In this document: piece by piece, positions 1-24,000 of the stretch | Numbering within the stretch: the first letter of the stretch is position 1 | Layout: the number at the start of each line of letters is the position of its first letter | Source: an uncultured Eubacteriales bacterium | Lineage (GTDB): Bacteria; Bacillota; Clostridia; Oscillospirales; Acutalibacteraceae | Length of the DNA stretch: 24,000 nt | Assembly (NCBI GenBank): GCA_964615315.1 | Contig: CAZTMZ010000003.1 | Coordinates: 45,565-69,564 of the forward strand | Reading direction: 5' to 3' | Translations under genes and position numbers: made by a program | The notes under the pieces: model-generated | The model's database searches: none | What the model was told of the DNA's origin: nothing | The model's input: the letters and a program-made list of their open reading frames with translations, nothing else

Positions 1-261
1 ACTCGTAATAAAAGAGTTGGTGATGTTTCTTGGTCTGAATTTCGTAGGATGTTAACCTATAAATCTCAATGGTATGGGAAACAATTATCTATTGTGGATA
101 GATATTTCCCGTCATCGCAGGCATGTCATGTGTGTGGATATAGAGATGGCAAGAAGTCTGAGGATATTAGAAGCTGGATTTGTCCTAATTGTAAAAGTAA
201 ATTAGATAGAGATGTAAATGCTGCTAAAAATATTCTGAACGAGGGATTAAAAATAATTTAG
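1..261 (+). CDS. tnpB: TnpB-family (IS200/IS605/IS607 OrfB) RNA-guided nuclease, C-terminal fragment; the 5' end lies outside the window
   Basis: Frame 1 is open from base 1 (TRNKRVGDVSWSEFRRMLTYKSQWYGKQL...). It contains a CxxC...CxxC zinc ribbon (CHVCG, CPNCK) followed by the RuvC-III motif DRDVNAAKNI. Stop TAG at 259-261. The layout matches the C-terminus of the full TnpB at 6370-7509. Confidence 0.9.
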   Translation, partial: TRNKRVGDVSWSEFRRMLTYKSQWYGKQLSIVDRYFPSSQACHVCGYRDGKKSEDIRSWICPNCKSKLDRDVNAAKNILNEGLKII

Positions 262-365
262 TAATATATATAAGAACCGTAGGAACTACGGGGATAGCCT
301 AGTGATACTGTATTCGTTGGAATACTTGACTAGGAACCCCGCGACTTTAGTCGTGGGAGGTTCAG
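262..365 (+). ncRNA. Structured right-end RNA: candidate TnpB omega-RNA scaffold and/or intron 3' segment
   Basis: Three clean hairpins. First: ccgtag(277-282)/ctacgg(286-291). Second, nested: cctagt(298-303)/actagg(329-334) enclosing gtattc(310-315)/gaatac(320-325). Third: cccgcgac(338-345)/gtcgtggg(350-357). The region ends ...ttcaG at 365, directly abutting coding sequence. The omega-RNA probably starts inside the tnpB 3' end; that 5' boundary is unknown. Confidence 0.55.
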
Positions 366-1553
366 GCTGGCACACTAAAGATTGGCGATGGTACAACAAC
401 ATATGAAAACTTACCTGCTATTCATGCGGGTGAAATTTCTTCTGCGGCCTCTCATTATGAGGGCGTTAAAGCAGAAGGCGAATCCGATATGGACGTCATC
501 GCTAGAGTTCTAGCAGATGATGAAGTTGGCGAAACTCGTTCGGATGATGTTTTTATTGTTAAAACTCTAATTGCAGAAGGCAAGTATTCTCATACTGCTT
601 ATGTTTACAATGGTTCTGCGTGGGTTGCTATGGACGGTAATTATGATGCTTCTAATGTTTATTTTGATAGTGATCTAATTGCTACGAGCGCAATCGGTAC
701 GGTTACGATTCCGTCTTCCGGTTCTGCGACTATTGAAGCGGCGGGTAAGAGTTTGAAGCAGGTTCTTTCTGCCATTCTTGCGCAAGAAAAGAATCCGACC
801 ACTACTCCGCCTGCTATTACTCTATCTGTTAGCGGTGGTTCTGGTGAGGTTGGTAGTTCTTATACTCTGCCTACTGCTACTCTAAAGCTTACCAGTGTTG
901 GTAGTTACACTTATGGCCCTGATACTGGTGTTACTGTTGAGGGCGGCAATGCTACTATTACTTGCGGCGATGAGTCTGCCACCAATAGTGGCGCTATGGT
1001 ATTAAATAGCACTCTGACACTAAAAGCCGTAGACGATAACTCTGTTTATTCTGATACAGCTAAGTCTTATACATTCAGTGCTTCTGCTGTTCATACTGAT
1101 GGTGCTATTCCTGTAACTAATATTGGCAATAAGTATGCTGCTGGTCAGATTAAGTCAGCTACGCTAACCAAGTCTGCGACCGCGACATTTACTGGCTATC
1201 GTTCTTTCTTCTATGGCATGGACGACACTACTGGTGAAATTGATAGTAAGCTAATTCGTGCCCTAACCAATGGCGGCAATTATAATGCATCCAAGACCTT
1301 CACCCTTAAAGCCGCAGATAAGGAAGGCGTAAAGCGTTTCATTGTTGCTTATCCTGCAAATAGTTCTCGTGGCGGCGTGAAAGAAGTTCTTTTGACGAGC
1401 ACAATGAATCTCGACATCACGGCAAACTACGTCCAACAAACCAATGTTGAAGTAGAGGGTCTAAATGGATATAACGCAATTCCATATAAAGTATTCGTTT
1501 ATTCTCCCGCTGAAATTGGTGCCGACGAAGTTCATAAAATTACTTTAGCGTAA
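366..1553 (+). CDS. Phage tail-fibre-like structural protein, downstream exon/segment (N-terminus upstream of the TnpB element and outside the window)
   Basis: The frame of ORF 489..1553 stays open back to 351. It reads AGTLKIGDGTTTYENLPAIHAG, the K-I-G-D-G...N-L-P tail-fibre N-terminal motif also present in the fibre starting at 20909 (FKIGDGITSVNNLPF). The track start at Met 489 is therefore an artefact. The exact junction (about 366) is inferred from the preceding G. Confidence 0.65.
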   Translation, partial: AGTLKIGDGTTTYENLPAIHAGEISSAASHYEGVKAEGESDMDVIARVLADDEVGETRSDDVFIVKTLIAEGKYSHTAYVYNGSAWVAMDGNYDASNVYFDSDLIATSAIGTVTIPSSGSATIEAAGKSLKQVLSAILAQEKNPTTTPPAITLSVSGGSGEVGSSYTLPTATLKLTSVGSYTYGPDTGVTVEGGNATITCGDESATNSGAMVLNSTLTLKAVDDNSVYSDTAKSYTFSASAVHTDGAIPVTNIGNKYAAGQIKSATLTKSATATFTGYRSFFYGMDDTTGEIDSKLIRALTNGGNYNASKTFTLKAADKEGVKRFIVAYPANSSRGGVKEVLLTSTMNLDITANYVQQTNVEVEGLNGYNAIPYKVFVYSPAEIGADEVHKITLA

Positions 1554-1567
1554 GGAGGTAAAGAATT

Positions 1568-3367
1568 ATGGCTACTATTAAGAAAAATTATACTCCTTCT
1601 TCTTTGCCTGTTGCGTTTAGCAGAGGTGAACCAATCCCGATTGACAAAAGTCTGGTTTGGTATTCTTTTGAAGAACTAAAAACGTATGCAGAAAGCGGAG
1701 CGACTGCGTATGTGGGCCAAGTTCTTTCTTTTGTAGATGAAGAAAGTGGTACTGCAACTGTTTATGTTATCGCGGACGAAGCTGGCACTCTTGAGAAGGT
1801 TGGAACCTCTCCTGTTGGCGACGAGTCTACTATTACCGTGGCTGAAAATGGCACTGTAAGCCTTTATGGTATTGATGGCATTGAAGTTGAAAGCAAGACT
1901 TATCAACCTTTACTGGTGAATGGTATTCTTACTTGGGTTGAACCTAGTGCAACTACCGTTGAAGGTCTAGCTACCGAAATCGAAGGCCTAAAGAGTAGAG
2001 TTGGCGCGGTAGAAACGTCTGTTACTGCAATCAATAACAAGATTGGTGAAGTTGCTGAAGATAAGACTGTTGTTGAAATGATCGCTGACGCCAAGGCTGA
2101 GGCAACTTATGATGATACTACCCTAGTTGGTCGTGTAGATACTCTTGAAGGAAAGGCTCATGAACATAGTAACAAAGATGTTTTGGATGGTATTACTTCT
2201 GATAAAGTTTCTGCATGGGATAAGGCGGAGCAGAATGCTGTTGATCGTGTACTAGGTTATCTTGCGGAAGACGAGATCAATACCGATTTTGATACCCTAA
2301 AGGAAGTTGCAGAGTGGATCGAATCTGATACAACTGCAAGCGCGGAACTAGTTATTCGTGTTTCTAATATTGAAAACGACTATCTAAAGGGTGCGGACAA
2401 AACTGCACTACAGGGCGAGATTGACGCTCTTGAGGCGTTTATTGGCGAACTACCCGAAGATGCGGTGTCTGAAACTGTAGTTGGCTATATCAAGGAAGTT
2501 GTAGGCGCTCTACAGATTGGTGATTATGCCAAGGCTTCTGATTTGACTGCTCTTGCCAATCGTGTTACTGCGCTCGAAAATGTTGGTGCAGAAAAGAACG
2601 TTATTGCAACTGTAGACGAAGGTCAATTTGCTATTGATGACTCCAGAAATCTAACTCTGCTAGATATTGCTATGGGTAAGGTTACTGGCCTGTCTGATGC
2701 GCTAGCTGGCAAAGTTGCTACTGAAGAAGGTAAGTCTCTGATTCAGGATACCTTAATTGAAAAACTAGAAGGCATTGCTACTGGCGCTCAGGTCAATGTT
2801 ATTAATAGCGTTGACACTGCACAGTTTGCGATTGACGAAGATAAGAAACTAACACTGCTTGACGTTGCAATGGGCAAGGTTACTGGTCTATCTGAAGCTC
2901 TTGCTACTAAAGTAGACAAGGTTGAAGGTTCTCGCCTAATTACTTCTGATGAAGCTTCCAAACTTGAAAGCCTAGTCCTGTCCGAAGACGGTAGCGTTGA
3001 AATCAGTGGTGAAGTTAATGCTTCTAACGTTAAGGAGCTTGGTTCTTGGATTACCACTAATAGAGGCACTGTTCTTGGTCTGTTGAGTGCTGAGAACGAA
3101 ACCAAACTAGATGGCGTCGAAGCTGGTGCTCAAGTTAACAAGATTGAGTCTGTAAAGGTCGGCGGCACACTGCTTGACATTACTGAAAAGAGTGTTAATA
3201 TTCCTGTGGCTACGGGCACTCTACTTGGTGTTGTTATGAGTTCTGCTGCGGAAAATAAAGTTGCAGTTGCAGAAGATGGCACTATGGAAGTTAATAGTGT
3301 TAACATCAATAAGCTAACGCAGAACGAGGGCGATTTCTTAGTTCTTGACGGCGGAGCTTCTGCCTAA
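1568..3367 (+). CDS. Tail-fibre protein (coiled-coil, with internal repeats)
   Basis: RBS aaggagg lies 8 nt upstream of the ATG. The protein has two copies of a roughly 60-aa repeat (QFAIDDSRNLTLLDIAMGKVTGLSDALAGKV / QFAIDEDKKLTLLDVAMGKVTGLSEALATKV). It shares the motifs HEHSNKDVLDGITSDKVSAWD and ALQIGDYAKASDLTAL with the next gene. Confidence 0.8.
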   Translation: MATIKKNYTPSSLPVAFSRGEPIPIDKSLVWYSFEELKTYAESGATAYVGQVLSFVDEESGTATVYVIADEAGTLEKVGTSPVGDESTITVAENGTVSLYGIDGIEVESKTYQPLLVNGILTWVEPSATTVEGLATEIEGLKSRVGAVETSVTAINNKIGEVAEDKTVVEMIADAKAEATYDDTTLVGRVDTLEGKAHEHSNKDVLDGITSDKVSAWDKAEQNAVDRVLGYLAEDEINTDFDTLKEVAEWIESDTTASAELVIRVSNIENDYLKGADKTALQGEIDALEAFIGELPEDAVSETVVGYIKEVVGALQIGDYAKASDLTALANRVTALENVGAEKNVIATVDEGQFAIDDSRNLTLLDIAMGKVTGLSDALAGKVATEEGKSLIQDTLIEKLEGIATGAQVNVINSVDTAQFAIDEDKKLTLLDVAMGKVTGLSEALATKVDKVEGSRLITSDEASKLESLVLSEDGSVEISGEVNASNVKELGSWITTNRGTVLGLLSAENETKLDGVEAGAQVNKIESVKVGGTLLDITEKSVNIPVATGTLLGVVMSSAAENKVAVAEDGTMEVNSVNINKLTQNEGDFLVLDGGASA

Positions 3368-3422
3368 TATAGATAATACAATATGAATGGAAAAATATAT
3401 TTTTTAAAGGAGAAATGTAATT

Positions 3423-5177
3423 ATGGCTACTACTAAAACTTTAAATACCAAAATTGCTCTACGTTATGATTCTTATGAAAATTGGATTGCAAATGACCCC
3501 GTACTTATGGCGGGTGAGTTGGCACTAGCTGCTGTTTCTGTTAAGCAGAATGACGTAGTAAACTTTGTGCCCTCTGTTCTTGTTAAGGCCGGTAATGGTA
3601 CTAGTAAGTATTCCGAGTTGGATTATATTTTTGCGAAGGCTGCTGATGTTTTAGAGGCTTGTAAGTCTGAATCTGGTCTAACTGCTTTTGTCAACAACGT
3701 CATTAACAATGCCGGTATTGCTACCGATGAGGCTCTGAATGCACTCAAGACTCGTGTCGCCGCTGCCGAGGGCGACATCGATACGCTAGAAGGTCTAGTT
3801 GGCGATACCGCTGTAGCTACTCAGATTTCTGACGCTATTGCCAAGCTAGATCTTGCCAATACCTATGACGCCAAGGGTTCCGCTGCCGCTGTTCAGTCTT
3901 CTCTAGACTCTTATAAGGCTTCTAACAATGCTGTTATTGCGGCCATCAAGGACGGCGCTGTTCTCGACAGCTTTAAGGACGTTGAAGATCAGCTTGCTAC
4001 TAAGGAAGCCAGTGGTGCTGCAGCTCAGGCTCTAGCCGATGCTAAGGAATATGCTGACGGTAAGGATGCTGCTATTGCCGCTGCTAAGAAGGCTGGCGAC
4101 GACGCTCAGGCCGATGTTGACGCTCTAGAGGCTGCTGTTGGTACTGTTCCTACTGGTAAAACCGTCGTTCAGATGATTTCCGAGGCTCAGACTGCCGCTA
4201 CTTATGATGATACCAAAGTTAAGGCCGACATCGCTCAGAATGCTTCTGATATTGATACCCTAGAGGCTCTTGTTGGTGATACTGCGGTTGCGACTCAGAT
4301 TAGTACTTCTGTAAATGCCGCCAAGACTGAGCTCAAGGGCGGTTCTTCTGATACTGCCTCTTCTGCTACTATTGCTGGCGCAAAGAAGTACGCTGACAGT
4401 CTAAATACTGCTATGGATGCTCGTATAGATGCTATTGAAGCGGCTGTTGGTGAGGGTGGCTCTGTTGGTGCTCAGATTGACGAAAAGATCGCGGCTCTAG
4501 ACGTAGCGGACACTGCTGTTGCTGGTCAGTATGTATCTGCTGTTTCTGAGACTGATGGTAAGATCACCGTCACTCGTGCAGCTCTGCCAGATTACACTGA
4601 GACCTATGCTGCCAAGAAGCATACTCATGCCGTTGCTGACGTAACTGGCCTGCAGACTGAGCTTGACAAGGTTTCTACCCTAATTGGTAGTGACGCTGGT
4701 AAGTCTGCTCGTACTATTGCAAACGAGGAACTTGCCGCGCAGCTAATTCCTGATGGTGCTAAGGAATCTCTAGATACCCTGCAGGAAATTGCACAGTGGA
4801 TTCAGGATCACCCCGACGACGCGGCTGCTATGAATTCTGCTATCGAAGCTCTGCAGACTAAGGTTGGCGATACTTCTGTGTCTGCTCAGATTACTGCGGC
4901 TATCGACGCGCTGAAGATCGGAGATTATGCGAAGGCCGCAGATCTTACTGCTGCTATTGCACGTATTGCTACTCTTGAAGGCGATTCTCATACTCACAGC
5001 AACAAGACCGTACTTGATGGCATTACATCTGATAAGGTAAATACTTGGGATGCATCTGTACAGACCGTTACTGGCGGCACTGGCTTGAAGGCAGCTAAGT
5101 CTGGCACTGGTGTTACCGTTGACTTTGATGATAGTGTCACTTTTGTGTTTGATTGCGGCGATAGTACTAATGCCTAA
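3423..5177 (+). CDS. Tail-fibre protein (Ala-rich coiled-coil), paralogous to 1568..3367
   Basis: RBS aaaggaga is present. The N-terminus is typical of fibres (YDSYENWIANDPVLMAGELALA...KAGNGTSKYSELDY). Shared blocks: HTHSNKTVLDGITSDKVNTWD, LDTLQEIAQWIQD, ALKIGDYAKAADLTAA. Confidence 0.8.
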   Translation: MATTKTLNTKIALRYDSYENWIANDPVLMAGELALAAVSVKQNDVVNFVPSVLVKAGNGTSKYSELDYIFAKAADVLEACKSESGLTAFVNNVINNAGIATDEALNALKTRVAAAEGDIDTLEGLVGDTAVATQISDAIAKLDLANTYDAKGSAAAVQSSLDSYKASNNAVIAAIKDGAVLDSFKDVEDQLATKEASGAAAQALADAKEYADGKDAAIAAAKKAGDDAQADVDALEAAVGTVPTGKTVVQMISEAQTAATYDDTKVKADIAQNASDIDTLEALVGDTAVATQISTSVNAAKTELKGGSSDTASSATIAGAKKYADSLNTAMDARIDAIEAAVGEGGSVGAQIDEKIAALDVADTAVAGQYVSAVSETDGKITVTRAALPDYTETYAAKKHTHAVADVTGLQTELDKVSTLIGSDAGKSARTIANEELAAQLIPDGAKESLDTLQEIAQWIQDHPDDAAAMNSAIEALQTKVGDTSVSAQITAAIDALKIGDYAKAADLTAAIARIATLEGDSHTHSNKTVLDGITSDKVNTWDASVQTVTGGTGLKAAKSGTGVTVDFDDSVTFVFDCGDSTNA

Positions 5178-5199
5178 TATGATATAAATTAATAATTTA

Positions 5200-5230
5200 G
5201 GACCGCTCTGTTATCTCAATAGGGCGGTTC
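5200..5230 (+). terminator. Stem-loop after the fibre gene (weak candidate terminator)
   Basis: ggaccgc(5200-5206) pairs with gcggttc(5224-5230), including one G-U pair. No clear T-tract follows. Confidence 0.3.
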
Positions 5231-5254
5231 TACTACTACTTCTGGGGTGATAAT

Positions 5255-5887
5255 ATGAGCTGTTATGTAGAAAAAGTAATAAAAATTGCAAAGGCCGAAA
5301 TCGGCTATTTAGAAAAGGCAAGCAATAGTAATCTTGATAATAAGACTGCAAATGCAGGAGATAAAAATTACACTAAGTACGCTAGGGATTTGGACAGCAT
5401 TTCTGGTTTCTACAACGGAAAGAAACAAGGGTATCCTTGGTGTGATGTGTGGTTTGACTGGCTGTTTGTTCAAGCATACGGCGTTGAAAGTGCAAAAAGA
5501 TTACTTTGTCAGCCTAACAAGTCGCTAGGTGCTGGTTGTCAGTACTCTATGAATTACTATAAATCAAAAGGACAGCTCTATACTACTCCTAAAATTGGAG
5601 ACCAAATATTTTTTAAAAATAATTCTGATGAGATTGTTCACACGGGGTTTGTGTACGATGTGGATAAAACATATGTATATACAATCGAGGGCAATACGTC
5701 TTCTGCCAGTGGCGTAGTCGCTAACGGTGGCGGTGTATTTGCTAAAAAATATAAATTAACATATGAACGTATCGCGTGTTATGGTAGGCCAGCTTATGAC
5801 ACGGTTGAAAATAAAAATAATACAGCCGCCCATGTGGCAAATGGAGGGACTTGTACTGTGAATCTTAATGTGTTGAAAAAAGGAAAT
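5255..5887 (+). CDS. Endolysin exon 1: CHAP/NlpC-P60-type catalytic domain
   Basis: Catalytic Cys context GYPWCDVW, His context EIVHTGFVY, and TIEGNTS. The exon ends ...VLKKGN on U5887. The TAA at 5888-5890 is the first triplet of the intron. Confidence 0.85.
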
Positions 5888-6345
5888 TAACTAATGCAAT
5901 TTCTAAGCCTAGGTGTAACCGGGCGATTGCATTAGTATAGTTTCCGTATACAGAAATGTGTATGAAAAATTACTCACTGAATTGCTGGAATCCCCTAAAG
6001 CCTATGACGCTACAACGCGAGTCGTAAGACCGAACGTGAATGCAGTGAAAACAGAAAAAAGACATAGGATGATATATGGTTAAATCCTAAGTATCGTAAC
6101 AATGGGCAATCAGCAGCCAAGCTCCCAATTATTGACAACACAATATGAATGTGCTATAATAGTTGTGGAAAAGGTTCAACGACTATCCCGCAAGGGAGTA
6201 GGACACAAGCGATTGGTGTCCGAAGTGGTGAGCACCTAAGTCTCTTATGAGATATGGCGAAGATATAGTCTGTGCTCTACTGAAAGGTAGAGGCGCGAAA
6301 GCGCAGCGAGGCGTAGCGAGCCGATAGGAAAACAACCTTTTCTTA
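5888..6345 (+). ncRNA. Group I intron ribozyme core (IA2-like, with P7.1/P7.2)
   Basis: P1: ggaaaU(5882-5887) pairs with Gtttcc(5940-5945). P1 carries a perfect 10-bp extension hairpin, ctaatgcaat(5891-5900)/attgcattag(5926-5935). P2: gtatac(5946-5951)/gtgtat(5958-5963). Core elements: P aattgctggaa (5980-5990), Q caatcagcagc (6107-6117), R gttcaacgactat (6174-6186), S aagatatagtct (6260-6271). P7 is gactat/atagtc. GNRA-capped hairpins follow: ccc-gcaa-ggg and gcgc-gaaa-gcgc. From memory, the 3' core closely resembles the phage T4 td intron (AACGACTATCCC...GAGTAGG...GAGATATAGTCTGCTC). Confidence 0.85.
6132..6160 (+). promoter_or_regulatory. Perfect sigma-A/sigma-70 consensus promoter inside the intron (P6 region), facing tnpB
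   Basis: TTGACA (6132-6137), a 17-nt spacer (6138-6154), then TATAAT (6155-6160). A TG at 6152-6153 gives an extended -10 (TGcTATAAT). The homologous ORF-less intron has only a short hairpin at this position. Confidence 0.6.
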
Positions 6346-6369
6346 TCATGAATGAGAGGAGGTGCAACG

Positions 6370-7509
6370 ATGATTAAATCTTTTATAGTAAGGTTATACC
6401 TAACGAGAATACAAGAGGAGCTGGCGTGGAAGCACGTTGGCGCTTGCAGGTTCATTTGGAATTATATGCTTGACTACCAGCAGAGGTTATACGAATCAGA
6501 AAAGAAGCATCTACCTGCCTTTAGTATGATAAAACTTCTAACTCCGTTGAAGAATGACGGAGAGCATGGCTGGCTGTACGACGTATCGAACTCTTCCTTG
6601 CAAACAATCTGCCGCGATTTGGACGGAGCCTATCAGTGTTTCTTTAAGAAGGCTGCCGGTTTTCCGAAGTTCAAGTCGCGTAAGAAGAGTAAATCGAATT
6701 TTCCTGTATGCTGCAATAGATTCTACTTTGCAGACGAGAACTTCGTACAGATACAGAAGCTCGGCAAGGTTCGTTTCAAAACGGACTTTGAGCTTCCGAT
6801 TGGACGCGAGCATAAGTTCCTGAACCCCAGAATTTCCTACGTTAATGGGAAATGGCTACTGTCTTTTAGCATGGAGTGCGAGAACCAAGCGCCTGTATTG
6901 ACAGACAAGCCCATGGGTATAGATTTAGGTATTAAGGATTTAGCAGTGGCAGAATTTGACGGAAGGCCCATTGTCTTTCATAACATCAACAAGTCGAAGC
7001 GTATGCGGCAGCTCAAGCAGAGGCAGAAGCACTTGCAGAGAAGTATCTCCCGCAAGTACGAAGCGAATCGCAAGGGCAACCAGTATGTGAAGACGAAAAA
7101 CATTGAAAGGCAGGAGGAACAACTCCGCAAGCTCTATTCTCGAATCACGAACATCCGAACAAACTACATCCACCAAACCACACACGTTTTGGTTTCTCTC
7201 CTGCCTTGTCGAGTCGTCATGGAAGACTTAAACGTACAAAGCATGATGAAGAACCGACATCTGAGCAAGGCAATTCAGGAGCAGGGGTTCTATGAATTCA
7301 TCCGCCAAATGCAGTACAAGTGCGAGTGGAACGGTATCGAGTTCGTTCAGGTTTACAGGTTTTATCCGAGCAGCAAGACATGTTCCAAATGCGGCAACGT
7401 CAAGCGGAACCTGAAGCTGTCGGACAGAACGTATCATTGTGATTCGTGCGGAGCAGTAATTGACCGAGATTACAACGCTGCCATTAACCTTAGCAGATAC
7501 GTAGTCTAA
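6370..7509 (+). CDS. tnpB: TnpB RNA-guided DNA endonuclease (379 aa)
   Basis: RBS aggagg lies 7 nt before ATG 6370; the track start at 6352 is unlikely. The N-terminus MIKSFIVRLYLTRIQEE..CRFIWNYML is typical of TnpB. RuvC-I GIDLGIKD, RuvC-II VVMEDLNV, zinc ribbon CSKCG...CDSCG, and RuvC-III IDRDYNAAINL are all intact. Confidence 0.92.
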   Translation: MIKSFIVRLYLTRIQEELAWKHVGACRFIWNYMLDYQQRLYESEKKHLPAFSMIKLLTPLKNDGEHGWLYDVSNSSLQTICRDLDGAYQCFFKKAAGFPKFKSRKKSKSNFPVCCNRFYFADENFVQIQKLGKVRFKTDFELPIGREHKFLNPRISYVNGKWLLSFSMECENQAPVLTDKPMGIDLGIKDLAVAEFDGRPIVFHNINKSKRMRQLKQRQKHLQRSISRKYEANRKGNQYVKTKNIERQEEQLRKLYSRITNIRTNYIHQTTHVLVSLLPCRVVMEDLNVQSMMKNRHLSKAIQEQGFYEFIRQMQYKCEWNGIEFVQVYRFYPSSKTCSKCGNVKRNLKLSDRTYHCDSCGAVIDRDYNAAINLSRYVV

Positions 7510-7633
7510 TTGAAGAGACTATGGTCTTGAGGTGTTGTTGCACCTTTAAGCTGTGGAGAGCCATACAAACTTGAGTAGTTACGACGAAAGAGGGCTTGAT
7601 GAAGCAGTAAGTTTAGTTTGCTAAACACAACAG
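7510..7633 (+). ncRNA. IStron 3' structured region: candidate omega-RNA scaffold ending at the 3' splice site
   Basis: Hairpins: agac/gtct, aggtg/cacct and gtttag-tttg-ctaaac. They lie just before ...acaacaG7633. The position relative to the tnpB stop matches the TnpB omega-RNA paradigm. The scaffold probably starts inside the tnpB 3' end. Confidence 0.55.
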
Positions 7634-7819
7634 AAAAATAGTTCCGTAAAAGCATTGCAAATATTGTTAATTGGAAATGGCTATTCTTGTGGCTCTTATG
7701 GCGCAGACGGAGATTTCGGTACGGGAACGTATAATGCGGTTGTAAAATTTCAAAAAGCAAAAAAGATTGGCGCAGATGGAATTGTTGGAGCACAAACATG
7801 GGAGAAGCTATTAAAGTAA
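7634..7819 (+). CDS. Endolysin exon 2: PG_binding_1 cell-wall-binding domain
   Basis: Translation: KNSSVKALQILLIGNGYSCGSYGADGDFGTGTYNAVVKFQKAKKIGADGIVGAQTWEKLLK*. This fits the PG_binding_1 pattern (V..LQ.LL...GY.....DG.FG..T..AV..FQ......DG.VG..T...L). It has no start codon or RBS of its own. The frame is closed upstream at TAA 7622-7624. Confidence 0.85.
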   Translation, partial: KNSSVKALQILLIGNGYSCGSYGADGDFGTGTYNAVVKFQKAKKIGADGIVGAQTWEKLLK

Positions 7820-7832
7820 GTGGTGATGCTTT

Positions 7833-8195
7833 ATGTGGGATAAAATATTCCAAAGAAGGCTAAAAAGGATTGAAAGGCGCGGAGAAAGGCAAAAGGCGAA
7901 ACAAGAGATGATTGACAAGTATGCTGAATATTATCCGAGCAAACGACGTAAGGTCTCAAATGTTATGCTTGTTGTAGTGGTGAGCGCGATTACGATTTAT
8001 ACCGTTGCAAGTTTTTGGTTGACATATGCGACAGGGATGTCTATAGATTCCACGCTTACTACGTGTTTTTATGCGTTTATGTCAAGTGAATTAATTGCCC
8101 TTGCAAGTATAAAGTGCAGCAAGGTTATTAAGAGTAAGGACGACAGTTTTTGTGAAGAAAATAAAATTGATAATGATGACGAAGTTGTTGGATAA
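7833..8195 (+). CDS. Holin-like small membrane protein (two predicted TM helices)
   Basis: It lies directly after the endolysin. The N-terminus is basic. Hydrophobic segments: VMLVVVVSAITIYTVASFWLTYA and TTCFYAFMSSELIALASI. The C-terminal tail is acidic. Confidence 0.5.
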   Translation: MWDKIFQRRLKRIERRGERQKAKQEMIDKYAEYYPSKRRKVSNVMLVVVVSAITIYTVASFWLTYATGMSIDSTLTTCFYAFMSSELIALASIKCSKVIKSKDDSFCEENKIDNDDEVVG

Positions 8196-8209
8196 AAGGA
8201 GTGAAATGT

Positions 8210-8551
8210 ATGGAAAATTGGGTCAATATTGTAGTATCTATTCTTTCTGGGTTATGCGTGTGTGTTCCTTTAGTTGTAAAATTAGTTTCAGTAGTTGAAC
8301 AGTGTGTTCGCGAAAAGAATTGGAATGAATTAGTAAGTCTCATCATTCAATTTATGAACGAGGCTGAGTCTCTTTTTTCGTCCGGTGAGGAACGAAAAAA
8401 TTATGTCATGATTGCCATTAAGGCCAGTGCAGACACAATTGATTATGATATTGATATGGATATTGTTAGTAATATGATTGATGATTTGTGCGCTATGAGC
8501 AAGATTGTGAATGCTCCAAAAGAAGTTGAAGAAGCGAAGGCAGAGGGTTAA
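8210..8551 (+). CDS. Holin-like protein (N-terminal TM; possibly LL-H-type holin family)
   Basis: RBS aaggag lies 8 nt before ATG 8210; the track's GTG at 8201 sits on the RBS. TM segment: WVNIVVSILSGLCVCVPLVVKLV. Lysis-cassette context. The family assignment is from memory only. Confidence 0.45.
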   Translation: MENWVNIVVSILSGLCVCVPLVVKLVSVVEQCVREKNWNELVSLIIQFMNEAESLFSSGEERKNYVMIAIKASADTIDYDIDMDIVSNMIDDLCAMSKIVNAPKEVEEAKAEG

Positions 8552-8637
8552 TTCTTTCCGTTGTTATTACTACTACGAAAAATTACATTAATATAATGTT
8601 TTAATCTAATATAAGAATAAGAATGGAGTGACGTGCT

Positions 8638-8808
8638 GTGAATCAATATTTCTATTGTTATAGTTATCCGTTAAAAGAATTTTTAAAGAAGAATGGTTTG
8701 GAGTATATTACCGCAGCTACAAATCACTCGACCAATAAGACGTATTGGTTATTTGAAGGGAATGAAGAATTAAATATGTTACTTCAAAAATGGCGTTCAA
8801 ACAAATGA
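8638..8808 (+). CDS. Small hypothetical phage protein (56 aa, GTG start)
   Basis: It falls below the track's length cutoff. RBS ggag lies upstream. Translation: VNQYFYCYSYPLKEFLKKNGLEYITAATNHSTNKTYWLFEGNEELNMLLQKWRSNK. It resembles small helical phage proteins of Firmicutes. A hairpin aaaaatggc(8786-8794)/gccattttt(8811-8819) spans its stop codon. Confidence 0.4.
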   Translation: MNQYFYCYSYPLKEFLKKNGLEYITAATNHSTNKTYWLFEGNEELNMLLQKWRSNK

Positions 8809-8853
8809 ATGCCATTTTTATATTTTAGAAATGATGTTTTGGAGGAATGATTT

Positions 8854-10275
8854 ATGGGTAAGAAGTTAACTAAAGAAGAATTTATTAAAAGGGTTTATGA
8901 AAAAAATGAGCATGTAAGAAATGGAGAACTTGAGATTCGTGGAGAGTTCGTTGGGACAAAGGAACCAATAGAATGTTTTTGTACAATCCACCATGTTTTA
9001 TGGAACCCTAGACCGGACGATTTGTGGAAAGGAATTGGGTGTAGACAATGTGGGAGTGTAAAAACAGCGGACAAAAGGCGTGTAGATGCGGACACAATTA
9101 ATAGACGATTAGAACAAATAAATAATGGCGTTAAAATGATTGGTAAATGCTTCGGCGTTAGAGCGGAAACTGAGTTTCAATGTAGTTTGAATCATACATG
9201 GAGAGATCGACCTATTGATATTTTGAACGGCGTAGGATGCCCATATTGTAGCGGACATCGTGTTTGGGTTGGATTTAATGATTTATGGACAACACGTCCT
9301 GATGTTGCGAAGTTGTTATTGAATTCTAACGATGGCTATAAATATACATACGGTTCTAATAAAAAATTAGAATTTATTTGTCCAATTTGTGGGTCTATAA
9401 TAATAAAGTCCGCAAAAGAAGTCTGTCAAAATGGATTAGTTTGTCAACTTTGCTCTGATGGTATTTCATATCCAAATAAGCTTGGCAGGTTGTTATTAAC
9501 ACAGCTCAATGTAGAGAATATAAGATATGAGTGGAGCCCGGATTGGATCCAATCTTATTCTTACGATAATTATTTTGAATATTGTGGAAAAGCATATATT
9601 TTAGAGTTTGACGGTGGACTTGGGCATGGTAAAAAGAAATATAAATCAAATGAGCGCGATGTTATTGGCAAAGAAAGAGATATTTATAAAGATCGTTTGG
9701 CAGCAGATCATAATATAAAAGTTATAAGAGTCGATTGCGATTACACTGGAAAATGTAATGATCGTTTTATGTATATAAAAAATAATATTTTACAAAGTGA
9801 ATTGTGTAGCATTTTTGATTTGTCTTGTGTTGATTGGGAATATTGTGATTGTAATGCGCAAAAAACATTGATAAAACAAGTTGCGGATTTATACAATCAA
9901 GGTTTAAGCGTATCAGAAATACAAAAGATTGTAGGTTATTATATTAATACTATCCGTAAATGGTTAACTACGGCATCTAAATATAATTTATGTAATTATA
10001 ATAGAAAAGAGTCTAAAAGAAGAACAACTGATTCTATATACCGTTATATTAATCAATATTCTACAAATGGAGAATTTGTGAGAACATATAAATGTGTAGC
10101 TGAAGCCAGTGAAATTACTGGAGTTGATGATTCTTCGATTTATGGATGTTGTAAACATTATTCTGGGCATAAAACCGCAGGTGGATTTTTATGGTTTTAT
10201 GCTACAGATCTATATCAACCAGATAAATCAAAGATTATTGAATTAGCAATACAAAATGAATGTAAGGAGGTGTAA
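8854..10275 (+). CDS. Free-standing protein resembling a homing endonuclease: Zn-ribbon repeats + Vsr/PD-(D/E)XK-like core + HTH/NUMOD1-like DNA-binding C-terminus
   Basis: RBS ggagg is present. There are three Cys/His ribbon modules (CTIHH..CRQCG; CSLNH..CPYCSG; CPICG..CQLCS). The core motif YILEFDGGLGHG...ERD..KD is typical of Vsr/DUF559-type nucleases. An HTH follows (GLSVSEIQKIVGYYINTIRKWL). The C-terminus reads INQYSTNGEFVRTYKCVAEASEITGVDDSSIYGCCKH..KTAGGFLWFY, typical of phage homing-endonuclease DNA-binding repeats. The gene looks visibly AT-rich. Confidence 0.55.
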   Translation: MGKKLTKEEFIKRVYEKNEHVRNGELEIRGEFVGTKEPIECFCTIHHVLWNPRPDDLWKGIGCRQCGSVKTADKRRVDADTINRRLEQINNGVKMIGKCFGVRAETEFQCSLNHTWRDRPIDILNGVGCPYCSGHRVWVGFNDLWTTRPDVAKLLLNSNDGYKYTYGSNKKLEFICPICGSIIIKSAKEVCQNGLVCQLCSDGISYPNKLGRLLLTQLNVENIRYEWSPDWIQSYSYDNYFEYCGKAYILEFDGGLGHGKKKYKSNERDVIGKERDIYKDRLAADHNIKVIRVDCDYTGKCNDRFMYIKNNILQSELCSIFDLSCVDWEYCDCNAQKTLIKQVADLYNQGLSVSEIQKIVGYYINTIRKWLTTASKYNLCNYNRKESKRRTTDSIYRYINQYSTNGEFVRTYKCVAEASEITGVDDSSIYGCCKHYSGHKTAGGFLWFYATDLYQPDKSKIIELAIQNECKEV

Positions 10276-10278
10276 CCG

Positions 10279-12250
10279 ATGGAAATTATAAACGCTTTTA
10301 AAACTGTAACTGAACAAATTAAATCTTGGGTTGACGAGAATAAAGTGCAAAAAGTAAGCGGGAAAGGACTTTCTACAAATGATTATACCAATATAGATCG
10401 CCAAAAAGTAGAAGAAATGCCAAATGACTTAATGATTCTTAATGGAAAATTATATCTTGCACAGGATGGAACCCCAATTGACAGTTCTGCGGTACAGCTT
10501 CCTGAAGGTGGTGGCGGAGGCGGTGGTTCGAGTGCTACGATTACATTAAAGAATTTGCTAGATTCGTCCATCATAACATCTGCCGTTGGAAATTCAGTAG
10601 TTTTAAAATTCAGTTTTGCATCGTCTGAGGCAGATAGTGGTATGGCTTATATTTATGTCGGCGGTGTTCTGAAGGGTACGGCAGCTATAATTGCCGGAAG
10701 CAATACGTTGGATATTTCAGAATATGTTGGAGAAGGTTCCAATGAAGTTAAATTAACATGTATGGACGTGTATAGCAATAGTAAAAGCTTGGCGTATACT
10801 GTCAACATGGTTTCGTTGAGAGTGACATCTACTTTTGATGATTCTCAAGTTTATTCGGGCGATATTAGTGTTCGTTATATTGTTTATGGTGCAGTAGAAA
10901 AAACTATGCATTTTGTGGTCGATGACACAGATACCACTGTAACAGTAAGTGAAACTGGAAAACAACGAACACAGGTTTTACCAGCAATGTCGCATGGAAC
11001 ACATTTATTAAAAATTTATGCAACGGCTACAATTAATGGTGTTGAAGTTAAAAGCAACGAATTATTGTTTGATATATTGTGTGCCGTGGAAGGTGCGACT
11101 ACTCCGATGATTTCTTCTGCCTGTAACGTTATATCTGTAACCCAAGGAGAATTGATTAATATTCCATTTGTGGTTTATGATCCTTCTAATATGGAAACTG
11201 AAATTACTCTTACTATATCGCAGAATAACGAAATATACTTCACTTCTATGAGAACCGTAGATCGTACAAAACAAACTTGGAGTATAAGAAATTATCCTGT
11301 TGGCGAAGTAACTTTTACTATTACATATGGTGCTATTAGTAAAAGTCATATGATAACTGTTGCAGAGAATAATATTGATGTTTCTGTAAAAACAACGGAT
11401 TTAGAATTCCAACTTAGGGCGGCAGGTAAATCCAACGAAGATACGGATCGCGACACTTGGACTAGCGGCGACGTAACTACTATGTTCGAATACTTAAACT
11501 GGGAATCTACTGGTTGGGTTGCGGACGATGACGGTGATGTTGCTTTAAGGTTGTCTGGTGATGCAAAGGCAACAATTAATTTTATGCCGTTTAAATCAGA
11601 TGCTCGTCAGACAGGTAAAACAATTGAAATGGAATTTGCCATTCGTGATGTTAATAATCGCGATGCCGTTGCGATTTCTTGCTTGAATGGCGGTATTGGT
11701 TTTACTGTTACTGCAGATACGTTTGTAATGACAAGCGAACAGACGAAAATTAGTTGCAATTATACTGATGAAGAAAAGATAAGAATTGCTGTTGTAATTG
11801 AGCCACGTAGTGAATACCGTATGATGAGCGTTTATTTGAATGGTGTTTTATCTGGTGTTGAACAGTACCCCGAAACAGATAACTTTCAACAAACGTCTCC
11901 TACGAATATCGTTATTGGTTCTGAATATTGTTCTGTTGACTTATATACCATCCGTTCTTATGATGTAGCATTAACCGCAGATGAAATTAAAGACAATTAT
12001 ATTGCCGATATTACTGACATTAGTGAGAAAGCAGCGTTATATTCGGACAATGATATCTATGATGCGTTTGGTAATTTAAGCTTTTCTGCACTGAAGGATA
12101 AAATACCTGTGTTGGTTATTACGGGCACTTTGCCAACATATAAGGGAGATAAGAGAAAAGTAACTATTGCGTATACAGATCCACTAAATCCCAGTCTGGA
12201 TTTTGAGGATAGCGCAACAATTGATGTACAAGGCACATCAAGTCAGTATT
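10279..12250 (+). CDS. Giant tail/receptor-binding protein, exon 1
   Basis: RBS aaggagg is present. Fibre motif KVSGKGLSTNDYTNIDRQKV, a Gly7 linker and beta-rich domains. The exon ends ...IDVQGTSSQY + t at U12250. The track ORF runs on 35 nt into the intron, to TGA at 12283-12285. Confidence 0.8.
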
Positions 12251-12620
12251 CGAAATTTGGATACCGTATTGAGAAATCAGTATGAAAAAATACTCGTTTA
12301 ATTGCTGGAACACCCTAAAGACAAATAAACTACAACGTAAAGATGAAATATGCTTAAGCGTGAATGTTATGAAAATAGAAAAAAATATTTGTATGAGAGC
12401 GAGGTTAAATCCCCTGCTCTTTTTTAATGGGCAATCAGCAGCGAAGCCGTGAATAACGGAACGTTCAACGACTATTCTGAAAGGAAGTAGGCTGTAAGCG
12501 ATTGACAGTCGAAATGGCGAGGACCAGAAATGGTTAAGATATAGTCTATACTCAATGGAAACATTGAGAAGGAGAAATCCTTAGCACAGGAGTAGCGTCC
12601 TATGTTTAATACAATAGATG
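12251..12620 (+). ncRNA. ORF-less group I intron (370 nt), homologous to the IStron ribozyme
   Basis: P1: gtatUc(12246-12251)/ggatac(12259-12264), with U12250-G12260 at the splice site. P2: gtattg(12266-12271)/cagtat(12278-12283). Core elements: P aattgctggaa (12300-12310), Q caatcagcagc (12432-12442), R gttcaacgactat (12463-12475), S aagatatagtc (12536-12546). GAAA-capped P9 hairpins: ctcaatg-gaaa-cattgag and aagga-gaaa-tcctt. The terminal G12620 is the only G that both lies after the in-frame TAG (12593-12595) and restores the frame. Confidence 0.85.
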
Positions 12621-15600
12621 TTCGTAAAAACTGGAAAATTAAAACTTCAGAATATCATACATTAGATTTAGATCAAGTTCCTACAAAAATATTTTGCTGG
12701 AAGGCTGACTATGCTGAGGCGACTGGTAGCCACAACACGAGTACGGCTAATTATGCTCATATATTATATGGAGATGCTAAAACTCCGCCGCAGGAAGCCG
12801 ATTCTCGTGTAAGAACTACTGTTTATGGAAGACCAAGTGTAATTTTTCATAAAGCAGATAGTAGTTCGGACCCCGTATTTTACGGAAAGGCAAATGCAAA
12901 TATAGATAAAGGAGCACTTGAATGCTTTGGTTTTACTGAAGATTATTCAGATGCCCAGTGTGTAGAATTTTGCAATAACGTTTCAGAGGCATGTTTATTC
13001 CACAAAGAGATATCAGATGATTGGTCTGATGACTTTGAATTTCGTCAGCCCGATGGATACACGGATATCTCTGACTTCAAAATTGTACACGATTGGACAG
13101 TTAGCACATGGCAAGATGGGGCAACTGGAACTGCATTGAATGGATCGTATACAGGCATTGATGGTACTGTTTATACTAATGATACTGCGGCATATAGATT
13201 AGCAAAATTCAAGAAAGAATTTACAGATTATTATAATTTGGATTTTTGTTTAGTTTATTATGTGTTGACGTTTGTGCTAATGTGCGTAGACCAACGTGCG
13301 AAGAATATGTTTTTAACAACTTGGGACAAGGTTCATTGGGAGCCGTGGTTTTATGATAATGATACAATTTTAGGCATTAATAACGAAGGTAGATTGGTCT
13401 TCAGTCCTTTTTTGGAGGATGACGATCAGCTTGATGGAGCAAATGTTTTTAATGGAGCCACAAGTGCCCTTTGGGTGAATTTTAGAGAATCTTTCCCTAA
13501 TGAGATTCAGGCTTTGTATGCTTCTTGGCGTAGCGAAGGATTGTTAAGTTATGATCAGATAATTGAATATTTTATAACTCGCCAAACTGACAAATGGTCT
13601 ATTTCAGTTTACAGTGAAGATATAGATTTTAAGTATGTCTCTTTGCTGAGAGATGATGATGATGGTACTTACTTATATCAAGTAAGAGGTACTGGTGAAG
13701 AACATTTAAGATACTTTACTAAAGCTAGACTTAATTACTTAGACTCTAAGTGGTGCTGCGGTGATTATCCAAGTGATTACGTTTCGTTGCGTATTTATAC
13801 TCCAATGGATGAAAATAATAATCCACTAACTAATTTGCCAGTAGCTGCCAATCCAGATATTACGATAACACCTTATGAAAACACCTATGCAGGCGTTCAA
13901 TTTGGCGCAGGTAGTAACATTAATCAATATAAGGCGTATCAAAATGTTCCAATTACGCTTAAGTGGACAATGAATGGTTCTCCTAATGACCTTGAGACTT
14001 CGGTATTCCCGGCTTCTCAGATTAGTTCTTTGGGTGATTTGTCTCCTTTGTATTGCGGCACGATTAATGTTAGCAAAGCAGAGAAGTTAACTGAATTAAT
14101 TGTTGGCAATCAAACAAAAGGTTATTCCAATAACAATCTAACTGAATTGGCAGTTGGTGCCAATAACCTATTACAAAAAGTAGATATTTGTAACTGTCCT
14201 AATCTAGTTAAACCATTAGCGCTTTCTAACTGTCCAAATATTCAAGAAATTTATGCAATAGGTTCTGGTATTACTGGTCTTGAGTTGCCAACCTCTGGTT
14301 ATCTAAAGAAGGTGTATTTGCCAAATACTTTAACCAACCTAACAGTAACCAACCAACAATATATTGAAGAATTCGTTCTCGAAGGTTATGACAATTTGAC
14401 TACTCTTCGTATTGAAGATACTGTTAATATTCCTGTCGAAGACATAATGCTTAATGCGCCGAATTTGAATCGTATTCGTCTTATTGACGTTCAATGGGAA
14501 GCAGAGTCTGAGGCAGCGCTTGTTCAAACAATTGAAAAATTTAAGTCTTGTTTGGGTTTGGATGCTAACGGCAATAATACTGAGAACGCCATTGTTACCG
14601 GTAAAGTGCATGTCGCAGAGAAAGTCTCCAATGAAGTTTTCGGTGATGTTTATAATAGTTTCCCAGATCTTGTTATAGATGACGGCAGTGAAGAAATCTA
14701 TATTCTTAACTACAAAGACCGTGATGGTAAAATATTATATTCTACTAGAGTCGCAGAAGGGGCGAATGCGATAGATCCGATTGCACAGGGTTATATTGAG
14801 ACCCCAGACCCAATTATAACAGACACATATAGATATGAATTCGTCGCTTGGAGTACATTGCCAACCAACATTCAGAGGCATTATGTAATTATTGCGCAAT
14901 ACCACACTAAGTTTGCTATTAAATTTTATAATGAAGAAACATTATATTATACTCAGTGGTCCGTACAAGGCGACCCAGCTATCGACCCTGTTGTATCCGG
15001 CGCAATCACAGCTCCAACCAAGTCTGGCACGTCCGATATAAGCTATAAGTTCTCTGGTTGGGACAACCTGCCAACGAACGTTCAATCCACAGTTAACGTA
15101 TATGCTCAATACGATACCTATTGGGCTGTAAGATTCTGGAACGACAGTGTATTGTATTTAACAGAGTGGATCATCGAAGGTGGCAAACCCGTTAATCCTA
15201 GCACTTATTCCGAGGATTATACCAATCCAACTCGTACAAGTACGGCGCAATATGACTATCACTTCTCTAGTTGGGATGGTGACTTTGATACCGAAGTAAC
15301 ATCAACAAGAGAATTCTACGCCGTATATTCCAGTACAATTCGTAGATATAATGTCTACTTCTACAATGATAACGAACTGCTATACACCGTAGAAAATGTC
15401 CAATATGGTAGCAGTGCGTCTTATAGTGGTAGCACACCAACAAAACTCGGCGTTGAAGATCCAGACGAATACGTATTTAAGGGCTGGCTGCCTGCGCCTG
15501 AAAATATCACTGGCGAAACTAAATGTTATGCGCTGTATAAATTTACTGGTTACCTATTTGGTAAGTTAGGCAAGACTGATGATGACGATCAAGGCTATGG

Positions 15601-16321
15601 AACAGTTGATAGTCCAAACTGGGATGCGATCAATGCCTATTGGACAACTATTGCTGCTGATGTCTCATCCTACCAAAATGGTATTTTGGCAGAAGATGAT
15701 TTTACTGCAAAATATCAAATTGGTGGCCGAATGATTGTTCCAATTAACCTTTCGGATGGTACATCTACTATGGCAGATGTTGAAATTATTGCACACAACC
15801 ATGATAATCTAGCGGACGGCTCTGGTAAGGCGGCTTTAACATTCTTCTGTAAAGATCTTCCGCAGGTTCAGCGTGCTATGAATGAGTCTACTGTACTTAC
15901 TGGTTATAAAGATAGTATAATGCGTACTTTTGTCAATGAAGAATTGTTTGGCGTTCTTCCCAATGAACTAACGTTGGTAATCAAACCCGTAAAGAAAATT
16001 TCTGATGGTGGTGCGCAAAATCAGACACTAGTAACTACGACGGATTATTGTTGGATTGCGTCATATGATGAAGTTGGTTTTACTTCTGGTGGCTCAAATA
16101 TTTCTGGGCAGGGAGAGTTGTATGATGAAATATTTTCTAACAATAACAGTCGTAAAAAGTATATAACTGATAGCACCGATACTGGTGGATGGTGGCTGCG
16201 CACGTCAGTTCGTTCTACAAATTTAAGCAGCACTATGTTTTACAGAGTTCAGAAGTCGGGTGCGGCATATACGGATATTCAGACGAATCAATTTTATGTT
16301 GCATTTGGTTTTTGTATCTAA
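12621..16321 (+). CDS. Giant tail/receptor-binding protein, exon 2: CotH-like domain, LRR region, four Listeria/Bacteroides-type repeats, C-terminal WWLR domain
   Basis: The splice junction reads GTSSQY-F-RKNWKIK, which fits a CotH-type motif. A CotH-like core is present (DQRAKNMFLTTWDKVHWEPWFYDNDTILG). LRRs span about 14040-14480 (LTELIVGN..LTELAVGAN..CPNLVKPLALSNCPNIQEIY). Repeats span 14699-15538. The C-terminus contains GGWWLRTS. The spliced product is 1890 aa. Confidence 0.8.
14699..15538 (+). repeat. Four tandem coding repeats of about 70 aa (Flg_new / Listeria-Bacteroides repeat-like)
   Basis: The units start YILNYKD, FAIKFYN, WAVRFWN and YNVYFYN. Each ends in Y.F.(A/G/S)W....V......YA.Y (EFVAWSTLP..IIAQY; YKFSGWDNLP..VYAQY; YHFSSWDGDF..FYAVY; YVFKGWLPAP..CYALY). 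Confidence 0.7.
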
Positions 16322-16359
16322 TATGGGTTTATCTCTACCTAAAAAATAAGAGGTATTAA

Positions 16360-16390
16360 GTAGAGCTGGGCAACCGGCTCTACTTTATTA
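16360..16390 (+). terminator. Rho-independent terminator
   Basis: A 10-bp stem gtagagctgg(16360-16369)/ccggctctac(16374-16383) with a GCAA tetraloop, followed by tttatta. Confidence 0.75.
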
Positions 16391-16418
16391 TATTGAAATC
16401 TAAGGGAGGTGAATCTAT

Positions 16419-17021
16419 ATGACTGGTTTTGAAGAATTTTTAACTCTATTTGGAGGCATTACGGTTTCTCAAATTGTCGTTTTTGTGTTTGCGGTTATCT
16501 TTTTATTCTCTGTCTATAAAGAGATTAAAAAGTACGTCAACGTAAAAATTAAAGAACAGCAAACAAAAGCAGATGAAGAAAAGAATAACAAAAAGAAACT
16601 TGAAGAAGCGTGGGTCGCAACACAAAAGTATCCAGAGTATCGTAAAAAAAGTTTAGAAATACAGGAACTTCTTGAGGGCGAAATCCAAGAAGTAAAAAAC
16701 ACAGAAGAGACGGTAACAGAAGAATTAAAGAAACTGTCTTTACGTCTTGAAAAGATGGAGGAAGACACGAAACGCCGTGAGCGTAATCGTCTCAGAGATC
16801 TGCTGCTGAATCATTATCGTCATTATACAAACAAAGAACTAAATCCGTCACAATCATGGACGAGCATGGAAGCGGAGACATTCTGGGCGTTATTTAGCGA
16901 TTATGAGGATGCAGGTGGAGATGGTTACATGCACACTACGGTTCAGCCAGAAATGGAACGTTTACTAGTTGTGAACGTAGGTGAACTACCACAGACCGTA
17001 ACGGCCTGTGGCTTCCATTAA
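16419..17021 (+). CDS. Hypothetical membrane-anchored coiled-coil protein; its 3' end runs into the IS left end
   Basis: RBS gggagg is present. N-terminal TM segment ITVSQIVVFVFAVIFLFSV, followed by a charged coiled-coil. The last roughly 18 codons (from about 16966) and the stop codon lie inside the IS200/IS605 left-end hairpin structure. Confidence 0.6.
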   Translation: MTGFEEFLTLFGGITVSQIVVFVFAVIFLFSVYKEIKKYVNVKIKEQQTKADEEKNNKKKLEEAWVATQKYPEYRKKSLEIQELLEGEIQEVKNTEETVTEELKKLSLRLEKMEEDTKRRERNRLRDLLLNHYRHYTNKELNPSQSWTSMEAETFWALFSDYEDAGGDGYMHTTVQPEMERLLVVNVGELPQTVTACGFH

Positions 17022-17031
17022 ATAGTTCACC
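16980..17031 (+). repeat. IS left-end (LE) subterminal hairpin
   Basis: Outer 9-bp stem: ggtgaacta(16980-16988)/tagttcacc(17023-17031). Inner hairpin: ccacag(16989-16994)...taa...ctgtgg(17006-17011), with an inner GC stem ccg/cgg. It has the same architecture and the same CCACA/TGTGG core as the RE hairpin. Confidence 0.7.
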
Positions 17032-17268
17032 AGACTAAGTATTCAGAAACGAATACTACGATGATTACATTATGACACCCTTGGTTGACGCAACAGACCA
17101 CTGCTCTGTCGTATATCTTTAAGTTGGGTTGGAATAAGCAAAGCCCTGTGAGATATACATGTAAGTGTATTCATCATTGTCGAGTTGAGGACGGAACAAT
17201 TGTATGGTAACAGTACAATGTAGTACGCATTACCTGCCATTAGGCAGAGTATTTATAAGGAGAGGCTT
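17032..17268 (+). ncRNA. Candidate IscB omega-RNA scaffold (may extend 5' through the LE to about 16966)
   Basis: A long non-coding leader lies immediately 5' of iscB, which is the canonical omega-RNA location. Hairpins: agtattc-agaaac-gaatact (17038-17057), attgta-tggtaacag-tacaat, and ctgcc-atta-ggcag just before the RBS. No ORF is present. Confidence 0.5.
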
Positions 17269-18543
17269 ATGGTTTATGTAATTTCACAAGATAACAAACC
17301 ACTAATGCCTTGTAGTAATGCGATAGCAAGATTGTTATTAAAACAAGATAAGGCAAAAGTTAAGAAACGCAAGCCATTTACAATTAAATTGACTTATGAA
17401 ACAACAAATTATACACAAGAACTAACTTTAGGTGTTGATACTGGAAGTGGAACAATTGGCACTGCCGTTAGTAAAGATAATGGAGACATTGTTTACATGT
17501 CGGAGGTTATTGTCAGAAATGATATTACTGATAAGATGACACAAAGAGCAAAGTATCGTAGAAACAGACGAAATCGTAAAACTCGATATAGAAAGGCAAG
17601 ATGGTTAAATCGTGCCAATTCTATTAAAAATGACAGATTCAGTCCTACAATGCAAAGTAAACTTCATAGTCATGTAAAGGAAATAGAGTATATTAAATCC
17701 ATTCTTCCGATTACAAAAATGGTATTTGAAACTGGTCAGTTTGACACTCACCTTATGAAGAATCCATGTCTTGCAAATCCTAATGTAAGACATTGGGGAT
17801 ATCAAAAAGGTACAAATTATGGATTTGAAAACACAAAAACGATGGTTCTTAATCGAGACAATTATACTTGTCAACATTGCAAAGGCAAACACAAAGACAG
17901 TAAATTAGAAGTTCATCATATCGTATTTCGTAGTCAAGGTGGTTCAGATGAAGAAAGCAATTTAATCACACTTTGTCATACTTGTCATAAGAATTTACAT
18001 GACAGAAAAATTAAATTAAATCTTAAAGGCAAAACGAAAGGCACACTTAAATATGCCACACAAATGAATTCTATTAGAAAACAACTTTTCAGATTATATC
18101 CTGATGCGATTGAAACATTTGGATATGTAACAAAAACAAATCGTTTACAGTTAGGTGTAGATAAAGAACACTATTATGATGCTTGTACTATTGCGGCACA
18201 AGGGAATAGCTTTACTGTGAAAAGCAATCTCTATAAGAAAAAGTCTATTCCTGATGGTGATTTTCAGAAAACAAAAGGCATTCGTTCCGAGCAACCTATT
18301 ACAACTGGAAAGATTTGTGGATTCAGAAAGTTTGATAAGGTTCGCTACTTTGGAAATGATTATTTTATTAAAGGAAGAATGTCAATTGGATATGCAATTC
18401 TTATGGATATAGATGGTAACAAAATTGATTTTTCAGCAATGCCTAAAGGTTACAAAACACCAAAGATGGTAAATCTAAAAAGATTGGAGGCTCGGTCAAC
18501 ATGGATGATTACAACCGTGGTGGTCACTCCAAATACAGCATGA
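17269..18543 (+). CDS. iscB: IscB RNA-guided nuclease (424 aa; Cas9-ancestor type, RuvC with inserted HNH)
   Basis: PLMP motif at residues 11-14 (QDNKPLMPCS). RuvC-I LGVDTGSGTIG (D57). Arg-rich bridge helix KYRRNRRNRKTRYRKARW. RuvC-II MVFETGQFD. HNH CQHCKGK..LEVHHIVFRSQGGSDEESNLITLCHTCHKNLH. RuvC-III EHYYDACTIA. A C-terminal domain of about 100 aa follows. Confidence 0.92.
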   Translation: MVYVISQDNKPLMPCSNAIARLLLKQDKAKVKKRKPFTIKLTYETTNYTQELTLGVDTGSGTIGTAVSKDNGDIVYMSEVIVRNDITDKMTQRAKYRRNRRNRKTRYRKARWLNRANSIKNDRFSPTMQSKLHSHVKEIEYIKSILPITKMVFETGQFDTHLMKNPCLANPNVRHWGYQKGTNYGFENTKTMVLNRDNYTCQHCKGKHKDSKLEVHHIVFRSQGGSDEESNLITLCHTCHKNLHDRKIKLNLKGKTKGTLKYATQMNSIRKQLFRLYPDAIETFGYVTKTNRLQLGVDKEHYYDACTIAAQGNSFTVKSNLYKKKSIPDGDFQKTKGIRSEQPITTGKICGFRKFDKVRYFGNDYFIKGRMSIGYAILMDIDGNKIDFSAMPKGYKTPKMVNLKRLEARSTWMITTVVVTPNTA

Positions 18544-18905
18544 AAGTGCATCTGATATTTGTAACCAAATATCGCAAGAAAATATTCAAATCAGATAAGC
18601 GAGCAGATGATGTCAAACAGTCTTTGTATGACACAGTTAAGAAATATGGCTACAAAATCATACAAATGGAAACTAACAAAGACCATGTACATATATTACT
18701 TGAGTATAGTCCAAAGGTGTCTGTTGCAGACATTGTAAAACAACTCAAGCAGTATAGTACATACCAGATGTGGAAATATCATGAAGAATATCTATCCAAA
18801 CAGTATTGGAAACACAAAATACTTTGGTTTGACGGATATTTTGCTTGCAGTATAGGGCAAGTTTCTCAAGAAATTATTGAGAAGTGTATTCAAAACCAAG
18901 GTTAA
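18501..18905 (+). CDS. tnpA: IS200/IS605 Y1 (HUH) transposase TnpA, with Cys at the catalytic Tyr position
   Basis: RBS ggagg lies 10 nt before the ATG. The gene overlaps the iscB 3' end by 43 nt. Motifs: VHLIFVTKYRKK, and HUH in NKDHVHILLEY. The C-terminal helix ...SQEIIEKCIQNQG aligns to IS608 TnpA ...LNVVKQYIENQ, where Y127 is the nucleophile. Here the codon is TGT. Confidence 0.9.
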   Translation: MDDYNRGGHSKYSMKVHLIFVTKYRKKIFKSDKRADDVKQSLYDTVKKYGYKIIQMETNKDHVHILLEYSPKVSVADIVKQLKQYSTYQMWKYHEEYLSKQYWKHKILWFDGYFACSIGQVSQEIIEKCIQNQG

Positions 18906-18915
18906 AAATAACGAA

Positions 18916-18957
18916 CGCCGTGTATCCACACGCCTAAAGGCATGTGGTTTTACGGCG
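18916..18957 (+). repeat. IS right-end (RE) subterminal hairpin
   Basis: Outer stem: cgccgt(18916-18921)/acggcg(18952-18957). Inner hairpin: ccaca(18926-18930)...taaa...tgtgg(18943-18947), with an inner GC stem gcc/ggc. Confidence 0.7.
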
Positions 18958-19021
18958 GATAACTTATAAATAATCTACAATGTAAAACATGTTTGATTAG
19001 TAATGGAGGTTGAAAAAAGAT

Positions 19022-20434
19022 ATGCCTAATGAATATTTTAGCCCAACATATTCAACTGACCATATTTGGAGAGAACAAGATATGGAGCGGTGTTTATCTG
19101 ATGACTTAAATAATATTGAATCGAATATTACCACGTTACAGACTGGCAAGGCAGCAGCGGATCATACTCATACGGCTTCAGCCGTTGGTGCGTTACCTTA
19201 TATTGATGCAAGAAGTGCGGACTATAATATGGATACAATTTTGACTAGTGGGGTACACTATAATACATATCGCTTTAATAACACTACACTTGGTACGCCA
19301 TATGCAAAGGGAGCGTCAACGTTATCTAGTGGTTTAATTATTAGCTGCGCTTCTTCAACAACTAATGGCAAGCAAATTGCTTATGTTAACGGGTCTAGGT
19401 GCCATTTTGAACGCAGAATGTATAATGGTGTGATTGGCGATTGGGTGAATACTTACAACTCCGAGTATTTACCATCTTTAAGTATACTTGGGGCGGCTGC
19501 AGCAGAACATACTCACAATGTATTTAGTAGCCTGACTGAAATTGGTATTACCACATTTCCAACTACGATGCAGGCAGTATCTGAAGCAATGCCTATAAAT
19601 AGTATGATTATTATGGACACAAGAAGGATTAATGGCGCTGGCACAACTTATGGCACAGAGACTATTTCTGATTGGGGAAGTGCAATTAATGGTACTGCTA
19701 TCATTATCAAGGGTGTTACAACTGCTCGTATTACTATGATGATTTTGTATGGCACAACAGCATCAACTACTACTGGATTTTATTATGGAAATTATGCCCA
19801 CGATTCAAACGTTGTAAATTGGGATAGTTTAAATAGTCAACTTAATGATAAGGTTGATAAAATTAGTACAAAGGGATCCGTAGATTTAAATACTGTCACT
19901 GAAACCGGACTATATTATGTTACTTCTGGCGGATCTTCCAGCAATCATTTTCCGATTGGCACCAACGGACATCTGCTAGTTATGTCTGATGGCGCCCGTG
20001 TGAGACAACTGTTCTTTAGAGTTGGCACTGTAGACACTAATAGTTATCAATGGTATTCTCGTAGCCTTGGTTCTGATACCACTGCGGGTGTTGATGGTAA
20101 CGGCTGGAGCCAGTGGTGGCTACTATCTGGCTATGAAAAGGTTTGGAATGGTGGTACAGTGTTAAATTCTGAAATCAATATTGGTAGCAGATATGGTTGC
20201 ACTTCTTGGGTAGTTGTTGCTCGTCTACAGAACACTGGTGCTTTGGCGTCAGTTGTAATTCCTCGTGCTTTCTTAGTGTCTGATACAACTACGTATAGAT
20301 TCCAAATTGCTGATGAGACGGCTTATATCAGTTTTTATATCTATTACAAGAGTGACAATGACGTTTATTTAAAGGTTGTAGATCAAACTGATAGCATTTA
20401 TACTACGTTAAAATATGTTTATCGAATGAGCTAA
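19022..20434 (+). CDS. Tail-fibre / receptor-binding protein (470 aa)
   Basis: ATG 19022 lies 12 nt after ggagg; the track's TTG at 19010 abuts the RBS. It has HxH fibre motifs (AADHTHTASAVGALP, AAEHTHNVFSS) and a unique beta-rich C-terminal domain. Confidence 0.65.
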   Translation: MPNEYFSPTYSTDHIWREQDMERCLSDDLNNIESNITTLQTGKAAADHTHTASAVGALPYIDARSADYNMDTILTSGVHYNTYRFNNTTLGTPYAKGASTLSSGLIISCASSTTNGKQIAYVNGSRCHFERRMYNGVIGDWVNTYNSEYLPSLSILGAAAAEHTHNVFSSLTEIGITTFPTTMQAVSEAMPINSMIIMDTRRINGAGTTYGTETISDWGSAINGTAIIIKGVTTARITMMILYGTTASTTTGFYYGNYAHDSNVVNWDSLNSQLNDKVDKISTKGSVDLNTVTETGLYYVTSGGSSSNHFPIGTNGHLLVMSDGARVRQLFFRVGTVDTNSYQWYSRSLGSDTTAGVDGNGWSQWWLLSGYEKVWNGGTVLNSEINIGSRYGCTSWVVVARLQNTGALASVVIPRAFLVSDTTTYRFQIADETAYISFYIYYKSDNDVYLKVVDQTDSIYTTLKYVYRMS

Positions 20435-20448
20435 AGGAGGCAGATGAT

Positions 20449-20826
20449 ATGATTCAGGTTGTTTTGAATGAACAGGGGTTTGTAAAAGCTTATGCTTTAG
20501 TTGGTAGATTTGCCGCAGATGCAGTCGAGGTGAATGAGCCAAACAATATAGCTGATTTTGAAGAACACTATCGAAGCTATTATCTGTCTGAGAGTGGTGC
20601 CCTCGTCAAGAGCGAAGACAAACAATTAGAAATCGAAGAGGAATGTGTGTTGTATGAGCTTCGTCAAAAACGCGAGAAGCTCTGCTTTCCTTATATAAAT
20701 CGCGGAGAACTTTGGTATAACACGTTATCCAATGCGCAAAAAACAGAATTAAATACATGGTATTTGGCATGGCTAGATGTAACTAAAACTAAAATTATTC
20801 CTACTATGCCTGAATGGTTAACTTAA
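20449..20826 (+). CDS. Putative tail-fibre assembly chaperone
   Basis: RBS aaggagg is present. It is a small acidic protein directly after a fibre gene. The C-terminus QKTELNTWYLAWLDVTKTKIIPTMPEWL resembles the Tfa-type ...W..YR..L..VD......P..P motif. Confidence 0.4.
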   Translation: MIQVVLNEQGFVKAYALVGRFAADAVEVNEPNNIADFEEHYRSYYLSESGALVKSEDKQLEIEEECVLYELRQKREKLCFPYINRGELWYNTLSNAQKTELNTWYLAWLDVTKTKIIPTMPEWLT

Positions 20827-20834
20827 TTTTTAAA

Positions 20835-20868
20835 GGGCGGCTCTGAAATGACGAGCCGTCCTTTCTCT
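20835..20868 (+). terminator. Rho-independent terminator
   Basis: Stem gggcggctc(20835-20843)/gagccgtcc(20853-20861) with one G-U pair, followed by tttctct. Confidence 0.6.
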
Positions 20869-20908
20869 ACAAATTTGAAAACGATTAATTTGAAAGGAGA
20901 AATTTTAA

Positions 20909-23900
20909 ATGGCTAACAGAACTATTAATGGGCGAATTGTTAACAAACACGATACTGAAGCGAATTGGTCAAAATCCAGTTTTGTACCTTTAAAGGGAGA
21001 GATTGTGGTTTTCGACATAGATAATACGTATAGTTATGAACGATTCAAAATAGGCGATGGCATAACATCTGTTAATAATCTGCCATTTGTTGGTGCAGAT
21101 AAAGTAGACAAAGTAAGTGGCAAGCAGTTGTCTACTAACGACTATACGACGGCAGAAAAGAACAAGCTTGCTGGAATTGCCGAAGGGGCAAATAAGACTG
21201 TTGTTGATAGCGCCCTGTCTTCTTCTAGCACTAATCCAGTACAGAATAAAGTTGTTAGTGCGGCTATTTCAAATTTAAACACCTTGGTTGGGGACACTTC
21301 AGTTAGTGAACAAATTACAACGGCAGTCTCTACCAAGGCGGATGCGTCCCATATGCACGATAATAGATATTATACTGAAACTGAGATCGATAGCAAGTTG
21401 AGTGGTAAGTCTGATACTTCTCATACTCATAGCTCTTATGTCAATCAAAATGCTTTTTCAAATATTAAAGTTGGGAATACAACTGTAGCTGCCGACACGG
21501 CTACGGACACAGTAACTTTGGTAGCTGGGAATAACGTGACGCTTACTCCAGATGCTACAAACGATCAAATCACTATTGCGGCGACCGACACAGTGTATAC
21601 GCATCCATCTTCTGGTGTGACTGCTGGTACATATAAGAGTGTAACTGTTAATGCACAAGGACATGTGACTGCAGGTTCTAATCCAACTACTTTGAGTGGT
21701 TATGGTATTACAGATGCTGCTGCAAAGTCACATAGCCATAATAATGCAACTACATCTGCTGCAGGATTCATGTCTGCTACTGACAAGTCTACTTTGGATA
21801 ATCTTTCTGGTTTGGTGGGTGATACTTCCGTATCCGCTCAGATTGCCGAAGCTATTGCAGATAAGGTGGATAAGGTGAGTGGTAAACAGTTGTCTACGAA
21901 TGATTATACCACTACTGAAAAAAATAAACTTGCAAATATTGCATCTGGTGCAGAAGTGAACCAGAATGCATTTTCAAATATTGCGGTTGGAACCACGACT
22001 ATTGCGGCTGATACAAAAACAGATACGTTAACAATCGCGGCTGGAAACAATGTAACTATTACACCAGACGCAACCAATGACAAGATTACTATAGCGGCTA
22101 CGGATACGGTATATACCCATCCAACATATACTTCTAAGAGCTCTGGGCTATACAAAGTAACCGTTGATGGCACTGGACACGTAAGTGGTGCAACTGCGGT
22201 TGCCAAATCTGATATTACAGCACTTGGTATTCCTGCGCAGGATACTACTTATAGCGCTGCGACAACTAGCACGGCTGGCCTTATGAGTGCATCTGATAAA
22301 TCCAAGCTAGATGGTATCGCTACTGGCGCAAATAAAACAACCGTAGATAGTTCGTTAAGTTCTACTTCTACAAATCCAGTTCAAAACAAGGTAGTAAATG
22401 CTGCAATCTCTAATTTAAACACTCTTGTCGGCGATACGGCGGTGTCTGAACAGATAGCTGACGCTGTAGATGATTGTATTACTGGTTTATCTGTCTCTGG
22501 TAAGGTGGTTACTTATACTAAAGGAGATGGCTCTACAGGAACTATTACTACACAAGATACAAATACCACATATTCCGCTGCAACAACTTCTGCGGCGGGT
22601 CTAATGTCGGCATCCGATAAATCTAAACTTGATGGCATTACAGCAAGTGCAGATGCTGTATCTTTCTCACGTTCATTAACAAGTGGTACAAAAGTTGGCA
22701 CTATTACTATTAATGGCACTGGAACTGATTTGTATGCTCCAACAAATACTGATACACATTATACAAGTAAGAATGTTGTTGGCTCTTCTACTGCAACTAG
22801 CAACACAACTTCTGCCTTGACAAATGGTAATGTCTATTTAAATAGTGTTGAAAATGGCGTTGTAACATCTGCGCATAAAATTAGTGGTTCAGGTGCAACT
22901 ACTGTTACTACTGACACAAGTGGCAATATTGTTGTTAGCTCTAACAACACGACTTATTCTGCTGCTACTACAAGCGCCGCAGGTCTAATGTCAGCGTCTG
23001 ATAAGACGACTTTAAGCAATCTGAGTGCTTTAGTTGGAGATACTGCGGTTAGCACTCAGATCTCTAATGCAACGTCTGGTTCGATGAGTGGTAATGCGGC
23101 CACTGCTACAAAGGTAAATAACAGTCTTGCTATTAAACTAAACAGCGGCACCACGGAAGGAACAAACTTATTTACATTCAACGGTTCTGCTGCAAAAACT
23201 ATAAATATTACTCCTTCTGCTATTGGCGCTGCGGCTTCTTCTCACGGAACACACGTATCTTATGGTACTTCTGCTGCTGCGCTTGGCACGTCTTCTGCTG
23301 GCTCGGCCTCTACCGTTTCTCGCAGCGACCACGTTCACGCACTTCCTGCTTTAACAAGTTGTACTGGAACTCTTAGTGTAGCAAAGGGCGGAACTGGTTC
23401 TACAACCGCAAGTGAAGCATTGACTAATTTGGGCGCAGTGGCAAAAAGTGGAGATACGATGACTGGTTCTTTAAGGGTGGGTACAAGTTCTACCACATCA
23501 GAGATGGATGTTCATGCTATAGCTGCTTCTGGCTCTATTTATCTTTATGCTGGTGGCTCAAGCAGTAGTAATAGAGGTATTTATACTTACAGCTCTAGTG
23601 GAACAGAGGCGGCCGTCATTACAATTAATCCATCAAACGTTATGACTTTCCATGGTACTGCCGCAAGTGCCAATTCTGTAGCATGGACGAATGTTTCAGG
23701 AAGGCCCTCCGCTCTTGCTAATCCAAACGCTCTAACCATTTCTCTAAATGGCACTTCCCAAGGAGCATACGATGGTAGCTCTGCTAAATCTATTAATATC
23801 ACTCCCTCCTCAATTGGTGCCGCCGCTAGTTCTCACACCCATAGTTATTTACCTTTAAGCGGTGGAACACTTTCTGGAAGTTTACTAATTGGCAATTCAG

Positions 23901-24000
23901 GTAGCTCCGCAACTACCGTAACTGACGCGGGCTTAGAAATTCGTGACTTACGCAATTGCACGATTATTCCCTCTACATTCAATCGGGTAATGACCCCTTA
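20909..24000 (+). CDS. Large tail-fibre protein, 3'-truncated by the window end (more than 1030 aa visible)
   Basis: It is absent from the track because there is no stop in the window. I read the frame through to 24000 and found no stop. RBS aaaggaga lies 8 nt upstream. The N-terminus reads DTEANWSKSSFVPLKGEIVVFD...FKIGDGITSVNNLPF. Repeated motifs include KQLSTNDYTT.EKNKL (x2), AGLMSASDKSKLDGI (x3 variants) and STNPVQNKVV.AAISNLNTLVGDT (x2), plus LSVAKGGTGSTTASEALTNLGAV. Confidence 0.85.
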   Translation, partial: MANRTINGRIVNKHDTEANWSKSSFVPLKGEIVVFDIDNTYSYERFKIGDGITSVNNLPFVGADKVDKVSGKQLSTNDYTTAEKNKLAGIAEGANKTVVDSALSSSSTNPVQNKVVSAAISNLNTLVGDTSVSEQITTAVSTKADASHMHDNRYYTETEIDSKLSGKSDTSHTHSSYVNQNAFSNIKVGNTTVAADTATDTVTLVAGNNVTLTPDATNDQITIAATDTVYTHPSSGVTAGTYKSVTVNAQGHVTAGSNPTTLSGYGITDAAAKSHSHNNATTSAAGFMSATDKSTLDNLSGLVGDTSVSAQIAEAIADKVDKVSGKQLSTNDYTTTEKNKLANIASGAEVNQNAFSNIAVGTTTIAADTKTDTLTIAAGNNVTITPDATNDKITIAATDTVYTHPTYTSKSSGLYKVTVDGTGHVSGATAVAKSDITALGIPAQDTTYSAATTSTAGLMSASDKSKLDGIATGANKTTVDSSLSSTSTNPVQNKVVNAAISNLNTLVGDTAVSEQIADAVDDCITGLSVSGKVVTYTKGDGSTGTITTQDTNTTYSAATTSAAGLMSASDKSKLDGITASADAVSFSRSLTSGTKVGTITINGTGTDLYAPTNTDTHYTSKNVVGSSTATSNTTSALTNGNVYLNSVENGVVTSAHKISGSGATTVTTDTSGNIVVSSNNTTYSAATTSAAGLMSASDKTTLSNLSALVGDTAVSTQISNATSGSMSGNAATATKVNNSLAIKLNSGTTEGTNLFTFNGSAAKTINITPSAIGAAASSHGTHVSYGTSAAALGTSSAGSASTVSRSDHVHALPALTSCTGTLSVAKGGTGSTTASEALTNLGAVAKSGDTMTGSLRVGTSSTTSEMDVHAIAASGSIYLYAGGSSSSNRGIYTYSSSGTEAAVITINPSNVMTFHGTAASANSVAWTNVSGRPSALANPNALTISLNGTSQGAYDGSSAKSINITPSSIGAAASSHTHSYLPLSGGTLSGSLLIGNSGSSATTVTDAGLEIRDLRNCTIIPSTFNRVMTP

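Follow-up and report, generated by a model that had tools for sequence, protein, structure and literature searches.

The window, that is, the whole 24-kb stretch of DNA that was analysed, is the late region (tail-fibre, lysis and tail genes) of a ~108-kb phage of gut Firmicutes, whose host is probably a member of the Lachnospiraceae. Every long open reading frame (ORF) lies on the + strand, to which all coordinates below refer, and the GC skew is positive for the greater part of the window, falling to about zero over its final 2 kb. Among the tail and lysis genes we found five distinct selfish DNA elements, all of kinds already known. The tail-fibre, endolysin and large tail-protein genes are each split by one element, as the initial annotation had described, an IscB element lies at the 3' end of a gene, and the remaining element is a free-standing endonuclease-like gene. 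The identities given in that annotation were borne out by Rfam and Pfam matches above threshold; its heading had counted four elements, whereas its list of five was correct, all of them being on the + strand. The shared orientation, which had been pointed out, is uninformative, because all genes are on one strand and introns necessarily lie in the sense orientation.

The first element is cut by the left edge of the window, where the last 86 codons of a tnpB gene (tnpB#1) were observed at 1..261 (Pfam Cas12f1-like_TNB, E = 3e-22). The CxxC..CxxC zinc-finger cysteines and the RuvC-III motif DRDVNAAKNI are legible in the sequence, and the 5' part of the element, including any ribozyme, is outside the window. 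The right end with the guide-RNA scaffold (262..365) is CdISt1-like, of the group A type, and ends in ...GGAGGTTCAG; the Rfam Ref70 match at 271-387 was sub-threshold (33.9 bits). This end is kept in about 37 viral loci, in which divergence starts directly after GGTTCAG. Tail-fibre exon 2 (366..1553) resumes at AGTLKIGDG, and exon 1 (~38 codons) is outside the window. Uninterrupted homologues, about ten of which fix the junction, read ...GEPCYDVN|AGTLKIGDG..., and the homologous empty sites have TTAAT immediately before it. The first bases of exon 2 (366-385) are the predicted guide of TnpB#1. Related stretches were abundant in viral contigs (429; 74-87% amino acid identity for the best), keep full-length ORFs, and all start directly after TTGAT and end at TCAG. 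Among the loci inspected with their surrounding ORFs, ribozyme-bearing long forms were within ORFs (L079, L084 and L088) and short forms were between genes (L078 and L080). When relatives were tested for a ribozyme, Rfam detected it in L096 only, the others being tied to it by sequence homology alone. The first element is probably a CdISt1-like IStron (signature TTGAT...TCAG) in a tail-fibre gene.

The second element, a complete TnpA-less IStron of 1,746 nt (5888..7633) starting with UAA and ending in ACAG, splits the endolysin gene. Exon 1 (5255..5887) encodes the CHAP-type catalytic part in 211 codons, and exon 2 (7634..7819; KNSSVKALQILL...TWEKLLK*) encodes the peptidoglycan-binding domain in frame with it; full-length homologues have Pfam CHAP and PG_binding_1. 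The group I ribozyme core was detected at 5940..6292 over the full model length (Rfam RF00028, 84 bits, threshold 50, E = 2.5e-20). As read from the sequence, helix P1 forms between 5940-5945 and the final bases of the exon (GGAAAU) and includes a U5887.G5940 pair. In a relative with an empty site (L033), the alignment extended to 5890 and resumed at 7634, reading GGAAAT|AAAAATAG, and the reconstructed empty site of the window is GGAAAT+AAAAATAGTTCC.... The predicted spliced lysin has the junction of this empty site and is identical in junction and length to an uninterrupted 272-aa allele (P0121), which matches PHROG endolysin families. Without splicing, exon 1 would meet an in-frame TAA and yield a predicted 211-aa CHAP-only enzyme; hence the claim that the interruptions are tolerated only because they splice is not borne out for the lysin.

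The lysin IStron carries tnpB#2 (6370..7509), encoding an IS607-type RNA-guided nuclease of 379 aa with Pfam HTH_OrfB_IS605, OrfB_IS605 and Cas12f1-like_TNB. The best solved structure was 8iaz (E = 4e-66), the alignment to which takes in the zinc-finger cysteines as well as the motifs GIDLG, MEDLN and DRDYN. A shared catalytic D-to-A mutation and the length indicate that this entry, named 'Transposase' in the PDB, is apparently the ISFba1 TnpB structure of the RAGATH-18 paper. RAGATH-18 is the guide RNA of IS607 TnpBs (PMC11061315), and the motif was found at 7550..7610 as the core of the TnpB#2 guide RNA (Rfam RF03064, 61.1 bits, cut-off 44.9), the scaffold extending to 7633. The predicted guide is formed by the first bases of endolysin exon 2 (7634-7653). 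Many relatives of TnpB#2, with ORFs of full length, occur in viral contigs; RAGATH-18 lies downstream in 14 of 16 and a group I intron directly upstream in 12 of 16. The lysin IStron is atypical of this family: it ends in ACAG after GGAAAT, relatives end in ACGG, and the relatives with mapped sites (n = 4) all follow GGCT. Its ends and site being atypical, TnpB#2 may therefore not recognise the present GGAAAT site. The empty allele in L033 shows two differences from the guide, which are synonymous and fall at positions 9 and 18; in a related IS607 TnpB, one mismatch anywhere in positions 1-13 abolishes activity (PMC11061315). No close relative of the lysin IStron (at least 90% identity) was found among ~15 billion proteins. 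Pairs sharing the same phage backbone carry TnpB#2-family elements at differing sites.

Downstream, a free-standing homing-endonuclease-like gene of 473 aa (8854..10275) matched PHROG families of HNH, plain and homing endonucleases, with E values from 7e-29 (HNH endonuclease) to 1e-6; Pfam matches to NUMOD1, HTH and zinc ribbon were weak and below threshold. Its product is 89% identical in amino acids to that in another phage (L077), and the neighbouring genes are 42-60% identical. The gene is patchily distributed and lies at a breakpoint in gene order. This protein endonuclease gene gives the clearest sign of phage-to-phage spread, and a comparable same-site pattern was seen for some relatives of the first TnpB element.

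The adjacent large tail protein gene consists of exon 1 (10279..12250), which is collinear with an uninterrupted 1,907-aa ORF in L003, and exon 2 (12618..16321), whose C-terminus carries Pfam DUF6273. The two exons match successive parts of a single PHROG profile, phrog_14959, at profile positions 487-1149 and, in a scan of 12620-16321, 1428-1994. Between them, an ORF-less group I intron of 367 nt (12251..12617) was detected by Rfam (74.6 bits at 12239-12568), and its boundaries were then refined to splice sites after U12250 (5') and G12617 (3'). The splice yields GTSSQYYVRKNWKIK, equal in length to GTSSAGYVRKNWKIK in L003, and a spliced ORF of 1,891 aa. Conserved frames restored by exact splice junctions, as initially claimed, were thus obtained for two of the three interruptions. 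The intron is 87.7% identical to one at the same site in another phage (L004), with compensatory changes in P1 and P9, and no co-conversion gradient was seen around this common intron. We assumed its subtype to be IA2 from its resemblance to the IStron introns. It also contains a GGAG and an ATG that shares the reading frame of exon 2, and the two protein halves might be translated separately.

The fifth element lies at the end of a small gene (16419..16981) whose hydrophobic N-terminal stretch is possibly membrane-spanning. An IS200/IS605-type IscB-TnpA insertion sequence of 1,985 nt (16982..18966, with a 1-nt ambiguity due to a shared T) has displaced the last two codons and the stop. Relatives of the small gene encode 189 aa ending ...VVNEDK/R*. 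In the window, the frame reads ...VVNVG followed by 12 codons out of the HEARO RNA, and the reconstructed end is VVNVGK*. The ends of the element were defined by these 189-aa alleles and by the empty site in L034, ...GAGGA|TAAATAATC, with which both junctions agree base for base; the reconstructed empty site is ...GTGAACGTAGG+TAAATA. The element contains the HEARO guide-RNA scaffold (16981..17197; Rfam RF02033, 99.5 bits, cut-off 83, E = 1.2e-19), iscB (17269..18543, 424 aa; Pfam RRXRR, E = 4e-54, and HNH, E = 1e-11) and tnpA (18501..18905), which overlaps the end of iscB and encodes a Y1 (HUH) transposase of 134 aa (Pfam Y1_Tnp, E = 4e-32). IscB aligns with OgeuIscB (7utn and 7xht; E = 5e-41), with conservation of the HNH motif and of the D/E/D positions of RuvC.

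The predicted guide region of IscB is the 3' end of the small gene (16962-16981), and the displaced last codon and stop, TAAATAA (18967..18973), form the predicted 3' target-adjacent motif. Indeed, the right flank starts with TAAA(A/T) in all three distinct right flanks, and TAAATA fits NWRRNA, which we take to be the target-adjacent motif of OgeuIscB. The 20 nt adjoining the element have 7 mismatches to the nearest empty allele. Copies with the same ends and 86% nucleotide identity were present in bacterial contigs, and the TnpA cluster comprised twelve members at 90% identity or more, some from bacterial contigs. Ordinary transposition out of a bacterial chromosome is the better account of how the element arrived.

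The lysin IStron and the IscB element are judged to be mobile because the very sites that they occupy are empty in close relatives. Such empty sites, whose absence the initial annotation had named as grounds for refuting its idea, were found in L033 and L034 at 83-94% nucleotide identity. Furthermore, no TnpB, IscB or TnpA was found in 30 homologous stretches from related viral contigs, which contained a single group I intron and a single further insertion. Taken together, these findings point with good confidence to independent colonisation of the late region by five selfish elements from known families as the best explanation of the whole.

From the sequence we infer that the introns splice in vivo, that the nucleases are active and use their guides, and that homing occurs, as follows. 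The introns would splice out of the mRNA at the exact element boundaries and restore the reading frame, and the cost of the IscB element would be small, since it replaces no more than two codons at the end of a small gene; the elements would thus persist at low cost to the phage. Each OMEGA nuclease (TnpB or IscB) would be guided by the phage sequence adjoining its element; that the guides derive from flanking phage DNA, as had been proposed, follows from the established OMEGA mechanism. The nuclease would cut any element-free copy of the site, either in sibling genomes that replicate in the same pool or in a relative that co-infects the cell, and repair off the element-bearing copy would restore or spread the element. 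The element itself would benefit first, and exclusion of rival phages would be at most a side effect. This scheme draws on the homing mechanism of TnpB and IscB (PMC10055086) and on IStron biology (PMC10690162).

Another possible, though rather unlikely, explanation is that the elements are passive passengers, which arrived by chance transposition from the host chromosome or other phages and are near-neutral owing to splicing or a gene-end position, their nucleases being useless to the phage and perhaps decaying. The occurrence of the IscB element in bacterial contigs, the atypical ends and target site of the lysin IStron with no close relatives, the missing transposase in both IStrons and the lack of TnpB, IscB and TnpA in the related phage stretches are consistent with it. 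However, all three nuclease frames are intact as far as visible and their catalytic residues are conserved (TnpB#2 against 8iaz, IscB against OgeuIscB). Both guide-RNA motifs, RAGATH-18 and HEARO, exceed the curated Rfam thresholds, and the TnpB families remain abundant in viral contigs with full-length ORFs.

We consider it doubtful that the OMEGA nucleases serve chiefly as a gene drive of phage against phage, which would cut insertion-free relatives in co-infection or superinfection and convert or exclude them, in the manner of the intron-encoded and free-standing homing endonucleases of T4-like and PhiPA3-like phages. The precise empty sites in close relatives, the intact catalytic motifs and the guides, necessarily phage sequence, are in line with this view. 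In the TnpB#1 family, moreover, same-site elements are 97-100% identical and the downstream phage flank only 76-91% (L080/L091, L087/L089, L087/L090 and L094/L106), and mosaic boundaries occur at the right end of the element, as expected for recombination-mediated spread between diverged phages. It has also been argued that, for IStrons without TnpA, restoration of excised copies has little substrate, so that homing is a plausible role of TnpB (PMC13565253). Against it, neither the lysin IStron nor the IscB element was found at its site in a second phage, although homing spread of both had been proposed, and the nearest empty alleles mismatch the guides as described above. The 86%-identical IscB copies are in bacterial contigs, and both TnpB families occupy many differing sites, which points to transposition. 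Reverse pairs, with flanks closer than the element (L099/L103 and L108/L112), were also observed, the shared intron shows no co-conversion gradient, and the same-site pattern could stem from general phage mosaicism. At the level of families, the data chiefly indicate transposition into numerous sites and exchange with bacterial chromosomes. Nor is concentration in tail and lysis genes a family trait, since the genes interrupted by relatives include those for terminase, portal, tape measure and exonuclease. The novelty is also smaller than initially stated: phage IStrons were reported in 2014 (PMC4227781), and a 2026 review proposed a theoretical category in which OMEGA transposons home into co-infecting phages or plasmids (PMC13565253). 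That the elements are weapons between phages is a partly supported interpretation, which nothing in the analysis demonstrates.

An assembly chimera joining bacterial insertion sequences to phage DNA, which the close bacterial relatives of the IscB element might suggest, is highly improbable: both IscB junctions equal a real empty site base for base, and Logan contigs of SRR10277277, which may be the same reads reassembled, are 100% identical to window positions 269-1625 and 1597-17219, spanning the lysin IStron and the intron and extending into the first element at its right end and into the IscB element by 238 nt.

Independent colonisation by known families, the reading we prefer, is consistent with comparison to described systems. 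The first element resembles the group A IStrons (CdISt1 of Clostridioides difficile; Tourasse 2014, PMC4227781; Zedaveinyte 2023, PMC10690162) in its TCAG end, insertion of its family directly after TTGAT, long family forms with ~550 nt homologous to a group I ribozyme 5' of an IS605-type tnpB, the lack of TnpA, as in many CdISt1 copies, and an element boundary that equals the exon junction. Unlike CdISt1, it lies in a phage tail-fibre gene with the ribozyme part outside the window, uninterrupted homologues have TTAAT rather than TTGAT at the site, and its family also has ribozyme-less short forms between genes.

The lysin IStron resembles group B IStrons and IS607-type TnpB elements (BcISt1, CboIStron and ISFba1; PMC4227781, PMC10690162, PMC11061315) in its upstream ribozyme and in having RAGATH-18 just downstream of, and outside, the tnpB#2 coding sequence; group B IStrons have been reported in the C. 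botulinum phages c-st and D-1873 (same three sources as a group). Group B elements insert after GG and end in CGG, with G as the last exon base, whereas the lysin IStron follows GGAAAT and ends in CAG, with a canonical U.G pair at the 5' splice site. In addition, it has no serine-recombinase TnpA, and the stretch from RAGATH-18 to the guide is 23 nt, compared with 64 nt in ISFba1.

Like IS200/IS605 IscB elements (ISC; Kapitonov 2016, PMC4810608; OgeuIscB, 7utn/7xht), the IscB element has HEARO upstream of iscB, RuvC and HNH motifs, a Y1 TnpA, and a precise insertion without target duplication, followed by a conserved motif. It differs in having inserted into a phage, where it sits at the stop codon of a small gene in the late region, and in the length of IscB (424 aa; OgeuIscB, 496 aa).

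The tail-gene intron is comparable to other group I introns of phage structural genes, and to the competition by intron endonucleases in phage co-infections (PhiPA3, PMC11620839), through its position in a conserved late gene, its conserved core and one site common to diverged phages. It differs in being ORF-less, so its own mobility would need a nuclease in trans. Finally, the gene at 8854-10275 differs from the free-standing endonucleases of 'intronless homing' (T4 SegF, SegB and MobE) in that its catalytic domain gets no Pfam assignment, its homing role being putative. Like them, it is modular, with zinc-ribbon, HTH and NUMOD1-like parts, and it is ~90% identical between phages with flanks at 42-60%, at a gene-order breakpoint; nuclease genes are known at boundaries of genetic exchange (PMC10448857).

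Rfam searches at the curated thresholds detected four RNAs in the window, all of them on the plus strand, and every biologically sensible ORF of at least 100 aa was also on the plus strand. The GC skew was positive over most of the window and approximately 0 in the last 2 kb. The RNAs, the Pfam matches, and the empty sites found in related contigs confirmed the presence of the mobile elements recognized in the initial annotation; the rest of the window consists of phage late genes encoding tail-fibre-like proteins, an endolysin, small holin-like proteins, and a very large tail protein.

The endolysin gene is split by an IStron at 5888-7633, in which a group I intron (5940-6292, plus strand; Rfam RF00028, 84 bits, full-length match), a full TnpB (TnpB#2; 6370-7509, plus strand; three Pfam TnpB domains), and RAGATH-18 (7550-7610, plus strand; RF03064, 61.1 bits) were identified. 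Exon 1 (5255-5887) ends in ...AAA GGA AAU, and its GGAAAU pairs with GUUUCC at 5940-5945, which gives a U5887.G5940 wobble at the group I 5′ splice site. The 3′ splice site was placed after G7633 on the basis of the reading frame and homology, and the predicted spliced endolysin is 272 aa long. P0121, an uninterrupted endolysin allele in the same 90% protein cluster, is likewise 272 aa long and has the identical junction ...LKKGN/KNSSVKALQ.... The contig carrying this allele (L033, run SRR25400495) shares 94% identity with the window immediately 5′ of the insertion site and is without exactly 5888-7633, its empty site reading GGAAAT followed directly by AAAAATAG. From this exact match to L033 and P0121, the element ends coincide with the predicted splice sites and removal of the IStron restores the endolysin frame; the uninterrupted CHAP + PG_binding_1 architecture was seen in thousands of endolysin homologues. 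The P1 assigned to the ribozyme by Rfam (5944-5965) was rejected, since the frame and the empty site fit the GGAAAU/GUUUCC pairing with its U.G wobble. Indeed, the 5′ splice site must lie upstream of that P1 because of the stop codon at 5888. The IStron starts with this in-frame TAA (5888-5890); hence the unspliced mRNA would give a 211-aa lysin consisting only of the catalytic domain, with no frameshift. The earlier view that the insertions are tolerated only because they splice may not hold for this gene, as the lysin could survive unspliced as a CHAP-only enzyme.

The RuvC D/E/D residues of TnpB#2 (in GIDLG, MEDLN, and DRDYN) align to those of 8iaz, its best structure match (E=4e-66), and the zinc-finger cysteines are conserved. 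8iaz is apparently the ISFba1 TnpB structure of the RAGATH-18 paper, as suggested by its length and by the D-to-A catalytic mutation common to both. RAGATH-18, the guide-RNA core of IS607 TnpBs (PMC11061315), lies outside the coding sequence in the window and begins 40 nt past the tnpB#2 stop codon. No further copy of the 28-mer at the start of the lysin IStron was found among metagenome contigs. Relatives of TnpB#2 with 41-72% identity are encoded by 42 viral loci in IMG/VR; among the 16 loci scanned, a group I intron lay directly upstream in 12 and RAGATH-18 downstream in 14. These relatives are a phage-borne family of TnpA-less IStrons. They terminate in ...ACGG, and all four mapped insertion sites were after GGCT. 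In two pairs of contigs with backbones 91-97% identical (L035/L039 and L037/L040), the IStron sites lie 1.2 and 3.1 kb apart, and the empty site of each member is supplied by its partner. The sites in these pairs are always after (T/C)GGCT; the element carries no transposase. The G-rich IS607 target-adjacent motif (AGGAG or GAGGG) is read by K80, K83, N121, and N122; the flank in the window is GGAAAT. K80 and K83 correspond to S and Q in TnpB#2 and to Q, G or C in the relatives with GGCT sites, and the DNA-contacting residues of ISFba1 gave no clear answer as to the target motif of TnpB#2. The concentration in tail and lysis genes emphasized in the initial annotation is a feature of the window and not of the family, because IStrons of the TnpB#2 family in other viral contigs split tape-measure, terminase, portal, and exonuclease genes.

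A second, probable IStron is cut by the left window edge, so that the C-terminal 86 residues of its nuclease (TnpB#1; 1-261, plus strand; Pfam) and its right end are seen. The right end, ...GGAGGTTCAG, stops at 365 and is followed by exon 2 (GCTGGC...) of a tail-fibre gene, whose exon 1 lies outside the window together with the 5′ part of the element. The 3′ terminus TCAG directly abuts exon 2, which is a feature of group A IStrons. About 37 viral loci conserve this right end, and their sequences diverge at once beyond it. About 10 uninterrupted tail-fibre homologues read ...GEPCYDVN/AGTLKIGDG, and the window picks up at AGTLKIGDG; because the homologues place the junction there, the element lies approximately 38 codons into the gene. 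The homologous empty sites read TTAAT at this junction; group A IStrons insert after TTGAT, ATTAT or TTTAT. The TnpB#1 family comprises 429 related stretches in viral contigs, and all copies examined begin directly after TTGAT and end with TCAG, the signature of CdISt1-like group A elements (PMC4227781, PMC10690162). Long forms contain about 550 nt homologous to the ribozyme of a related locus, L096 (Rfam 65.9 bits). Among the loci with ORFs that were inspected, the long forms lie within ORFs and the short forms, which are without these 550 nt, are intergenic. L087 and the near-identical carriers L090 and L089 differ almost only at about 4351-5700, 3′ of the right end of the element. The right end in the window (271-387) matched the Ref70 family of Rfam (Enterococcus sRNA 70) below the threshold (33.9 bits, E=0.014); that of L088 (4278-4404) matched it as well, and Ref70 itself may be a TnpB guide RNA.

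The third OMEGA element occupies 16982-18966 at the 3′ end of a small gene (16419-16981). HEARO (16981-17197, plus strand; Rfam 99.5 bits) lies 5′ of iscB (17269-18543, plus strand; Pfam RRXRR + HNH), which is followed by a gene for a Y1 transposase, TnpA (18501-18905, plus strand; Pfam), the arrangement of an IS200/IS605 IscB element. The IscB aligns with OgeuIscB and its catalytic RuvC and HNH motifs are conserved. Relatives of the interrupted gene encode 189 aa ending in VVNEDK/R and a stop. The empty site in a related contig, L034, reads ...GAGGA followed by TAAATAATC, and in the window ...GTAGG is followed by the element and then TAAATAATC, so that the reconstructed gene also encodes 189 aa and ends in VVNVGK and a stop. 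Compared with the L034 site, the insertion is precise and has no target duplication. All three distinct right flanks seen open with TAAA(A/T), a conserved motif beside the element. Copies with 86% identity and the same ends, each followed by TAAA(A/T), were found on bacterial contigs. In L158 (6477-8470), L159, and L160, such IscB/TnpA copies lie among Firmicutes-type bacterial genes for AgrB, a LytTR regulator, and a spore protein; L158 and L159 have the left flank in common and different right flanks. Among genomes, the nearest relatives of the IscB (79-88% aa identity) come from gut genome bins such as those of Lachnospira, Anaerostipes hadrus, and Oscillospiraceae.

The gene for the very large tail protein is interrupted by an ORF-less group I intron (12251-12617; Rfam match at 12239-12568 on the plus strand, 74.6 bits), with a conserved catalytic core, U12250.G12260 at the 5′ splice site, and the terminal G12617. 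The uninterrupted 1,907-aa homologue in the related contig L003 reads GTSSAGYVRKNWKIK, and splicing after U12250 and G12617 gives GTSSQYYVRKNWKIK, equal in length to the L003 sequence; removal of the intron restores the tail-protein frame. A 5′ site after U12249 combined with a 3′ site after G12595 was rejected, because the L003 homologue demands the 12250/12617 junction. An intron 87.7% identical to that of the window is present at the identical site in L004, where U-A and A-U pairs of P1 are replaced by G-C and G.U in a compensatory manner and P9 is also compensatory, and it is absent from L003, L077, and others. The 3′ tail of the window intron (12589-12604) contains GGAG and then, at 12602, an ATG that shares the frame of exon 2 and at which gene callers start a 1,239-aa ORF. 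Exon 2 could be translated from unspliced RNA via this ATG; the GGAG/ATG is probably fortuitous, given that the L004 intron does not conserve it. A homologue of this gene in L009, a more distant relative, contains a different insertion (10922-11674) in which Rfam detected no intron and which carries a 251-aa ORF with DUF2726, a domain we take to be PD-(D/E)xK nuclease-like. The tail-protein gene may be a recurrent target of mobile elements.

The free-standing endonuclease-like ORF (8854-10275, plus strand, 473 aa) matches PHROG families whose annotations are HNH endonuclease, endonuclease, and homing endonuclease (E=7e-29 to 1e-6). Pfam gave sub-threshold matches to NUMOD1, HTH, and zinc ribbon domains and no nuclease domain above threshold. 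The protein is 89% identical in L077, whereas the neighbouring genes are 42-60% identical; no homologue was detected by tblastn in the stretches of L003 and L004, and some of the other related loci have weaker ones, giving a patchy distribution. Together with a small upstream ORF, the gene forms a segment about 90% identical between the two phages (window 8616-10261; L077 9764-11411), and beside this segment in L077, the lysin/holin-like genes are 42-60% identical at the aa level and the downstream gene is different. From these identities, 8616-10261 looks like a mobile endonuclease island at a gene-order breakpoint, and it is to this endonuclease-like gene that the clearest sign of horizontal spread in the window belongs. 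L033 has in the second tail-fibre-like gene to lysin interval an extra 198-aa gene (4597-5193; weak Mtd_N match) that is absent from the window.

TnpB and IscB homing is established (PMC10055086). The steps by which elements with these boundaries, restored frames, empty sites, and intact motifs would act were taken from the established biology of the element families. The ribozymes would excise the IStrons from the late mRNAs by splicing. The 3′ end of each IStron would be processed into a guide RNA whose guide comprises the 16-20 nt at the start of exon 2 (366-385 and 7634-7653), and HEARO would bear a guide from up to 20 nt upstream of the IscB element (16962-16981). The nucleases would then cut element-free copies of the site, beside the motif at the other flank, and recombination with an element-bearing copy would restore or install the element. 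Because phage copies replicate and recombine together, this should operate between sibling genomes and could in principle also act on relatives that co-infect the cell.

An OMEGA-based homing drive between phages, as proposed in the initial annotation, is plausible, and the proposal was supported in part. Presence and absence at identical sites were found in related phages (L033, L034, L003, L077, and L011-L016), so that the refuting observation named in the initial annotation, a lack of empty sites, does not apply; however, no second phage was found to carry either complete OMEGA element of the window at its site. In several same-site pairs of the TnpB#1 family, the element is 97-100% identical and the downstream flank 76-91%. 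L087 and L090 remain nearly identical along 8.2 kb, except for a short dip at about 300-450 and a stretch of about 1.3 kb that adjoins the element on its 3′ side, and the otherwise unalignable L080 and L091 have in common only an island consisting of the element together with its upstream flank; such patterns would be expected from recombination-mediated spread. On the other hand, there are reverse pairs in this family with flanks more alike than the element, the TnpB#1 and TnpB#2 families both occupy many different sites, the IscB element is present in bacterial contigs as well, and the intron shared with L004 has no co-conversion gradient around it (intron 88%, adjacent exon bins 62-73%). 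Furthermore, the closest natural empty allele has mismatches to the TnpB#2 guide at positions 9 and 18, and a single mismatch in positions 1-13 abolishes the activity of a related TnpB (PMC11061315); for the 20 nt adjoining the IscB element, the closest natural empty allele has 7 mismatches.

We regard as tentative, and on balance rather unlikely, the broader proposal that TnpA-less IStrons and IscB elements in late genes pass from one phage to a related, co-infecting one through RNA-guided cutting of the empty allele ('non-restorative homing'), making mosaic boundaries at their right ends and biasing which phage genes are inherited, as an RNA-guided counterpart of T4-type homing endonucleases that is widespread in large gut phages. 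If true, viruses would possess a natural gene drive that can be reprogrammed, phage mosaicism would have an additional cause, and the abundance of TnpB in phage genomes, where it is reported to be frequent (noted in PMC12607003), would be easier to explain. The idea is not conceptually new and is less novel than claimed earlier: a 2026 review has a theoretical category, 'transposon non-restorative homing', for movement into co-infecting phages or plasmids (PMC13565253). The literature searched yielded no experimental work on such a drive between phages. With defined target sites and natural empty alleles, the drive hypothesis can now be tested directly, and the window offers a test bed of three OMEGA elements with exact target sites and empty alleles in Logan runs SRR25400495 and SRR25400536. 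At present, the window represents a dense colonisation of a single phage region by known element types.

An assembly chimera was rejected as the origin of this arrangement, because two Logan contigs of run SRR10277277 (possibly the same run as that of the window's own NCBI record) are 100% identical to the window, so that the junctions they span are not artefacts, and because the IscB-element junctions are base-exact against the empty site. Breaks between the Logan contigs were considered as a sign of repeated elements and this was also rejected; they are breaks between unitigs that overlap by 29 nt, fall within an ordinary gene, and are therefore uninformative on element copy number. Exact 40-mers from the window had no match in the viral, genome, and metagenome collections, and the sole megablast hits among GenBank phages were stretches of 50-62 nt in the intron core, from Enterocloster phages.

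IStrons have been a defined class since 2000, and a survey of 2014 already listed examples in C. botulinum phages (PMC4227781). Experiments have demonstrated that they splice, that their TnpB is active, and that splicing conflicts with the production of the guide RNA (PMC10690162, PMC13521648). The elements of the window belong to these already known kinds; their density is new in being unusual for this phage group. No species in the 2014 survey had IStrons of both groups (PMC4227781), and a single phage genome with IStrons of apparently both described groups is new. The lysin IStron shares its nuclease and guide-RNA type with group B but does not have the group B signature, namely insertion after GG, a 3′ end of CGG, and G as the last exon base. 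Instead, it is atypical in being inserted after GGAAAT, ending in ACAG, and having the U5887.G5940 splice site. A further new point is an IS607-type IStron lineage whose target sites end in T and whose splice site has the canonical U.G pair.

Follow-up and report, generated by a model that had tools for sequence, protein, structure and literature searches.

The window analysed here (a stretch of 24,000 nucleotides, to which all positions refer) contains a phage endolysin gene in two separate parts, which raises the questions of what lies between them, whether a whole protein can still be made, and how the intervening DNA moves. We found that the intervening segment, 5888-7633, is very probably an intact IStron without a transposase, i.e., a group I intron (IA2-type) that is self-splicing, carries tnpB and a RAGATH-18-type omega RNA and lies in phase in the endolysin gene. 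Features of the locus are listed in Table 1.

Table 1. Features of the endolysin locus and of the element within it.
Feature	Position	Strand	Description	Basis
Exon 1 of endolysin	5255..5887	+	211 codons: CHAP-like catalytic domain, variable linker, conserved GGTCTVNLNVLKKGN segment	ORF list and homologues
Presumed TAM GAAAT	5883..5887	+	Also exon strand of P1	Analogy with IStron/TnpB biology (PMC13565253; bioRxiv 10.1101/2023.11.20.567912)
Probable complete IStron (a group I intron of 1746 nt)	5888..7633	+	In-frame TAA 5888-5890 at start, terminal G7633 at end	Empty alleles
P1 extension hairpin	5888..5939	+	5888-5889 with 5938-5939, A5937 bulged, 5890-5900 with 5926-5936	MFE fold
Internal guide sequence GUUUCC	5940..5945	+	Pairs with exon GGAAAU 5882-5887; G5940 with U5887	
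Group I ribozyme core	5940..6292	+	P2-P9 with P7.1 and P7.2 (IA2 type)	Rfam RF00028
Consensus sigma-70 promoter	6132..6160	+	TTGACA-17 nt-TATAAT, extended -10 TG	12/12 consensus match
tnpB ribosome-binding site and stem 5' strand	6358..6368	+	GGAGG 6358-6362, overlapping stem strand AGGUGCAAC 6360-6368	Complementarity to 7537-7545
tnpB, predicted RNA-guided nuclease	6370..7509	+	379 aa	Pfam, PHROG and structure match
Omega RNA (reRNA) scaffold	7502..7633	+	Hairpin 7529-7546, RAGATH-18 core 7550-7610, terminal hairpin 7611-7626, pseudoknot	RF03064
Presumed omega RNA guide	7634..7653	+	AAAAAUAGUUCCGUAAAAGC, the first 20 nt of exon 2; 20-nt length assumed	
Exon 2 of endolysin	7634..7819	+	PG_binding_1 cell-wall binding domain and stop codon	Pfam PF01471; collinear with L071 4634-4819

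The interrupted endolysin gene and its empty alleles

The upstream ORF, 5255-5890, encodes 211 aa, and its TAA stop is made up of bases 1-3 of the intron (ORF list and sequence). An earlier reading of the window made from the letters only (the sequence-only reading) had described it as an ORF for a CHAP domain alone. The ORF stood, whereas the domain could not be confirmed by Pfam on that sequence: the N-terminal domain of exon 1 gave no match, even at E <= 10. The CHAP label is instead based on PF05257, which was present in many of the homologues 79-81% identical to exon 1 and in many across the wider range of 60-81% identity. A PHROG match over the full length pointed to endolysin phrog_9589 (E 1.7e-35), and residues C63, H129, E145 and N147 were invariant in the alignment of endolysin homologues. 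As had been claimed, a PG_binding_1 segment without a start codon lies downstream, at 7634-7816 (Pfam PF01471, E 9e-16). The idea that the gene is split at its domain linker had to be corrected: the insertion point is 2 residues before the Pfam match, i.e., at the N-terminal edge of the PG_binding_1 domain, and the variable linker is found ~12-28 residues upstream of it in the homologue alignment. In two-domain homologues without an interruption, including P0241, PG_binding_1 is contiguous with the catalytic domain.

The boundaries of the insert were given by intron-less alleles. Contig L071, from a closely related phage, has an uninterrupted gene of 819 nt (272 aa) with 94.7% nucleotide identity to the joined exons (94% for exon 1 against L071 3925-4633), and its BLAST alignment with the window breaks exactly at 5887|7634. 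L071, L061 and L062 are contiguous at this point and share the junction ...AAAAAAGGAAAT|AAAAATAG.... The insert of 1746 nt equals 3 x 582, and the predicted spliced product of 272 aa has 11 amino-acid differences from P0241, the uninterrupted protein of L071; more distant uninterrupted homologues aligned without gaps across the junction. This comparison with intron-less homologues, a covariance-model search and an HMM search (both given below) had all been suggested by the sequence-only reading, and all three favoured its claims that a complete group I intron with tnpB and omega RNA occupies 5888-7633 and that its removal yields a seamless 272-aa endolysin. Only one insertion site is known for the exact copy in the window, and megablast against the phage collection returned only matches of 50-62 nt to the ribozyme core in Enterocloster phages, with no close relative.

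Ribozyme, TnpB and omega RNA

The Rfam group I model (Intron_gpI, RF00028) matched 5940-6292 over its full length (model positions 1-253) with 84.0 bits (gathering score 50; E 2.5e-20). All core elements were covered; the P, Q, R and S elements aligned with the consensus, and homologous cores were aligned from 15 relatives. Between P7 and P3', at 6186-6223, two hairpins (UCCCGCAAGGGA and GGACAC...GUGUCC) correspond to P7.1 and P7.2, and the IA2 subgroup was called by inspection of these hairpins against the general Intron_gpI model. At the 5' splice site, P1 consists of the U5887·G5940 pair and five further pairs, the same helix of exon ggaaaU and intron Gtttcc that had been proposed from the letters. 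The fold of 5876-5950 had a free energy of -29.3 kcal/mol (z -5.7), and none of 200 shuffled sequences was as stable; the sequence of the P1 extension hairpin was not conserved in relatives. At the other end the intron closes with the expected G, at 7633, a position set by the empty allele of L071. Comparison by eye of the bases 5' of G5940 with the start of exon 2 gave no convincing P10 pairing, and a permissive Rfam scan of 1-8000 gave no RNA family beyond those described here. Splicing would be expected at 5887|7634. As a control, the published CbISt4 locus gave no group I match from Rfam at the gathering threshold, so a missing match in some relatives does not mean that the intron is missing; ribozyme core motifs were present in 4 of 5 loci with full flanks and no Rfam group I match.

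The tnpB gene at 6370-7509 is intact, as the sequence-only reading had claimed, and its product has the domains HTH_OrfB_IS605, OrfB_IS605 and Cas12f1-like_TNB in Pfam. The closest solved structure was 8iaz_A (E 3.9e-66, compared with E 4.5e-45 for ISDra2 TnpB), and alignment to it identified the RuvC residues D185, E285 and D367 and the zinc finger C338, C341, C357 and C360. The deposit bears just the name 'Transposase', and we assign it to ISFba1 TnpB solely by residue offsets. At E <= 1e-50 there were 7540 TnpB homologues, and the best 120 of these 7540 were 70-78% identical over essentially the full length. A second TnpB, P0231 (70% identical), was absent from the window. By analogy, GAAAT is presumed to be the TAM of the window TnpB, which would cleave DNA at a target flanked by this motif; related TnpBs follow ...GGCT at four different sites.

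Downstream of tnpB, the RAGATH-18 model (Rfam RF03064) matched with 61.1 bits (gathering score 44.9), and only 23 nt separate this match from the intron's 3' end. A pseudoknot of 7536-7540 (UGUUG) with 7628-7632 (CAACA) is 100% paired and reaches the penultimate base of the intron. In an alignment of 24 sequences, 98% of the cells of the scaffold were paired and 14 pairs showed compensatory changes, which none of 500 shuffles equalled. Most relatives end in ACGG and the window element in ACAG, the A being offset by U in the pseudoknot; at the penultimate base, 18 sequences have a C-G pair and the remaining 6 have U-A. Conservation of the family ends exactly at the 3' splice site. Since the scaffold ends at terminal G7633, the guide would be the first ~20 nt of exon 2, an arrangement with the guide in the 3' exon that was described for CboIStron and ISFba1 (bioRxiv 10.1101/2023.11.20.567912; PMC11061315). 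The element would produce an omega RNA, whose presumed target is GAAAT followed by AAAAATAGTTCCGTAAAAGC. As a point against the proposed homing, the closest empty alleles have mismatches to this guide at positions 9 and 18 (L071), at 8, 12, 17 and 18 (L061), and at 8, 12 and 15 (L062).

Two further features concern the expression of tnpB. The candidate sigma-70 promoter at 6132-6160 was the sole 12/12 match in 5000-8600 and presumably drives tnpB and the omega RNA. It is located in a P6 insertion which was unique to the window copy in the alignment and which folds as an extension of the P6 hairpin; the promoter is not family-wide, as none was found in L060 or L065. Besides, 6360-6368 can pair with 7537-7545 to give a long-range stem of 9 bp and balanced composition around tnpB. 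A C-to-U change with a partner G-to-A change was seen in L026, L003 and L005. Covariation supports a stem enclosing the gene only thinly, as two mismatched cases stand against the two or three that are compensated.

Two other explanations were considered. The insert could be a decaying relic that has inactivated the cell-wall binding half, so that lysis would be left to the 211-aa catalytic fragment. It is true that the in-frame TAA at the start of the intron makes a CHAP-only product the default translation, that the P10 search was negative and that no identical second copy turned up in the databases searched. However, exon 2 is open and in phase, with 86% nucleotide identity to L071 across and beyond the gene, and every element of the ribozyme core is intact, as are the tnpB frame with its catalytic residues and the pairings within the omega RNA; the CAG 3' end is moreover compensated in the pseudoknot, which is unexpected for a dead element. 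We consider decay improbable. Even less credit can be given to an assembly chimera, in which reads bearing an IStron were wrongly joined into the endolysin gene. The assemblies are metagenomic, samples of this kind are rich in related elements, and L059 came from a run with a neighbouring accession. Nevertheless, the same arrangement with the same junctions is present in a second assembly (L001, Logan SRR10277277), which rules against an artefact; the insert keeps the phase and has base-exact borders, and a guide sequence complementary to this particular exon end would not be an outcome of chimerism. A misjoin is therefore extremely improbable.

Relatives, insertion sites and the kind of element

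The family of the window element is large and found mostly on phages; it has no transposase, and its copies occupy different host genes. The 5' exons of the family end in U (GGAAAT in the window; GGCT, GAAT and CTAT in relatives). Junctions of the relatives were called from guide-sequence pairing together with empty sites. Calls from reading-frame continuity alone were too noisy and were rejected, the method having failed for the window because exon 2 is short; a GG target, assumed at first for the relatives, was contradicted by the reading frame of L017 and by reciprocal empty sites (...GGCT / ...TAT). The guide sequence follows the exon end in L017, L021, L065 and L024. Where empty sites fixed the junctions independently, the exon ends and guides were GGAAAU/GUUUCC (window), GUGGCU/GGUCAC (L017), GCGGCU/GGUCGC (L021) and CUAU/GUAG (L003). 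L017 and L021 have flanking protein sequences that are 98-100% identical, and each is filled where the other is empty. Such reciprocal sites in near-identical phages indicate recent mobility of the family. With regard to a transposase, no ORF was found between the ribozyme end at 6292 and the tnpB start at 6370, and tnpA was also missing from the gene calls of relatives L059 and L060; in L015, a distant relative, a gene for a serine recombinase lies immediately upstream. The alignment of relatives revealed no conserved sequence at the left end beyond the ribozyme. A single 'CAG subfamily' was considered and dropped because the CAG end was not confined to one clade in a rough neighbour-joining tree.

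IStrons on phage genomes were already published, namely CbISt3 and CbISt4 in Clostridium botulinum phages c-st and D-1873 (PMC4227781), which belong with BcISt1 and CboIStron to group B (IS607-type) (PMC4227781; bioRxiv 10.1101/2023.11.20.567912). The window element shares with this group the 5' group I IA2 ribozyme, tnpB downstream of the core, a RAGATH-18-type omega RNA that extends to the 3' splice site and a guide in the 3' exon; CbISt4 (L002) also resembles it in the RAGATH-18 match, the TAACTAA start and the location on a phage genome. In contrast, published group B elements insert after GG (...AGAGG| for CbISt4) and have a CGG end and a long AT-rich tail, whereas the window element follows GGAAAT and has a CAG end, and its tail after RAGATH-18 compares with about 80 AT-rich nt in CbISt4. 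Many published group B IStrons also carry a serine-recombinase tnpA or its remnant and the window element carries none; their ORF-enclosing stem is AU-rich and 15-34 bp long, unlike the short candidate in the window. Of the IS607-type features, then, the element has RAGATH-18, for which reports name solely IS607 TnpB as a neighbour (PMC11061315), and lacks tnpA, the GG site, the CGG end and the long AU-rich stem. CsISt1 of Clostridium sporogenes, compared by its description only (PMC4227781), is similar in having tnpB only, an IS607 assignment and a CAG 3' end, and differs in that it is chromosomal and lies downstream of an AG site, not U. Similarly, the ISFba1 TnpB-reRNA has the domain order, RuvC triad and RAGATH-18 guide-RNA core in common with the window, although ISFba1 is an IS607 element without an intron and has the TAM AGGAG (PMC11061315), compared with the presumed GAAAT.

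Other features recall IStrons of group A (IS200/IS605-type), for example Clostridioides difficile CdISt1: an exon end in ...AT, a U·G pair flanked by base pairs, a ...CAG 3' end, a short balanced ORF-enclosing stem and a hairpin in P1. The group A target is TTGAT, ATTAT or TTTAT with a TCAG end, and compared with GAAAT and ACAG in the window only the terminal AT and CAG agree. Unlike group A, the omega RNA is of RAGATH-18 type and the nearer match of TnpB is 8iaz_A, not ISDra2 TnpB; no Y1 tnpA fragment was found in 5888-7633. The element has a 5' ribozyme, its 3' region holds an ORF B of IS origin, and the splice sites coincide with the insertion ends; it can be called an IStron in the broad sense only, since it has no tnpA and no GG target or CGG end. 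Phage group I introns may carry homing endonuclease genes whose products recognise DNA through protein (reviewed in PMC3984707). The window element is like these introns in its protein-coding host gene, its peripheral nuclease gene and the existence of filled and empty alleles; it is unlike them in that the nuclease would be RNA-guided, with the target read from the flanking exon rather than by protein-DNA recognition. Homing was raised as a possibility for IStrons without TnpA in a 2026 review (PMC13565253), and the window element may resemble a homing intron in its behaviour, not a transposon.

It could even be asked whether tnpB here simply stands in for a homing endonuclease gene, in what is otherwise an ordinary mobile group I intron; the element would then not move as a DNA transposon at all, and the term 'insertion sequence' would be a misnomer for its lineage. 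The absence of tnpA from the element and its close relatives, the left end without conserved sequence beyond the ribozyme, the short tail after RAGATH-18 compared with CbISt4, and an exon that ends in U and pairs with the guide as in normal group I introns all suit this reading, as does the homing raised in the review. We give it a chance just short of even. It differs from the transposase-less IStron mainly in naming and in one step, transposition. Against it, TnpB and the omega RNA are clearly of IS607 lineage (8iaz_A as the closest structure, RAGATH-18, and the serine-recombinase gene of L015), and the presence of members in many unrelated genes is not explained by homing alone.

Proposed working and significance

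For the transposase-less IStron we propose the following working. The transcript of the lysis gene would fold so that P1 (GGAAAU with GUUUCC) presents U5887, and splicing at 5887|7634 would restore an mRNA that encodes the two-domain endolysin of 272 aa. RNA left unspliced would stop at the first intron codon and give only the 211-aa catalytic part; lysis could depend on the ribozyme, with this catalytic domain still made from unspliced RNA. Unspliced RNA, or RNA from the promoter at 6132-6160, would serve as tnpB mRNA and omega RNA, and RNA started at this promoter would lack P1-P5. Segment 7536-7546 has two candidate partners. Its local pairing, together with that to the final bases ahead of the 3' splice site, would produce the guide-RNA form and hide the splice site, and pairing with 6360-6368, over the ribosome-binding site of tnpB, would produce the intron form. 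In that case splicing and the formation of guide RNA would exclude each other. TnpB with its guide would cut intron-less alleles (GAAAT then AAAAATAGTTCC...) in co-infecting relatives, and recombinational repair would copy the element into the cut allele, i.e., the element would home. In its widest form, the proposal is a large phage-borne IStron lineage without a transposase which uses an exon-guided TnpB as its homing endonuclease and possibly interferes with intron-less co-infecting phages; some copies, including that in the window, would have gained a promoter of their own to make nuclease and guide independently of host-gene transcription and splicing. We offer this wider proposal tentatively, with odds somewhat against it.

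To our knowledge, IStrons are the only case of a single RNA that has to choose between ribozyme and guide RNA, and those we know of were so far studied on chromosomes of clostridia where a transposase is present. IStrons as a kind are already known; new here is a clean copy without transposase, whose relatives seem to pass from phage to phage in the manner of a homing intron. If the element is inactive, the locus is merely one further annotated IStron. Otherwise it is a compact natural system on a phage, without transposase and in a host gene with an easy read-out (lysis), for which an empty natural allele with 95% identity can act as recipient, besides relatives with reciprocal filled and empty sites. 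It allows tests of what sets the balance between splicing and guide RNA, and of whether TnpB alone can drive intron homing between phages, the possibility raised in PMC13565253. The family also adds small RNA-guided nucleases with presumed non-GG TAMs (GAAAT, GGCT) to the catalogue.

Insertion site in the endolysin gene

The sequence-only reading had placed an IStron (group I intron, tnpB and omega RNA) at 5888-7633, and these boundaries hold: the exon 1 ORF and a start-less exon 2 flank it, and the ribozyme and TnpB domains proposed for it were both recovered by Rfam and Pfam searches (see table). The seamless 272-aa endolysin predicted from joining the exons was also borne out. This protein matched a PHROG endolysin family over residues 4-269 (E 1.7e-35), a span that includes the junction, and aligned without gaps at the junction to uninterrupted homologues of 260-290 aa (VLKKGN/KNSSVKALQ versus VLKKGNKNNSVRALQ). 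P0241, a 272-aa endolysin that clusters with the truncated ORF at 90% identity, is encoded on L071, a phage fragment syntenic with the window, which thus carries an empty allele. Its 819-nt gene differed from the joined exons at 43 nt (94.7% identity), with 11 amino-acid changes and zero indels, and BLAST paired L071 3925-4633 with window 5177-5887 and L071 4634-5493 with window 7634-8490. The junction ...AAAAAAGGAAAT/AAAAATA... was identical in L061 and L062, two more distant empty alleles (77% identity). No shift of the insertion boundaries is possible, since T5887 and G7633 are different bases, as are T5888 and A7634. Pfam found no CHAP domain in exon 1, and this earlier label is retained from homologues and the invariant Cys63, His129, Glu145 and Asn147. 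The proposed split at the domain linker did not stand: the element entered at the N-terminal edge of PG_binding_1 and left the variable linker untouched.

Two further features of L071 were observed. The first 33 nt 3' of the insertion site (L071 4634-4666 versus window 7634-7666), which include the presumed TnpB target, hold 6 of the 43 differences; this cluster, for which the statistics are weak, could reflect escape from targeting or the edge of a co-conversion. Also, an extra 198-aa ORF with a weak Mtd_N match (L071 3345-3941) lies between a 584-aa gene and the endolysin, and the window has no such ORF.

Features of the window and of two viral contigs with related IStrons (L017, L021)
Feature	Position	Strand	Details
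Exon 1 ORF	5255-5890	+	211 residues; stop TAA makes up bases 1-3 of the proposed intron
Group I intron, full-length	5940-6292		Rfam at curated threshold, 84.0 bits (gathering score 50), E 2.5e-20
Candidate promoter	6132-6160	+	TTGACA-17-TATAAT, extended -10 TG; perfect consensus match, only 12/12 site within 5000-8600
tnpB ORF	6370-7509	+	Pfam HTH_OrfB_IS605, OrfB_IS605, Cas12f1-like_TNB; PHROG transposase family, E 5e-113
RAGATH-18 RNA	7550-7610		Rfam at curated threshold, 61.1 bits (gathering score 44.9)
Exon 2	7634-7816	+	PG_binding_1, Pfam E 9e-16; no start codon
IS200/IS605-type IscB element, complete	16981-18905		HEARO + IscB + Y1 TnpA
HEARO omega RNA	16981-17197		99.5 bits; start overlaps 3' end of ORF 16419-17021
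IscB	17269-18543		RRXRR + HNH
Y1 TnpA	18501-18905
Filled-empty pairs	L017 1950-3800, 4880-4990; L021 780-880, 1900-3800		Near-identical viral contigs, related IStrons

Ribozyme, TnpB and guide RNA scaffold

The P1 helix is formed by exon GGAAAU (5882-5887) and GUUUCC (5940-5945), with the U5887·G5940 wobble marking the splice site. It extends via 5888-5889/5938-5939 and 5890-5900/5926-5936 (predicted fold -29.3 kcal/mol, z -5.7). The intron has the P7.1 and P7.2 hairpins found in subgroup IA2; no convincing P10 pairing was found in the window intron. The ribozyme core of relatives aligned well with that of the window while the guide sequence varied along with the exon, and exon/guide pairs were found at junctions set independently by empty sites (GUGGCU/GGUCAC in L017, GCGGCU/GGUCGC in L021 and CUAU/GUAG in L003). 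The best solved-structure match of TnpB was 8iaz_A (E 3.9e-66), ahead of ISDra2 TnpB (4.5e-45). Judging by residue offsets, we take 8iaz, deposited only as 'Transposase', for ISFba1 TnpB. D185, E285 and D367 align to its RuvC triad, and all four zinc-finger cysteines are kept.

It has been reported that the guide RNA of IS607-type TnpB has RAGATH-18 as its core (PMC11061315). When the last ~134 intron bases and 20 exon bases of 24 family members were aligned, conservation stayed high as far as the 3' splice site and was lost beyond it, as expected if a constant scaffold is joined to a guide that differs from site to site. The scaffold was 98% paired, with compensatory changes at 14 pairs; none of 500 shuffles equalled the observed covariation, and slid controls collapsed. 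A five-pair pseudoknot between the first-hairpin loop (7536-7540, UGUUG) and 7628-7632 (CAACA), just before the terminal G, was paired in each of the 24 sequences. The base that sets the ...CAG end of the window intron apart from the more frequent ...CGG covaried perfectly (C-G in 18/24, U-A in 6/24), and on a rough TnpB tree this switch arose more than once; because of both observations, the unusual CAG end is evidently a compensated, selected state.

A possible second partner for 7537-7545 (GUUGCACCU) is AGGUGCAAC at 6360-6368, a complementary segment that overlaps the tnpB ribosome-binding site; this pairing would close a stem enclosing the entire tnpB ORF. A 5'-strand C-to-U change accompanies a 3'-strand G-to-A change in L026, L003 and, bulged, L005; two other sequences mismatch. 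This gives limited support to a possible switch between intron and guide-RNA forms, and such a switch fits the antagonism that experiments have demonstrated for CboIStron (bioRxiv 10.1101/2023.11.20.567912; PMC13521648).

The candidate promoter sits in a P6 insertion unique to the window copy that folds as a hairpin extension. RNAs initiated there would be without P1-P5 and hence unable to splice in cis; they would make tnpB mRNA and guide RNA available without any need for the lysis-gene transcript. In the L017 group, a 10/12 promoter-like site occurs within a P8 insertion, and consensus matching found no such site in L060 or L065.

Relatives, mobility and competing explanations

We found 7540 TnpB homologues at E <= 1e-50, and pattern scans hit 42 loci on viral contigs of IMG/VR and a further 14 on contigs from genomes. 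Relatives more than ~52% identical almost always had the ribozyme upstream and RAGATH-18 downstream, more distant ones RAGATH-18 only. A serine recombinase gene lies upstream in a Selenomonas homologue (35% identical) and links the window TnpB lineage to IS607. IS607-type IStrons were described as inserted after GG, with a CGG end and long AT-rich ends (PMC4227781), and we verified these features on CbISt4 of Clostridium botulinum phage c-st. In contrast, 5' exons of the window family end in U (GGAAAT, GGAAT, TGAAT, GGCT, CTAT), only ~23 nt follow RAGATH-18, and nothing but the ribozyme is conserved at the left end. The motif ...GGCT precedes four closely related TnpB elements at four different sites, suggesting a clade-specific target-adjacent motif that may also serve as the P1 exon strand. 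IStrons have been known since CdISt1 of Clostridioides difficile, in phages since 2014, and TnpB/omega RNA logic since 2023-2024. Our literature search, of incomplete coverage, turned up neither an IStron described within an endolysin gene nor a U-ending, transposase-free phage IStron lineage.

The window element is very probably a transposase-free IStron, active now or until very recently, that is presumed to self-splice and to spread by TnpB homing. Self-splicing would restore the endolysin mRNA, and TnpB with an exon-derived guide would maintain and spread the element. It is quite conceivable, at slightly below an even chance, that the element is purely a homing intron that never transposes as DNA; tnpA was not found in any close relative. 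A decaying relic is improbable, as every part is intact and the pseudoknot is compensated. Least credible is an assembly chimera, against which argue the exact, in-phase insertion, the fit of the intron guide sequence to this exon, and the same interrupted arrangement in a second assembly (L001, Logan SRR10277277).

L017 and L021, whose flanking proteins are 98-100% identical, have reciprocal filled and empty sites. On sequence comparison, these sites show directly that elements were gained or lost recently, and they offer natural filled/empty pairs for homing studies. On L067, three RAGATH-18 matches occur within 2.8 kb (5516-8270, minus strand), two followed by an ...ACAG end motif, which suggests tandem or nested elements.

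Other mobile elements in the phage region

The IscB element is in the same window as the IStron, so that one phage region has both TnpB and IscB guide-RNA nucleases. A second, ORF-less group I intron (12239-12568, Rfam 74.6 bits) lies between ORFs 10279-12285 and 12602-16321. Both ORFs match consecutive parts of one large PHROG profile, phrog_14959, and so seem to be pieces of a single, giant DUF6273-containing gene. P4-P6 of this intron is closely like that of the IStron ribozyme. A free-standing HNH/NUMOD1 homing-endonuclease-like ORF (473 aa, 8854-10275) is found directly downstream of the lysis cassette, and L071 has an equal-sized ORF at the matching position (5872-7290). The window start cuts a more distant tnpB (3' end at 10-234; 35-38% identical over residues 300-374); 3' of it, a weak, sub-threshold Rfam match to Ref70 (271-387, 33.9 bits) might be its guide RNA. 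Outside the window, a second 379-aa TnpB (P0231), 70% identical to that of the IStron, is recorded on a contig that matches the source contig in length (108,431 bp), so the phage may carry a second IStron.

Follow-up and report, generated by a model that had tools for sequence, protein, structure and literature searches.

A predicted primary-sigma promoter within the P6 hairpin of an IStron ribozyme, and its recurrence in phage group I introns

In the published model of the IStron, one full-length transcript has mutually exclusive fates, and no internal promoter is described (Tourasse 2014, PMC4227781; Zedaveinyte 2023, bioRxiv 10.1101/2023.11.20.567912; NAR 2026, PMC13521648). The locus considered here, which lies in a stretch of 24,000 nucleotides from an uncultured Eubacteriales bacterium (‘the window’, meaning the whole of the DNA that was analysed), raises a question about this model, in that a sequence with every appearance of a bacterial promoter is found inside the ribozyme, pointing towards tnpB. 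Is this sequence a promoter and, if so, what would its transcript be for? A sequence-only reading of the window had proposed that RNAs reading through from the host gene would splice and those from the internal promoter would make the nuclease and its guide, a partition which it took to be a new, transcriptional solution to the conflict between splicing and guide production.

The IStron and its endolysin host gene

The region is phage-like: besides tail-repeat and large structural ORFs it contains an endolysin gene, small ORFs for membrane proteins and an endonuclease gene of the HNH type that stands free of any intron. Rfam returns two group I introns, a RAGATH-18 RNA and a HEARO RNA from the window, the last of these (16981-17197) preceding an IscB gene. 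The endolysin gene is interrupted, and the joining of position 5887 to position 7634 gives a protein of 272 aa with catalytic and peptidoglycan-binding domains, residues 1-271 of which align as a single block with annotated phage endolysins. Because removal of the intervening DNA restores the endolysin frame, and because the ribozyme, TnpB and RNA hits all fall within it, the element can be recognised as an IStron inside the endolysin gene; it has no tnpA and is, therefore, non-autonomous. In this regard, Rfam, Pfam and the alignment of the joined exons all agree with what had been read from the sequence, namely a ribozyme, a tnpB and an omega-RNA within an endolysin gene. The coordinates of these features are collected in Table 1.

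Table 1. Features of the IStron, its host gene and their surroundings, in window coordinates.
Feature	Position	Strand	Details
Endolysin exon 1	5255-5887	+	211 codons, from the ORF list; the TAA at 5888-5890, an apparent stop, belongs to the intron
IStron (group I ribozyme, tnpB and omega-RNA; no tnpA)	5888-7633	+	Probable boundaries, from the restored frame, the U at the end of the exon and the G at the end of the intron
Group I ribozyme core	5940-6292	+	Rfam RF00028 (Intron_gpI), full model 1-253; 84 bits (gathering score 50); E = 2.5e-20
P6 hairpin, 56 nt	6118-6173	+	Q at 6108-6117 (AATCAGCAGC) and R at 6174-6185 (GTTCAACGACTA) on either side; bulged stem holding the promoter
Predicted sigma-70/sigma-A consensus promoter	6132-6160	+	-35 TTGACA at 6132-6137; spacer of 17 nt at 6138-6154; TG at 6152-6153; TATAAT at 6155-6160
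Predicted transcription start	6166-6169	+	6-9 nt past the -10, the usual distance from -10 to +1
Hairpin sequestering the Shine-Dalgarno sequence, 12 bp	6335-6363	+	6335-6346 pairs with 6352-6363; tnpB Shine-Dalgarno GAGAGGAGG at 6354-6362
tnpB, 379 aa	6370-7509	+	Pfam HTH_OrfB_IS605, OrfB_IS605 and Cas12f1-like_TNB
RAGATH-18 RNA, the omega-RNA scaffold	7550-7610	+	Rfam RF03064, 61.1 bits; followed by a short hairpin
Endolysin exon 2	7634-7820	+	Encodes the peptidoglycan-binding domain; stop codon at 7818-7820
First strong intrinsic terminator downstream	8786-8819	+	14-bp stem and T run
ORF-less sister group I intron	12239-12568	+	Rfam 74.6 bits; minimal P6 ccgt-gaata-acgg at 12447-12459; comparison case

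The 5' splice site is assigned by reading-frame logic only, because a canonical P1 with its U·G pair could not be modelled: the best pairing found by eye sets U5887 against A5899, with no canonical U·G at the splice site. At the other end the probable 3' splice site, G7633, lies 23 nt beyond the end of the RAGATH-18 RNA, such that the guide of the omega-RNA would be the start of exon 2, from position 7634, and the intron-less target of TnpB in the joined exons would read GGAAAT followed, across the exon junction, by AAAAATAGTTCCGTAAAAGC. The protein itself has intact RuvC motifs (GIDLG, MEDLN and DRDYNAAINL) and matches PDB 8iaz at E = 3.9e-66 and the TnpB of ISDra2 at E = 4.5e-45; the omega-RNA is likewise intact. 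A perfect inverted repeat of 10 bp (5891-5900 and 5927-5936) can be seen by eye near the left end of the IStron. An independent assembly (Logan SRR10277277) is 100% identical to the window over positions 5370-8509 (3,140 nt), promoter included, and the promoter sequence is therefore not an assembly artefact.

The Shine-Dalgarno sequence of tnpB is enclosed in a hairpin, covarying equivalents of which are found in most IStron relatives and which is absent from intron-less relatives with a proximal promoter. Folding gives a probability of only about 0.02 that this sequence is unpaired, in a P6-initiated transcript and in a read-through transcript alike; since it is masked in both, more transcription need not give much more TnpB. 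Two further control mechanisms were considered. In one, the 5' end of a P6-initiated RNA (GGAAAAGG) would pair with the anti-Shine-Dalgarno strand (CCUUUUCU) and free the ribosome-binding site of tnpB; folding keeps the hairpin in both RNAs, and this idea was set aside. In the other, TnpB would repress its own promoter by way of a guide match between the first 20 nt of exon 2 and positions 6155-6174, which share 14 of their 20 letters, with a local p of about 0.008 against shuffled guides; the match is marginal and has no TAM, and matches of the 14/20 level occur six times across the whole window.

The promoter cassette in P6 and its relatives

The motif reported by the sequence-only reading, TTGACA-17-TGcTATAAT, is present exactly as described, on the + strand and with all 12 hexamer positions matching the consensus, and its location in P6 between Q and R is confirmed by the RF00028 match. 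The -10 is of the extended TGn type that is common in Firmicutes. In promoter scans of the 24-kb window it is the only site at 12/12 and, indeed, the only one even where one mismatch is tolerated. From the base composition, an exact site would be expected 0.012 times per window on both strands, or 0.0007 times with the TG; for the 482 nt of sense strand between the 5' splice site and tnpB, with spacers of 16-18 nt, the expectation is 3.5e-4. The motif is on the sense strand inside the intron, with 210 nt between the end of its -10 and the tnpB ATG, and the P6 hairpin which encloses it has a fold z-score of only -1.3. The 4-bp hairpin which the same reading had assigned to P6 of the ORF-less sister intron is likewise present.

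Relatives of tnpB were gathered from viral contigs, metagenomes and genomes, together with the nearest homologues in a set of 5.8 billion proteins (74-78% identity). P6 is readable in 31 IStron relatives from the former sources and in six of the nearest homologues, about 37 in total, and in every one of these it is 19-20 nt long, with a minimal form of caag-CCTC-gaaaa-GAGG-aag. The P6 of the window is longer than all of them by about 36 nt, the extra length being essentially the promoter. Conservation in close IStron relatives, which the sequence-only reading had held up as a check on its proposal, was thus not found: the motif is in none of the approximately 37, the closest of which have TnpB proteins 74-78% identical to that of the window, nor is there any promoter-like site of more than 10/12 within the 520 nt upstream of their tnpB genes. 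Being absent from every IStron relative examined, the cassette is not something that IStrons need. From these comparisons the P6 promoter is a lineage-specific insertion, acquired in one lineage, rather than an IStron-wide feature. Between the R element and the start codon of tnpB one relative (L318) is, by eye and with no identity computed, much like the window, yet it has a minimal P6. Apart from an identical re-assembly, no TnpB of more than 78% identity was found in the viral, metagenome, genome and 5.8-billion-protein collections. The ribozyme core is 70-77% identical to those of endonuclease-bearing introns and 65-79% identical to those of IStron relatives and, because these values are about equal, exchange of the whole 5' part is not distinguishable from exchange of P6 alone. 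An IStron on the C. botulinum plasmid p1BKT015925 (L317; NC_015417.1, about 13.65 kb), which also has no tnpA, has a minimal P6 yet carries TTGACA-17-TGtTATCAT, an 11/12 site whose end is 28 nt upstream of the tnpB ATG and which is divergent from a small Arc-like ORF. Other IStrons may, therefore, have internal promoters too, at positions other than P6.

Beyond the IStrons, the same arrangement recurs in phage introns. A survey of viral contigs selected for the Q and R elements of this intron family and a long P6, with no promoter required, finds a 12/12 promoter in 4 of 127 distinct long P6 sequences and one of at least 11/12 in 7 of 127. For permuted hexamer pairs in the same set the mean is 0.12 and the maximum 2, with none of 300 permutations reaching the observed count; the recurrence is not random. 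A direct scan of viral contigs with the pattern AATCNGCAGC-N4-24-TTGACA-N16-18-TATAAT gives 62 exact matches, and the same scan with permuted hexamers gives none. Since Rfam does not detect introns that have an ORF inside P6, some 14 of the 43 distinct matches to the pattern are candidate rather than confirmed introns. A TG stands upstream of the -10 in 23 of the 43 distinct cassettes against an expectation of about 6%, even though the search did not impose it. Moreover, each of the 25 distinct cassettes with a nearby R (24 together with that of the window) has a spacer of 16 or 17 nt, a length of 18 nt being found in none. At least four cassette architectures can be told apart, with unrelated spacers and differing lead lengths, such that the hexamers alone are held in common. 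The basal stems which flank them covary (TTCC/GGAA, CTCC/GGGG, TTGCC/GGTAA, TTTTTGG/CCAGAAA and others), and the predicted hairpins pair the hexamers of some cassettes but leave those of others free. On these sequences, the pattern of recurrence is not what an RNA motif would show but what would be expected of a promoter that acts at the level of DNA in the guise of an RNA hairpin.

The cassette of the window has clear homologues among these introns. By hand comparison of the alignments, its P6 is 80% identical to those of L140/L205 and 77% identical to that of L190, over 56 nt and without indels; the differences fall in the spacer and stems, one of them changing a U·G stem pair to A-U, and none falls in the hexamers. 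Four of the 17 spacer positions of the window differ from the consensus of this subfamily and the stems differ at about 25% of positions, with hexamers and TG intact. The subfamily's spacer (ATACAAAATTAATGTG) is nearly as conserved as the hexamers. The A-rich motif AATACAAAATTAAT stands downstream of the -10 in another class of cassette, and forms the bare P6 loop of an intron which has no -10 (L313). Since this spacer motif is conserved at differing positions, some of the module may also act at the level of RNA or bind a protein.

What follows these cassettes is, for the most part, an intron ORF. Among the closed-hairpin cassettes with enough flanking sequence to be evaluated, 19 of 21 have an ORF of at least 149 aa within about 60-330 nt downstream, and the Pfam hits of the first downstream ORFs in a wider set of 33 cassettes are mostly to homing-endonuclease families, with LAGLIDADG_3 (six), GIY-YIG (five), HNH_3 (five), I-HmuI NUMOD (five) and DUF4379/CapR (three). 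The layout of L205, in which a ribozyme at 574-937 is followed by a GIY-YIG ORF at 1009-1794, is like that of ribozyme and tnpB in the window, as is its distance of about 200 nt from -10 to ATG. In a second group of cassettes, as in T4 td, the ORF is inside P6, and it begins directly behind the -10. None of 113 ORFs downstream of cassettes encodes a TnpB, and the window is the only TnpB case found. A strict link between P6 promoter and intron ORF was also considered, and it fails: the introns L214/L211 and L195 appear to be without an ORF yet carry the promoter; L313 keeps its GIY-YIG ORF next to a truncated cassette with no -10; and endonuclease genes are frequent also in introns whose P6 scores low (NUMOD1 in 27 and GIY-YIG in 11 of 80 ORFs). 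Taken with the independent promoter signatures and the homologous, recurrent cassettes, the intron ORFs downstream make it likely, as far as sequence can tell, that the promoter is a real one.

Candidate roles of the cassette

The P6 of this IStron is probably dual-coded, being at the RNA level a harmless extension of an insertion-tolerant loop and at the DNA level a strong promoter for the primary sigma factor of the host (TTGACA-17-TGnTATAAT). A transcript begun at about position 6167 would be without P1-P5 and without the 5' strands of P3 and P6 and, because the 5' half of the ribozyme is missing, it would be unable to splice; it would run from the 3' half of the ribozyme through tnpB and the omega-RNA into exon 2. 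The anatomy of the locus agrees here with the sequence-only reading, which had described such an RNA as incapable of splicing and as carrying both tnpB and omega-RNA. For its TnpB mRNA and guide RNA the IStron would in this way not depend on the phage promoter from which the endolysin gene is transcribed. We consider it rather probable that the motif is a functional promoter of this kind, with a start near 6167 and a non-splicing product that carries tnpB and the omega-RNA.

Other roles have to be weighed against this. The cassette could be a relic, copied or inherited from a homing-endonuclease intron, still intact because it is young and of no use to TnpB or the omega-RNA, being for example silent or irrelevant during infection. 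Its absence from all IStron relatives would be explained in this way, as would the presence of homologous cassettes in endonuclease-bearing introns and the existence of cassette introns with no ORF (L214 and L195), and the insertion is probably recent, given the likeness by eye of L318 to the window from R to the start of tnpB (identity not computed). A consensus extended -10 promoter is, however, rarely silent in the presence of the primary sigma factor, as the textbooks have it, and all 12 hexamer positions and the TG have stayed intact amid change at 4 of 17 spacer positions and about a quarter of the stems; at some 23% divergence the chance of leaving 14 positions untouched is, by rough estimate, about 0.03. 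A relic is unlikely on this balance. It is more improbable still that the promoter serves the phage, by transcribing the small ORFs at 7833-8551, one of them possibly a holin, which the 1.7-kb insertion has displaced from their own promoter. No terminator is predicted between 6160 and 8786, and an unprocessed transcript from P6 would likely pass both small ORFs and end at the terminator given in Table 1; promoters embedded in the seg and mob genes of T4 provide a precedent (PMC2988022), in that these endonuclease genes contain promoters which serve host genes downstream of them, and introns such as L214, which lies in a tape-measure gene and combines a P6 promoter with the lack of an ORF, fit a function for the exon or for downstream genes. 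Against this, a constitutive primary-sigma promoter ahead of lysis genes would be risky, the great majority of evaluable cassettes (19 of 21) stand before an intron ORF and, from published TnpB biology, TnpB would sever exon 2 from the transcript when it processes the omega-RNA.

An explanation at the level of RNA alone, in which P6 is a peripheral extension that assists folding or docking of the ribozyme and resembles a promoter by accident, has in its favour that the hairpin folds, with stems that covary among homologues, and that AATACAAAATTAAT is kept at varied positions relative to the hexamers and remains as the P6 loop of the -10-less L313. We regard it as very improbable nonetheless, for it does not account for hexamers that are invariant across unrelated spacers and differing pairing states, nor for the enrichment of TG, the restriction to spacings of 16-17 nt and the lack of any match in the permuted-hexamer scan; all close IStron relatives presumably splice with a P6 of 20 nt, and the fold z-score of the window's hairpin, -1.3, is small. 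There is, lastly, the strong form of the original proposal, that the promoter evolved specifically to resolve the conflict between splicing and guide production, with read-through RNAs dedicated to splicing and internal RNAs to TnpB and omega-RNA. The anatomy fits, the published conflict is real, and the promoter-like site of L317 allows that internal promoters may occur in other IStrons. The module is, though, older than this IStron and serves homing endonucleases that have no guide; the cassette is in no IStron relative; and TnpB would act in trans on the omega-RNA part of read-through transcripts as well. The claim of a partition that solves the conflict was overstated, since in the published IStron system TnpB represses splicing in trans (10.1101/2023.11.20.567912), and TnpB made from the internal RNA could still do so on read-through transcripts. 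For the same reason an internal promoter could even worsen the rescue of the endolysin, unless the two kinds of expression are separated in time. A model of two transcript classes is plausible for this IStron, on the strength of its sequence; that the promoter arose for the purpose of resolving the conflict is doubtful.

A broader reading, which we put forward as a possibility only, is that the promoter-in-hairpin of P6 is a widespread and previously unnoticed portable module of phage introns, swapped between them whatever nuclease they carry, and that this IStron has captured it and so gained a dedicated, non-splicing transcript for TnpB and guide. As part of the more probable explanation given above, the module is common, by descent or recombination, to this IStron and to phage group I introns with homing-endonuclease genes 3' of the ribozyme core. 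On that explanation the IStron would express its RNA-guided nuclease in the way that mobile phage introns express protein-only nucleases and, given that the cassette recurs in homing-endonuclease introns, nuclease and guide probably come from a separate transcript that does not splice.

Relation to known elements and significance

The claim of novelty stands in one respect and falls in another: literature searches found no internal promoter or transcription start in IStrons, and the principle is known from the introns of phage T4. In T4 td the intron ORF is in the P6 loop (PMC3073962), with a late promoter that lies just upstream of it (PMC2988022), and hairpins that mask the ribosome-binding sites of intron ORFs are known (PMC3073962). 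The likeness to the window is considerable, in that a sense-strand promoter lies inside a phage group I intron ahead of a nuclease gene, nested in the transcription unit of the host gene, and in that the ribosome-binding site is sequestered by an RNA hairpin. The differences are equally plain. The T4 promoters are middle or late phage promoters, whereas that of the window has the consensus of the host primary sigma factor with an extended -10; the T4 late start is placed such that the inhibitory hairpin cannot form, whereas the Shine-Dalgarno hairpin of the window is predicted in both transcripts; and the P6 of the window is a closed hairpin that holds the promoter only, the gene following P9 about 210 nt downstream and the cargo being TnpB with its guide RNA. 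What is known, therefore, is an intron-internal promoter for an intron nuclease; what is new is that it takes a sigma-70/sigma-A form within P6, that it recurs as a cassette and that it is attached here to TnpB.

With the known IStrons (CdISt1/CdiIStron, CboIStron, CseIStron and BcISt1) the element shares a 5' ribozyme followed by tnpB and an omega-RNA that overlaps the 3' splice site, and a location inside a protein-coding gene, the frame of which is restored by splicing; unlike them, it is without tnpA, has the endolysin gene of a phage as its host and contains the P6 cassette. With the metagenomic phage introns that have a P6 cassette (L205/L140, L190, L212, L171 and L177) it shares a homologous cassette (77-80% identity, for L140 and L190), a distance of about 200 nt from -10 to ORF and cores that are 70-77% identical, but the cargo of those introns is of the GIY-YIG, HNH or LAGLIDADG type with no omega-RNA, and their hosts are capsid, terminase, tape-measure and other genes. 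Intron-less relatives of the IS200/IS605 type also appear to have a strong TG-extended promoter inside the element for tnpB and omega-RNA: a site of at least 10/12 with TG is found 49-69 nt upstream of the ATG in 7 of 53 relatives, one of them (L032) at 12/12. These relatives differ in having no ribozyme and no hairpin masking the Shine-Dalgarno sequence, and in that the promoter adjoins the gene. The group II intron Ll.LtrB has an internal promoter according to Zhou, Manias and Dunny 2000, as cited in PMC3073962, and to the extent of that citation it is alike in expressing an intron-encoded protein apart from the host gene, and unlike in being a group II intron, the cargo of which, a reverse transcriptase/maturase, is an aid to splicing and not its competitor.

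If the promoter is active, the production of guide and nuclease need not draw on transcripts that must splice, and a transcriptional layer would lie over the tug-of-war at the RNA level. It would also tie TnpB introns mechanistically to homing-endonuclease introns, by way of a common expression module, a common cargo position and a hairpin that masks the ribosome-binding site, features which in turn lend support to TnpB as the homing nuclease of the intron in competition between phages. The surveys suggest that, among the phage introns of this family with a long P6, about 5% have a host promoter of consensus type within their ribozyme, and a P6 promoter could help to predict which metagenomic introns express their cargo or to design compact, self-expressing intron cassettes. 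Should the reading of a portable module prove true, the IStron would be an RNA-guided homing intron in which the supply of nuclease is uncoupled from host-gene expression and from splicing.

Mobile elements of the phage region

The TnpB IStron shares this one phage region with a free-standing endonuclease gene, an IscB element and an ORF-less intron (see the table). The endonuclease-like ORF lies directly upstream of the very large structural gene that this intron divides, some 2 kb ahead of the intron itself, and both parts of the split gene match phrog_14959. Such a layout recalls 'collaborative homing', in which a free-standing endonuclease is associated with an ORF-less intron. The HEARO/IscB unit follows a further ORF, whose 3' end it overlaps; from 16400 to 17000 the + strand carries no promoter-like site that reaches 9/12.

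The search for homologues of the window TnpB also returned a second TnpB, P0111, which is 70% identical to it. Each of the two proteins is recorded on a contig with a length of 108,431 nt, and P0111 may come from another IStron, at a different site in the genome of this phage.

Coordinates of the features discussed (window unless another sequence is named)
Feature	Sequence	Position	Description
Inverted repeat	window	5891-5900 / 5927-5936	perfect, 10 bp; CTAATGCAAT ... ATTGCATTAG
-10 and downstream sequence	window	6155-6174	
Hairpin enclosing tnpB Shine-Dalgarno	window	6335-6363	local, 12 bp
Predicted omega-RNA guide and TnpB target	window	7634-7653	first 20 nt of exon 2
Free-standing homing-endonuclease-like ORF	window	8854-10275	phrog_559 HNH endonuclease, NUMOD1/HTH
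Split structural gene	window	10279-16321	668-aa and 1239-aa parts
ORF-less intron	window	12239-12568	
ORF before HEARO/IscB	window	16419-17021	
HEARO/omega-RNA and IscB gene	window	16981-18543	RRXRR + HNH; HEARO 99.5 bits
P6 with bare loop	L313	5256-5296	cassette without -10
MEME-predicted promoters	L316 (Staphylococcus phage Romulus, JX846613.1)	1832-1861 and 1952-1980	depositors' annotation
Promoter-like region of IStron	L317 (C. botulinum p1BKT015925, NC_015417.1)	3966-4044	plasmid ~13.63-13.71 kb
IStron relatives compared for the SD hairpin	L001, L008, L012, L013, L220, L221, L231, L237, L239, L241, L299	70 nt upstream of tnpB	

The P6 motif and promoter-like sites in other loci

The motif AATACAAAATTAA(T/C)G is kept in the P6 cassettes at differing registers, occupying the spacer in window-type cassettes, lying 3' of a tandem TATAATnTATAAT in those of class 2 (L044, L107, L169, L173, L177 and L189), and constituting the bare P6 loop of the truncated cassette in L313. 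It could serve as a loop motif of the RNA or bind a protein.

Promoter-like sequences are found in two further loci. In Romulus, both predicted promoters sit in a capsid-gene interruption that resembles the 5' half of the window ribozyme, and one of them, TTGGTA-17-TAAAAT, covers the stretch corresponding to Q and P6; at the gathering score, Rfam detected no group I intron there. The C. botulinum plasmid IStron comes from a published strain, is without tnpA and interrupts a sensor histidine kinase gene; its P6 is minimal. The promoter-like sequence of this IStron, TTGACA-17-TGtTATCAT (11/12, plus TG), ends 28 nt before the ATG of tnpB. A second, opposing promoter-like site points towards an ORF of 49 aa on the opposite strand, probably the one described as Arc-like in the literature.

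The 5' end and the guide sequence of the window IStron

Inspection by eye places the inverted repeat just within the 5' end of the IStron, in competition with the best P1 pairing, likewise drawn by eye; the repeat could represent P2 or a left-end hairpin of the transposon.

The predicted guide and the -10 with its downstream sequence are equal at 14/20 positions (local p ~0.008), a likeness which recalls the I-TevI operator, resembling that enzyme's own homing site at 15/20. Nevertheless, the match is probably due to chance, since no TAM is present at it and the window as a whole has 6 matches of equal quality.

The Shine-Dalgarno hairpin upstream of tnpB

The Shine-Dalgarno sequence of tnpB is enclosed by a local hairpin, and an equivalent structure, with a covarying anti-SD strand, occurs within the 70 nt upstream of tnpB in most of the IStron relatives. 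The hairpin is absent from the intron-less IS relatives with a proximal promoter (L032, L026, L257, L294, L035, L040 and L251). The hairpin looks like a conserved translational mask, which would bar ribosomes from the intron.

Follow-up and report, generated by a model that had tools for sequence, protein, structure and literature searches.

The window analysed here, a stretch of 24,000 nucleotides from an uncultured Eubacteriales bacterium (contig CAZTMZ010000003.1), contains a phage endolysin gene that is interrupted by a group I ribozyme and a tnpB gene. This arrangement raises the question of whether the insertion is an intron, a transposon, or a mobile element in which the two activities share a transcript. 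In this report, we conclude, with a probability of about 0.78, that positions 5888-7633 (like the two exons, on the + strand) make up an IStron-type mobile element, 1746 bp in length and composed of a group I intron, tnpB and an omegaRNA. The predicted TnpB guide RNA would share its terminal base with the intron, and the element would be capable of homing in principle.

Exon 1 of the endolysin (5255-5887, 211 codons) is an open reading frame for the CHAP-type amidase part of the protein. Its homologues have the CHAP domain PF05257, and it is collinear both with uninterrupted homologues and with L147, an intron-less allele from a sister phage (94.8% nucleotide identity, 272 amino acids). Exon 2 (7634-7819, 61 codons and a stop) runs in frame into a PG_binding_1 domain (Pfam PF01471, E = 9e-16) and is likewise collinear with homologues. 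At the 5' splice site, GGAAAT (5882-5887) closes exon 1, and an in-frame TAA follows at 5888-5890; at the 3' splice site, the intron terminates in ...ACAACAG, its final base being G7633. Deletion of 5888-7633 restores an endolysin of 272 amino acids, and the joined protein shows no gap at the junction when aligned with 13 uninterrupted CHAP+PG_binding_1 homologues.

The L147 allele establishes the boundaries of the element. It lacks the insert to the base, its junction reading ...GGAAAT/AAAAATAG... (more fully, ...AAAAAAGGAAAT/AAAAATAGCTCC...); therefore, the element is exactly 5888-7633. No other boundaries can give the same join, because the bases flanking the two junctions differ. L147 is identical to the window over GGAAAT and the preceding 13 bases, and comparison of the sequences shows that the predicted spliced join equals the L147 empty site, i.e. 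that the splice sites are the DNA insertion boundaries. Intron-plus and intron-minus alleles are thus found in phages that are about 95% identical. In INPHARED, there were no near-identical phages: megablast returned only matches of 50-60 nt to the ribozyme core, in Enterocloster phages, and a search with exon 1 gave no match. The opening 33 nt of exon 2 contain six synonymous differences from L147, a cluster that could be read as a signal of co-conversion or escape (nominal P = 0.006); the enrichment is lost on scan correction (P = 0.42), so this signal was set aside.

The ribozyme sits at the 5' end of the element, as it does in IStrons. Its core (5940-6292), which takes in the internal guide sequence and P2 to P9, matches the Rfam model Intron_gpI over its full length (84 bits, E = 2.5e-20). 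P1 can form between the last six bases of exon 1, GGAAAU, as its 5' strand, and GUUUCC (5940-5945); U5887 and G5940 would make a wobble pair. A 52-nt insertion in the P1 loop (5888-5939), read from the sequence, opens with the in-frame TAA and holds a perfect 10-bp hairpin (5891-5900 with 5926-5935). In one relative, L008, a P1 loop of equal length occupies the same place; in the group of relatives around L001, the loop has only about 10 nt. A search for P10, in which the first bases of exon 2 would pair just 5' of the internal guide sequence, gave no convincing candidate.

The sole gene-length ORF of the intron, lying within its boundaries, is tnpB (6370-7509, 379 amino acids), the gene for an RNA-guided nuclease of the IS607/RAGATH-18 type by Pfam (HTH_OrfB_IS605, OrfB_IS605, Cas12f1-like_TNB) and by its match to a solved structure. 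The top structure, aligned over the full length (E = 4e-66), is PDB 8iaz, whose D371A substitution and offset in numbering lead us to identify it as ISFba1 TnpB. The RuvC triad (D185/E285/D367) and the zinc-ribbon cysteines are all intact, and the protein is expected to cleave double-stranded DNA under RNA guidance. With the TnpBs of the C. botulinum phages c-st and D-1873, it shares about 49% identity. All Pfam hits in the intron are to TnpB-type domains, and a protein-only homing endonuclease (LAGLIDADG, GIY-YIG, HNH and the like) is absent from it. The element also contains no tnpA, since neither the interval between ribozyme and tnpB nor the part 3' of tnpB is long enough for such a gene; we count this absence against the main explanation.

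At the 3' end of tnpB begins the scaffold of the guide RNA (omegaRNA or reRNA). Its core is a RAGATH-18 motif at 7550-7610 (Rfam RF03064, model positions 1-71 of 71; 61.1 bits against a gathering score of 44.9, E = 4e-10), which begins 41 nt past the tnpB stop and leaves a guide-side flank of 23 nt. RAGATH-18 is the experimentally defined core of TnpB guide RNAs (Ren et al. 2024, PMC11061315). It is present in most of the relatives scanned, intron-bearing or not, and in most of them it lies about 40-60 nt 3' of the tnpB match (more than 1 kb in three loci). Stem-loop 0 (7502-7521) extends across the tnpB stop codon, has compensatory changes among relatives at 6/6 pairs and also appears in the single-sequence MFE fold. 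A nexus stem-loop follows (7529-7546), with a covarying stem and a loop, TTGTTG at 7535-7540, that forms the pseudoknot strand PK-1. On the guide side of the core, the terminal stem-loop GTTTAG-TTTG-CTAAAC (7611-7626) differs in length between relatives and covaries (e.g. U-A, A-U and C-G at one pair). The 3' strand of the pseudoknot, CAACAG at 7628-7633, ends in G7633, at once the terminal G of the intron and the last base of the scaffold. In the C. botulinum IStron, splicing was abolished by mutations in this strand.

The pseudoknot is strongly conserved as a pairing: among 18 sequences, the nexus loop pairs with the bases aligned to 7628-7633 in 100% of cells. The family consensus for this strand is CAACGG; the window has CAACAG. 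Only the window carries A7632 and T7536, where the others have G and C (17/17), so this is a compensatory double change that preserves the pseudoknot. Taken together, scaffold and pseudoknot are 98.6% paired, with compensatory changes in 21/37 pairs, against 35-45% paired when the alignment is slid out of register. None of 500 shuffles equals the observed values on four of five measures, and 3/500 do so on the fifth. The fold of the single sequence gains modestly over shuffles (z = -1.6), a result that we count against the main explanation. We place the scaffold from about 7502 to G7633.

In 19 non-redundant relatives, the position equivalent to G7633 is the last conserved one (...A(A/G)CGG), and the sequences beyond it are unrelated. 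Together with the pseudoknot between 7535-7540 and 7628-7633, this limit places the scaffold/guide junction at the 3' splice site. An earlier note on this DNA had claimed just such an arrangement, with the right end of the element at the intron's terminal G7633, the scaffold/guide junction at the same base, the guide at the start of exon 2 and the TAM at the end of exon 1 (...GGAAAT). Three independent lines of evidence bear out the right end, the junction, the guide (7634 to about 7653) and the position, if not the identity, of the TAM: the intron-less L147, the conservation limit in the 19 relatives with their different flanks, and the covarying pseudoknot, in which the final six bases of the intron take part. 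The predicted guide (7634-7653) begins at the first non-conserved position and comprises the first 20 nt of exon 2, AAAAATAGTTCCGTAAAAGC; this presumed length is that found optimal for ISFba1 TnpB (20 nt; PMC11061315).

The TAM is expected to lie within AAGGAAAT. The last six bases of exon 1, GGAAAT (5882-5887), would be its position, in addition to their role in P1. The predicted TAM, GAAAT at -5 to -1, is unlike the AGGAG, GAGGG and TGGG of characterised IS607-type TnpBs (AGGAG or GAGGG for the RAGATH-18 TnpBs; PMC11061315), which we count against the main explanation. In the window's TnpB, the ISFba1 TAM contacts K80, K83 and N122 are replaced by S, Q and a gap, the Q being aligned with the residue that contacts TAM position -1 (ISFba1 K83, ISDra2 Q80). 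This residue tracks the 5' exon end among relatives: it is Q in 5/5 with ..AT, and G, V or C in 6/7 with ..CT. We regard this as support for the position of the TAM.

From this architecture, a mechanism can be proposed. Because the guide-RNA scaffold ends at the intron's final base, an unspliced transcript would read as scaffold followed by exon 2, with 7634 to about 7653 as guide. TnpB carrying this guide would recognize the intron-less junction, i.e. ...GGAAAT on the TAM side and then AAAAATAGTTCC..., and would cut within exon 2. Repair templated by an intron-carrying copy would copy the element in, the outcome being homing in a co-infection or restoration of the element after its loss. Splicing at G7633, on the other hand, would restore the endolysin mRNA and sever the guide from the scaffold. 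Since splicing would remove the guide, and since the pseudoknot would tie up the bases adjoining the 3' splice site, each transcript could probably do one job only. That splicing and guide function exclude each other had been proposed before; it follows from the geometry and has an experimental precedent in the C. botulinum IStron (10.1101/2023.11.20.567912; PMC13521648).

The balance between these two fates could be set by a helix between the ribosome-binding region of tnpB and the nexus. The Shine-Dalgarno sequence of tnpB is AGGAGGTG (6357-6364), and the region AGGTGCAACGA at 6360-6370, which includes the A of the ATG, is complementary to 7535-7545, with 11 possible pairs (10 Watson-Crick and one G-U). 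When formed, this 11-bp helix would mask the Shine-Dalgarno sequence, undo the nexus stem and the pseudoknot, and release CAACAG for splicing; when it is open, TnpB would be translated and the guide RNA would fold. It could act as a physical switch between splicing and the TnpB/guide-RNA pathway. The complementarity is 89% paired in register against 29-53% when slid. A compensatory change is present at one pair only, and shuffles often match it, so we treat the helix as a lead.

Homing into natural empty sites may occur, by our reasoning, and the closest such site, L147, matches the guide at 18/20 positions, the differences being a C at position 9 and a G at position 18. Alleles at a greater distance have mismatches at positions 8 and 12. 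For ISFba1 TnpB, a single mismatch within positions 1-13 abolishes or strongly impairs cutting. No perfectly guide-matched empty site was found in L147, the more distant alleles, IMG/VR or the JGI metagenomes, a result that we also count against the main explanation. Scans of IMG/VR with the exact empty-site 20-mer and with a codon-degenerate 29-mer each gave 0 matches; a scan of the JGI metagenomes with an 18-mer gave 84, all of them chance matches and none in an endolysin context.

Relatives of the element form a clade, mostly of gut-phage elements, whose TnpBs are at least 56% identical. The window's own copy was seen at one site only; across the clade as a whole, the distinct 3' flanks number at least 15, and there are several distinct host sequences on the 5' side. 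Near-identical elements occupy different genes, and the internal guide sequence fits each site (L001, GTGGCT/GGTCAC; L005, GCGGCT/GGTCGC). The 5' splice sites of relatives were read by eye, since automated scoring of P1 pairing with ORF continuity was noisy, and five loci (L012, L016, L018, L043 and L044) were left without an assigned site. As read, the 5' exons end in ..AT or ..CT, and none ends in GG; the 3' terminus is CGG in 19/19 relatives and CAG in the window, a discrepancy that counts against the main explanation. In 21/24 loci examined, the ribozyme core motif precedes the tnpB match by about 90-260 nt; the right end, where mappable, lies about 125-160 nt past the end of that match. 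With such spacings, there is no room for tnpA in the intron-bearing relatives checked.

The clade is thus unusual in having no TnpA, in a 5' exon that ends in U rather than G, and in having no GG target. The 5' flank of the element described here, ...GGAAAT, conforms to this, with no GG target and with a U-G rather than a G paired to C. These facts raise the tentative possibility that the clade has abandoned movement by transposase and become a homing intron with an RNA-guided endonuclease, perhaps with the RBS-nexus helix as its switch. Being RNA-guided, this endonuclease would re-target itself at each new site. The markers of such a TnpA-free clade would be the lack of tnpA in the relatives checked, the canonical U-G 5' splice site and a TAM-contact residue that changes with the 5' exon end.

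Some of these observations would suit a more passive history, in which the intron is a stranded passenger, vertically inherited and still splicing, and homing by TnpB and its omegaRNA has been lost because cognate empty sites are gone or the TAM does not fit. That the guide junction and the splice site coincide would then be a relic of an IStron ancestor. The lack of a perfectly matching empty site in L147, the distant alleles, IMG/VR and the JGI metagenomes fits this history, as do the CAG terminus, the flank so different from known G-rich TAMs (PMC11061315) and an apparently truncated tnpB in at least one relative (L046). We nevertheless consider it improbable: tnpB is full-length with its catalytic triad intact, the G-to-A change at 7632 is offset by C-to-T at 7536, which suggests continued selection on the guide-RNA fold beyond the intron alone, and phages about 95% identical include both intron-plus and intron-minus alleles. 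About equally doubtful is a transposon cycle with TnpA supplied in trans, whereby the element would be a non-autonomous IStron of the IS607 or IS605 family and TnpB would only restore the copy after excision. Such a role for TnpB in IStrons is published (10.1101/2023.11.20.567912), the CGG ends of the relatives resemble those of group B IStrons (PMC4227781), and relatives are found at many different sites. However, the junction dinucleotides are unequal (AT and AG in the window, CT and GG in the L001 group), a probable misfit to the matched cores expected of a serine-recombinase crossover. Further, the flank does not end in GG, a strict target requirement of TnpA_S (10.1101/2023.11.20.567912), the intron-bearing relatives checked have no space for tnpA, and the left-end hairpin is not conserved, being missing in the L001 group. 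For the window copy, a serine-recombinase footprint was ruled out because its two junction dinucleotides differ. As mobiliser in trans, the candidates would be a serine recombinase and a Y1 TnpA (18501-18905), whose gene, 11 kb downstream of the element, speaks for this reading, though we give such a supply in trans little weight; the Y1 TnpA is an unlikely mobiliser because it is part of the neighbouring IscB/HEARO unit.

A narrower objection concerns the flanks: their conservation might serve the intron only, through P1 pairing or the choice of sites for reverse splicing, with the TAM located elsewhere or very relaxed. A U-G pair at the 5' splice site is a universal requirement of group I introns, and the invariant T at -1 conforms to it. 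Moreover, the last 5-6 exon bases always pair and covary with the internal guide sequence. Yet the residue of TnpB that aligns with the TAM -1 contact varies in step with the class of flank, and the C. botulinum IStron uses the same bases as TAM and P1 strand (10.1101/2023.11.20.567912). The two readings are not mutually exclusive, and we think it unlikely that the flanks serve the intron alone. An IStron-type element capable of homing in principle remains the reading that we prefer.

The element offers a clean natural case of an intron and a guide RNA with a common last nucleotide, and it brings the conflict inherent in IStrons to a gene that serves the lytic cycle of an uncultured phage. The intron-plus and intron-minus phages, about 95% identical, are material for a direct test of homing by co-infection. 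It also indicates that RAGATH-18-type TnpB elements can make do with a common U-G pair at the 5' splice site and a flank that lacks GG. As a potential tool, this TnpB would offer a compact nuclease whose TAM differs from AGGAG. If the TnpA-less clade does home by TnpB alone, it would represent a self-reprogramming homing intron, with a bearing on the spread of TnpB through phage genomes.

The concept of a guide that begins at an IStron splice site is already published (Tourasse 2014; Zedaveinyte 2023/24; NAR 2026), as are RAGATH-18 TnpBs (Ren 2024), and the element in the window is a new phage example of that design. Like CboIStron (10.1101/2023.11.20.567912, Science 2024; PMC13521648), it has a 5' group I intron, an IS607-type tnpB, a pseudoknot between the omegaRNA nexus loop and 3' end, and a 3' splice site that is also transposon right end and scaffold/guide junction, such that splicing would sever the guide; in both, TAM bases (predicted ones in the element described here) double as the 5' strand of P1. 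CboIStron, however, encodes TnpA_S, inserts after TGGG with GG strictly required, and has a 5' exon ending in a G paired to C, whereas the present element has a U-G wobble, the flank ...GGAAAT and the end CAG, and its scaffold 3' of RAGATH-18 measures only 23 nt. Compared with the group B IStrons (Tourasse 2014), it lacks the GG-ending site, the G-C 5' end and the CGG terminus. The published CAG exception is CsISt1 of Clostridium sporogenes (Tourasse et al. 2014, PMC4227781), a group B-type element with ORF B only; compared by description only, CsISt1 sits after an AG site, so its flank matches its own 3' end, whereas the flank of the present element ends in AT. A tnpA or its remnant, counted among the features of IStrons, is absent from the element, but IStrons with ORF B only, such as CsISt1, do exist (PMC4227781).

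The resemblance to ISFba1 TnpB-reRNA (PMC11061315) extends to an alignment over the full length of TnpB, a RAGATH-18 core with flanking motifs and pseudoknots, and a guide directly 3' of the scaffold. As in the systems of Ren et al. 2024, RAGATH-18, with conserved flanks, is directly 3' of TnpB, which has about 390 amino acids there and 379 here. ISFba1, by contrast, is an ordinary IS607 element without an intron, with the TAM AGGAG and a guide-side scaffold flank of about 64 nt. CdISt1 of Clostridioides difficile (group A, IS200/IS605 family) also has a 5' exon ending in T, a 3' end in ...CAG (TCAG in group A), and tnpB and omegaRNA at its 3' end. Group A IStrons, though, use an IS605-type TnpB and omegaRNA, T-rich sites of the TTGAT type and tnpA_Y remnants; the element described here has RAGATH-18, which Ren et al. 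(PMC11061315) found only with IS607 TnpBs. Finally, the element recalls the phage group I introns with homing endonucleases, such as T4 td with I-TevI, in that it is a self-splicing intron, by prediction, in a phage gene, with plus and minus alleles in related phages and a nuclease gene whose product should attack the empty allele. Unlike in T4 td, an RNA guide that copies the flanking exon would define the target and reset it at any new insertion site, and the RNA cofactor of the nuclease would compete with splicing.

The window is phage-like, and the interrupted gene encodes an endolysin. Its N-terminal, CHAP-type part is an ORF of 211 residues (5255-5890; forward strand, as are the other features of this locus) that ends at a TAA directly after …GGAAAT, and the PG_binding_1 domain (Pfam) resumes at 7634 in the same frame. 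Between the two lie a full-length match to a group I intron (Rfam, 84 bits; 5940-6292), a tnpB gene of 379 codons (6370-7509; Pfam HTH_OrfB_IS605, OrfB_IS605 and Cas12f1-like_TNB) and a RAGATH-18 motif (Rfam, 61 bits; 7550-7610). Joining 5887 to 7634 yields a 272-aa protein (…LNVLKKGN/KNSSVKALQ…, the slash marking the junction) whose alignment to 13 uninterrupted homologues (CHAP+PG_binding_1) shows no gap at the junction. Another 272-aa protein, which clusters with the exon 1 product at 90% identity, is encoded on L147, a contig of a closely related phage whose endolysin gene is 94.8% identical in nucleotides. The insert is missing from that gene, whose sequence runs …GTGTTGAAAAAAGGAAAT up to the junction and AAAAATAGCTCCGTAAAGGC… after it; therefore, the inserted element spans exactly 5888-7633. 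The last bases of exon 1, GGAAAU (5882-5887), are able to pair with GUUUCC (5940-5945), including the U-G wobble by which 5′ splice sites of group I introns are marked; G7633 is the final intron base at the 3′ end. Inserted in the P1 loop are 52 nt (5888-5939) that include a perfect hairpin of 10 bp (5891-5900 with 5926-5935). The loop is equally long in the relative L008, and only about 10 nt long in the L001 group.

RAGATH-18 is the core of the IS607-type TnpB guide RNA ("reRNA"), in which the guide lies immediately 3′ of the scaffold (Ren et al., PMC11061315). In a sample of TnpB relatives from 42 viral and 14 genomic loci, most loci scanned, intron or not, have the motif about 40-60 nt past the tnpB match, and three have it more than 1 kb downstream. 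Nineteen non-redundant relatives aligned by their right ends all finish in a stem-loop followed by ACA(A/G)CGG, with unrelated sequence beyond. The window reads …ACAACAG/AAAAAT, with G7633 opposite the last base that is conserved among these relatives. A consensus fold was built from 18 sequences, and a pseudoknot that pairs the nexus loop with the six terminal bases was added to it; the other four of its five parts are a stop-codon stem-loop, the nexus stem-loop, the stems of RAGATH-18 and a terminal stem-loop. Of the cells in this structure, pseudoknot included, 98.6% are paired, and compensatory changes occur at 21 of the 37 pairs. For four of five measures, none of 500 shuffles attained the observed value, and for the fifth three did; slid registers of the scaffold pair at only 35-45%. 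The pseudoknot helix is 100% paired, with covariation at two positions. One covarying pair, T7536 with A7632, is unique to the window, the other 17 sequences all having C in the loop and G beside the terminal G; it is a compensated change in the scaffold of the window's own copy. A single-sequence MFE fold of the window scaffold recovers the hairpins and leaves ACAACAG free.

The conservation stop in the 19 relatives and the covarying pseudoknot bear out the proposal of the earlier note that the scaffold ends at the intron's terminal G7633, and support the view that the 3′ splice site and the scaffold/guide junction are one and the same phosphodiester bond. With the boundary fixed by the empty site of L147, its predictions of guide and TAM position are also supported: the putative guide is the start of exon 2, 3′ of the scaffold end (7634 to about 7653), and the target-adjacent motif (TAM) would fall at the end of exon 1, a statement about position only. 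Given the shared junction, splicing at G7633 would necessarily part guide from scaffold, and the pseudoknot would occupy bases beside the 3′ splice site. The observation in that note is thus confirmed, and its interpretation is supported at the level that sequence analysis allows.

The ribosome-binding region of tnpB, AGGTGCAACGA (6360-6370; Shine-Dalgarno, spacer and start), finds an 11-position complement in the nexus loop with its 3′ strand (7535-7545), and the spacer of this region, CAACGA, resembles the pseudoknot strand CAACGG. The corresponding helix could form in 13 of 18 relatives with the intron, two of them with a matching double change, and is absent from the intron-less distant relatives; a formal count gives 89% pairing in register versus 29-53% when slid, with a single compensatory pair. 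The complementarity is real, its covariation support is weak, and selection for the helix is unproven. The helix, if real, would mask the Shine-Dalgarno sequence, disrupt both nexus stem and pseudoknot, and release the 3′ splice site. Neither "ribosome binding" nor "translation" occurs as a term in the 2023 preprint on the C. botulinum IStron (10.1101/2023.11.20.567912).

The best solved structure for the window TnpB is 8iaz (E 4e-66), identified from its D371A substitution and numbering offset as the ISFba1 TnpB of Ren et al. The window TnpB has the RuvC residues D185, E285 and D367 as well as the zinc-ribbon cysteines, and is a predicted RNA-guided nuclease. Characterised RAGATH-18 TnpBs have AGGAG or GAGGG as TAM (PMC11061315), and the C. 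botulinum IStron has TGGG (10.1101/2023.11.20.567912); positions -5 to -1 of the window read GAAAT. K83 of ISFba1 TnpB contacts G at -1, and a Q of ISDra2 TnpB contacts T there (PMC11061315). The residue aligned to ISFba1 K83 and ISDra2 Q80 is Q78 in the window TnpB (codon about 6601-6603). This column was compared in relatives with a readable 5′ splice site: it holds Q for all five exon ends in ..AT (GGAAAT, CGAAAT, TTGAAT, TATGAT, TAAGAT), and G, V or C in six of seven relatives with ends in ..CT, L013 being the exception. An unusual TAM is plausible for the window TnpB because it has Q in the K83 column, as ISDra2 does, and because the residue tracks the exon end, a correlation partly confounded by relatedness; the same bases also have to serve P1 pairing. 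In the relative L046 (3001-4133), the internal guide sequence is GTTTCC, as in the window, and the exon end, CGAAAT, is similar; its tnpB is apparently truncated after about 115 codons, and the element is perhaps a copy in decay.

Both allele types, with and without the intron, occur in near-identical phages (the window and L147), as expected for a mobile intron; homing itself we infer. The L147 site matches the guide at 18 of 20 positions (mismatches at 9 and 18), and more distant alleles mismatch at 8 and 12; in ISFba1 TnpB, a single mismatch within positions 1-13 abolishes or strongly impairs activity (PMC11061315). No perfect guide target was found in IMG/VR or JGI metagenomes. Window 7634-7666 and L147 4634-4666, the first 33 nt of exon 2, show six differences, all synonymous, and the last 40 nt of exon 1 only one. 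This exon 2 cluster (fixed-window P = 0.006; 0.42 after scan correction) could reflect co-conversion, target escape or nothing. Nearly identical elements occupy different genes, and in each the internal guide sequence fits the new exon (GTGGCT/GGTCAC in L001, GCGGCT/GGTCGC in L005), which indicates that the clade does move to new sites. In 21 of 24 loci examined, about 90-260 nt separate the ribozyme core motif from the tnpB match downstream, and the right end, where mappable, is about 125-160 nt past the end of that match; in the intron-bearing relatives checked, the ribozyme-tnpB gap and the right-end distance leave no room for tnpA. Relatives with a TnpB at most 51% identical lack the intron and keep RAGATH-18 and the …AACGG end. 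Among INPHARED phage records, 160 have TnpB homologues of 48-59% identity, with c-st, D-1873, Twort and Romulus/Remus among them.

The window contains a second group I intron, without an ORF (12239-12568; Rfam, 74.6 bits), which interrupts a large DUF6273-containing gene (10279-12285 and 12602-16321); at this position, the related phage L057 has one gene of 1880 aa. Farther along, 16981-18905 is another RNA-guided nuclease unit, composed of a HEARO/IscB omegaRNA (16981-17197; 99.5 bits) that starts inside the 3′ end of an ORF (16419-17021), an IscB with RRXRR and HNH domains (17269-18543) and an IS200-like Y1 TnpA (18501-18905), so that one phage region carries both TnpB and IscB systems. A 473-aa ORF (8854-10275) with weak NUMOD1 and HTH_23 matches is possibly a free-standing homing-endonuclease-like gene; intron-less L147 has an ORF of the same length at its place. 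L147 also has an extra 198-aa gene (3345-3941; weak Mtd_N and faint Gp10_C matches) between a 584-aa gene and the endolysin, which is absent from the window.

The architecture of the window element is that of an IStron. Group A IStrons (IS605-type) insert after TTGAT-like sites and end in TCAG, and group B IStrons (IS607-type) insert after GG, end in CGG and follow a 5′ exon that ends in G; the IStrons of C. botulinum phages c-st and D-1873 were already listed in the same survey, as was CsISt1, an ORF B-only IStron ending in CAG (Tourasse et al., PMC4227781). In the C. botulinum IStron, the splice sites are the transposon ends, splicing cuts scaffold from guide, each of the two outcomes excludes the other, and the determinants of the 3′ splice site overlap with the downstream strand of the pseudoknot (Zedaveinyte et al., 10.1101/2023.11.20.567912); a 2026 NAR study refines this picture (PMC13521648). 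Because this model is already published, the idea in the earlier note is correct but not new; what is added here is another IStron member, the principle itself being known. Unlike group B IStrons, the window clade has a 5′ exon ending in U (the U-G wobble) and a flank that does not end in GG, its checked relatives offer no space for a tnpA, and its scaffold is short after RAGATH-18. The element belongs to a mostly phage-borne clade without TnpA that differs from group B IStrons in several defining traits.

Follow-up and report, generated by a model that had tools for sequence, protein, structure and literature searches.

An endonuclease-free group I intron is predicted to interrupt a single, probable tail or adhesin gene of an uncultured phage

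Introduction

Two large open reading frames (ORFs) follow each other on the + strand of the window (i.e., the entire stretch of 24,000 nucleotides analyzed here), one at 10279..12285 (668 aa) and the other at 12602..16321 (1239 aa), and the 316 nt between them raise the question of whether these are two genes or one gene broken by an insertion. In a public assembly, the identical sequence is recorded with two genes, of 668 and 1239 aa. The earlier note on this DNA had described the two ORFs and their spacing just as the ORF list of the window gives them, had anticipated the two-gene annotation that the public assembly indeed carries, and had proposed that a group I intron devoid of ORFs separates the halves of one tail protein. 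We consider it very likely that positions 12251-12617 are an IA2-type self-splicing intron within a single gene for an 1891-aa multidomain phage protein, probably a tail protein or adhesin.

Results

A full-length group I ribozyme between the two ORFs

The whole window was scanned against Rfam at gathering thresholds, and positions 12239-12568 matched the group I intron family RF00028 at 74.6 bits (E 1.7e-17; gathering score 50) over the full length of the model (positions 1-253 of 253). The same family is found at the same gene position in the relatives L004-L008 (62-75 bits). The core motifs P, Q, R and S (AATTGCTGG, AATGGGCAATCAGCAGC, GTTCAACGACTA and AAGATATAGTCT) are present in exactly two copies each in the window, one set in this intron, where P and Q are located in the P4/P5 region 12303..12440, and the other in the ribozyme of an IStron-like element at 5940-6292; overall, the two ribozymes are 65.5% identical. 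The longest ORF inside the intron has 56 aa and no Pfam hit. Several expectations of the earlier note are thereby borne out, i.e., that the intron is ORF-less, that its P, Q, R and S elements are nearly identical to those of the IStron (each motif occurs once per ribozyme), and that a search with RF00028 would recognize it; the ribozyme model, whose failure to fit had been named as a refutation, fits with all its helices intact.

The structure (Table 1) was drawn by hand from P1 to P9.2, including P6a, P7.1, P7.2 and P9.1, with P7 written as a pseudoknot, and every helix so drawn consists of standard pairs in the window copy. Twelve introns were aligned, i.e., the two of the window, four from the same site in other contigs and six found via a 23-nt core motif. 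In this alignment the hand-drawn structure has 88.2% of cells paired and changes on both sides in 56 of 82 pairs, a score reached by none of 500 shuffles, and slid controls gave 13-25 pairs. RNAalifold found compensatory changes in 30 of 50 pairs for the same 12 introns, and the minimum free energy fold of the window sequence gives most of the helices (z = -3.3). Introns of subgroup IA2 are defined by two hairpins, P7.1 and P7.2, placed between P7 and P3', and by a P9 domain that is extended to comprise P9.0, P9.1 and P9.2 (PMC4227781). Among these hallmarks, P7.1, P7.2, P9.1 and P9.2 are all paired and covarying in the window intron (P9.0 was not identified), and judged by its hairpin layout against this definition, we designate it IA2-like. 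It appears to be a genuine IA2 group I intron that has no endonuclease gene and is probably active.

Table 1 Coordinates of the predicted intron, its structural elements and the flanking exons in the window
Feature	Position	Strand	Remarks
5' exon of large gene	10279..12250	+	657 codons + T12250, first base of split Tyr codon
P1 hairpin	12246..12264	+	exon GUAUU + intron C12251 pair with internal guide sequence GGAUAC (12259-12264)
Group I intron, IA2-like, without homing-endonuclease gene	12251..12617	+	367 nt; RF00028 and covariation
P2 hairpin, GAAA loop	12267..12282	+	4 of 6 pairs compensatory
TGA in frame with 5' exon	12283..12285	+	11 codons into intron; end of annotated 668-aa ORF
P3 5' strand (CUCG)	12293..12296	+	pairs with 12518-12521; 4 of 4 pairs with compensatory changes
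P4 (12303-12308 with 12435-12440) and P5 (12313-12315 with 12429-12431)	12303..12440	+	
P5 long extension	12321-12327/12386-12392, 12395-12400/12416-12421	+	two helices; conserved GG-UUAAAU-CC hairpin
P6 (12441-12443 with 12462-12464) and P6a (12447-12450 with 12456-12459)	12441..12464	+	
P7 5' strand (GACUA, in element R)	12470..12474	+	pairs with 12542-12546; 100% paired
P7.1 (12475-12486, GAAA loop) and P7.2 (12490-12510)	12475..12510	+	between P7 and P3'
P3 3' strand (CGAG)	12518..12521	+	
P8 hairpin (ACCA-GAAA-UGGU)	12523..12534	+	
P7 3' strand (UAGUC, in element S)	12542..12546	+	
P9 (12551-12568), P9.1 (12569-12582, GAAA loop) and P9.2 (12588-12601, conserved GUAGCG loop)	12551..12601	+	
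Intron 3' tail AUGUUUAAUACAAUAG	12602..12617	+	last base G12617
3' exon	12618..16321	+	stop codon 16319-16321

Splice sites

The 5' exon, which is collinear with the uninterrupted homologues, ends in ...GTA CAA GGC ACA TCA AGT CAG TAT T. In P1, G12246-C12251 pairs with G12259-C12264, with a U12250.G12260 wobble at the 5' splice site. About 62 predicted database proteins stop a few residues past VQGTSSQ[YW], and at first sight they resemble what had been given as a refuting observation, i.e., homologues that end at the ORF boundaries as separate proteins. However, nearly all of their C-terminal tails (such as SKFGYRIEKSV, SKFWIPY and SNLATVLRNQYEKILV) result from translation that reads through into P1/P2, in three frames, and these would therefore be intron-containing genes rather than separate proteins. 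Owing to the same property, the guide sequence can be read from the truncated proteins themselves. Where the exon codon is TGG (Trp), the guide has C opposite the exon G in 40 of 40 cases (GGCUAC, GGCCAC, GGCUGC, GGCUAU), and where it is TAT (Tyr), the guide has A or G in 17 of 17 (GGAUAC or GGGUAC), so that guide base and exon codon co-vary in all 57 homologues, with no exception; the co-change is also seen on the DNA of L004-L007. We regard this exon/guide covariation as direct evidence, at the level of sequence comparison, that P1 is under selection across the family. Together with the wobble, it confirms the predicted 5' splice site after U12250, where the earlier note, reasoning from P1, had also placed it.

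For the 3' splice site the same note had chosen G12620, as the sole downstream G that clears the in-frame TAG at 12593-12595 and restores the frame. The TAG does share the frame of the downstream ORF, but G12617 serves equally well: an intron ending there is 367 nt long (1 mod 3) and leaves an open frame past the TAG. With G12617, the 3' exon opens AT GTT CGT AAA AAC TGG, which completes the Tyr and continues V R K N W, and the spliced product would read ...GTSSQY-YV-RKNWKIK (1891 aa) from a ligated junction CAGUAUU|AUGUUCG, i.e., ...AGTCAGTATT|ATGTTCGTAAAAAC. With G12620, the intron would be 370 nt, the cDNA junction CAGUAUU|UUCGUAAA (TATT|TTCGT) and the product ...GTSSQY-F-RKNWKIK (1890 aa). 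Inspection found no convincing P10 (P1 loop versus 3' exon) or P9.0 pairing, and the choice is thus made on comparative evidence only. The codons for VQGTSS and RKNWK are exactly 12 nt apart in the uninterrupted viral loci L001-L003; the exons of the window reproduce this spacing with G12617 (CAG TAT T + AT GTT), whereas G12620 reduces it to 9 nt. All 24 homologues that read straight through the junction (obtained by a junction-region search) have VQGTSSQ[YWF][YF]x[RKV]KN, i.e., two residues where the G12620 model has one, and the position lost in that model holds Tyr or Phe in each of them. At the equivalent of 12620, L004 (..CAATAG|ATATT) and L006 (..CAATAG|ACAAT) have A, which leaves no conserved terminal G at that position, and five of five introns at this insertion site end in AG followed by A[T/C]. 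Moreover, when the exons of L007 are joined (..CAGTGGT + ACGTTGTT.. / ACGTTGTTAAAAAC..), they line up collinearly with L010, where the site is empty (..CAGTGGTATGTTGTC.. / CAGTGGTATGTTGTCAAAAAC..). Based on the 12-nt spacing and the A at the equivalents of 12620, we therefore take the intron to be 12251..12617, its predicted terminal G lying 3 nt further upstream than had been proposed. A splice site after G12620, although in frame and downstream of the TAG, is very unlikely, and we discard it in view of the exon spacing and the sequences of the relatives. Aligning the spliced protein with uninterrupted homologues, a check suggested at the outset, thus supports the collinearity of the exons and at the same time exposes the residue missing from the G12620 product. 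Apart from this 3-nt error, the intron had been recognized correctly.

A single gene

PHROG 14959 matches both ORFs, in order (profile positions 487-1149 and 1428-1994), and the earliest possible start of a stand-alone downstream ORF in L004 lies about 230 nt within conserved coding sequence. Because of these two observations we interpret the locus as one long gene (10279-16321), not two, that is predicted to be interrupted by the intron and was split by gene calling. The downstream genes called in L005-L007 likewise begin within conserved coding sequence. Megablast of the region against GenBank phages returned no match, blastn in distant mode recovered the ribozyme core only, and the exact junction peptide is encoded by no contig in the viral (IMG/VR) or JGI metagenome collections.

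The interrupted protein

Neither of the two ORFs nor the fused protein has a hit to Pfam CotH (PF08757) at E<=1, and we rejected a direct Pfam CotH assignment of the window protein on this ground; searching the PDB by sequence, first with the protein alone and also with a profile of 24 sequences, brought no meaningful match. PF08757 is, however, matched by 14 of the 24 junction-spanning homologues (37-69% identical; best E 1.7e-13). In one of them, P0013, profile positions 1-320 extend over residues 80-440, i.e., the CotH profile begins two residues ahead of VQGTSS at residue 82. The AlphaFold (AF2) model of a 70% identical homologue (P0001, pLDDT 76) has as its sole PDB match at E<=0.001 the Bacillus cereus CotH kinase 5JDA/5JD9 (E 2.3e-6, TM 0.52), and the junction falls in a loop between strands 192-200 and 213-221 of this model. 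This loop position therefore suggests that the intron sits at the N-terminal edge of a CotH-kinase-like domain, a link established on the homologues and the P0001 model and not on the window protein. An earlier proposal, that the junction lies inside a CotH-type motif, is thus supported indirectly, by the homologues' PF08757 hits and the structure model, and finds no echo in Pfam for the fused window protein.

The rest of the protein shows a weak ConA-like lectin hit, a C-terminal DUF6273 and, by eye, LRR-like repeats. An endolysin gene and a holin-like ORF are among the neighbors, which also have weak tail-fiber/tail-repeat hits (PTR, E 5e-4; phrog_300, E 4.8e-4). From gene neighborhood and domain content we infer, reasonably in our view, that this is a tail or adhesin protein.

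Relatives and intron mobility

About 62 database homologues carry an intron at the window's site, and L001-L003 and L010 are uninterrupted there. In L005-L008, examined on DNA, the intron measures about 1155 nt and houses a 250-aa GIY-YIG/NUMOD3 homing endonuclease gene (phrog_314, E 7.6e-37) between P9.2 and the last 13 nt of the intron, a gene from which the window copy and L004 are cleanly free. The window copy may be a derivative, or a precursor, of the mobile intron of these related phages. This phage lineage is represented by uncultured contigs, about 90-230 kb in size, that apparently originate from animal guts. More broadly, the ribozyme core is 70-76% identical to unannotated introns in phages of Staphylococcus (Twortvirinae), Enterocloster, Clostridioides, Bacillus and Alicyclobacillus. 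L008 (GCA_017481725.1, JAFUOX010000026.1, 94 kb) has the same lysis/tail-gene arrangement and the intron inside a 'Kiritimatiellae bacterium' MAG, and probably represents either a phage contig that ended up in the bin of a bacterial genome or a prophage.

A second site of interruption was found in about 28 homologues (P0015-P0042), which are intact at the window's site and carry a break between ..F[LV]G and KYN.N, about 90 codons further downstream. On DNA, this insert spans about 5717-6699 in L009 and about 5742-6671 in L010, and holds an ORF of 243-246 aa, with a NUMOD3 hit in L009. After GGU it opens with a P1-like hairpin (UUGGGU/GCCCAA in L009 and, by a compensatory change, GUGGGU/GCCCAC in L010), its last base is G, and RF00028 does not match it even at E<=10. 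This insert is probably another group I intron, different from that of the window, with its core split by its own endonuclease gene.

The exact 23-nt core motif AATGGGCAATCAGCAGCGAAGCC also occurs at L012 5858-5880, L013 5238-5260 and L018 9114-9136. These loci, where RF00028 gives no match at E<=1e-3, could be fragments or introns with large internal insertions. Contigs with multiple copies of the ribozyme are L011 (3855-4201 and 13275-13581), L017 (two copies) and L015, and RAGATH-18 RNAs lie near the ribozymes in L011 and L015; both the intron-only and the IStron forms therefore seem to spread within related phage genomes. In the window, a free-standing HNH/NUMOD1 homing-endonuclease-like ORF (8854-10275, 473 aa; phrog_559, phrog_9084) lies 3 nt before the intron-containing gene, and is missing at that position in L004, L006 and L007.

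Other elements in the window

Besides the intron, the Rfam scan of the window returned the ribozyme 5940..6292, a RAGATH-18 RNA at 7550..7610 and a HEARO RNA at 16981..17197. The first two belong to an IStron-like element (about 5940-7610) that splits the endolysin gene (5255-7819) and consists of the ribozyme 5940-6292 (RF00028, 84 bits), a TnpB ORF at 6352-7509 with OrfB_IS605 and Cas12f1-like TNB domains, and the RAGATH-18 RNA 7550-7610. Upstream of it lies the catalytic ORF of the endolysin (5255-5890), and downstream of it, judged by eye, peptidoglycan-binding-like sequence (..VKALQILLIGNGYSCG..GADGIVGAQTWEKLLK*, end 7819). The endolysin ORF stops about 15 codons short of the intron, at an in-frame TAA (5888-5890); past this stop, the frame runs on as MQFLSLGVTGR to the IStron (5888-5932) and resembles the start of a peptidoglycan-binding domain. 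This TAA could mark a pseudogene or stem from an error in sequencing, or else translation could start separately at ATG 5894. The HEARO RNA (99.5 bits) overlaps the end of ORF 16419-17021 and is followed by an IscB-like ORF (17269-18543; RRXRR and HNH domains) and an IS200-type Y1 transposase (18501-18905), which together form an IS200/IS605-family element with an RNA-guided nuclease (16981-18905).

Discussion

Could the two ORFs nevertheless be separate genes, with a ribozyme-like spacer that is splicing-dead or never was an intron, and with the second ORF translated from ATG 12602? Gene callers yield exactly these two products, about 62 database proteins end at the end point of the first ORF, and this ATG, the start chosen by ORF finders, has the RBS-like AGGAG (12588-12592) 9 nt upstream. 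However, the AGGAG forms the 5' strand of P9.2, a conserved hairpin that the IStron ribozyme has too, the ATG itself sits in the intron 3' tail, and the ends of nearly all the truncated homologues, as described above, translate intron sequence. L004-L007 have no start codon near the exon boundary, which would leave conserved codons untranslated, and the split would cut one CotH-like fold between two strands of a single domain. Given also that neither a terminator nor a promoter is predicted in the spacer, and that each core helix is intact, with changes that are compensatory and not disruptive, we hold two separate genes to be decidedly unlikely. A chance match, or a degraded ribozyme fragment without function, would have to be reconciled with the E-value and full-length match to all 253 model positions, with covariation in every helix and with an insertion site conserved across dozens of phage contigs, and its probability is next to nil.

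It is conceivable, though unlikely, that splicing acts as a switch or competition device or, alternatively, that the intron is mobilized in trans by the upstream HNH/NUMOD1 endonuclease (collaborative homing); the gene arrangement is the sole argument for either. Were splicing a switch, unspliced mRNA would yield a 668-aa N-terminal protein (virion-attachment, lectin-like) ending at the intron TGA, spliced mRNA would yield the full 1891-aa CotH/LRR/repeat adhesin, and splicing efficiency would set the ratio of the two tail products. Collaborative homing with the upstream HNH ORF was discarded, as the endonuclease-less copy L004 has no such endonuclease upstream.

Our preferred reading thus remains a self-splicing intron in a single gene. 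From the observed ribozyme identity, structure, boundaries and occupied and empty sites we infer splicing in vivo, by a mechanism that is proposed here because it is standard for group I introns. P1 would form by pairing of the guide GGAUAC with the last bases of the 5' exon, and a free guanosine bound in P7 would attack after U12250 of the U.G wobble; the terminal G12617 would then occupy the G-site, and the 5' exon would attack after it, ligating ...CAG UAU U to AU GUU CGU... and giving ...GTSSQY-Y-VRKNWKIK.... The early in-frame TGA may halt ribosomes ahead of the ribozyme core, a role that we base on PMC3984707.

The main value of this result lies in annotation, as an 1891-aa phage protein is listed in public assemblies in the form of two hypothetical proteins unrelated to each other. 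The same truncation affects about 62 homologues, and at least five predicted proteins start within the 3' end of the intron. Such split annotation makes domain searches miss a CotH-kinase-like domain and raises the apparent number of protein families. The phage genes into which group I introns have inserted, mostly genes of DNA metabolism, are also joined here by a structural or adhesin gene. In addition, one homing site offers a natural series (empty, with an endonuclease-less intron, and with an intron carrying a GIY-YIG endonuclease), and other relatives have a second, different intron about 90 codons downstream; the series could be used to study the gain/loss cycle of mobile introns in uncultured phages, apparently of animal guts. 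How group I introns work is unchanged by these findings, the type of element being well known in phages.

Among the systems to compare is the IStron-like element of the window itself, which shares the P/Q/R/S motifs and the P7.1/P7.2 and P9-P9.2 layout with the intron. IStrons of the CdISt1 type (an IA2 intron combined with IS200/IS605) carry the IS element at the intron 3' end (PMC4227781), whereas relatives of the window intron have an endonuclease gene after P9.2. The window intron is devoid of IS element, TnpB and guide RNA, its relatives' cargo is a GIY-YIG endonuclease and not a transposon, and it occupies one conserved homing site instead of following a TTGAT-like pentanucleotide. By the definition of IStrons, i.e., TnpA and/or TnpB of IS200/IS605 or IS607 in the 3' part, the 367-nt intron is not one of them.

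The IA2 introns of Staphylococcus Twort-/K-like phages (Twortvirinae) are of the same ribozyme class, with a core identity of 69-74% along about half to three-quarters of the query's length (blastn), and likewise reside in phage protein-coding genes, tail genes among them. Group I introns in phage structural genes have indeed been described before, including the Twort tail tube gene (PMC4227781; PMC11878797), orf142, which contains introns (PMC11878797). In comparison, the window intron is in another host gene (for a CotH-like multidomain protein) and another phage lineage, and its splicing is predicted, whereas the Twort introns are reported as spliced. In Staphylococcus phage vB_SauH_DELF3 (L020, LC576631.1, 50694-55508), the annotation divides the tail sheath into two CDSs (50457-51149 and 51495-52259), and an unannotated intron-core match lies just past the tail tube gene (52694-53508), which suggests that unannotated introns are present in tail genes of this cultured phage.

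The Enterocloster phages CB457P1, CB457P2 and CB473P1-3 carry an intron with an I-TevI-like GIY-YIG endonuclease; over 73% of the query, the ribozyme core of this intron shows 74% identity. In CB457P2, the core is succeeded by 'intron-associated endonuclease 1', and two 'hypothetical' CDSs stand in place of the one flanking gene, a layout equal to that of L005-L008, while the window copy has no endonuclease gene. Taking an encoded homing endonuclease as the mark of a mobile intron, L005-L008 qualify, and the window copy and L004 do not. The classical counterpart is td of phage T4, an IA2 group I intron that interrupts a protein-coding phage gene, with the GIY-YIG endonuclease I-TevI and an in-frame stop early in the intron. 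Its endonuclease ORF is in the P6 loop, whereas that of the relatives described here comes after P9.2, and its host gene belongs to nucleotide metabolism, whereas the present one appears to be structural or adhesin-like.

Follow-up and report, generated by a model that had tools for sequence, protein, structure and literature searches.

Cas9 descends from IscB, a nuclease borne by transposons. Among the described elements that carry it, ISC2Y-1_KR from the chromosome of Ktedonobacter racemifer has an HNH-inserted iscB followed by an overlapping, co-directional Y1 transposase gene, is bounded by subterminal imperfect hairpins, lacks a target-site duplication and is inserted immediately ahead of a short motif rich in A (Kapitonov, Makarova & Koonin 2016, PMC4810608). 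In ISGst of Geobacillus stearothermophilus, a HEARO-like omega RNA bounded by the right end (RE) lies upstream of iscB and takes its guide from the flank. The TAM of this element, TTCAT, abuts the left end (LE) and is common to TnpA and IscB, and the element is co-oriented with the gene upstream of it (Meers et al. 2023, 10.1101/2023.03.14.532601). ISGst is non-autonomous and mobilised in trans, and its proposed role is the cutting of the empty donor joint, by which the element is restored (10.1101/2023.03.14.532601). Around 1.5% of iscB genes lie beside a transposase of their own, and ~98% of bacterial IscB elements are without tnpA (Meers et al., 10.1101/2023.03.14.532601).

We followed up an initial annotation of a 24,000-nucleotide stretch of DNA (the window), which had described an autonomous-looking IscB-omega RNA-TnpA element on a phage genome at 16966..18970. 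Our own span of guide, element and target motif (16965..18970) is nearly the same, and all of the features listed there were found in place or a few bases away. Agreement between profile, structure-database, RNA-family and comparative tests supports the view that the locus is a discrete IS200/IS605 (ISC) unit of IscB, omega RNA and TnpA in a phage late region, and none of the observations that the initial annotation had named as refuting it turned up. It shares with ISC2Y-1_KR the gene order and strands, the subterminal imperfect hairpins, the lack of target-site duplication and the insertion just ahead of a short motif rich in A, and its IscB is 57-58% identical to the K. racemifer IscBs. It differs in its shorter iscB/tnpA overlap (43 nt versus 82 nt; PMC4810608), in its target motif (ATAAA versus GT|GG or N|ATGA/ATAA for ISC families; PMC4810608) and in its host, since it sits in a gut phage and ISC2Y-1_KR in a bacterial chromosome. 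A further difference is the cysteine at the catalytic tyrosine position of the window TnpA. With ISGst the locus shares the RE-bounded omega RNA, the predicted guide in the flank, the motif abutting LE and the co-orientation; unlike ISGst, it has TTTAT as its motif and a tnpA of its own, which is probably dead. The element is of a kind already known, a further member of a family with many copies in metagenomes of gut phages and bacteria, and leaves the understanding of how such elements work unchanged. A limited literature search on phage-borne IscB elements found no dedicated paper, although one may exist elsewhere.

Layout of the element

Read along iscB, the parts follow one another as right end, omega RNA, iscB, overlapping tnpA and left end (Table 1), so that the autonomous layout of the initial annotation stands. 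The two genes are co-directional, and the 'top' strand of the transposase is the minus strand of the window.

Table 1. Positions of the element, its parts and neighbouring features in the window
Feature	Position	Strand	Sequence	Remarks
Upstream phage gene	16419..17021	+		Natural end apparently lost to the insertion; element codes for residues 188-200 (GELPQTVTACGFH)
Predicted 16-nt guide	16965..16980	+	CTAGTTGTGAACGTAG	Final bases of upstream phage gene, outside the element
Whole mobile element	16981..18965	+		1985 bp; IS200/IS605 family, ISC2Y-type
Omega RNA scaffold	16981..17268	+		HEARO core 16981..17197 plus two more conserved hairpins, up to the iscB ribosome-binding site
RE hairpin	16989..17011		CCACAGACCGTAACGGCCTGTGG	Imperfect, subterminal, 8 nt from end; also an omega RNA stem
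iscB	17269..18543	+		424 aa, apparently intact
tnpA (Y1 HUH transposase)	18501..18905	+		134 aa, ORF intact; Cys129 at the catalytic Tyr position
Cys129 codon of tnpA	18885..18887	+	TGT	TAT (Tyr) in relatives; position of the TnpA catalytic nucleophile
LE hairpin	18926..18947		CCACACGCCTAAAGGCATGTGG	Imperfect, subterminal, 18 nt from end
Target motif	18966..18970	+	ATAAA	TTTAT on transposase strand; TnpA flanking target motif, predicted TAM 3' of IscB target
TnpB, complete	6352..7509			
TnpB, C-terminal fragment	1..258			Cut by window edge

IscB is complete and carries its conserved catalytic residues

The Pfam RRXRR profile (PF14239) matched IscB residues 2-181 over its full length (profile positions 1-174 of 174, E 4.4e-54), and the Pfam HNH profile matched residues 201-246 (E 1.2e-11), placing the HNH domain within RuvC. 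A literal PLMP motif was read from the translation (KPLMPC, residues 10-15), whilst the Arg-rich bridge helix RAKYRRNRRNRKTRYRKARW (residues 93-112) aligned with the matching stretch of OgeuIscB. The RuvC motifs, with D57 (GVDTGS), E154 (VFETGQ) and H301/D304 (EHYYDA), correspond to GIDPG, VLELN and DHYLDA of OgeuIscB. Profiles and motif reading thus recovered the PLMP domain, the split RuvC with its HNH insert and the bridge helix, all named in the initial annotation as IscB hallmarks. In a single-sequence search of the PDB, the protein matched the solved IscB structures (7utn/7xht) with an E-value of 4.8e-41, and a profile-based search reached 1.9e-65. Similarity to this OgeuIscB-omega RNA complex (PDB 7utn, 7xht) extends over residues 1-312, which take in PLMP, RuvC I-III, the bridge helix and HNH.

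The C-terminal part is different. The protein is about 70 residues shorter than OgeuIscB (424 versus 495-496 aa), and its C-terminal domain has no single-sequence similarity to it; the last 115 residues, searched alone against the PDB as a single sequence, gave noise and no significant match. A 17-sequence IscB profile did align to HfmIscB (9k2z) as far as profile position 388 of 415. This alignment covers the C-terminal domain and is the one link between it and the TAM-interacting type that had been claimed.

Residues D57, E154, H216/H217, H301 and D304 and the CxxC pairs C201/C204 and C236/C239 were invariant in 17 homologues. For a structure prediction the admissible homologues are all 83-89% identical and would give a shallow alignment. 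Of 264 columns with high conservation, the window protein deviates in four (K35, T191, S326 and I373), and the conserved motif positions are untouched. We considered C326S as the loss of an IscB zinc site and rejected it, because position 326 varies among homologues, which show Ser, His or Ala. Public annotations label relatives of the family 'HNH endonuclease' or 'McrA'. The exact window protein had no record in the gene-position index.

A conserved omega RNA precedes iscB

The ORF-free structured leader ahead of iscB had been taken for the omega RNA position, and both RNA-family and covariation evidence agreed. The full Rfam HEARO model (RF02033) matched 16981..17197 on the plus strand with 99.5 bits (E 1.2e-19), above the gathering score of 83, and in nine relatives the HEARO match begins at the base equivalent to 16981. 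In an RNAalifold analysis of 36 homologues, compensatory changes on both sides keep 40 of the 54 predicted pairs. Further downstream, a terminator-like hairpin lies at 17234..17247.

The sequence directly 5' of the conserved scaffold is unconserved among relatives and is the predicted guide, its length of 16 nt being set by analogy with characterised IscBs. Within the window this 16-mer is the sole match to itself, allowing up to three mismatches.

Ends, hairpins and target motif

The two hairpins that had been said to bound the element are the only matches to their pattern in the 24 kb (0.00 per shuffle). In the alignment of relatives the stem of the RE hairpin co-varies, and in at least 20 relatives the LE hairpin is followed by TTTT(A/C), about 13 nt and then ATAAA. 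The latter motif is kept beside right flanks that are otherwise unrelated. The distances from hairpin to end, 8 nt next to the omega RNA and 18 nt at the opposite terminus, fit RE and LE of IS608 and ISDra2, respectively. Because of these distances and the arrangement described by Meers et al. (10.1101/2023.03.14.532601), we assign the omega RNA end as RE and the ATAAA end as LE, the reverse of the labels in the initial annotation.

Like IS608 and ISDra2 (2a6m, 2xm3), the element combines an HUH Y1 TnpA with end hairpins at unequal distances and a target pentanucleotide 5' of LE. By contrast, IS608 and ISDra2 carry tnpB with the guide RNA at RE on the top strand of the transposase, whereas the window element carries IscB on the opposite strand and has lost the catalytic tyrosine. 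TTTAT is a documented IS605-family TAM, that of GstTnpB2 (10.1101/2023.03.14.532601). As the likely TAM of the window IscB, ATAAA differs from that of OgeuIscB, given as NWRRNA (PMC12660989).

Insertion at the end of a phage gene

The neighbourhood is that of a phage, as had been claimed: among the PHROG matches are families of endolysin, of tail fibre and of large phage structural proteins, a Pfam phage tail repeat was found in the window, and viral contigs carry related loci. The region upstream of the element is 70% identical to L001, a 93-kb IMG/VR contig. Other homing-type elements in the window are two group I introns, two TnpBs and one HNH/NUMOD1 ORF, although only one of the 'two TnpB genes' counted by the initial annotation is complete, the other being a fragment (Table 1).

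In about 45 related loci, 16981 is the very base at which homology sets in (GTGAACTACC), with unrelated sequence upstream of it, whilst all related copies terminate just ahead of the conserved ATAAA. A pair of related phage contigs provided both a filled and an empty allele. In the filled one (L032), an IscB-only relative of 1603 bp, with 84% IscB identity to the window, lies between ...CCGTATTA and ATAAATGACTTG; in the empty one (L151), whose flanks are 92-95% identical, the site reads ...CCGTATTA-ACAAA-TGACTTG. The insertion in this pair is precise and without duplication, and the pentanucleotide, which reads ACAAA in the empty site, is part of the flank. The relatives of the window element are discrete insertions. 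Empty sites were found for L032 alone of four relatives, searches for L005, L007 and L008 finding none.

For the window itself, none of 50,697 deposited phages proved near-identical when searched by megablast with 16000..20000. Exact searches of the left and right flanks in IMG/VR found no match, so the window phage is absent from that collection. When viral and metagenome contigs were searched with the protein of the interrupted gene, only homologues 43-61% identical came up, and no empty site at base level. Since no element-free allele of this phage was found, the ends in the window are placed by the homology of relatives and by a protein comparison at about 50% identity. In 21 homologues of the upstream gene, similarity to the window protein stops at query residues 185-190. 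The L001 protein ends in ...KLPIIDV*, level with ...RLLVVNV(187) of the window, and the L146 protein ends in ...TDK*, coded by GATAAATAA, which equals the window string after precise excision (g|ATAAATAA). Going by these C-termini, a phage late gene in the same orientation has had its stop codon replaced by the element, and together with the identical ends they lead us to infer a precise insertion in the window as well.

The nearest arrangements elsewhere came from human-gut phage-like contigs in ENA assemblies (L154, L155 and L157). They share with the window the ends, the ATAAA and the insertion into the 3' terminus of a gene in the same orientation, but lie at another insertion site and encode a TnpA with the catalytic tyrosine (..KKYIQNQG). 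L154 is a full-length relative with 84% nucleotide identity over 16981..18973, and the exact TnpA protein of this group is indexed in 632 metagenome-collection blocks.

The transposase has cysteine in place of its catalytic tyrosine

An overlapping IS200-type tnpA had been reported after iscB, and the reading held: the ORF matched Pfam Y1_Tnp (E 4.1e-32), overlaps iscB by 43 nt (iscB end 18543, tnpA start 18501) and has a GGAGG ribosome-binding site 10 nt upstream of its ATG. The HUH motif H62-V-H64 is kept, and the structures of ISDra2 and IS608 TnpA matched the protein at 1e-14 to 3e-12. In those enzymes the catalytic tyrosine of the C-terminal helix is Y127 (IS608) or Y132 (ISDra2). The window residue aligned with it in 2xm3, 2fyx and 2a6m (..KYIESQ / ..QYIENQ) is C129. 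Among the 120 closest cluster representatives, all 116 full-length TnpAs (73-95% identical; the other four are truncated or frameshifted) have tyrosine at this position, as do nine of nine complete homologues from fetched loci. Two further residues, N59 and F110, deviate in columns conserved to at least 95%. With the one catalytic tyrosine of its TnpA changed to cysteine, the element is most likely unable to excise or transpose by itself, which casts doubt on self-mobilisation, the other half of the 'autonomous-looking' description.

The change from tyrosine to cysteine is a lone A-to-G difference, for which a sequencing or assembly error is possible.

Proposed RNA-guided homing and alternative explanations

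The best explanation, in which we have good confidence, is an ISC2Y copy that would act as an RNA-guided homing and retention module, its TnpA probably disabled by the exchange of tyrosine for cysteine. Under this explanation, the element would have inserted without duplication just 5' of ATAAA, a motif overlapping the stop codon of a phage late gene. Read-through transcription from the upstream gene would yield the omega RNA, with its 5' 16 nt (CTAGTTGTGAACGTAG) derived from the phage flank and a scaffold of about 290 nt binding IscB. The complex would cut element-free copies of the locus, where the 16-mer directly precedes ATAAA, and recombination repair off an element-bearing genome would reinstate the element, either restoring it after excision or spreading it to a co-infecting element-free phage. 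The occupied site would be protected because the guide match is followed there by GTGAAC, not ATAAA. The Cys129 copy may thus persist by homing and retention, and would transpose only with a related TnpA in trans. Homology to described systems covers each of the three steps, transcription, cutting and repair, from which we infer them here.

A bolder version, which we regard as somewhat unlikely, is a transposon turning into a pure RNA-guided phage homing element that spreads as an RNA-programmed gene drive among co-infecting gut phages and no longer by transposition. TnpA would have been switched off, by Tyr129Cys here and by deletion of tnpA in most phage copies, whilst IscB, omega RNA and ends would have been kept. 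In that case the ACAAA of L151, the sole empty allele recovered, might represent an escape mutation. Also unlikely, and more so, is a fully autonomous and currently active transposon that both transposes and homes, the Cys codon being an error or cysteine being tolerated. The intact tnpA frame with its ribosome-binding site and HUH motif, the intact end hairpins and flanking ATAAA, the widespread full-length relatives with tyrosine and a nearest TnpA relative at 95% identity, which makes the copy young, speak for it. The alignment of Cys129 with the catalytic tyrosine of ISDra2 and IS608, the tyrosine in 116/116 full-length close relatives and the deviations at N59 and F110 argue against it, and we know of no HUH transposase with a cysteine nucleophile.

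Co-option by the phage for competition, in which the module, its transposition switched off, would serve mainly to cut element-free relatives during co-infection (marker exclusion or gene drive) and so go beyond mere selfish persistence, we hold to be quite unlikely. Most phage copies keep iscB with tnpA lost or disabled, members of the family are found at about 20 distinct sites in viral contigs, the window is rich in other homing-type genes (the introns, TnpBs and HNH/NUMOD1 ORF above), and TnpB-driven spread without TnpA is described in plasmid populations (PMC13565253). This support is circumstantial throughout: the same pattern would be expected of ordinary non-autonomous IscB elements in bacteria, where ~98% are without tnpA (10.1101/2023.03.14.532601), and one lineage deleted iscB instead. 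An inert relic, with TnpA, IscB and omega RNA all inactive and the insertion tolerated at the extreme 3' end of the gene, is improbable. The probable knock-out change in TnpA and the four deviating IscB columns (K35, T191, S326, I373) would suit it, but IscB is not truncated and keeps every conserved residue of its catalytic motifs, the omega RNA exceeds the Rfam gathering threshold with the full model, both ends are intact, and residue 326 is also Ser, His or Ala in homologues. That the ORF encodes a McrA-type HNH enzyme, a homing or restriction endonuclease working as protein alone without RNA guidance, is scarcely credible. Such a reading could draw on the JGI label '5-methylcytosine-specific restriction endonuclease McrA' given to relatives and on the phage c-st homologue annotated 'HNH endonuclease', yet it is effectively refuted by the full-length RRXRR/split-RuvC match, the strong similarity to solved IscB-RNA complexes and the adjoining HEARO RNA with extensive covariation.

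Distribution of the family

The window and its relatives represent one IscB family spread over about 20 gut-phage sites, and homologous IscB-family proteins in metagenomes number in the thousands. Phages lend themselves naturally to a direct measurement of RNA-guided homing, because many recombining copies and frequent co-infection come together there, and a homing experiment can be designed now that the guide, the ATAAA motif and the exact ends are defined. The TnpA with cysteine in place of tyrosine would serve as a natural transposition-off variant. Among related viral loci, 29 give a near-full-length IscB match, one of them truncated where its contig stops, and tnpA is mostly deleted there; full-length relatives with tyrosine are widespread. 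In one gut phage lineage (L152, L153 and L156), it is iscB and not tnpA that was deleted from the same insertion, so IscB is not always the part retained.

An iscB-omega RNA-tnpA element on a phage genome

The initial annotation had described an autonomous-looking element in which an omega RNA, an iscB gene and an overlapping IS200-type tnpA follow one another. Its components were checked with profile searches, and the HNH, RRXRR and Y1_Tnp models it had proposed all found matches. For the iscB ORF, the solved IscB structures 7utn and 7xht were matched by the single sequence (E 4.8e-41). A 17-sequence profile reached E 1.9e-65, with its alignment to HfmIscB running to profile position 388 of 415. 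The translation itself shows the Arg-rich helix and a PLMP motif (KPLMPC). RuvC residues D57, E154 and H301/D304, the HNH histidine pair H216/H217 and two CxxC pairs are invariant among aligned homologues. The protein departs from consensus at 4 of 264 highly conserved columns, none of them at a catalytic-motif position. It is an ordinary, rather short IscB. The transposase assignment also stood: ISDra2 and IS608 TnpA structures were matched, and tnpA overlaps iscB by 43 nt.

Ahead of iscB and on its strand lies a full-length match to Rfam HEARO, the model for the omega RNA of IscB. Across 36 non-identical homologues, RNAalifold predicted 54 pairs, 40 of which are kept through two-sided changes in one or more sequences. 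By eye, the alignment also shows co-variation in the terminal hairpin and in two hairpins 3' of the Rfam model (about 17198..17250), and a T-rich run follows the last hairpin directly ahead of the iscB ribosome-binding site. The 16 nt preceding the scaffold (16965..16980, CTAGTTGTGAACGTAG) are different at each locus, which fits a flank-derived guide; the 16-nt length is putative, by analogy with characterised IscBs. This 16-mer has no second match in the 24-kb window. The layout is that of ISC2Y-1_KR (PMC4810608).

Features of the IscB element and of neighbouring selfish elements (window positions)
Feature	Position	Strand	Details
Endolysin exon 1	5255..~5885		PHROG endolysin
Complete group I ribozyme	5940..6292		Rfam, 84 bits
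IS607-type TnpB	6352..7509		After the group I ribozyme
RAGATH-18 RNA of IS607-type TnpB	7550..7610
Endolysin second exon	~7640..7820		Peptidoglycan-binding-like domain by eye (...GADGDFGTGTYNAVVKFQKAKKIGADGIVGAQTWEKLLK, stop)
Free-standing homing-endonuclease-like ORF	8854..10275		PHROG HNH endonuclease 7e-29; weak NUMOD1 and HTH matches
Second group I intron	12239..12568		Rfam, 74.6 bits; between ORFs 10279..12285 and 12602..16321
Interrupted upstream ORF	16419..17021		Co-oriented with element; enters it by 41 nt
Omega RNA, Rfam HEARO	16981..17197	+	Full-length model match, 99.5 bits (gathering score 83)
Imperfect hairpin, omega RNA side	16989..17011		8 nt from terminus
iscB	17269..18543	+	424 aa; Pfam RRXRR E 4.4e-54 over entire profile; HNH E 1.2e-11
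tnpA	18501..18905	+	134 aa; Pfam Y1_Tnp E 4.1e-32
Imperfect hairpin, ATAAA side	18926..18947		18 nt from terminus; abuts target motif
Flanking target motif ATAAA	18966..18970		Conserved beside diverging flanks of relatives

Ends and orientation of the element

Related loci were collected with the IscB protein. IMG/VR yielded 29 (IscBs 60-88% identical) and species-representative genomes about 20 more, mainly gut Firmicutes metagenome-assembled genomes (Lachnospira at 88%, Anaerostipes and Oscillospiraceae), together with Ktedonobacter at 57-58%. In upstream alignments, homology starts at one base in every locus, equivalent to window 16981 (GTGAACTACC), and sequence to its left is unrelated between loci. 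The HEARO matches of nine relatives share this start base. At the other end, relatives carry a hairpin followed by TTTT(A/C); some 13 nt further on comes a conserved ATAAA, beyond which flanks diverge.

The comparison with insertion-free relatives suggested in the initial annotation could be made with one pair of contigs (slashes mark element ends). Filled locus L032 reads ...GTGTCCGTATTA/GTGAAC...(1603 bp)...TTTTAT/ATAAA-TGACTTGAC, and the empty locus on the related contig L151, with flanks 92-95% identical, reads ...GTGTCCGTATTA-ACAAA-TGACTTGAC. The insertion is precise and without duplication, and this one pair settles for the family that the pentanucleotide is flanking sequence. Homology places the window element at 16981..18965 (1985 bp).

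The two subterminal hairpins are related and are the sole window matches to a pattern with no occurrences in shuffled sequence. The claim that homologous hairpins bound the element was upheld, but its LE and RE labels had been swapped. In IS608 and ISDra2, the LE is cut beside the target motif, a good distance upstream of the LE hairpin, and the RE is cut a few bases past the RE hairpin. Because the hairpin-to-terminus distances are 8 and 18 nt, this rule would make the window minus strand the transposase top strand, the ATAAA side LE and the omega RNA side RE. This assignment agrees with the literature (Meers et al., 10.1101/2023.03.14.532601), and on these two grounds the labels are to be exchanged. 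ATAAA read on the transposase strand, TTTAT, is a documented IS605-family TAM (10.1101/2023.03.14.532601), and in IS605 partners whose ends are shared with ISC elements, tnpB is oriented opposite to iscB (Kapitonov et al., PMC4810608).

One subfamily of four loci (L010, L011, L012 and L022; locus ~3650..5300) differs at its left terminus, which has diverged (GTAGGTATCTACAAAC...), and past iscB no right-end hairpin can be recognised. In these loci, sequence resembling their own upstream flank (ATAATTGTA..CGTAC) is repeated downstream.

The element sits on a predicted stop codon

The neighbourhood is that of a phage, with PHROG matches that include endolysin, tail fibre and large structural proteins. 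The upstream region aligns at 70% identity with L001, an IMG/VR contig of 93 kb in which the homologous gene has no insertion. As the interrupted upstream ORF extends into the element, its final 13 residues are element-encoded. For 21 homologues (43-61% identical), the stretch that resembles the window protein stops at a query residue from 185 to 190, and the homologue itself terminates shortly past that limit; the L001 homologue has KLPIIDV as its last residues, opposite window RLLVVNV(187). Precise excision is predicted to restore ...GTGAACGTAG/ATAAATAATC, giving gta/GAT AAA TAA and a protein ending in VDK. A homologue on a further contig (L146) ends in TDK, encoded by GATAAATAA as in the predicted excised sequence. 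From these comparisons, the insertion point is the stop codon of a gene that reads in the element's direction.

The window TnpA lacks its catalytic tyrosine

HUH Y1 transposases use one tyrosine nucleophile. In the window TnpA the aligned residue is Cys129 (IEKCIQNQG at the C-terminus; codon TGT, 18885..18887), where wild-type ISDra2 TnpA has IQKYIESQ, its relative 2fyx IQQYIENQ and IS608 TnpA VKQYIENQ. All nine complete TnpA homologues from fetched loci have tyrosine here, as do 116 of the 120 closest cluster representatives (73-95% identical; best 120 from a 5.8-billion-protein collection). Truncation or a frameshift accounts for the remaining four, and cysteine is absent from all 120. Two further deviations, N59 for D and F110 for S, bring the total to 3 of 52 columns conserved at 95% or more, compared with the 4 of 264 in IscB. 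Because the single nucleophile position holds cysteine, this copy has most likely lost the capacity for excision and integration, barring an error in the base call. The transposase looks freshly disabled. The element is thus autonomous-looking in its complete iscB-omega RNA-tnpA layout but not in its transposase. Overall, what the initial annotation observed was confirmed, and its interpretation is supported with corrections on LE/RE and TnpA.

Distribution and a possible homing role

Across the 29 viral loci, a near-full-length IscB match is present in all (a contig end truncates one), and an adjacent intact tnpA is kept in only two. Internal tnpA deletions occur in several (L019, L025 and L029). 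Loss of tnpA with retention of IscB is in line with a homing role persisting without TnpA. A widespread human-gut phage-like lineage carries the same insertion. It is complete in L154, L155 and L157, with the element 84% identical to the window's end to end and tyrosine in TnpA, and has iscB deleted and tnpA kept in L152, L153 and L156. These iscB-deleted copies agree less neatly with the homing pattern.

The six loci are ENA human-gut assemblies with the element at locus 4477..6473, one and the same site throughout. L156 keeps omega RNA and tnpA; L152 and L153 have lost RE, omega RNA and most of iscB. The TnpA shares 88% identity with that of the window; a metagenome collection indexes it in 632 blocks, and the contigs that carry it are phage-like and 56-116 kb long.

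The expected mechanism is that shown for Geobacillus IscB and TnpB elements (Meers et al., 10.1101/2023.03.14.532601). By homology with those systems, transcription running on from the upstream late gene would yield an omega RNA with a phage-flank guide. IscB would then cut any genome carrying the 16-mer followed by ATAAA, that is, an element-free allele, and recombination with a genome that carries the element would introduce a copy of it. In the occupied allele, GTGAAC follows the guide match, which would make that allele immune. With TnpA disabled, the role of restoring the element after excision would be gone, leaving homing into element-free genomes at co-infection.

The only empty allele found (L151 3036..3071, minus strand) has ACAAA, whereas the occupied one (L032 3708..5315) has ATAAA. 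A change of this sort would prevent both insertion by TnpA and cleavage by IscB, although it may have arisen by chance given 5-8% flank divergence.

The IscB family is very large: at least 7,996 proteins match the window IscB at E <= 1e-10, more than 120 clusters being 83-89% identical. Some relatives are on contigs as long as 698 kb, probably bacterial chromosomes. Among deposited phages, Clostridium phage c-st and Clostridioides phage pCD1602_4 carry homologues at about 37-40% identity, labelled merely 'HNH endonuclease' in the c-st record (NC_007581) and left without annotation in pCD1602_4. No paper describing phage-borne IscB elements was found in the literature searched. The element is of modest interest as a rare, phage-borne iscB-tnpA arrangement, and further as one whose family has colonised many phage genomes. 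Several related IscB elements lie beside tRNA genes (Rfam tRNAs in L005, L017 and L083), and downstream sequence in L013 and L029 is tRNA-like by eye.

Other selfish elements in the window

This late region is unusually rich in selfish elements, with a homing-type ORF, two introns, two TnpBs and the IscB element. An IStron-like composite appears to interrupt an endolysin gene (5255..7820). The ORFs on either side of the second group I intron both match the large phage structural family phrog_14959 and are thus probably one gene. L001 aligns at 70% identity straight through this region, so it probably has the same intron. At its left edge (1..367), the window begins within the C-terminus of another TnpB (...CHVCGYRDGKKSEDIRSWICPNCKSKLDRDVNAAKNIL), followed by about 110 nt of structured-looking sequence ending ...GGAGGTTCAG. 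This adjoins an open frame (351..1550) that matches a phage family, and the edge may represent a further TnpB element or an IStron within a structural gene.

Follow-up and report, generated by a model that had tools for sequence, protein, structure and literature searches.

A phage-borne ISC2Y-type IscB element with cysteine at the catalytic tyrosine position of its transposase

The window, by which we mean the whole 24,000-nucleotide stretch of DNA analysed here, carries an element of the IS200/IS605 superfamily that consists of an omega RNA, iscB and tnpA, all on the plus strand. The neighbouring genes are phage genes and include large tail-fibre-like open reading frames (phrog_14959 and phrog_24896). 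The features discussed below, with positions counted from the first nucleotide of the window, are as follows.

16419–17021, plus strand: phage open reading frame struck at its 3' end, its last 13 codons and stop being derived from the element.
16965–16980, plus strand: putative guide segment of the omega RNA in the 5' flank (CTAGTTGTGAACGTAG), placed relative to position 1 of the HEARO model.
16981–18965, plus strand: the whole element, of ISC2Y type (omega RNA, iscB, tnpA), 1985 bp, delimited by the boundary seen in relatives and by an empty site.
16981–17197, plus strand: HEARO, the scaffold of the IscB omega RNA (Rfam RF02033).
16981–17030, no strand assigned: two-tier subterminal hairpin at the omega RNA end, from DNA folding and conserved in relatives.
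17269–18543, plus strand: iscB, 424 amino acids (Pfam RRXRR, 4.4e-54; HNH, 1.2e-11).
18501–18905, plus strand: tnpA (iscA), a Y1 HUH transposase gene of 134 amino acids, from Pfam Y1_Tnp and alignments to PDB chains.
18885–18887, plus strand: TGT, encoding Cys129 in the column of the catalytic tyrosine, where all relatives have TAT or TAC.
18916–18957, no strand assigned: two-tier subterminal hairpin at the tnpA end, from DNA folding and conserved in eight relatives.
18966–18970, plus strand: ATAAA, directly outside the element, target motif and candidate TAM (TTTAT on the minus strand).

Similarity to independent insertions elsewhere (L006, L014, L020 and L021) starts exactly at position 16981 and stops near 18970. 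The first portion of the element matches the full length of the HEARO model (positions 1–211 of 211) with a score of 99.5 bits, against a gathering score of 83, and an E value of 1.9e-20; 71 nt separate it from the start of iscB. The flank immediately 5' of this RNA, CTAGTTGTGAACGTAG, would supply the guide. Both the guide role and the size of 16 nt are taken from the model of IscB elements in Meers et al. (2023, bioRxiv 10.1101/2023.03.14.532601). In the empty site this same sequence would adjoin ATAAA.

Both ends of the element are predicted to fold into two-tier hairpins. At the omega RNA end the outer stem is formed by GTGAACTA and TAGTTCAC, and the inner stem-loop is CCACAGACC-GTAAC-GGCCTGTGG (16989–17011). 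The fold has z-scores of -5.0 on the plus strand and -5.8 on the minus strand, and none of 200 shuffled sequences folds as well. At the tnpA end an outer stem of CGCCGT and ACGGCG encloses CCACACGCC-TAAA-GGCATGTGG (18926–18947); here the z-scores are -3.2 and -4.1 for the plus and minus strands, respectively, again with 0 of 200 shuffles as good. A CCACA...TGTGG core is common to the two hairpins. On the minus strand both are fully paired when G-T wobbles are counted, which would fit the minus strand being the one on which TnpA acts. The omega RNA-end hairpin also contains a private T to C change at 17005. On the minus strand the affected position still pairs, as G-T, and the change is one among 29 private changes in the omega RNA segment, which is much more diverged.

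The iscB product aligns with OgeuIscB (7utn and 7xht) at an E value of 4.8e-41, and its RuvC and HNH motifs contain D57, E154, H216/H217, H301 and D304. The 3' end of iscB overlaps tnpA by 43 nt, and an identical overlap is found in relatives. Judged by its ends, omega RNA and IscB, the element outside codon 129 of tnpA is canonical and looks intact.

The insertion lies at the 3' end of a phage gene. The corresponding empty site was located by a protein search with the upstream open reading frame, which identified an uninterrupted homologue (P0134, at locus L037) of 94% identity and 189 amino acids ending in VVNEDR and a stop codon. The joined flanks of the window would instead give VVNVDK and a stop, so that insertion has exchanged the last two codons and stop of the phage gene for 13 codons supplied by the element. 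When the element is removed, the joined flanks align with the uninterrupted allele without gaps and with 18 of 26 positions matching; shifting the joint by 1 to 6 nucleotides in either direction leaves at most 11 matches. The insertion point falls between ...GTGAACGTAG and ATAAATAA..., the joined flanks read ...GTGAACGTAG/ATAAATAATCTAC..., and there is no target-site duplication at the insertion. Excision would be expected to leave the donor joint ...GAACGTAG/ATAAATAA... Other searches for the empty site found no match by megablast against phage records for close relatives, no occurrence of the exact flank pattern in viral contigs, and, when 200 genomes from the same family were searched with the left flank, just one 42-nt match, which is at chance level.

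In the window, as in six more distinct right flanks, ATAAA adjoins the element. Because it holds this position in seven different contexts, it is taken as the target motif; it is also a candidate TAM, which on the minus strand reads TTTAT. The empty site itself has ATAGA where the window has ATAAA.

Homologues of the interrupted open reading frame sit after a tail-fibre-like gene in phage contigs, which measure 93–128 kb in IMG/VR and ~170 kb among metagenome contigs. Independent insertions of related elements occur in a widespread gut phage (L006–L011), in Clostridia chromosomes (L014 and L020) and at other loci (L013, L019 and L021). Close relatives of the TnpA are encoded in metagenome-assembled genomes of Blautia, Lachnospira, Erysipelotrichaceae, Oscillospiraceae and Eubacteriales, one of which has two copies (L057 and L058). 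The large number of different flanking sequences marks the family as mobile. The assembly from which the window derives is itself a metagenome-assembled genome of 1.76 Mb in 114 contigs. Y1_Tnp and IscB are each matched exactly once in it, so the element is single-copy to the extent that an assembly 74.8% complete can show, and no second TnpA that might complement the first was found in that same portion of the genome.

The tnpA gene begins 10 nt downstream of a GGAGG sequence (18486–18490), and its product matches Pfam PF01797 (Y1_Tnp) over profile positions 2–121 of 121 with an E value of 4.1e-32 and 111.3 bits (cut-off 23). As the initial annotation had proposed, this gene encodes a TnpA with cysteine in the column of the catalytic tyrosine. 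Two kinds of alignment agree on the column. In a phmmer comparison with all PDB chains, which covers tnpA residues 7–133, EKCIQNQ lies over IQKYIESQ of ISDra2 with the top posterior probability, and the sole column that distinguishes the mutant chain 2xo6 from 2xm3, with F in place of Y, is the column of tnpA residue 129. A profile built from 25 members of the family likewise equates this column with Y132 of ISDra2 and Y127 of IS608 (VVKQYIENQ, whose last residue is 131). The codon at 18885–18887 reads TGT, with G as its middle base at 18886, so that the exchange of tyrosine for cysteine would take the single A to G transition (TAT to TGT) that had been noted from the DNA. No other tyrosine, in GYFA or elsewhere, takes the catalytic position, a possibility the initial annotation had raised: Y113 (in GYF) aligns to the SYC/SCF strand of the solved TnpA proteins, and the C-terminal helix of the window's protein (QVSQEIIEKCIQNQG) has no second tyrosine. 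Both the sequence and the profile comparison with proteins of solved structure make the assignment of Cys129 to the catalytic column unambiguous.

The rest of the active site is preserved, also in agreement with the initial annotation. The HUH motif is present as H62-V-H64, which aligns to DHVH of ISDra2 and DHIH of IS608, and Gln133 is retained four residues past the nucleophile column, where it corresponds to the final glutamine of YIENQ and YIESQ (Q131 of IS608). In IS608 and ISDra2 the chemistry depends on a HUH metal site and a tyrosine nucleophile, and the active sites are assembled in trans in a dimer. On these alignments the C129 protein is a homologue within the Y1_Tnp family and not a predicted active enzyme. 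It would be expected to be unable to form the 5'-phosphotyrosine link, a loss that had been anticipated and that is the expectation for any TnpA lacking its nucleophile, and hence to support neither excision nor integration. Lacking cleavage and joining by TnpA, this copy would be unable to excise or transpose by itself. Because the HUH metal site and the glutamine are kept, the protein has probably not lost its ability to fold and to bind the hairpins at the ends.

The cysteine has no counterpart among relatives. The best 120 TnpA homologues, all from gut metagenomes and 73–95% identical to the window's protein, have tyrosine in every case in which the sequence extends to the C-terminus; Tyr129 is invariant in the 112 of 112 full-length close homologues listed, over the same range of identity. 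The 90% cluster that includes the window's TnpA has 12 members, and the other 11 all have tyrosine. The exact C129 protein is on record from one contig only, the window's own (108,431 bp), and no other contig on record encodes it. At the DNA level, a degenerate pattern for the cysteine form (CARGARATHATHGARARRTGYATHCARAAYCARGG, corresponding to QEIIE[KR]-C-IQNQG) gave 0 matches in viral, genome and metagenome collections, and the control pattern, identical except for TAY at the codon, gave 20 (2 viral, with 6 and 12 across the genome and metagenome collections); these are small denominators, and the result adds modestly to the 112 of 112 found with proteins. By all of these records Cys129 is a singleton, private to this lineage and not a trait of the family.

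The remainder of the gene shows the usual constraint. In a comparison with seven relatives, 7 nucleotide changes are private to the window's tnpA; 4 are synonymous, and the 3 non-synonymous ones give D59N, S110F and Y129C. Only 4 of 121 residues separate the window's TnpA from the nearest protein, P0126, and the private changes account for three of them. Values of dN/dS against relatives are 0.06–0.21 for tnpA and 0.06–0.07 for iscB. The window's tnpA is full length and uninterrupted by frameshifts or stop codons. These features point to a gene with the constraint normal for its family plus one clearly disabling change. Because that constraint is kept, the lesion appears to be a recent event and not the mark of an old pseudogene or of long-standing domestication, although with only 7 private changes the ratio of synonymous to non-synonymous substitutions cannot formally separate a recent loss from slightly relaxed selection.

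We also considered whether the three amino-acid changes might together record a long decay, as the columns of D59N, S110F and Y129C are each at least 95% conserved among homologues of 134 amino acids. This idea was rejected. Among the 112 relatives listed, 21 have three or more rare changes at columns conserved to at least 95%. Intact relatives also have D59N, which recurs in three of them, and can be hydrophobic at position 110, which is leucine in a subgroup of TnpA proteins of 132 amino acids.

Decay of other kinds is common in this family, to judge from the sequences of its members. Catalytic residues other than the tyrosine are lost in ~3% of the 112 homologues listed (P0051 with H64D, P0059 with H64R and P0019 with Q133H), which indicates that lesions at catalytic positions are no rarity. 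Several relatives carry a frameshift or are cut short at the C-terminus, and sister phage copies retain tnpA and have lost iscB.

Four readings of the cysteine codon were weighed. The one we favour, with good confidence, is that this is a phage copy of an ISC2Y-type element that has undergone a recent and private loss of the catalytic tyrosine, an ordinary step of decay from an autonomous to a non-autonomous element. A very recent inactivating mutation had already been offered as an alternative in the initial annotation, and it fits the singleton status of the cysteine, the dN/dS values and the 7 private changes. The G at 18886 might instead stem from an error in the sequencing or the consensus, or represent a minority allele, in which case the population would have TAT and the element would be active and autonomous. 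Such an artefact would be easier to accept in that the source genome was assembled from a metagenome and is fragmented (114 contigs, completeness 74.8%), that just one record has the variant, and that tnpA otherwise has every appearance of a functional gene under constraint. However, the 405 nt of tnpA contain six other private substitutions (~1.7% lineage divergence), and because these exist a seventh real substitution is far likelier a priori than an error in a short-read consensus; the catalytic-residue lesions in ~3% of close relatives, moreover, come from independent assemblies. We consider an artefact unlikely.

Much less probable still is that the cysteine form is a selected variant, whether as a domesticated or regulatory protein that binds the hairpins, as a dominant-negative partner or as an enzyme with a cysteine nucleophile. 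An intact open reading frame, a good ribosome-binding site and the retained HUH and glutamine residues are what such a protein would have. Domestication, however, predicts conserved orthologues without the tyrosine at a fixed locus, and there are none among the 112 homologues listed and no matches in the three collections; the gene also still lies within a mobile element that is complete and has its two ends. In one form of this proposal C129 would be a cleavage-dead hairpin binder that blocks excision, including excision by wild-type TnpA through mixed dimers, or else would use its thiol as the nucleophile. To our knowledge no HUH enzyme has a cysteine nucleophile, and we give this form very little credence. 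If blocking were true, it would lock the cassette of IscB and omega RNA in the phage, and spread would be solely by RNA-guided homing between co-infecting phages. The least plausible of the readings is that tnpA is an old pseudogene, long under relaxed selection in the phage lineage, with Y129C as one symptom among others. The presence of all three private changes at columns at least 95% conserved would suit it, but at least three changes of that kind are also found in 21 of the 112 relatives listed, and two of the three, counting any hydrophobic residue at 110, are found in relatives that are intact. The uninterrupted reading frame, the dN/dS of 0.09–0.21 to the closest relatives and the nearest protein, which differs at 4 of 121 residues only, also speak against relaxed selection of long standing.

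On the favoured reading, that of a recent and ordinary loss, the history of the copy would be as follows. An ISC2Y-type element inserted precisely into the 3' end of a gene of a large gut phage, just before ATAAA, and a single A to G transition at 18886 later converted the only nucleophilic tyrosine of its TnpA to cysteine. The autonomous element would thereby have become non-autonomous, as about 98% of iscB elements are. The copy would now persist passively as part of the phage genome. Because no donor joint arises when there is no excision, it would need no rescue by IscB in order to persist. If a host supplied a related TnpA, the copy could still be moved in trans. IscB with its omega RNA could also cut a co-infecting phage at an insertion-free allele, in which ATAAA follows CTAGTTGTGAACGTAG, and the element would then be copied in by recombination.

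This outcome bears on the broader claims that had been made from the sequence. The view that the element is kept only by IscB homing or retention, or else is domesticated, finds no support, given that the cysteine is a singleton and that tnpA is under purifying selection. The suggestion that the element is immobilised holds in so far as self-mobilisation would be lost. As a description of the element as a whole it is too strong, because mobilisation in trans and homing driven by IscB could still occur with ends, omega RNA and IscB that look intact.

The finding is most likely real but ordinary, namely one decaying copy of a known type of element, and it would matter little by itself. With the guide RNA, nuclease and ends apparently intact and one point mutation in the transposase, the copy nevertheless offers what may be a clean natural example of an IscB-TnpA element losing its autonomy. 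The locus is also useful in that the limits of the element, its empty site, a candidate guide and a candidate TAM (ATAAA) are all defined, and it could serve as a ready substrate for IscB-driven homing between phages without self-excision.

The element resembles in most respects the ISC2Y elements described by Kapitonov, Makarova and Koonin (2016; PMC4810608), in which a codirectional Y1 gene comes after iscB and overlaps it by 12–82 nt. ISC insertions in that study produce no duplication and lie upstream of targets of the ATAA, ATCA and ATGA types, and the elements have subterminal imperfect hairpins (PMC4810608). The window's element likewise has a codirectional Y1 gene that overlaps iscB by 43 nt, within the ISC2Y range, has subterminal imperfect hairpins and no terminal inverted repeats at its two ends, and has inserted immediately before a short AT-rich target, here ATAAA, with no duplication of it. 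It differs in the transposase. The catalytic residues of IscA are stated to be conserved (PMC4810608), whereas the window's protein has cysteine for the catalytic tyrosine and so lacks what an autonomous ISC2Y element would have. It also differs in its location, being a single copy in its assembly and lying in a region of phage structural genes.

Resemblances are also found to the ISGst elements of G. stearothermophilus. In that work ~1.5% of iscB genes have a nearby tnpA, IscB elements tend to share the orientation of the upstream gene, the TAM of ISGst2 is TTTAT, and an AT-rich motif of 5 nt is common to the transposase and the nuclease in ISGst (Meers et al. 2023, bioRxiv 10.1101/2023.03.14.532601). 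As in ISGst, the window's element has its omega RNA upstream of iscB and across the transposon end, the putative guide is drawn from the flank, and the element points the same way as the gene upstream of it. The TAM of ISGst2 is the reverse complement of the ATAAA that flanks the window's element. The two differ in their transposases: the IscB element of G. stearothermophilus has no tnpA of its own and uses one TnpA in trans, whereas the window's element has a tnpA that has lost its nucleophile.

The TnpA proteins of IS608 from H. pylori (2a6m and 2vhg) and of ISDra2 from D. radiodurans (2xm3) belong to the same fold family as the window's protein, with profile E values of 1e-17 and 8e-18, respectively. 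The HUH motif, the glutamine and the C-terminal helix align residue by residue, although identity is roughly 30–35% and Y127 of IS608 and Y132 of ISDra2 are replaced by cysteine in the window. TnpA mutants in which this tyrosine is changed to phenylalanine are used in the laboratory to trap complexes, and Cys129 appears to be a natural counterpart of such mutants, of which ISDra2 Y132F (2xo6) is an example.

The element inserted at window positions 16981-18965 (+) is a mosaic. Its tnpA shows low synonymous divergence from four related loci, L012, L019, L020 and L021 (dS 0.15-0.19); synonymous divergence of iscB is high in all of those compared (dS 0.83-0.95 against L012, L020 and L021), and the omega RNA carries 29 private changes. 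A close tnpA, a distant iscB and a heavily altered omega RNA together suggest that recombination has taken place among element lineages near the iscB/tnpA boundary. A private T>C change at position 17005 affects the inner hairpin at the left end, whose 3' arm reads GGTCTGTGG in four relatives and GGCCTGTGG in the window. With this change, A and C are mismatched on the + strand and also in the omega RNA, and on the - strand G pairs with T.

Comparison of the element in a Clostridia chromosome (L020) with two related loci (L021 and L022) shows that all encode an identical TnpA (P0123). Their flanks agree over at least 20 nt at the omega RNA end, whereas those beyond the ATAAA target motif differ. 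This difference could be due to rearrangement, or to a second event beside the element. Two contigs of a single Eubacteriales MAG (L057 and L058) each contain a copy of the window-type TnpA family that retains the catalytic tyrosine, an indication that in some hosts the elements are active and present in several copies.

In the widespread gut phage that carries the element at L006-L008 and L010, the insertion also occurs at the same site in deletion forms (L004, L005, L009 and L011). All four deletion forms keep the tnpA-side end and an intact, 100%-identical TnpA (P0009). In L009 the omega RNA end persists over 35 nt, together with the 3' quarter of iscB; the other three lack this end, and with it the omega RNA and most of iscB. 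Decay therefore proceeds in the opposite direction as well, the nuclease being lost and the transposase kept.

Several other features were identified in the window and in a related phage (L038), as follows.

Window 5940-6292: group I intron (RF00028, 84 bits)
Window 6352-7509: TnpB, with HTH_OrfB_IS605, OrfB_IS605 and Cas12f1-like TNB domains
Window 7550-7610: RAGATH-18 RNA (61 bits)
Window 8854-10275: 473-aa ORF with HNH and homing-endonuclease PHROG matches and a NUMOD1 motif
Window 12239-12568: second group I intron (74.6 bits)
L038 3256-4239: GIY-YIG/NUMOD1 homing-endonuclease-like gene

The L038 gene sits immediately after the homologue of ORF 16419, the phage ORF (16419-17021, +) whose 3' end is interrupted by the element in the window and which is 74% identical in L038. 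In L039, a sister of L038, an endolysin directly follows this homologue. Different selfish elements are drawn to one intergenic position.

The second group I intron of the window lies between ORFs 10279-12285 and 12602-16321. These match consecutive portions of phrog_14959, and therefore appear to represent a single large tail-protein gene split by the intron. The 473-aa ORF, also within this selfish-element-rich stretch, is a free-standing homing-endonuclease-like gene. Elsewhere in the window, the first group I intron, TnpB and the RAGATH-18 RNA follow one another in that order, and window 5940-7650 is an IStron-like unit without a transposase of its own.
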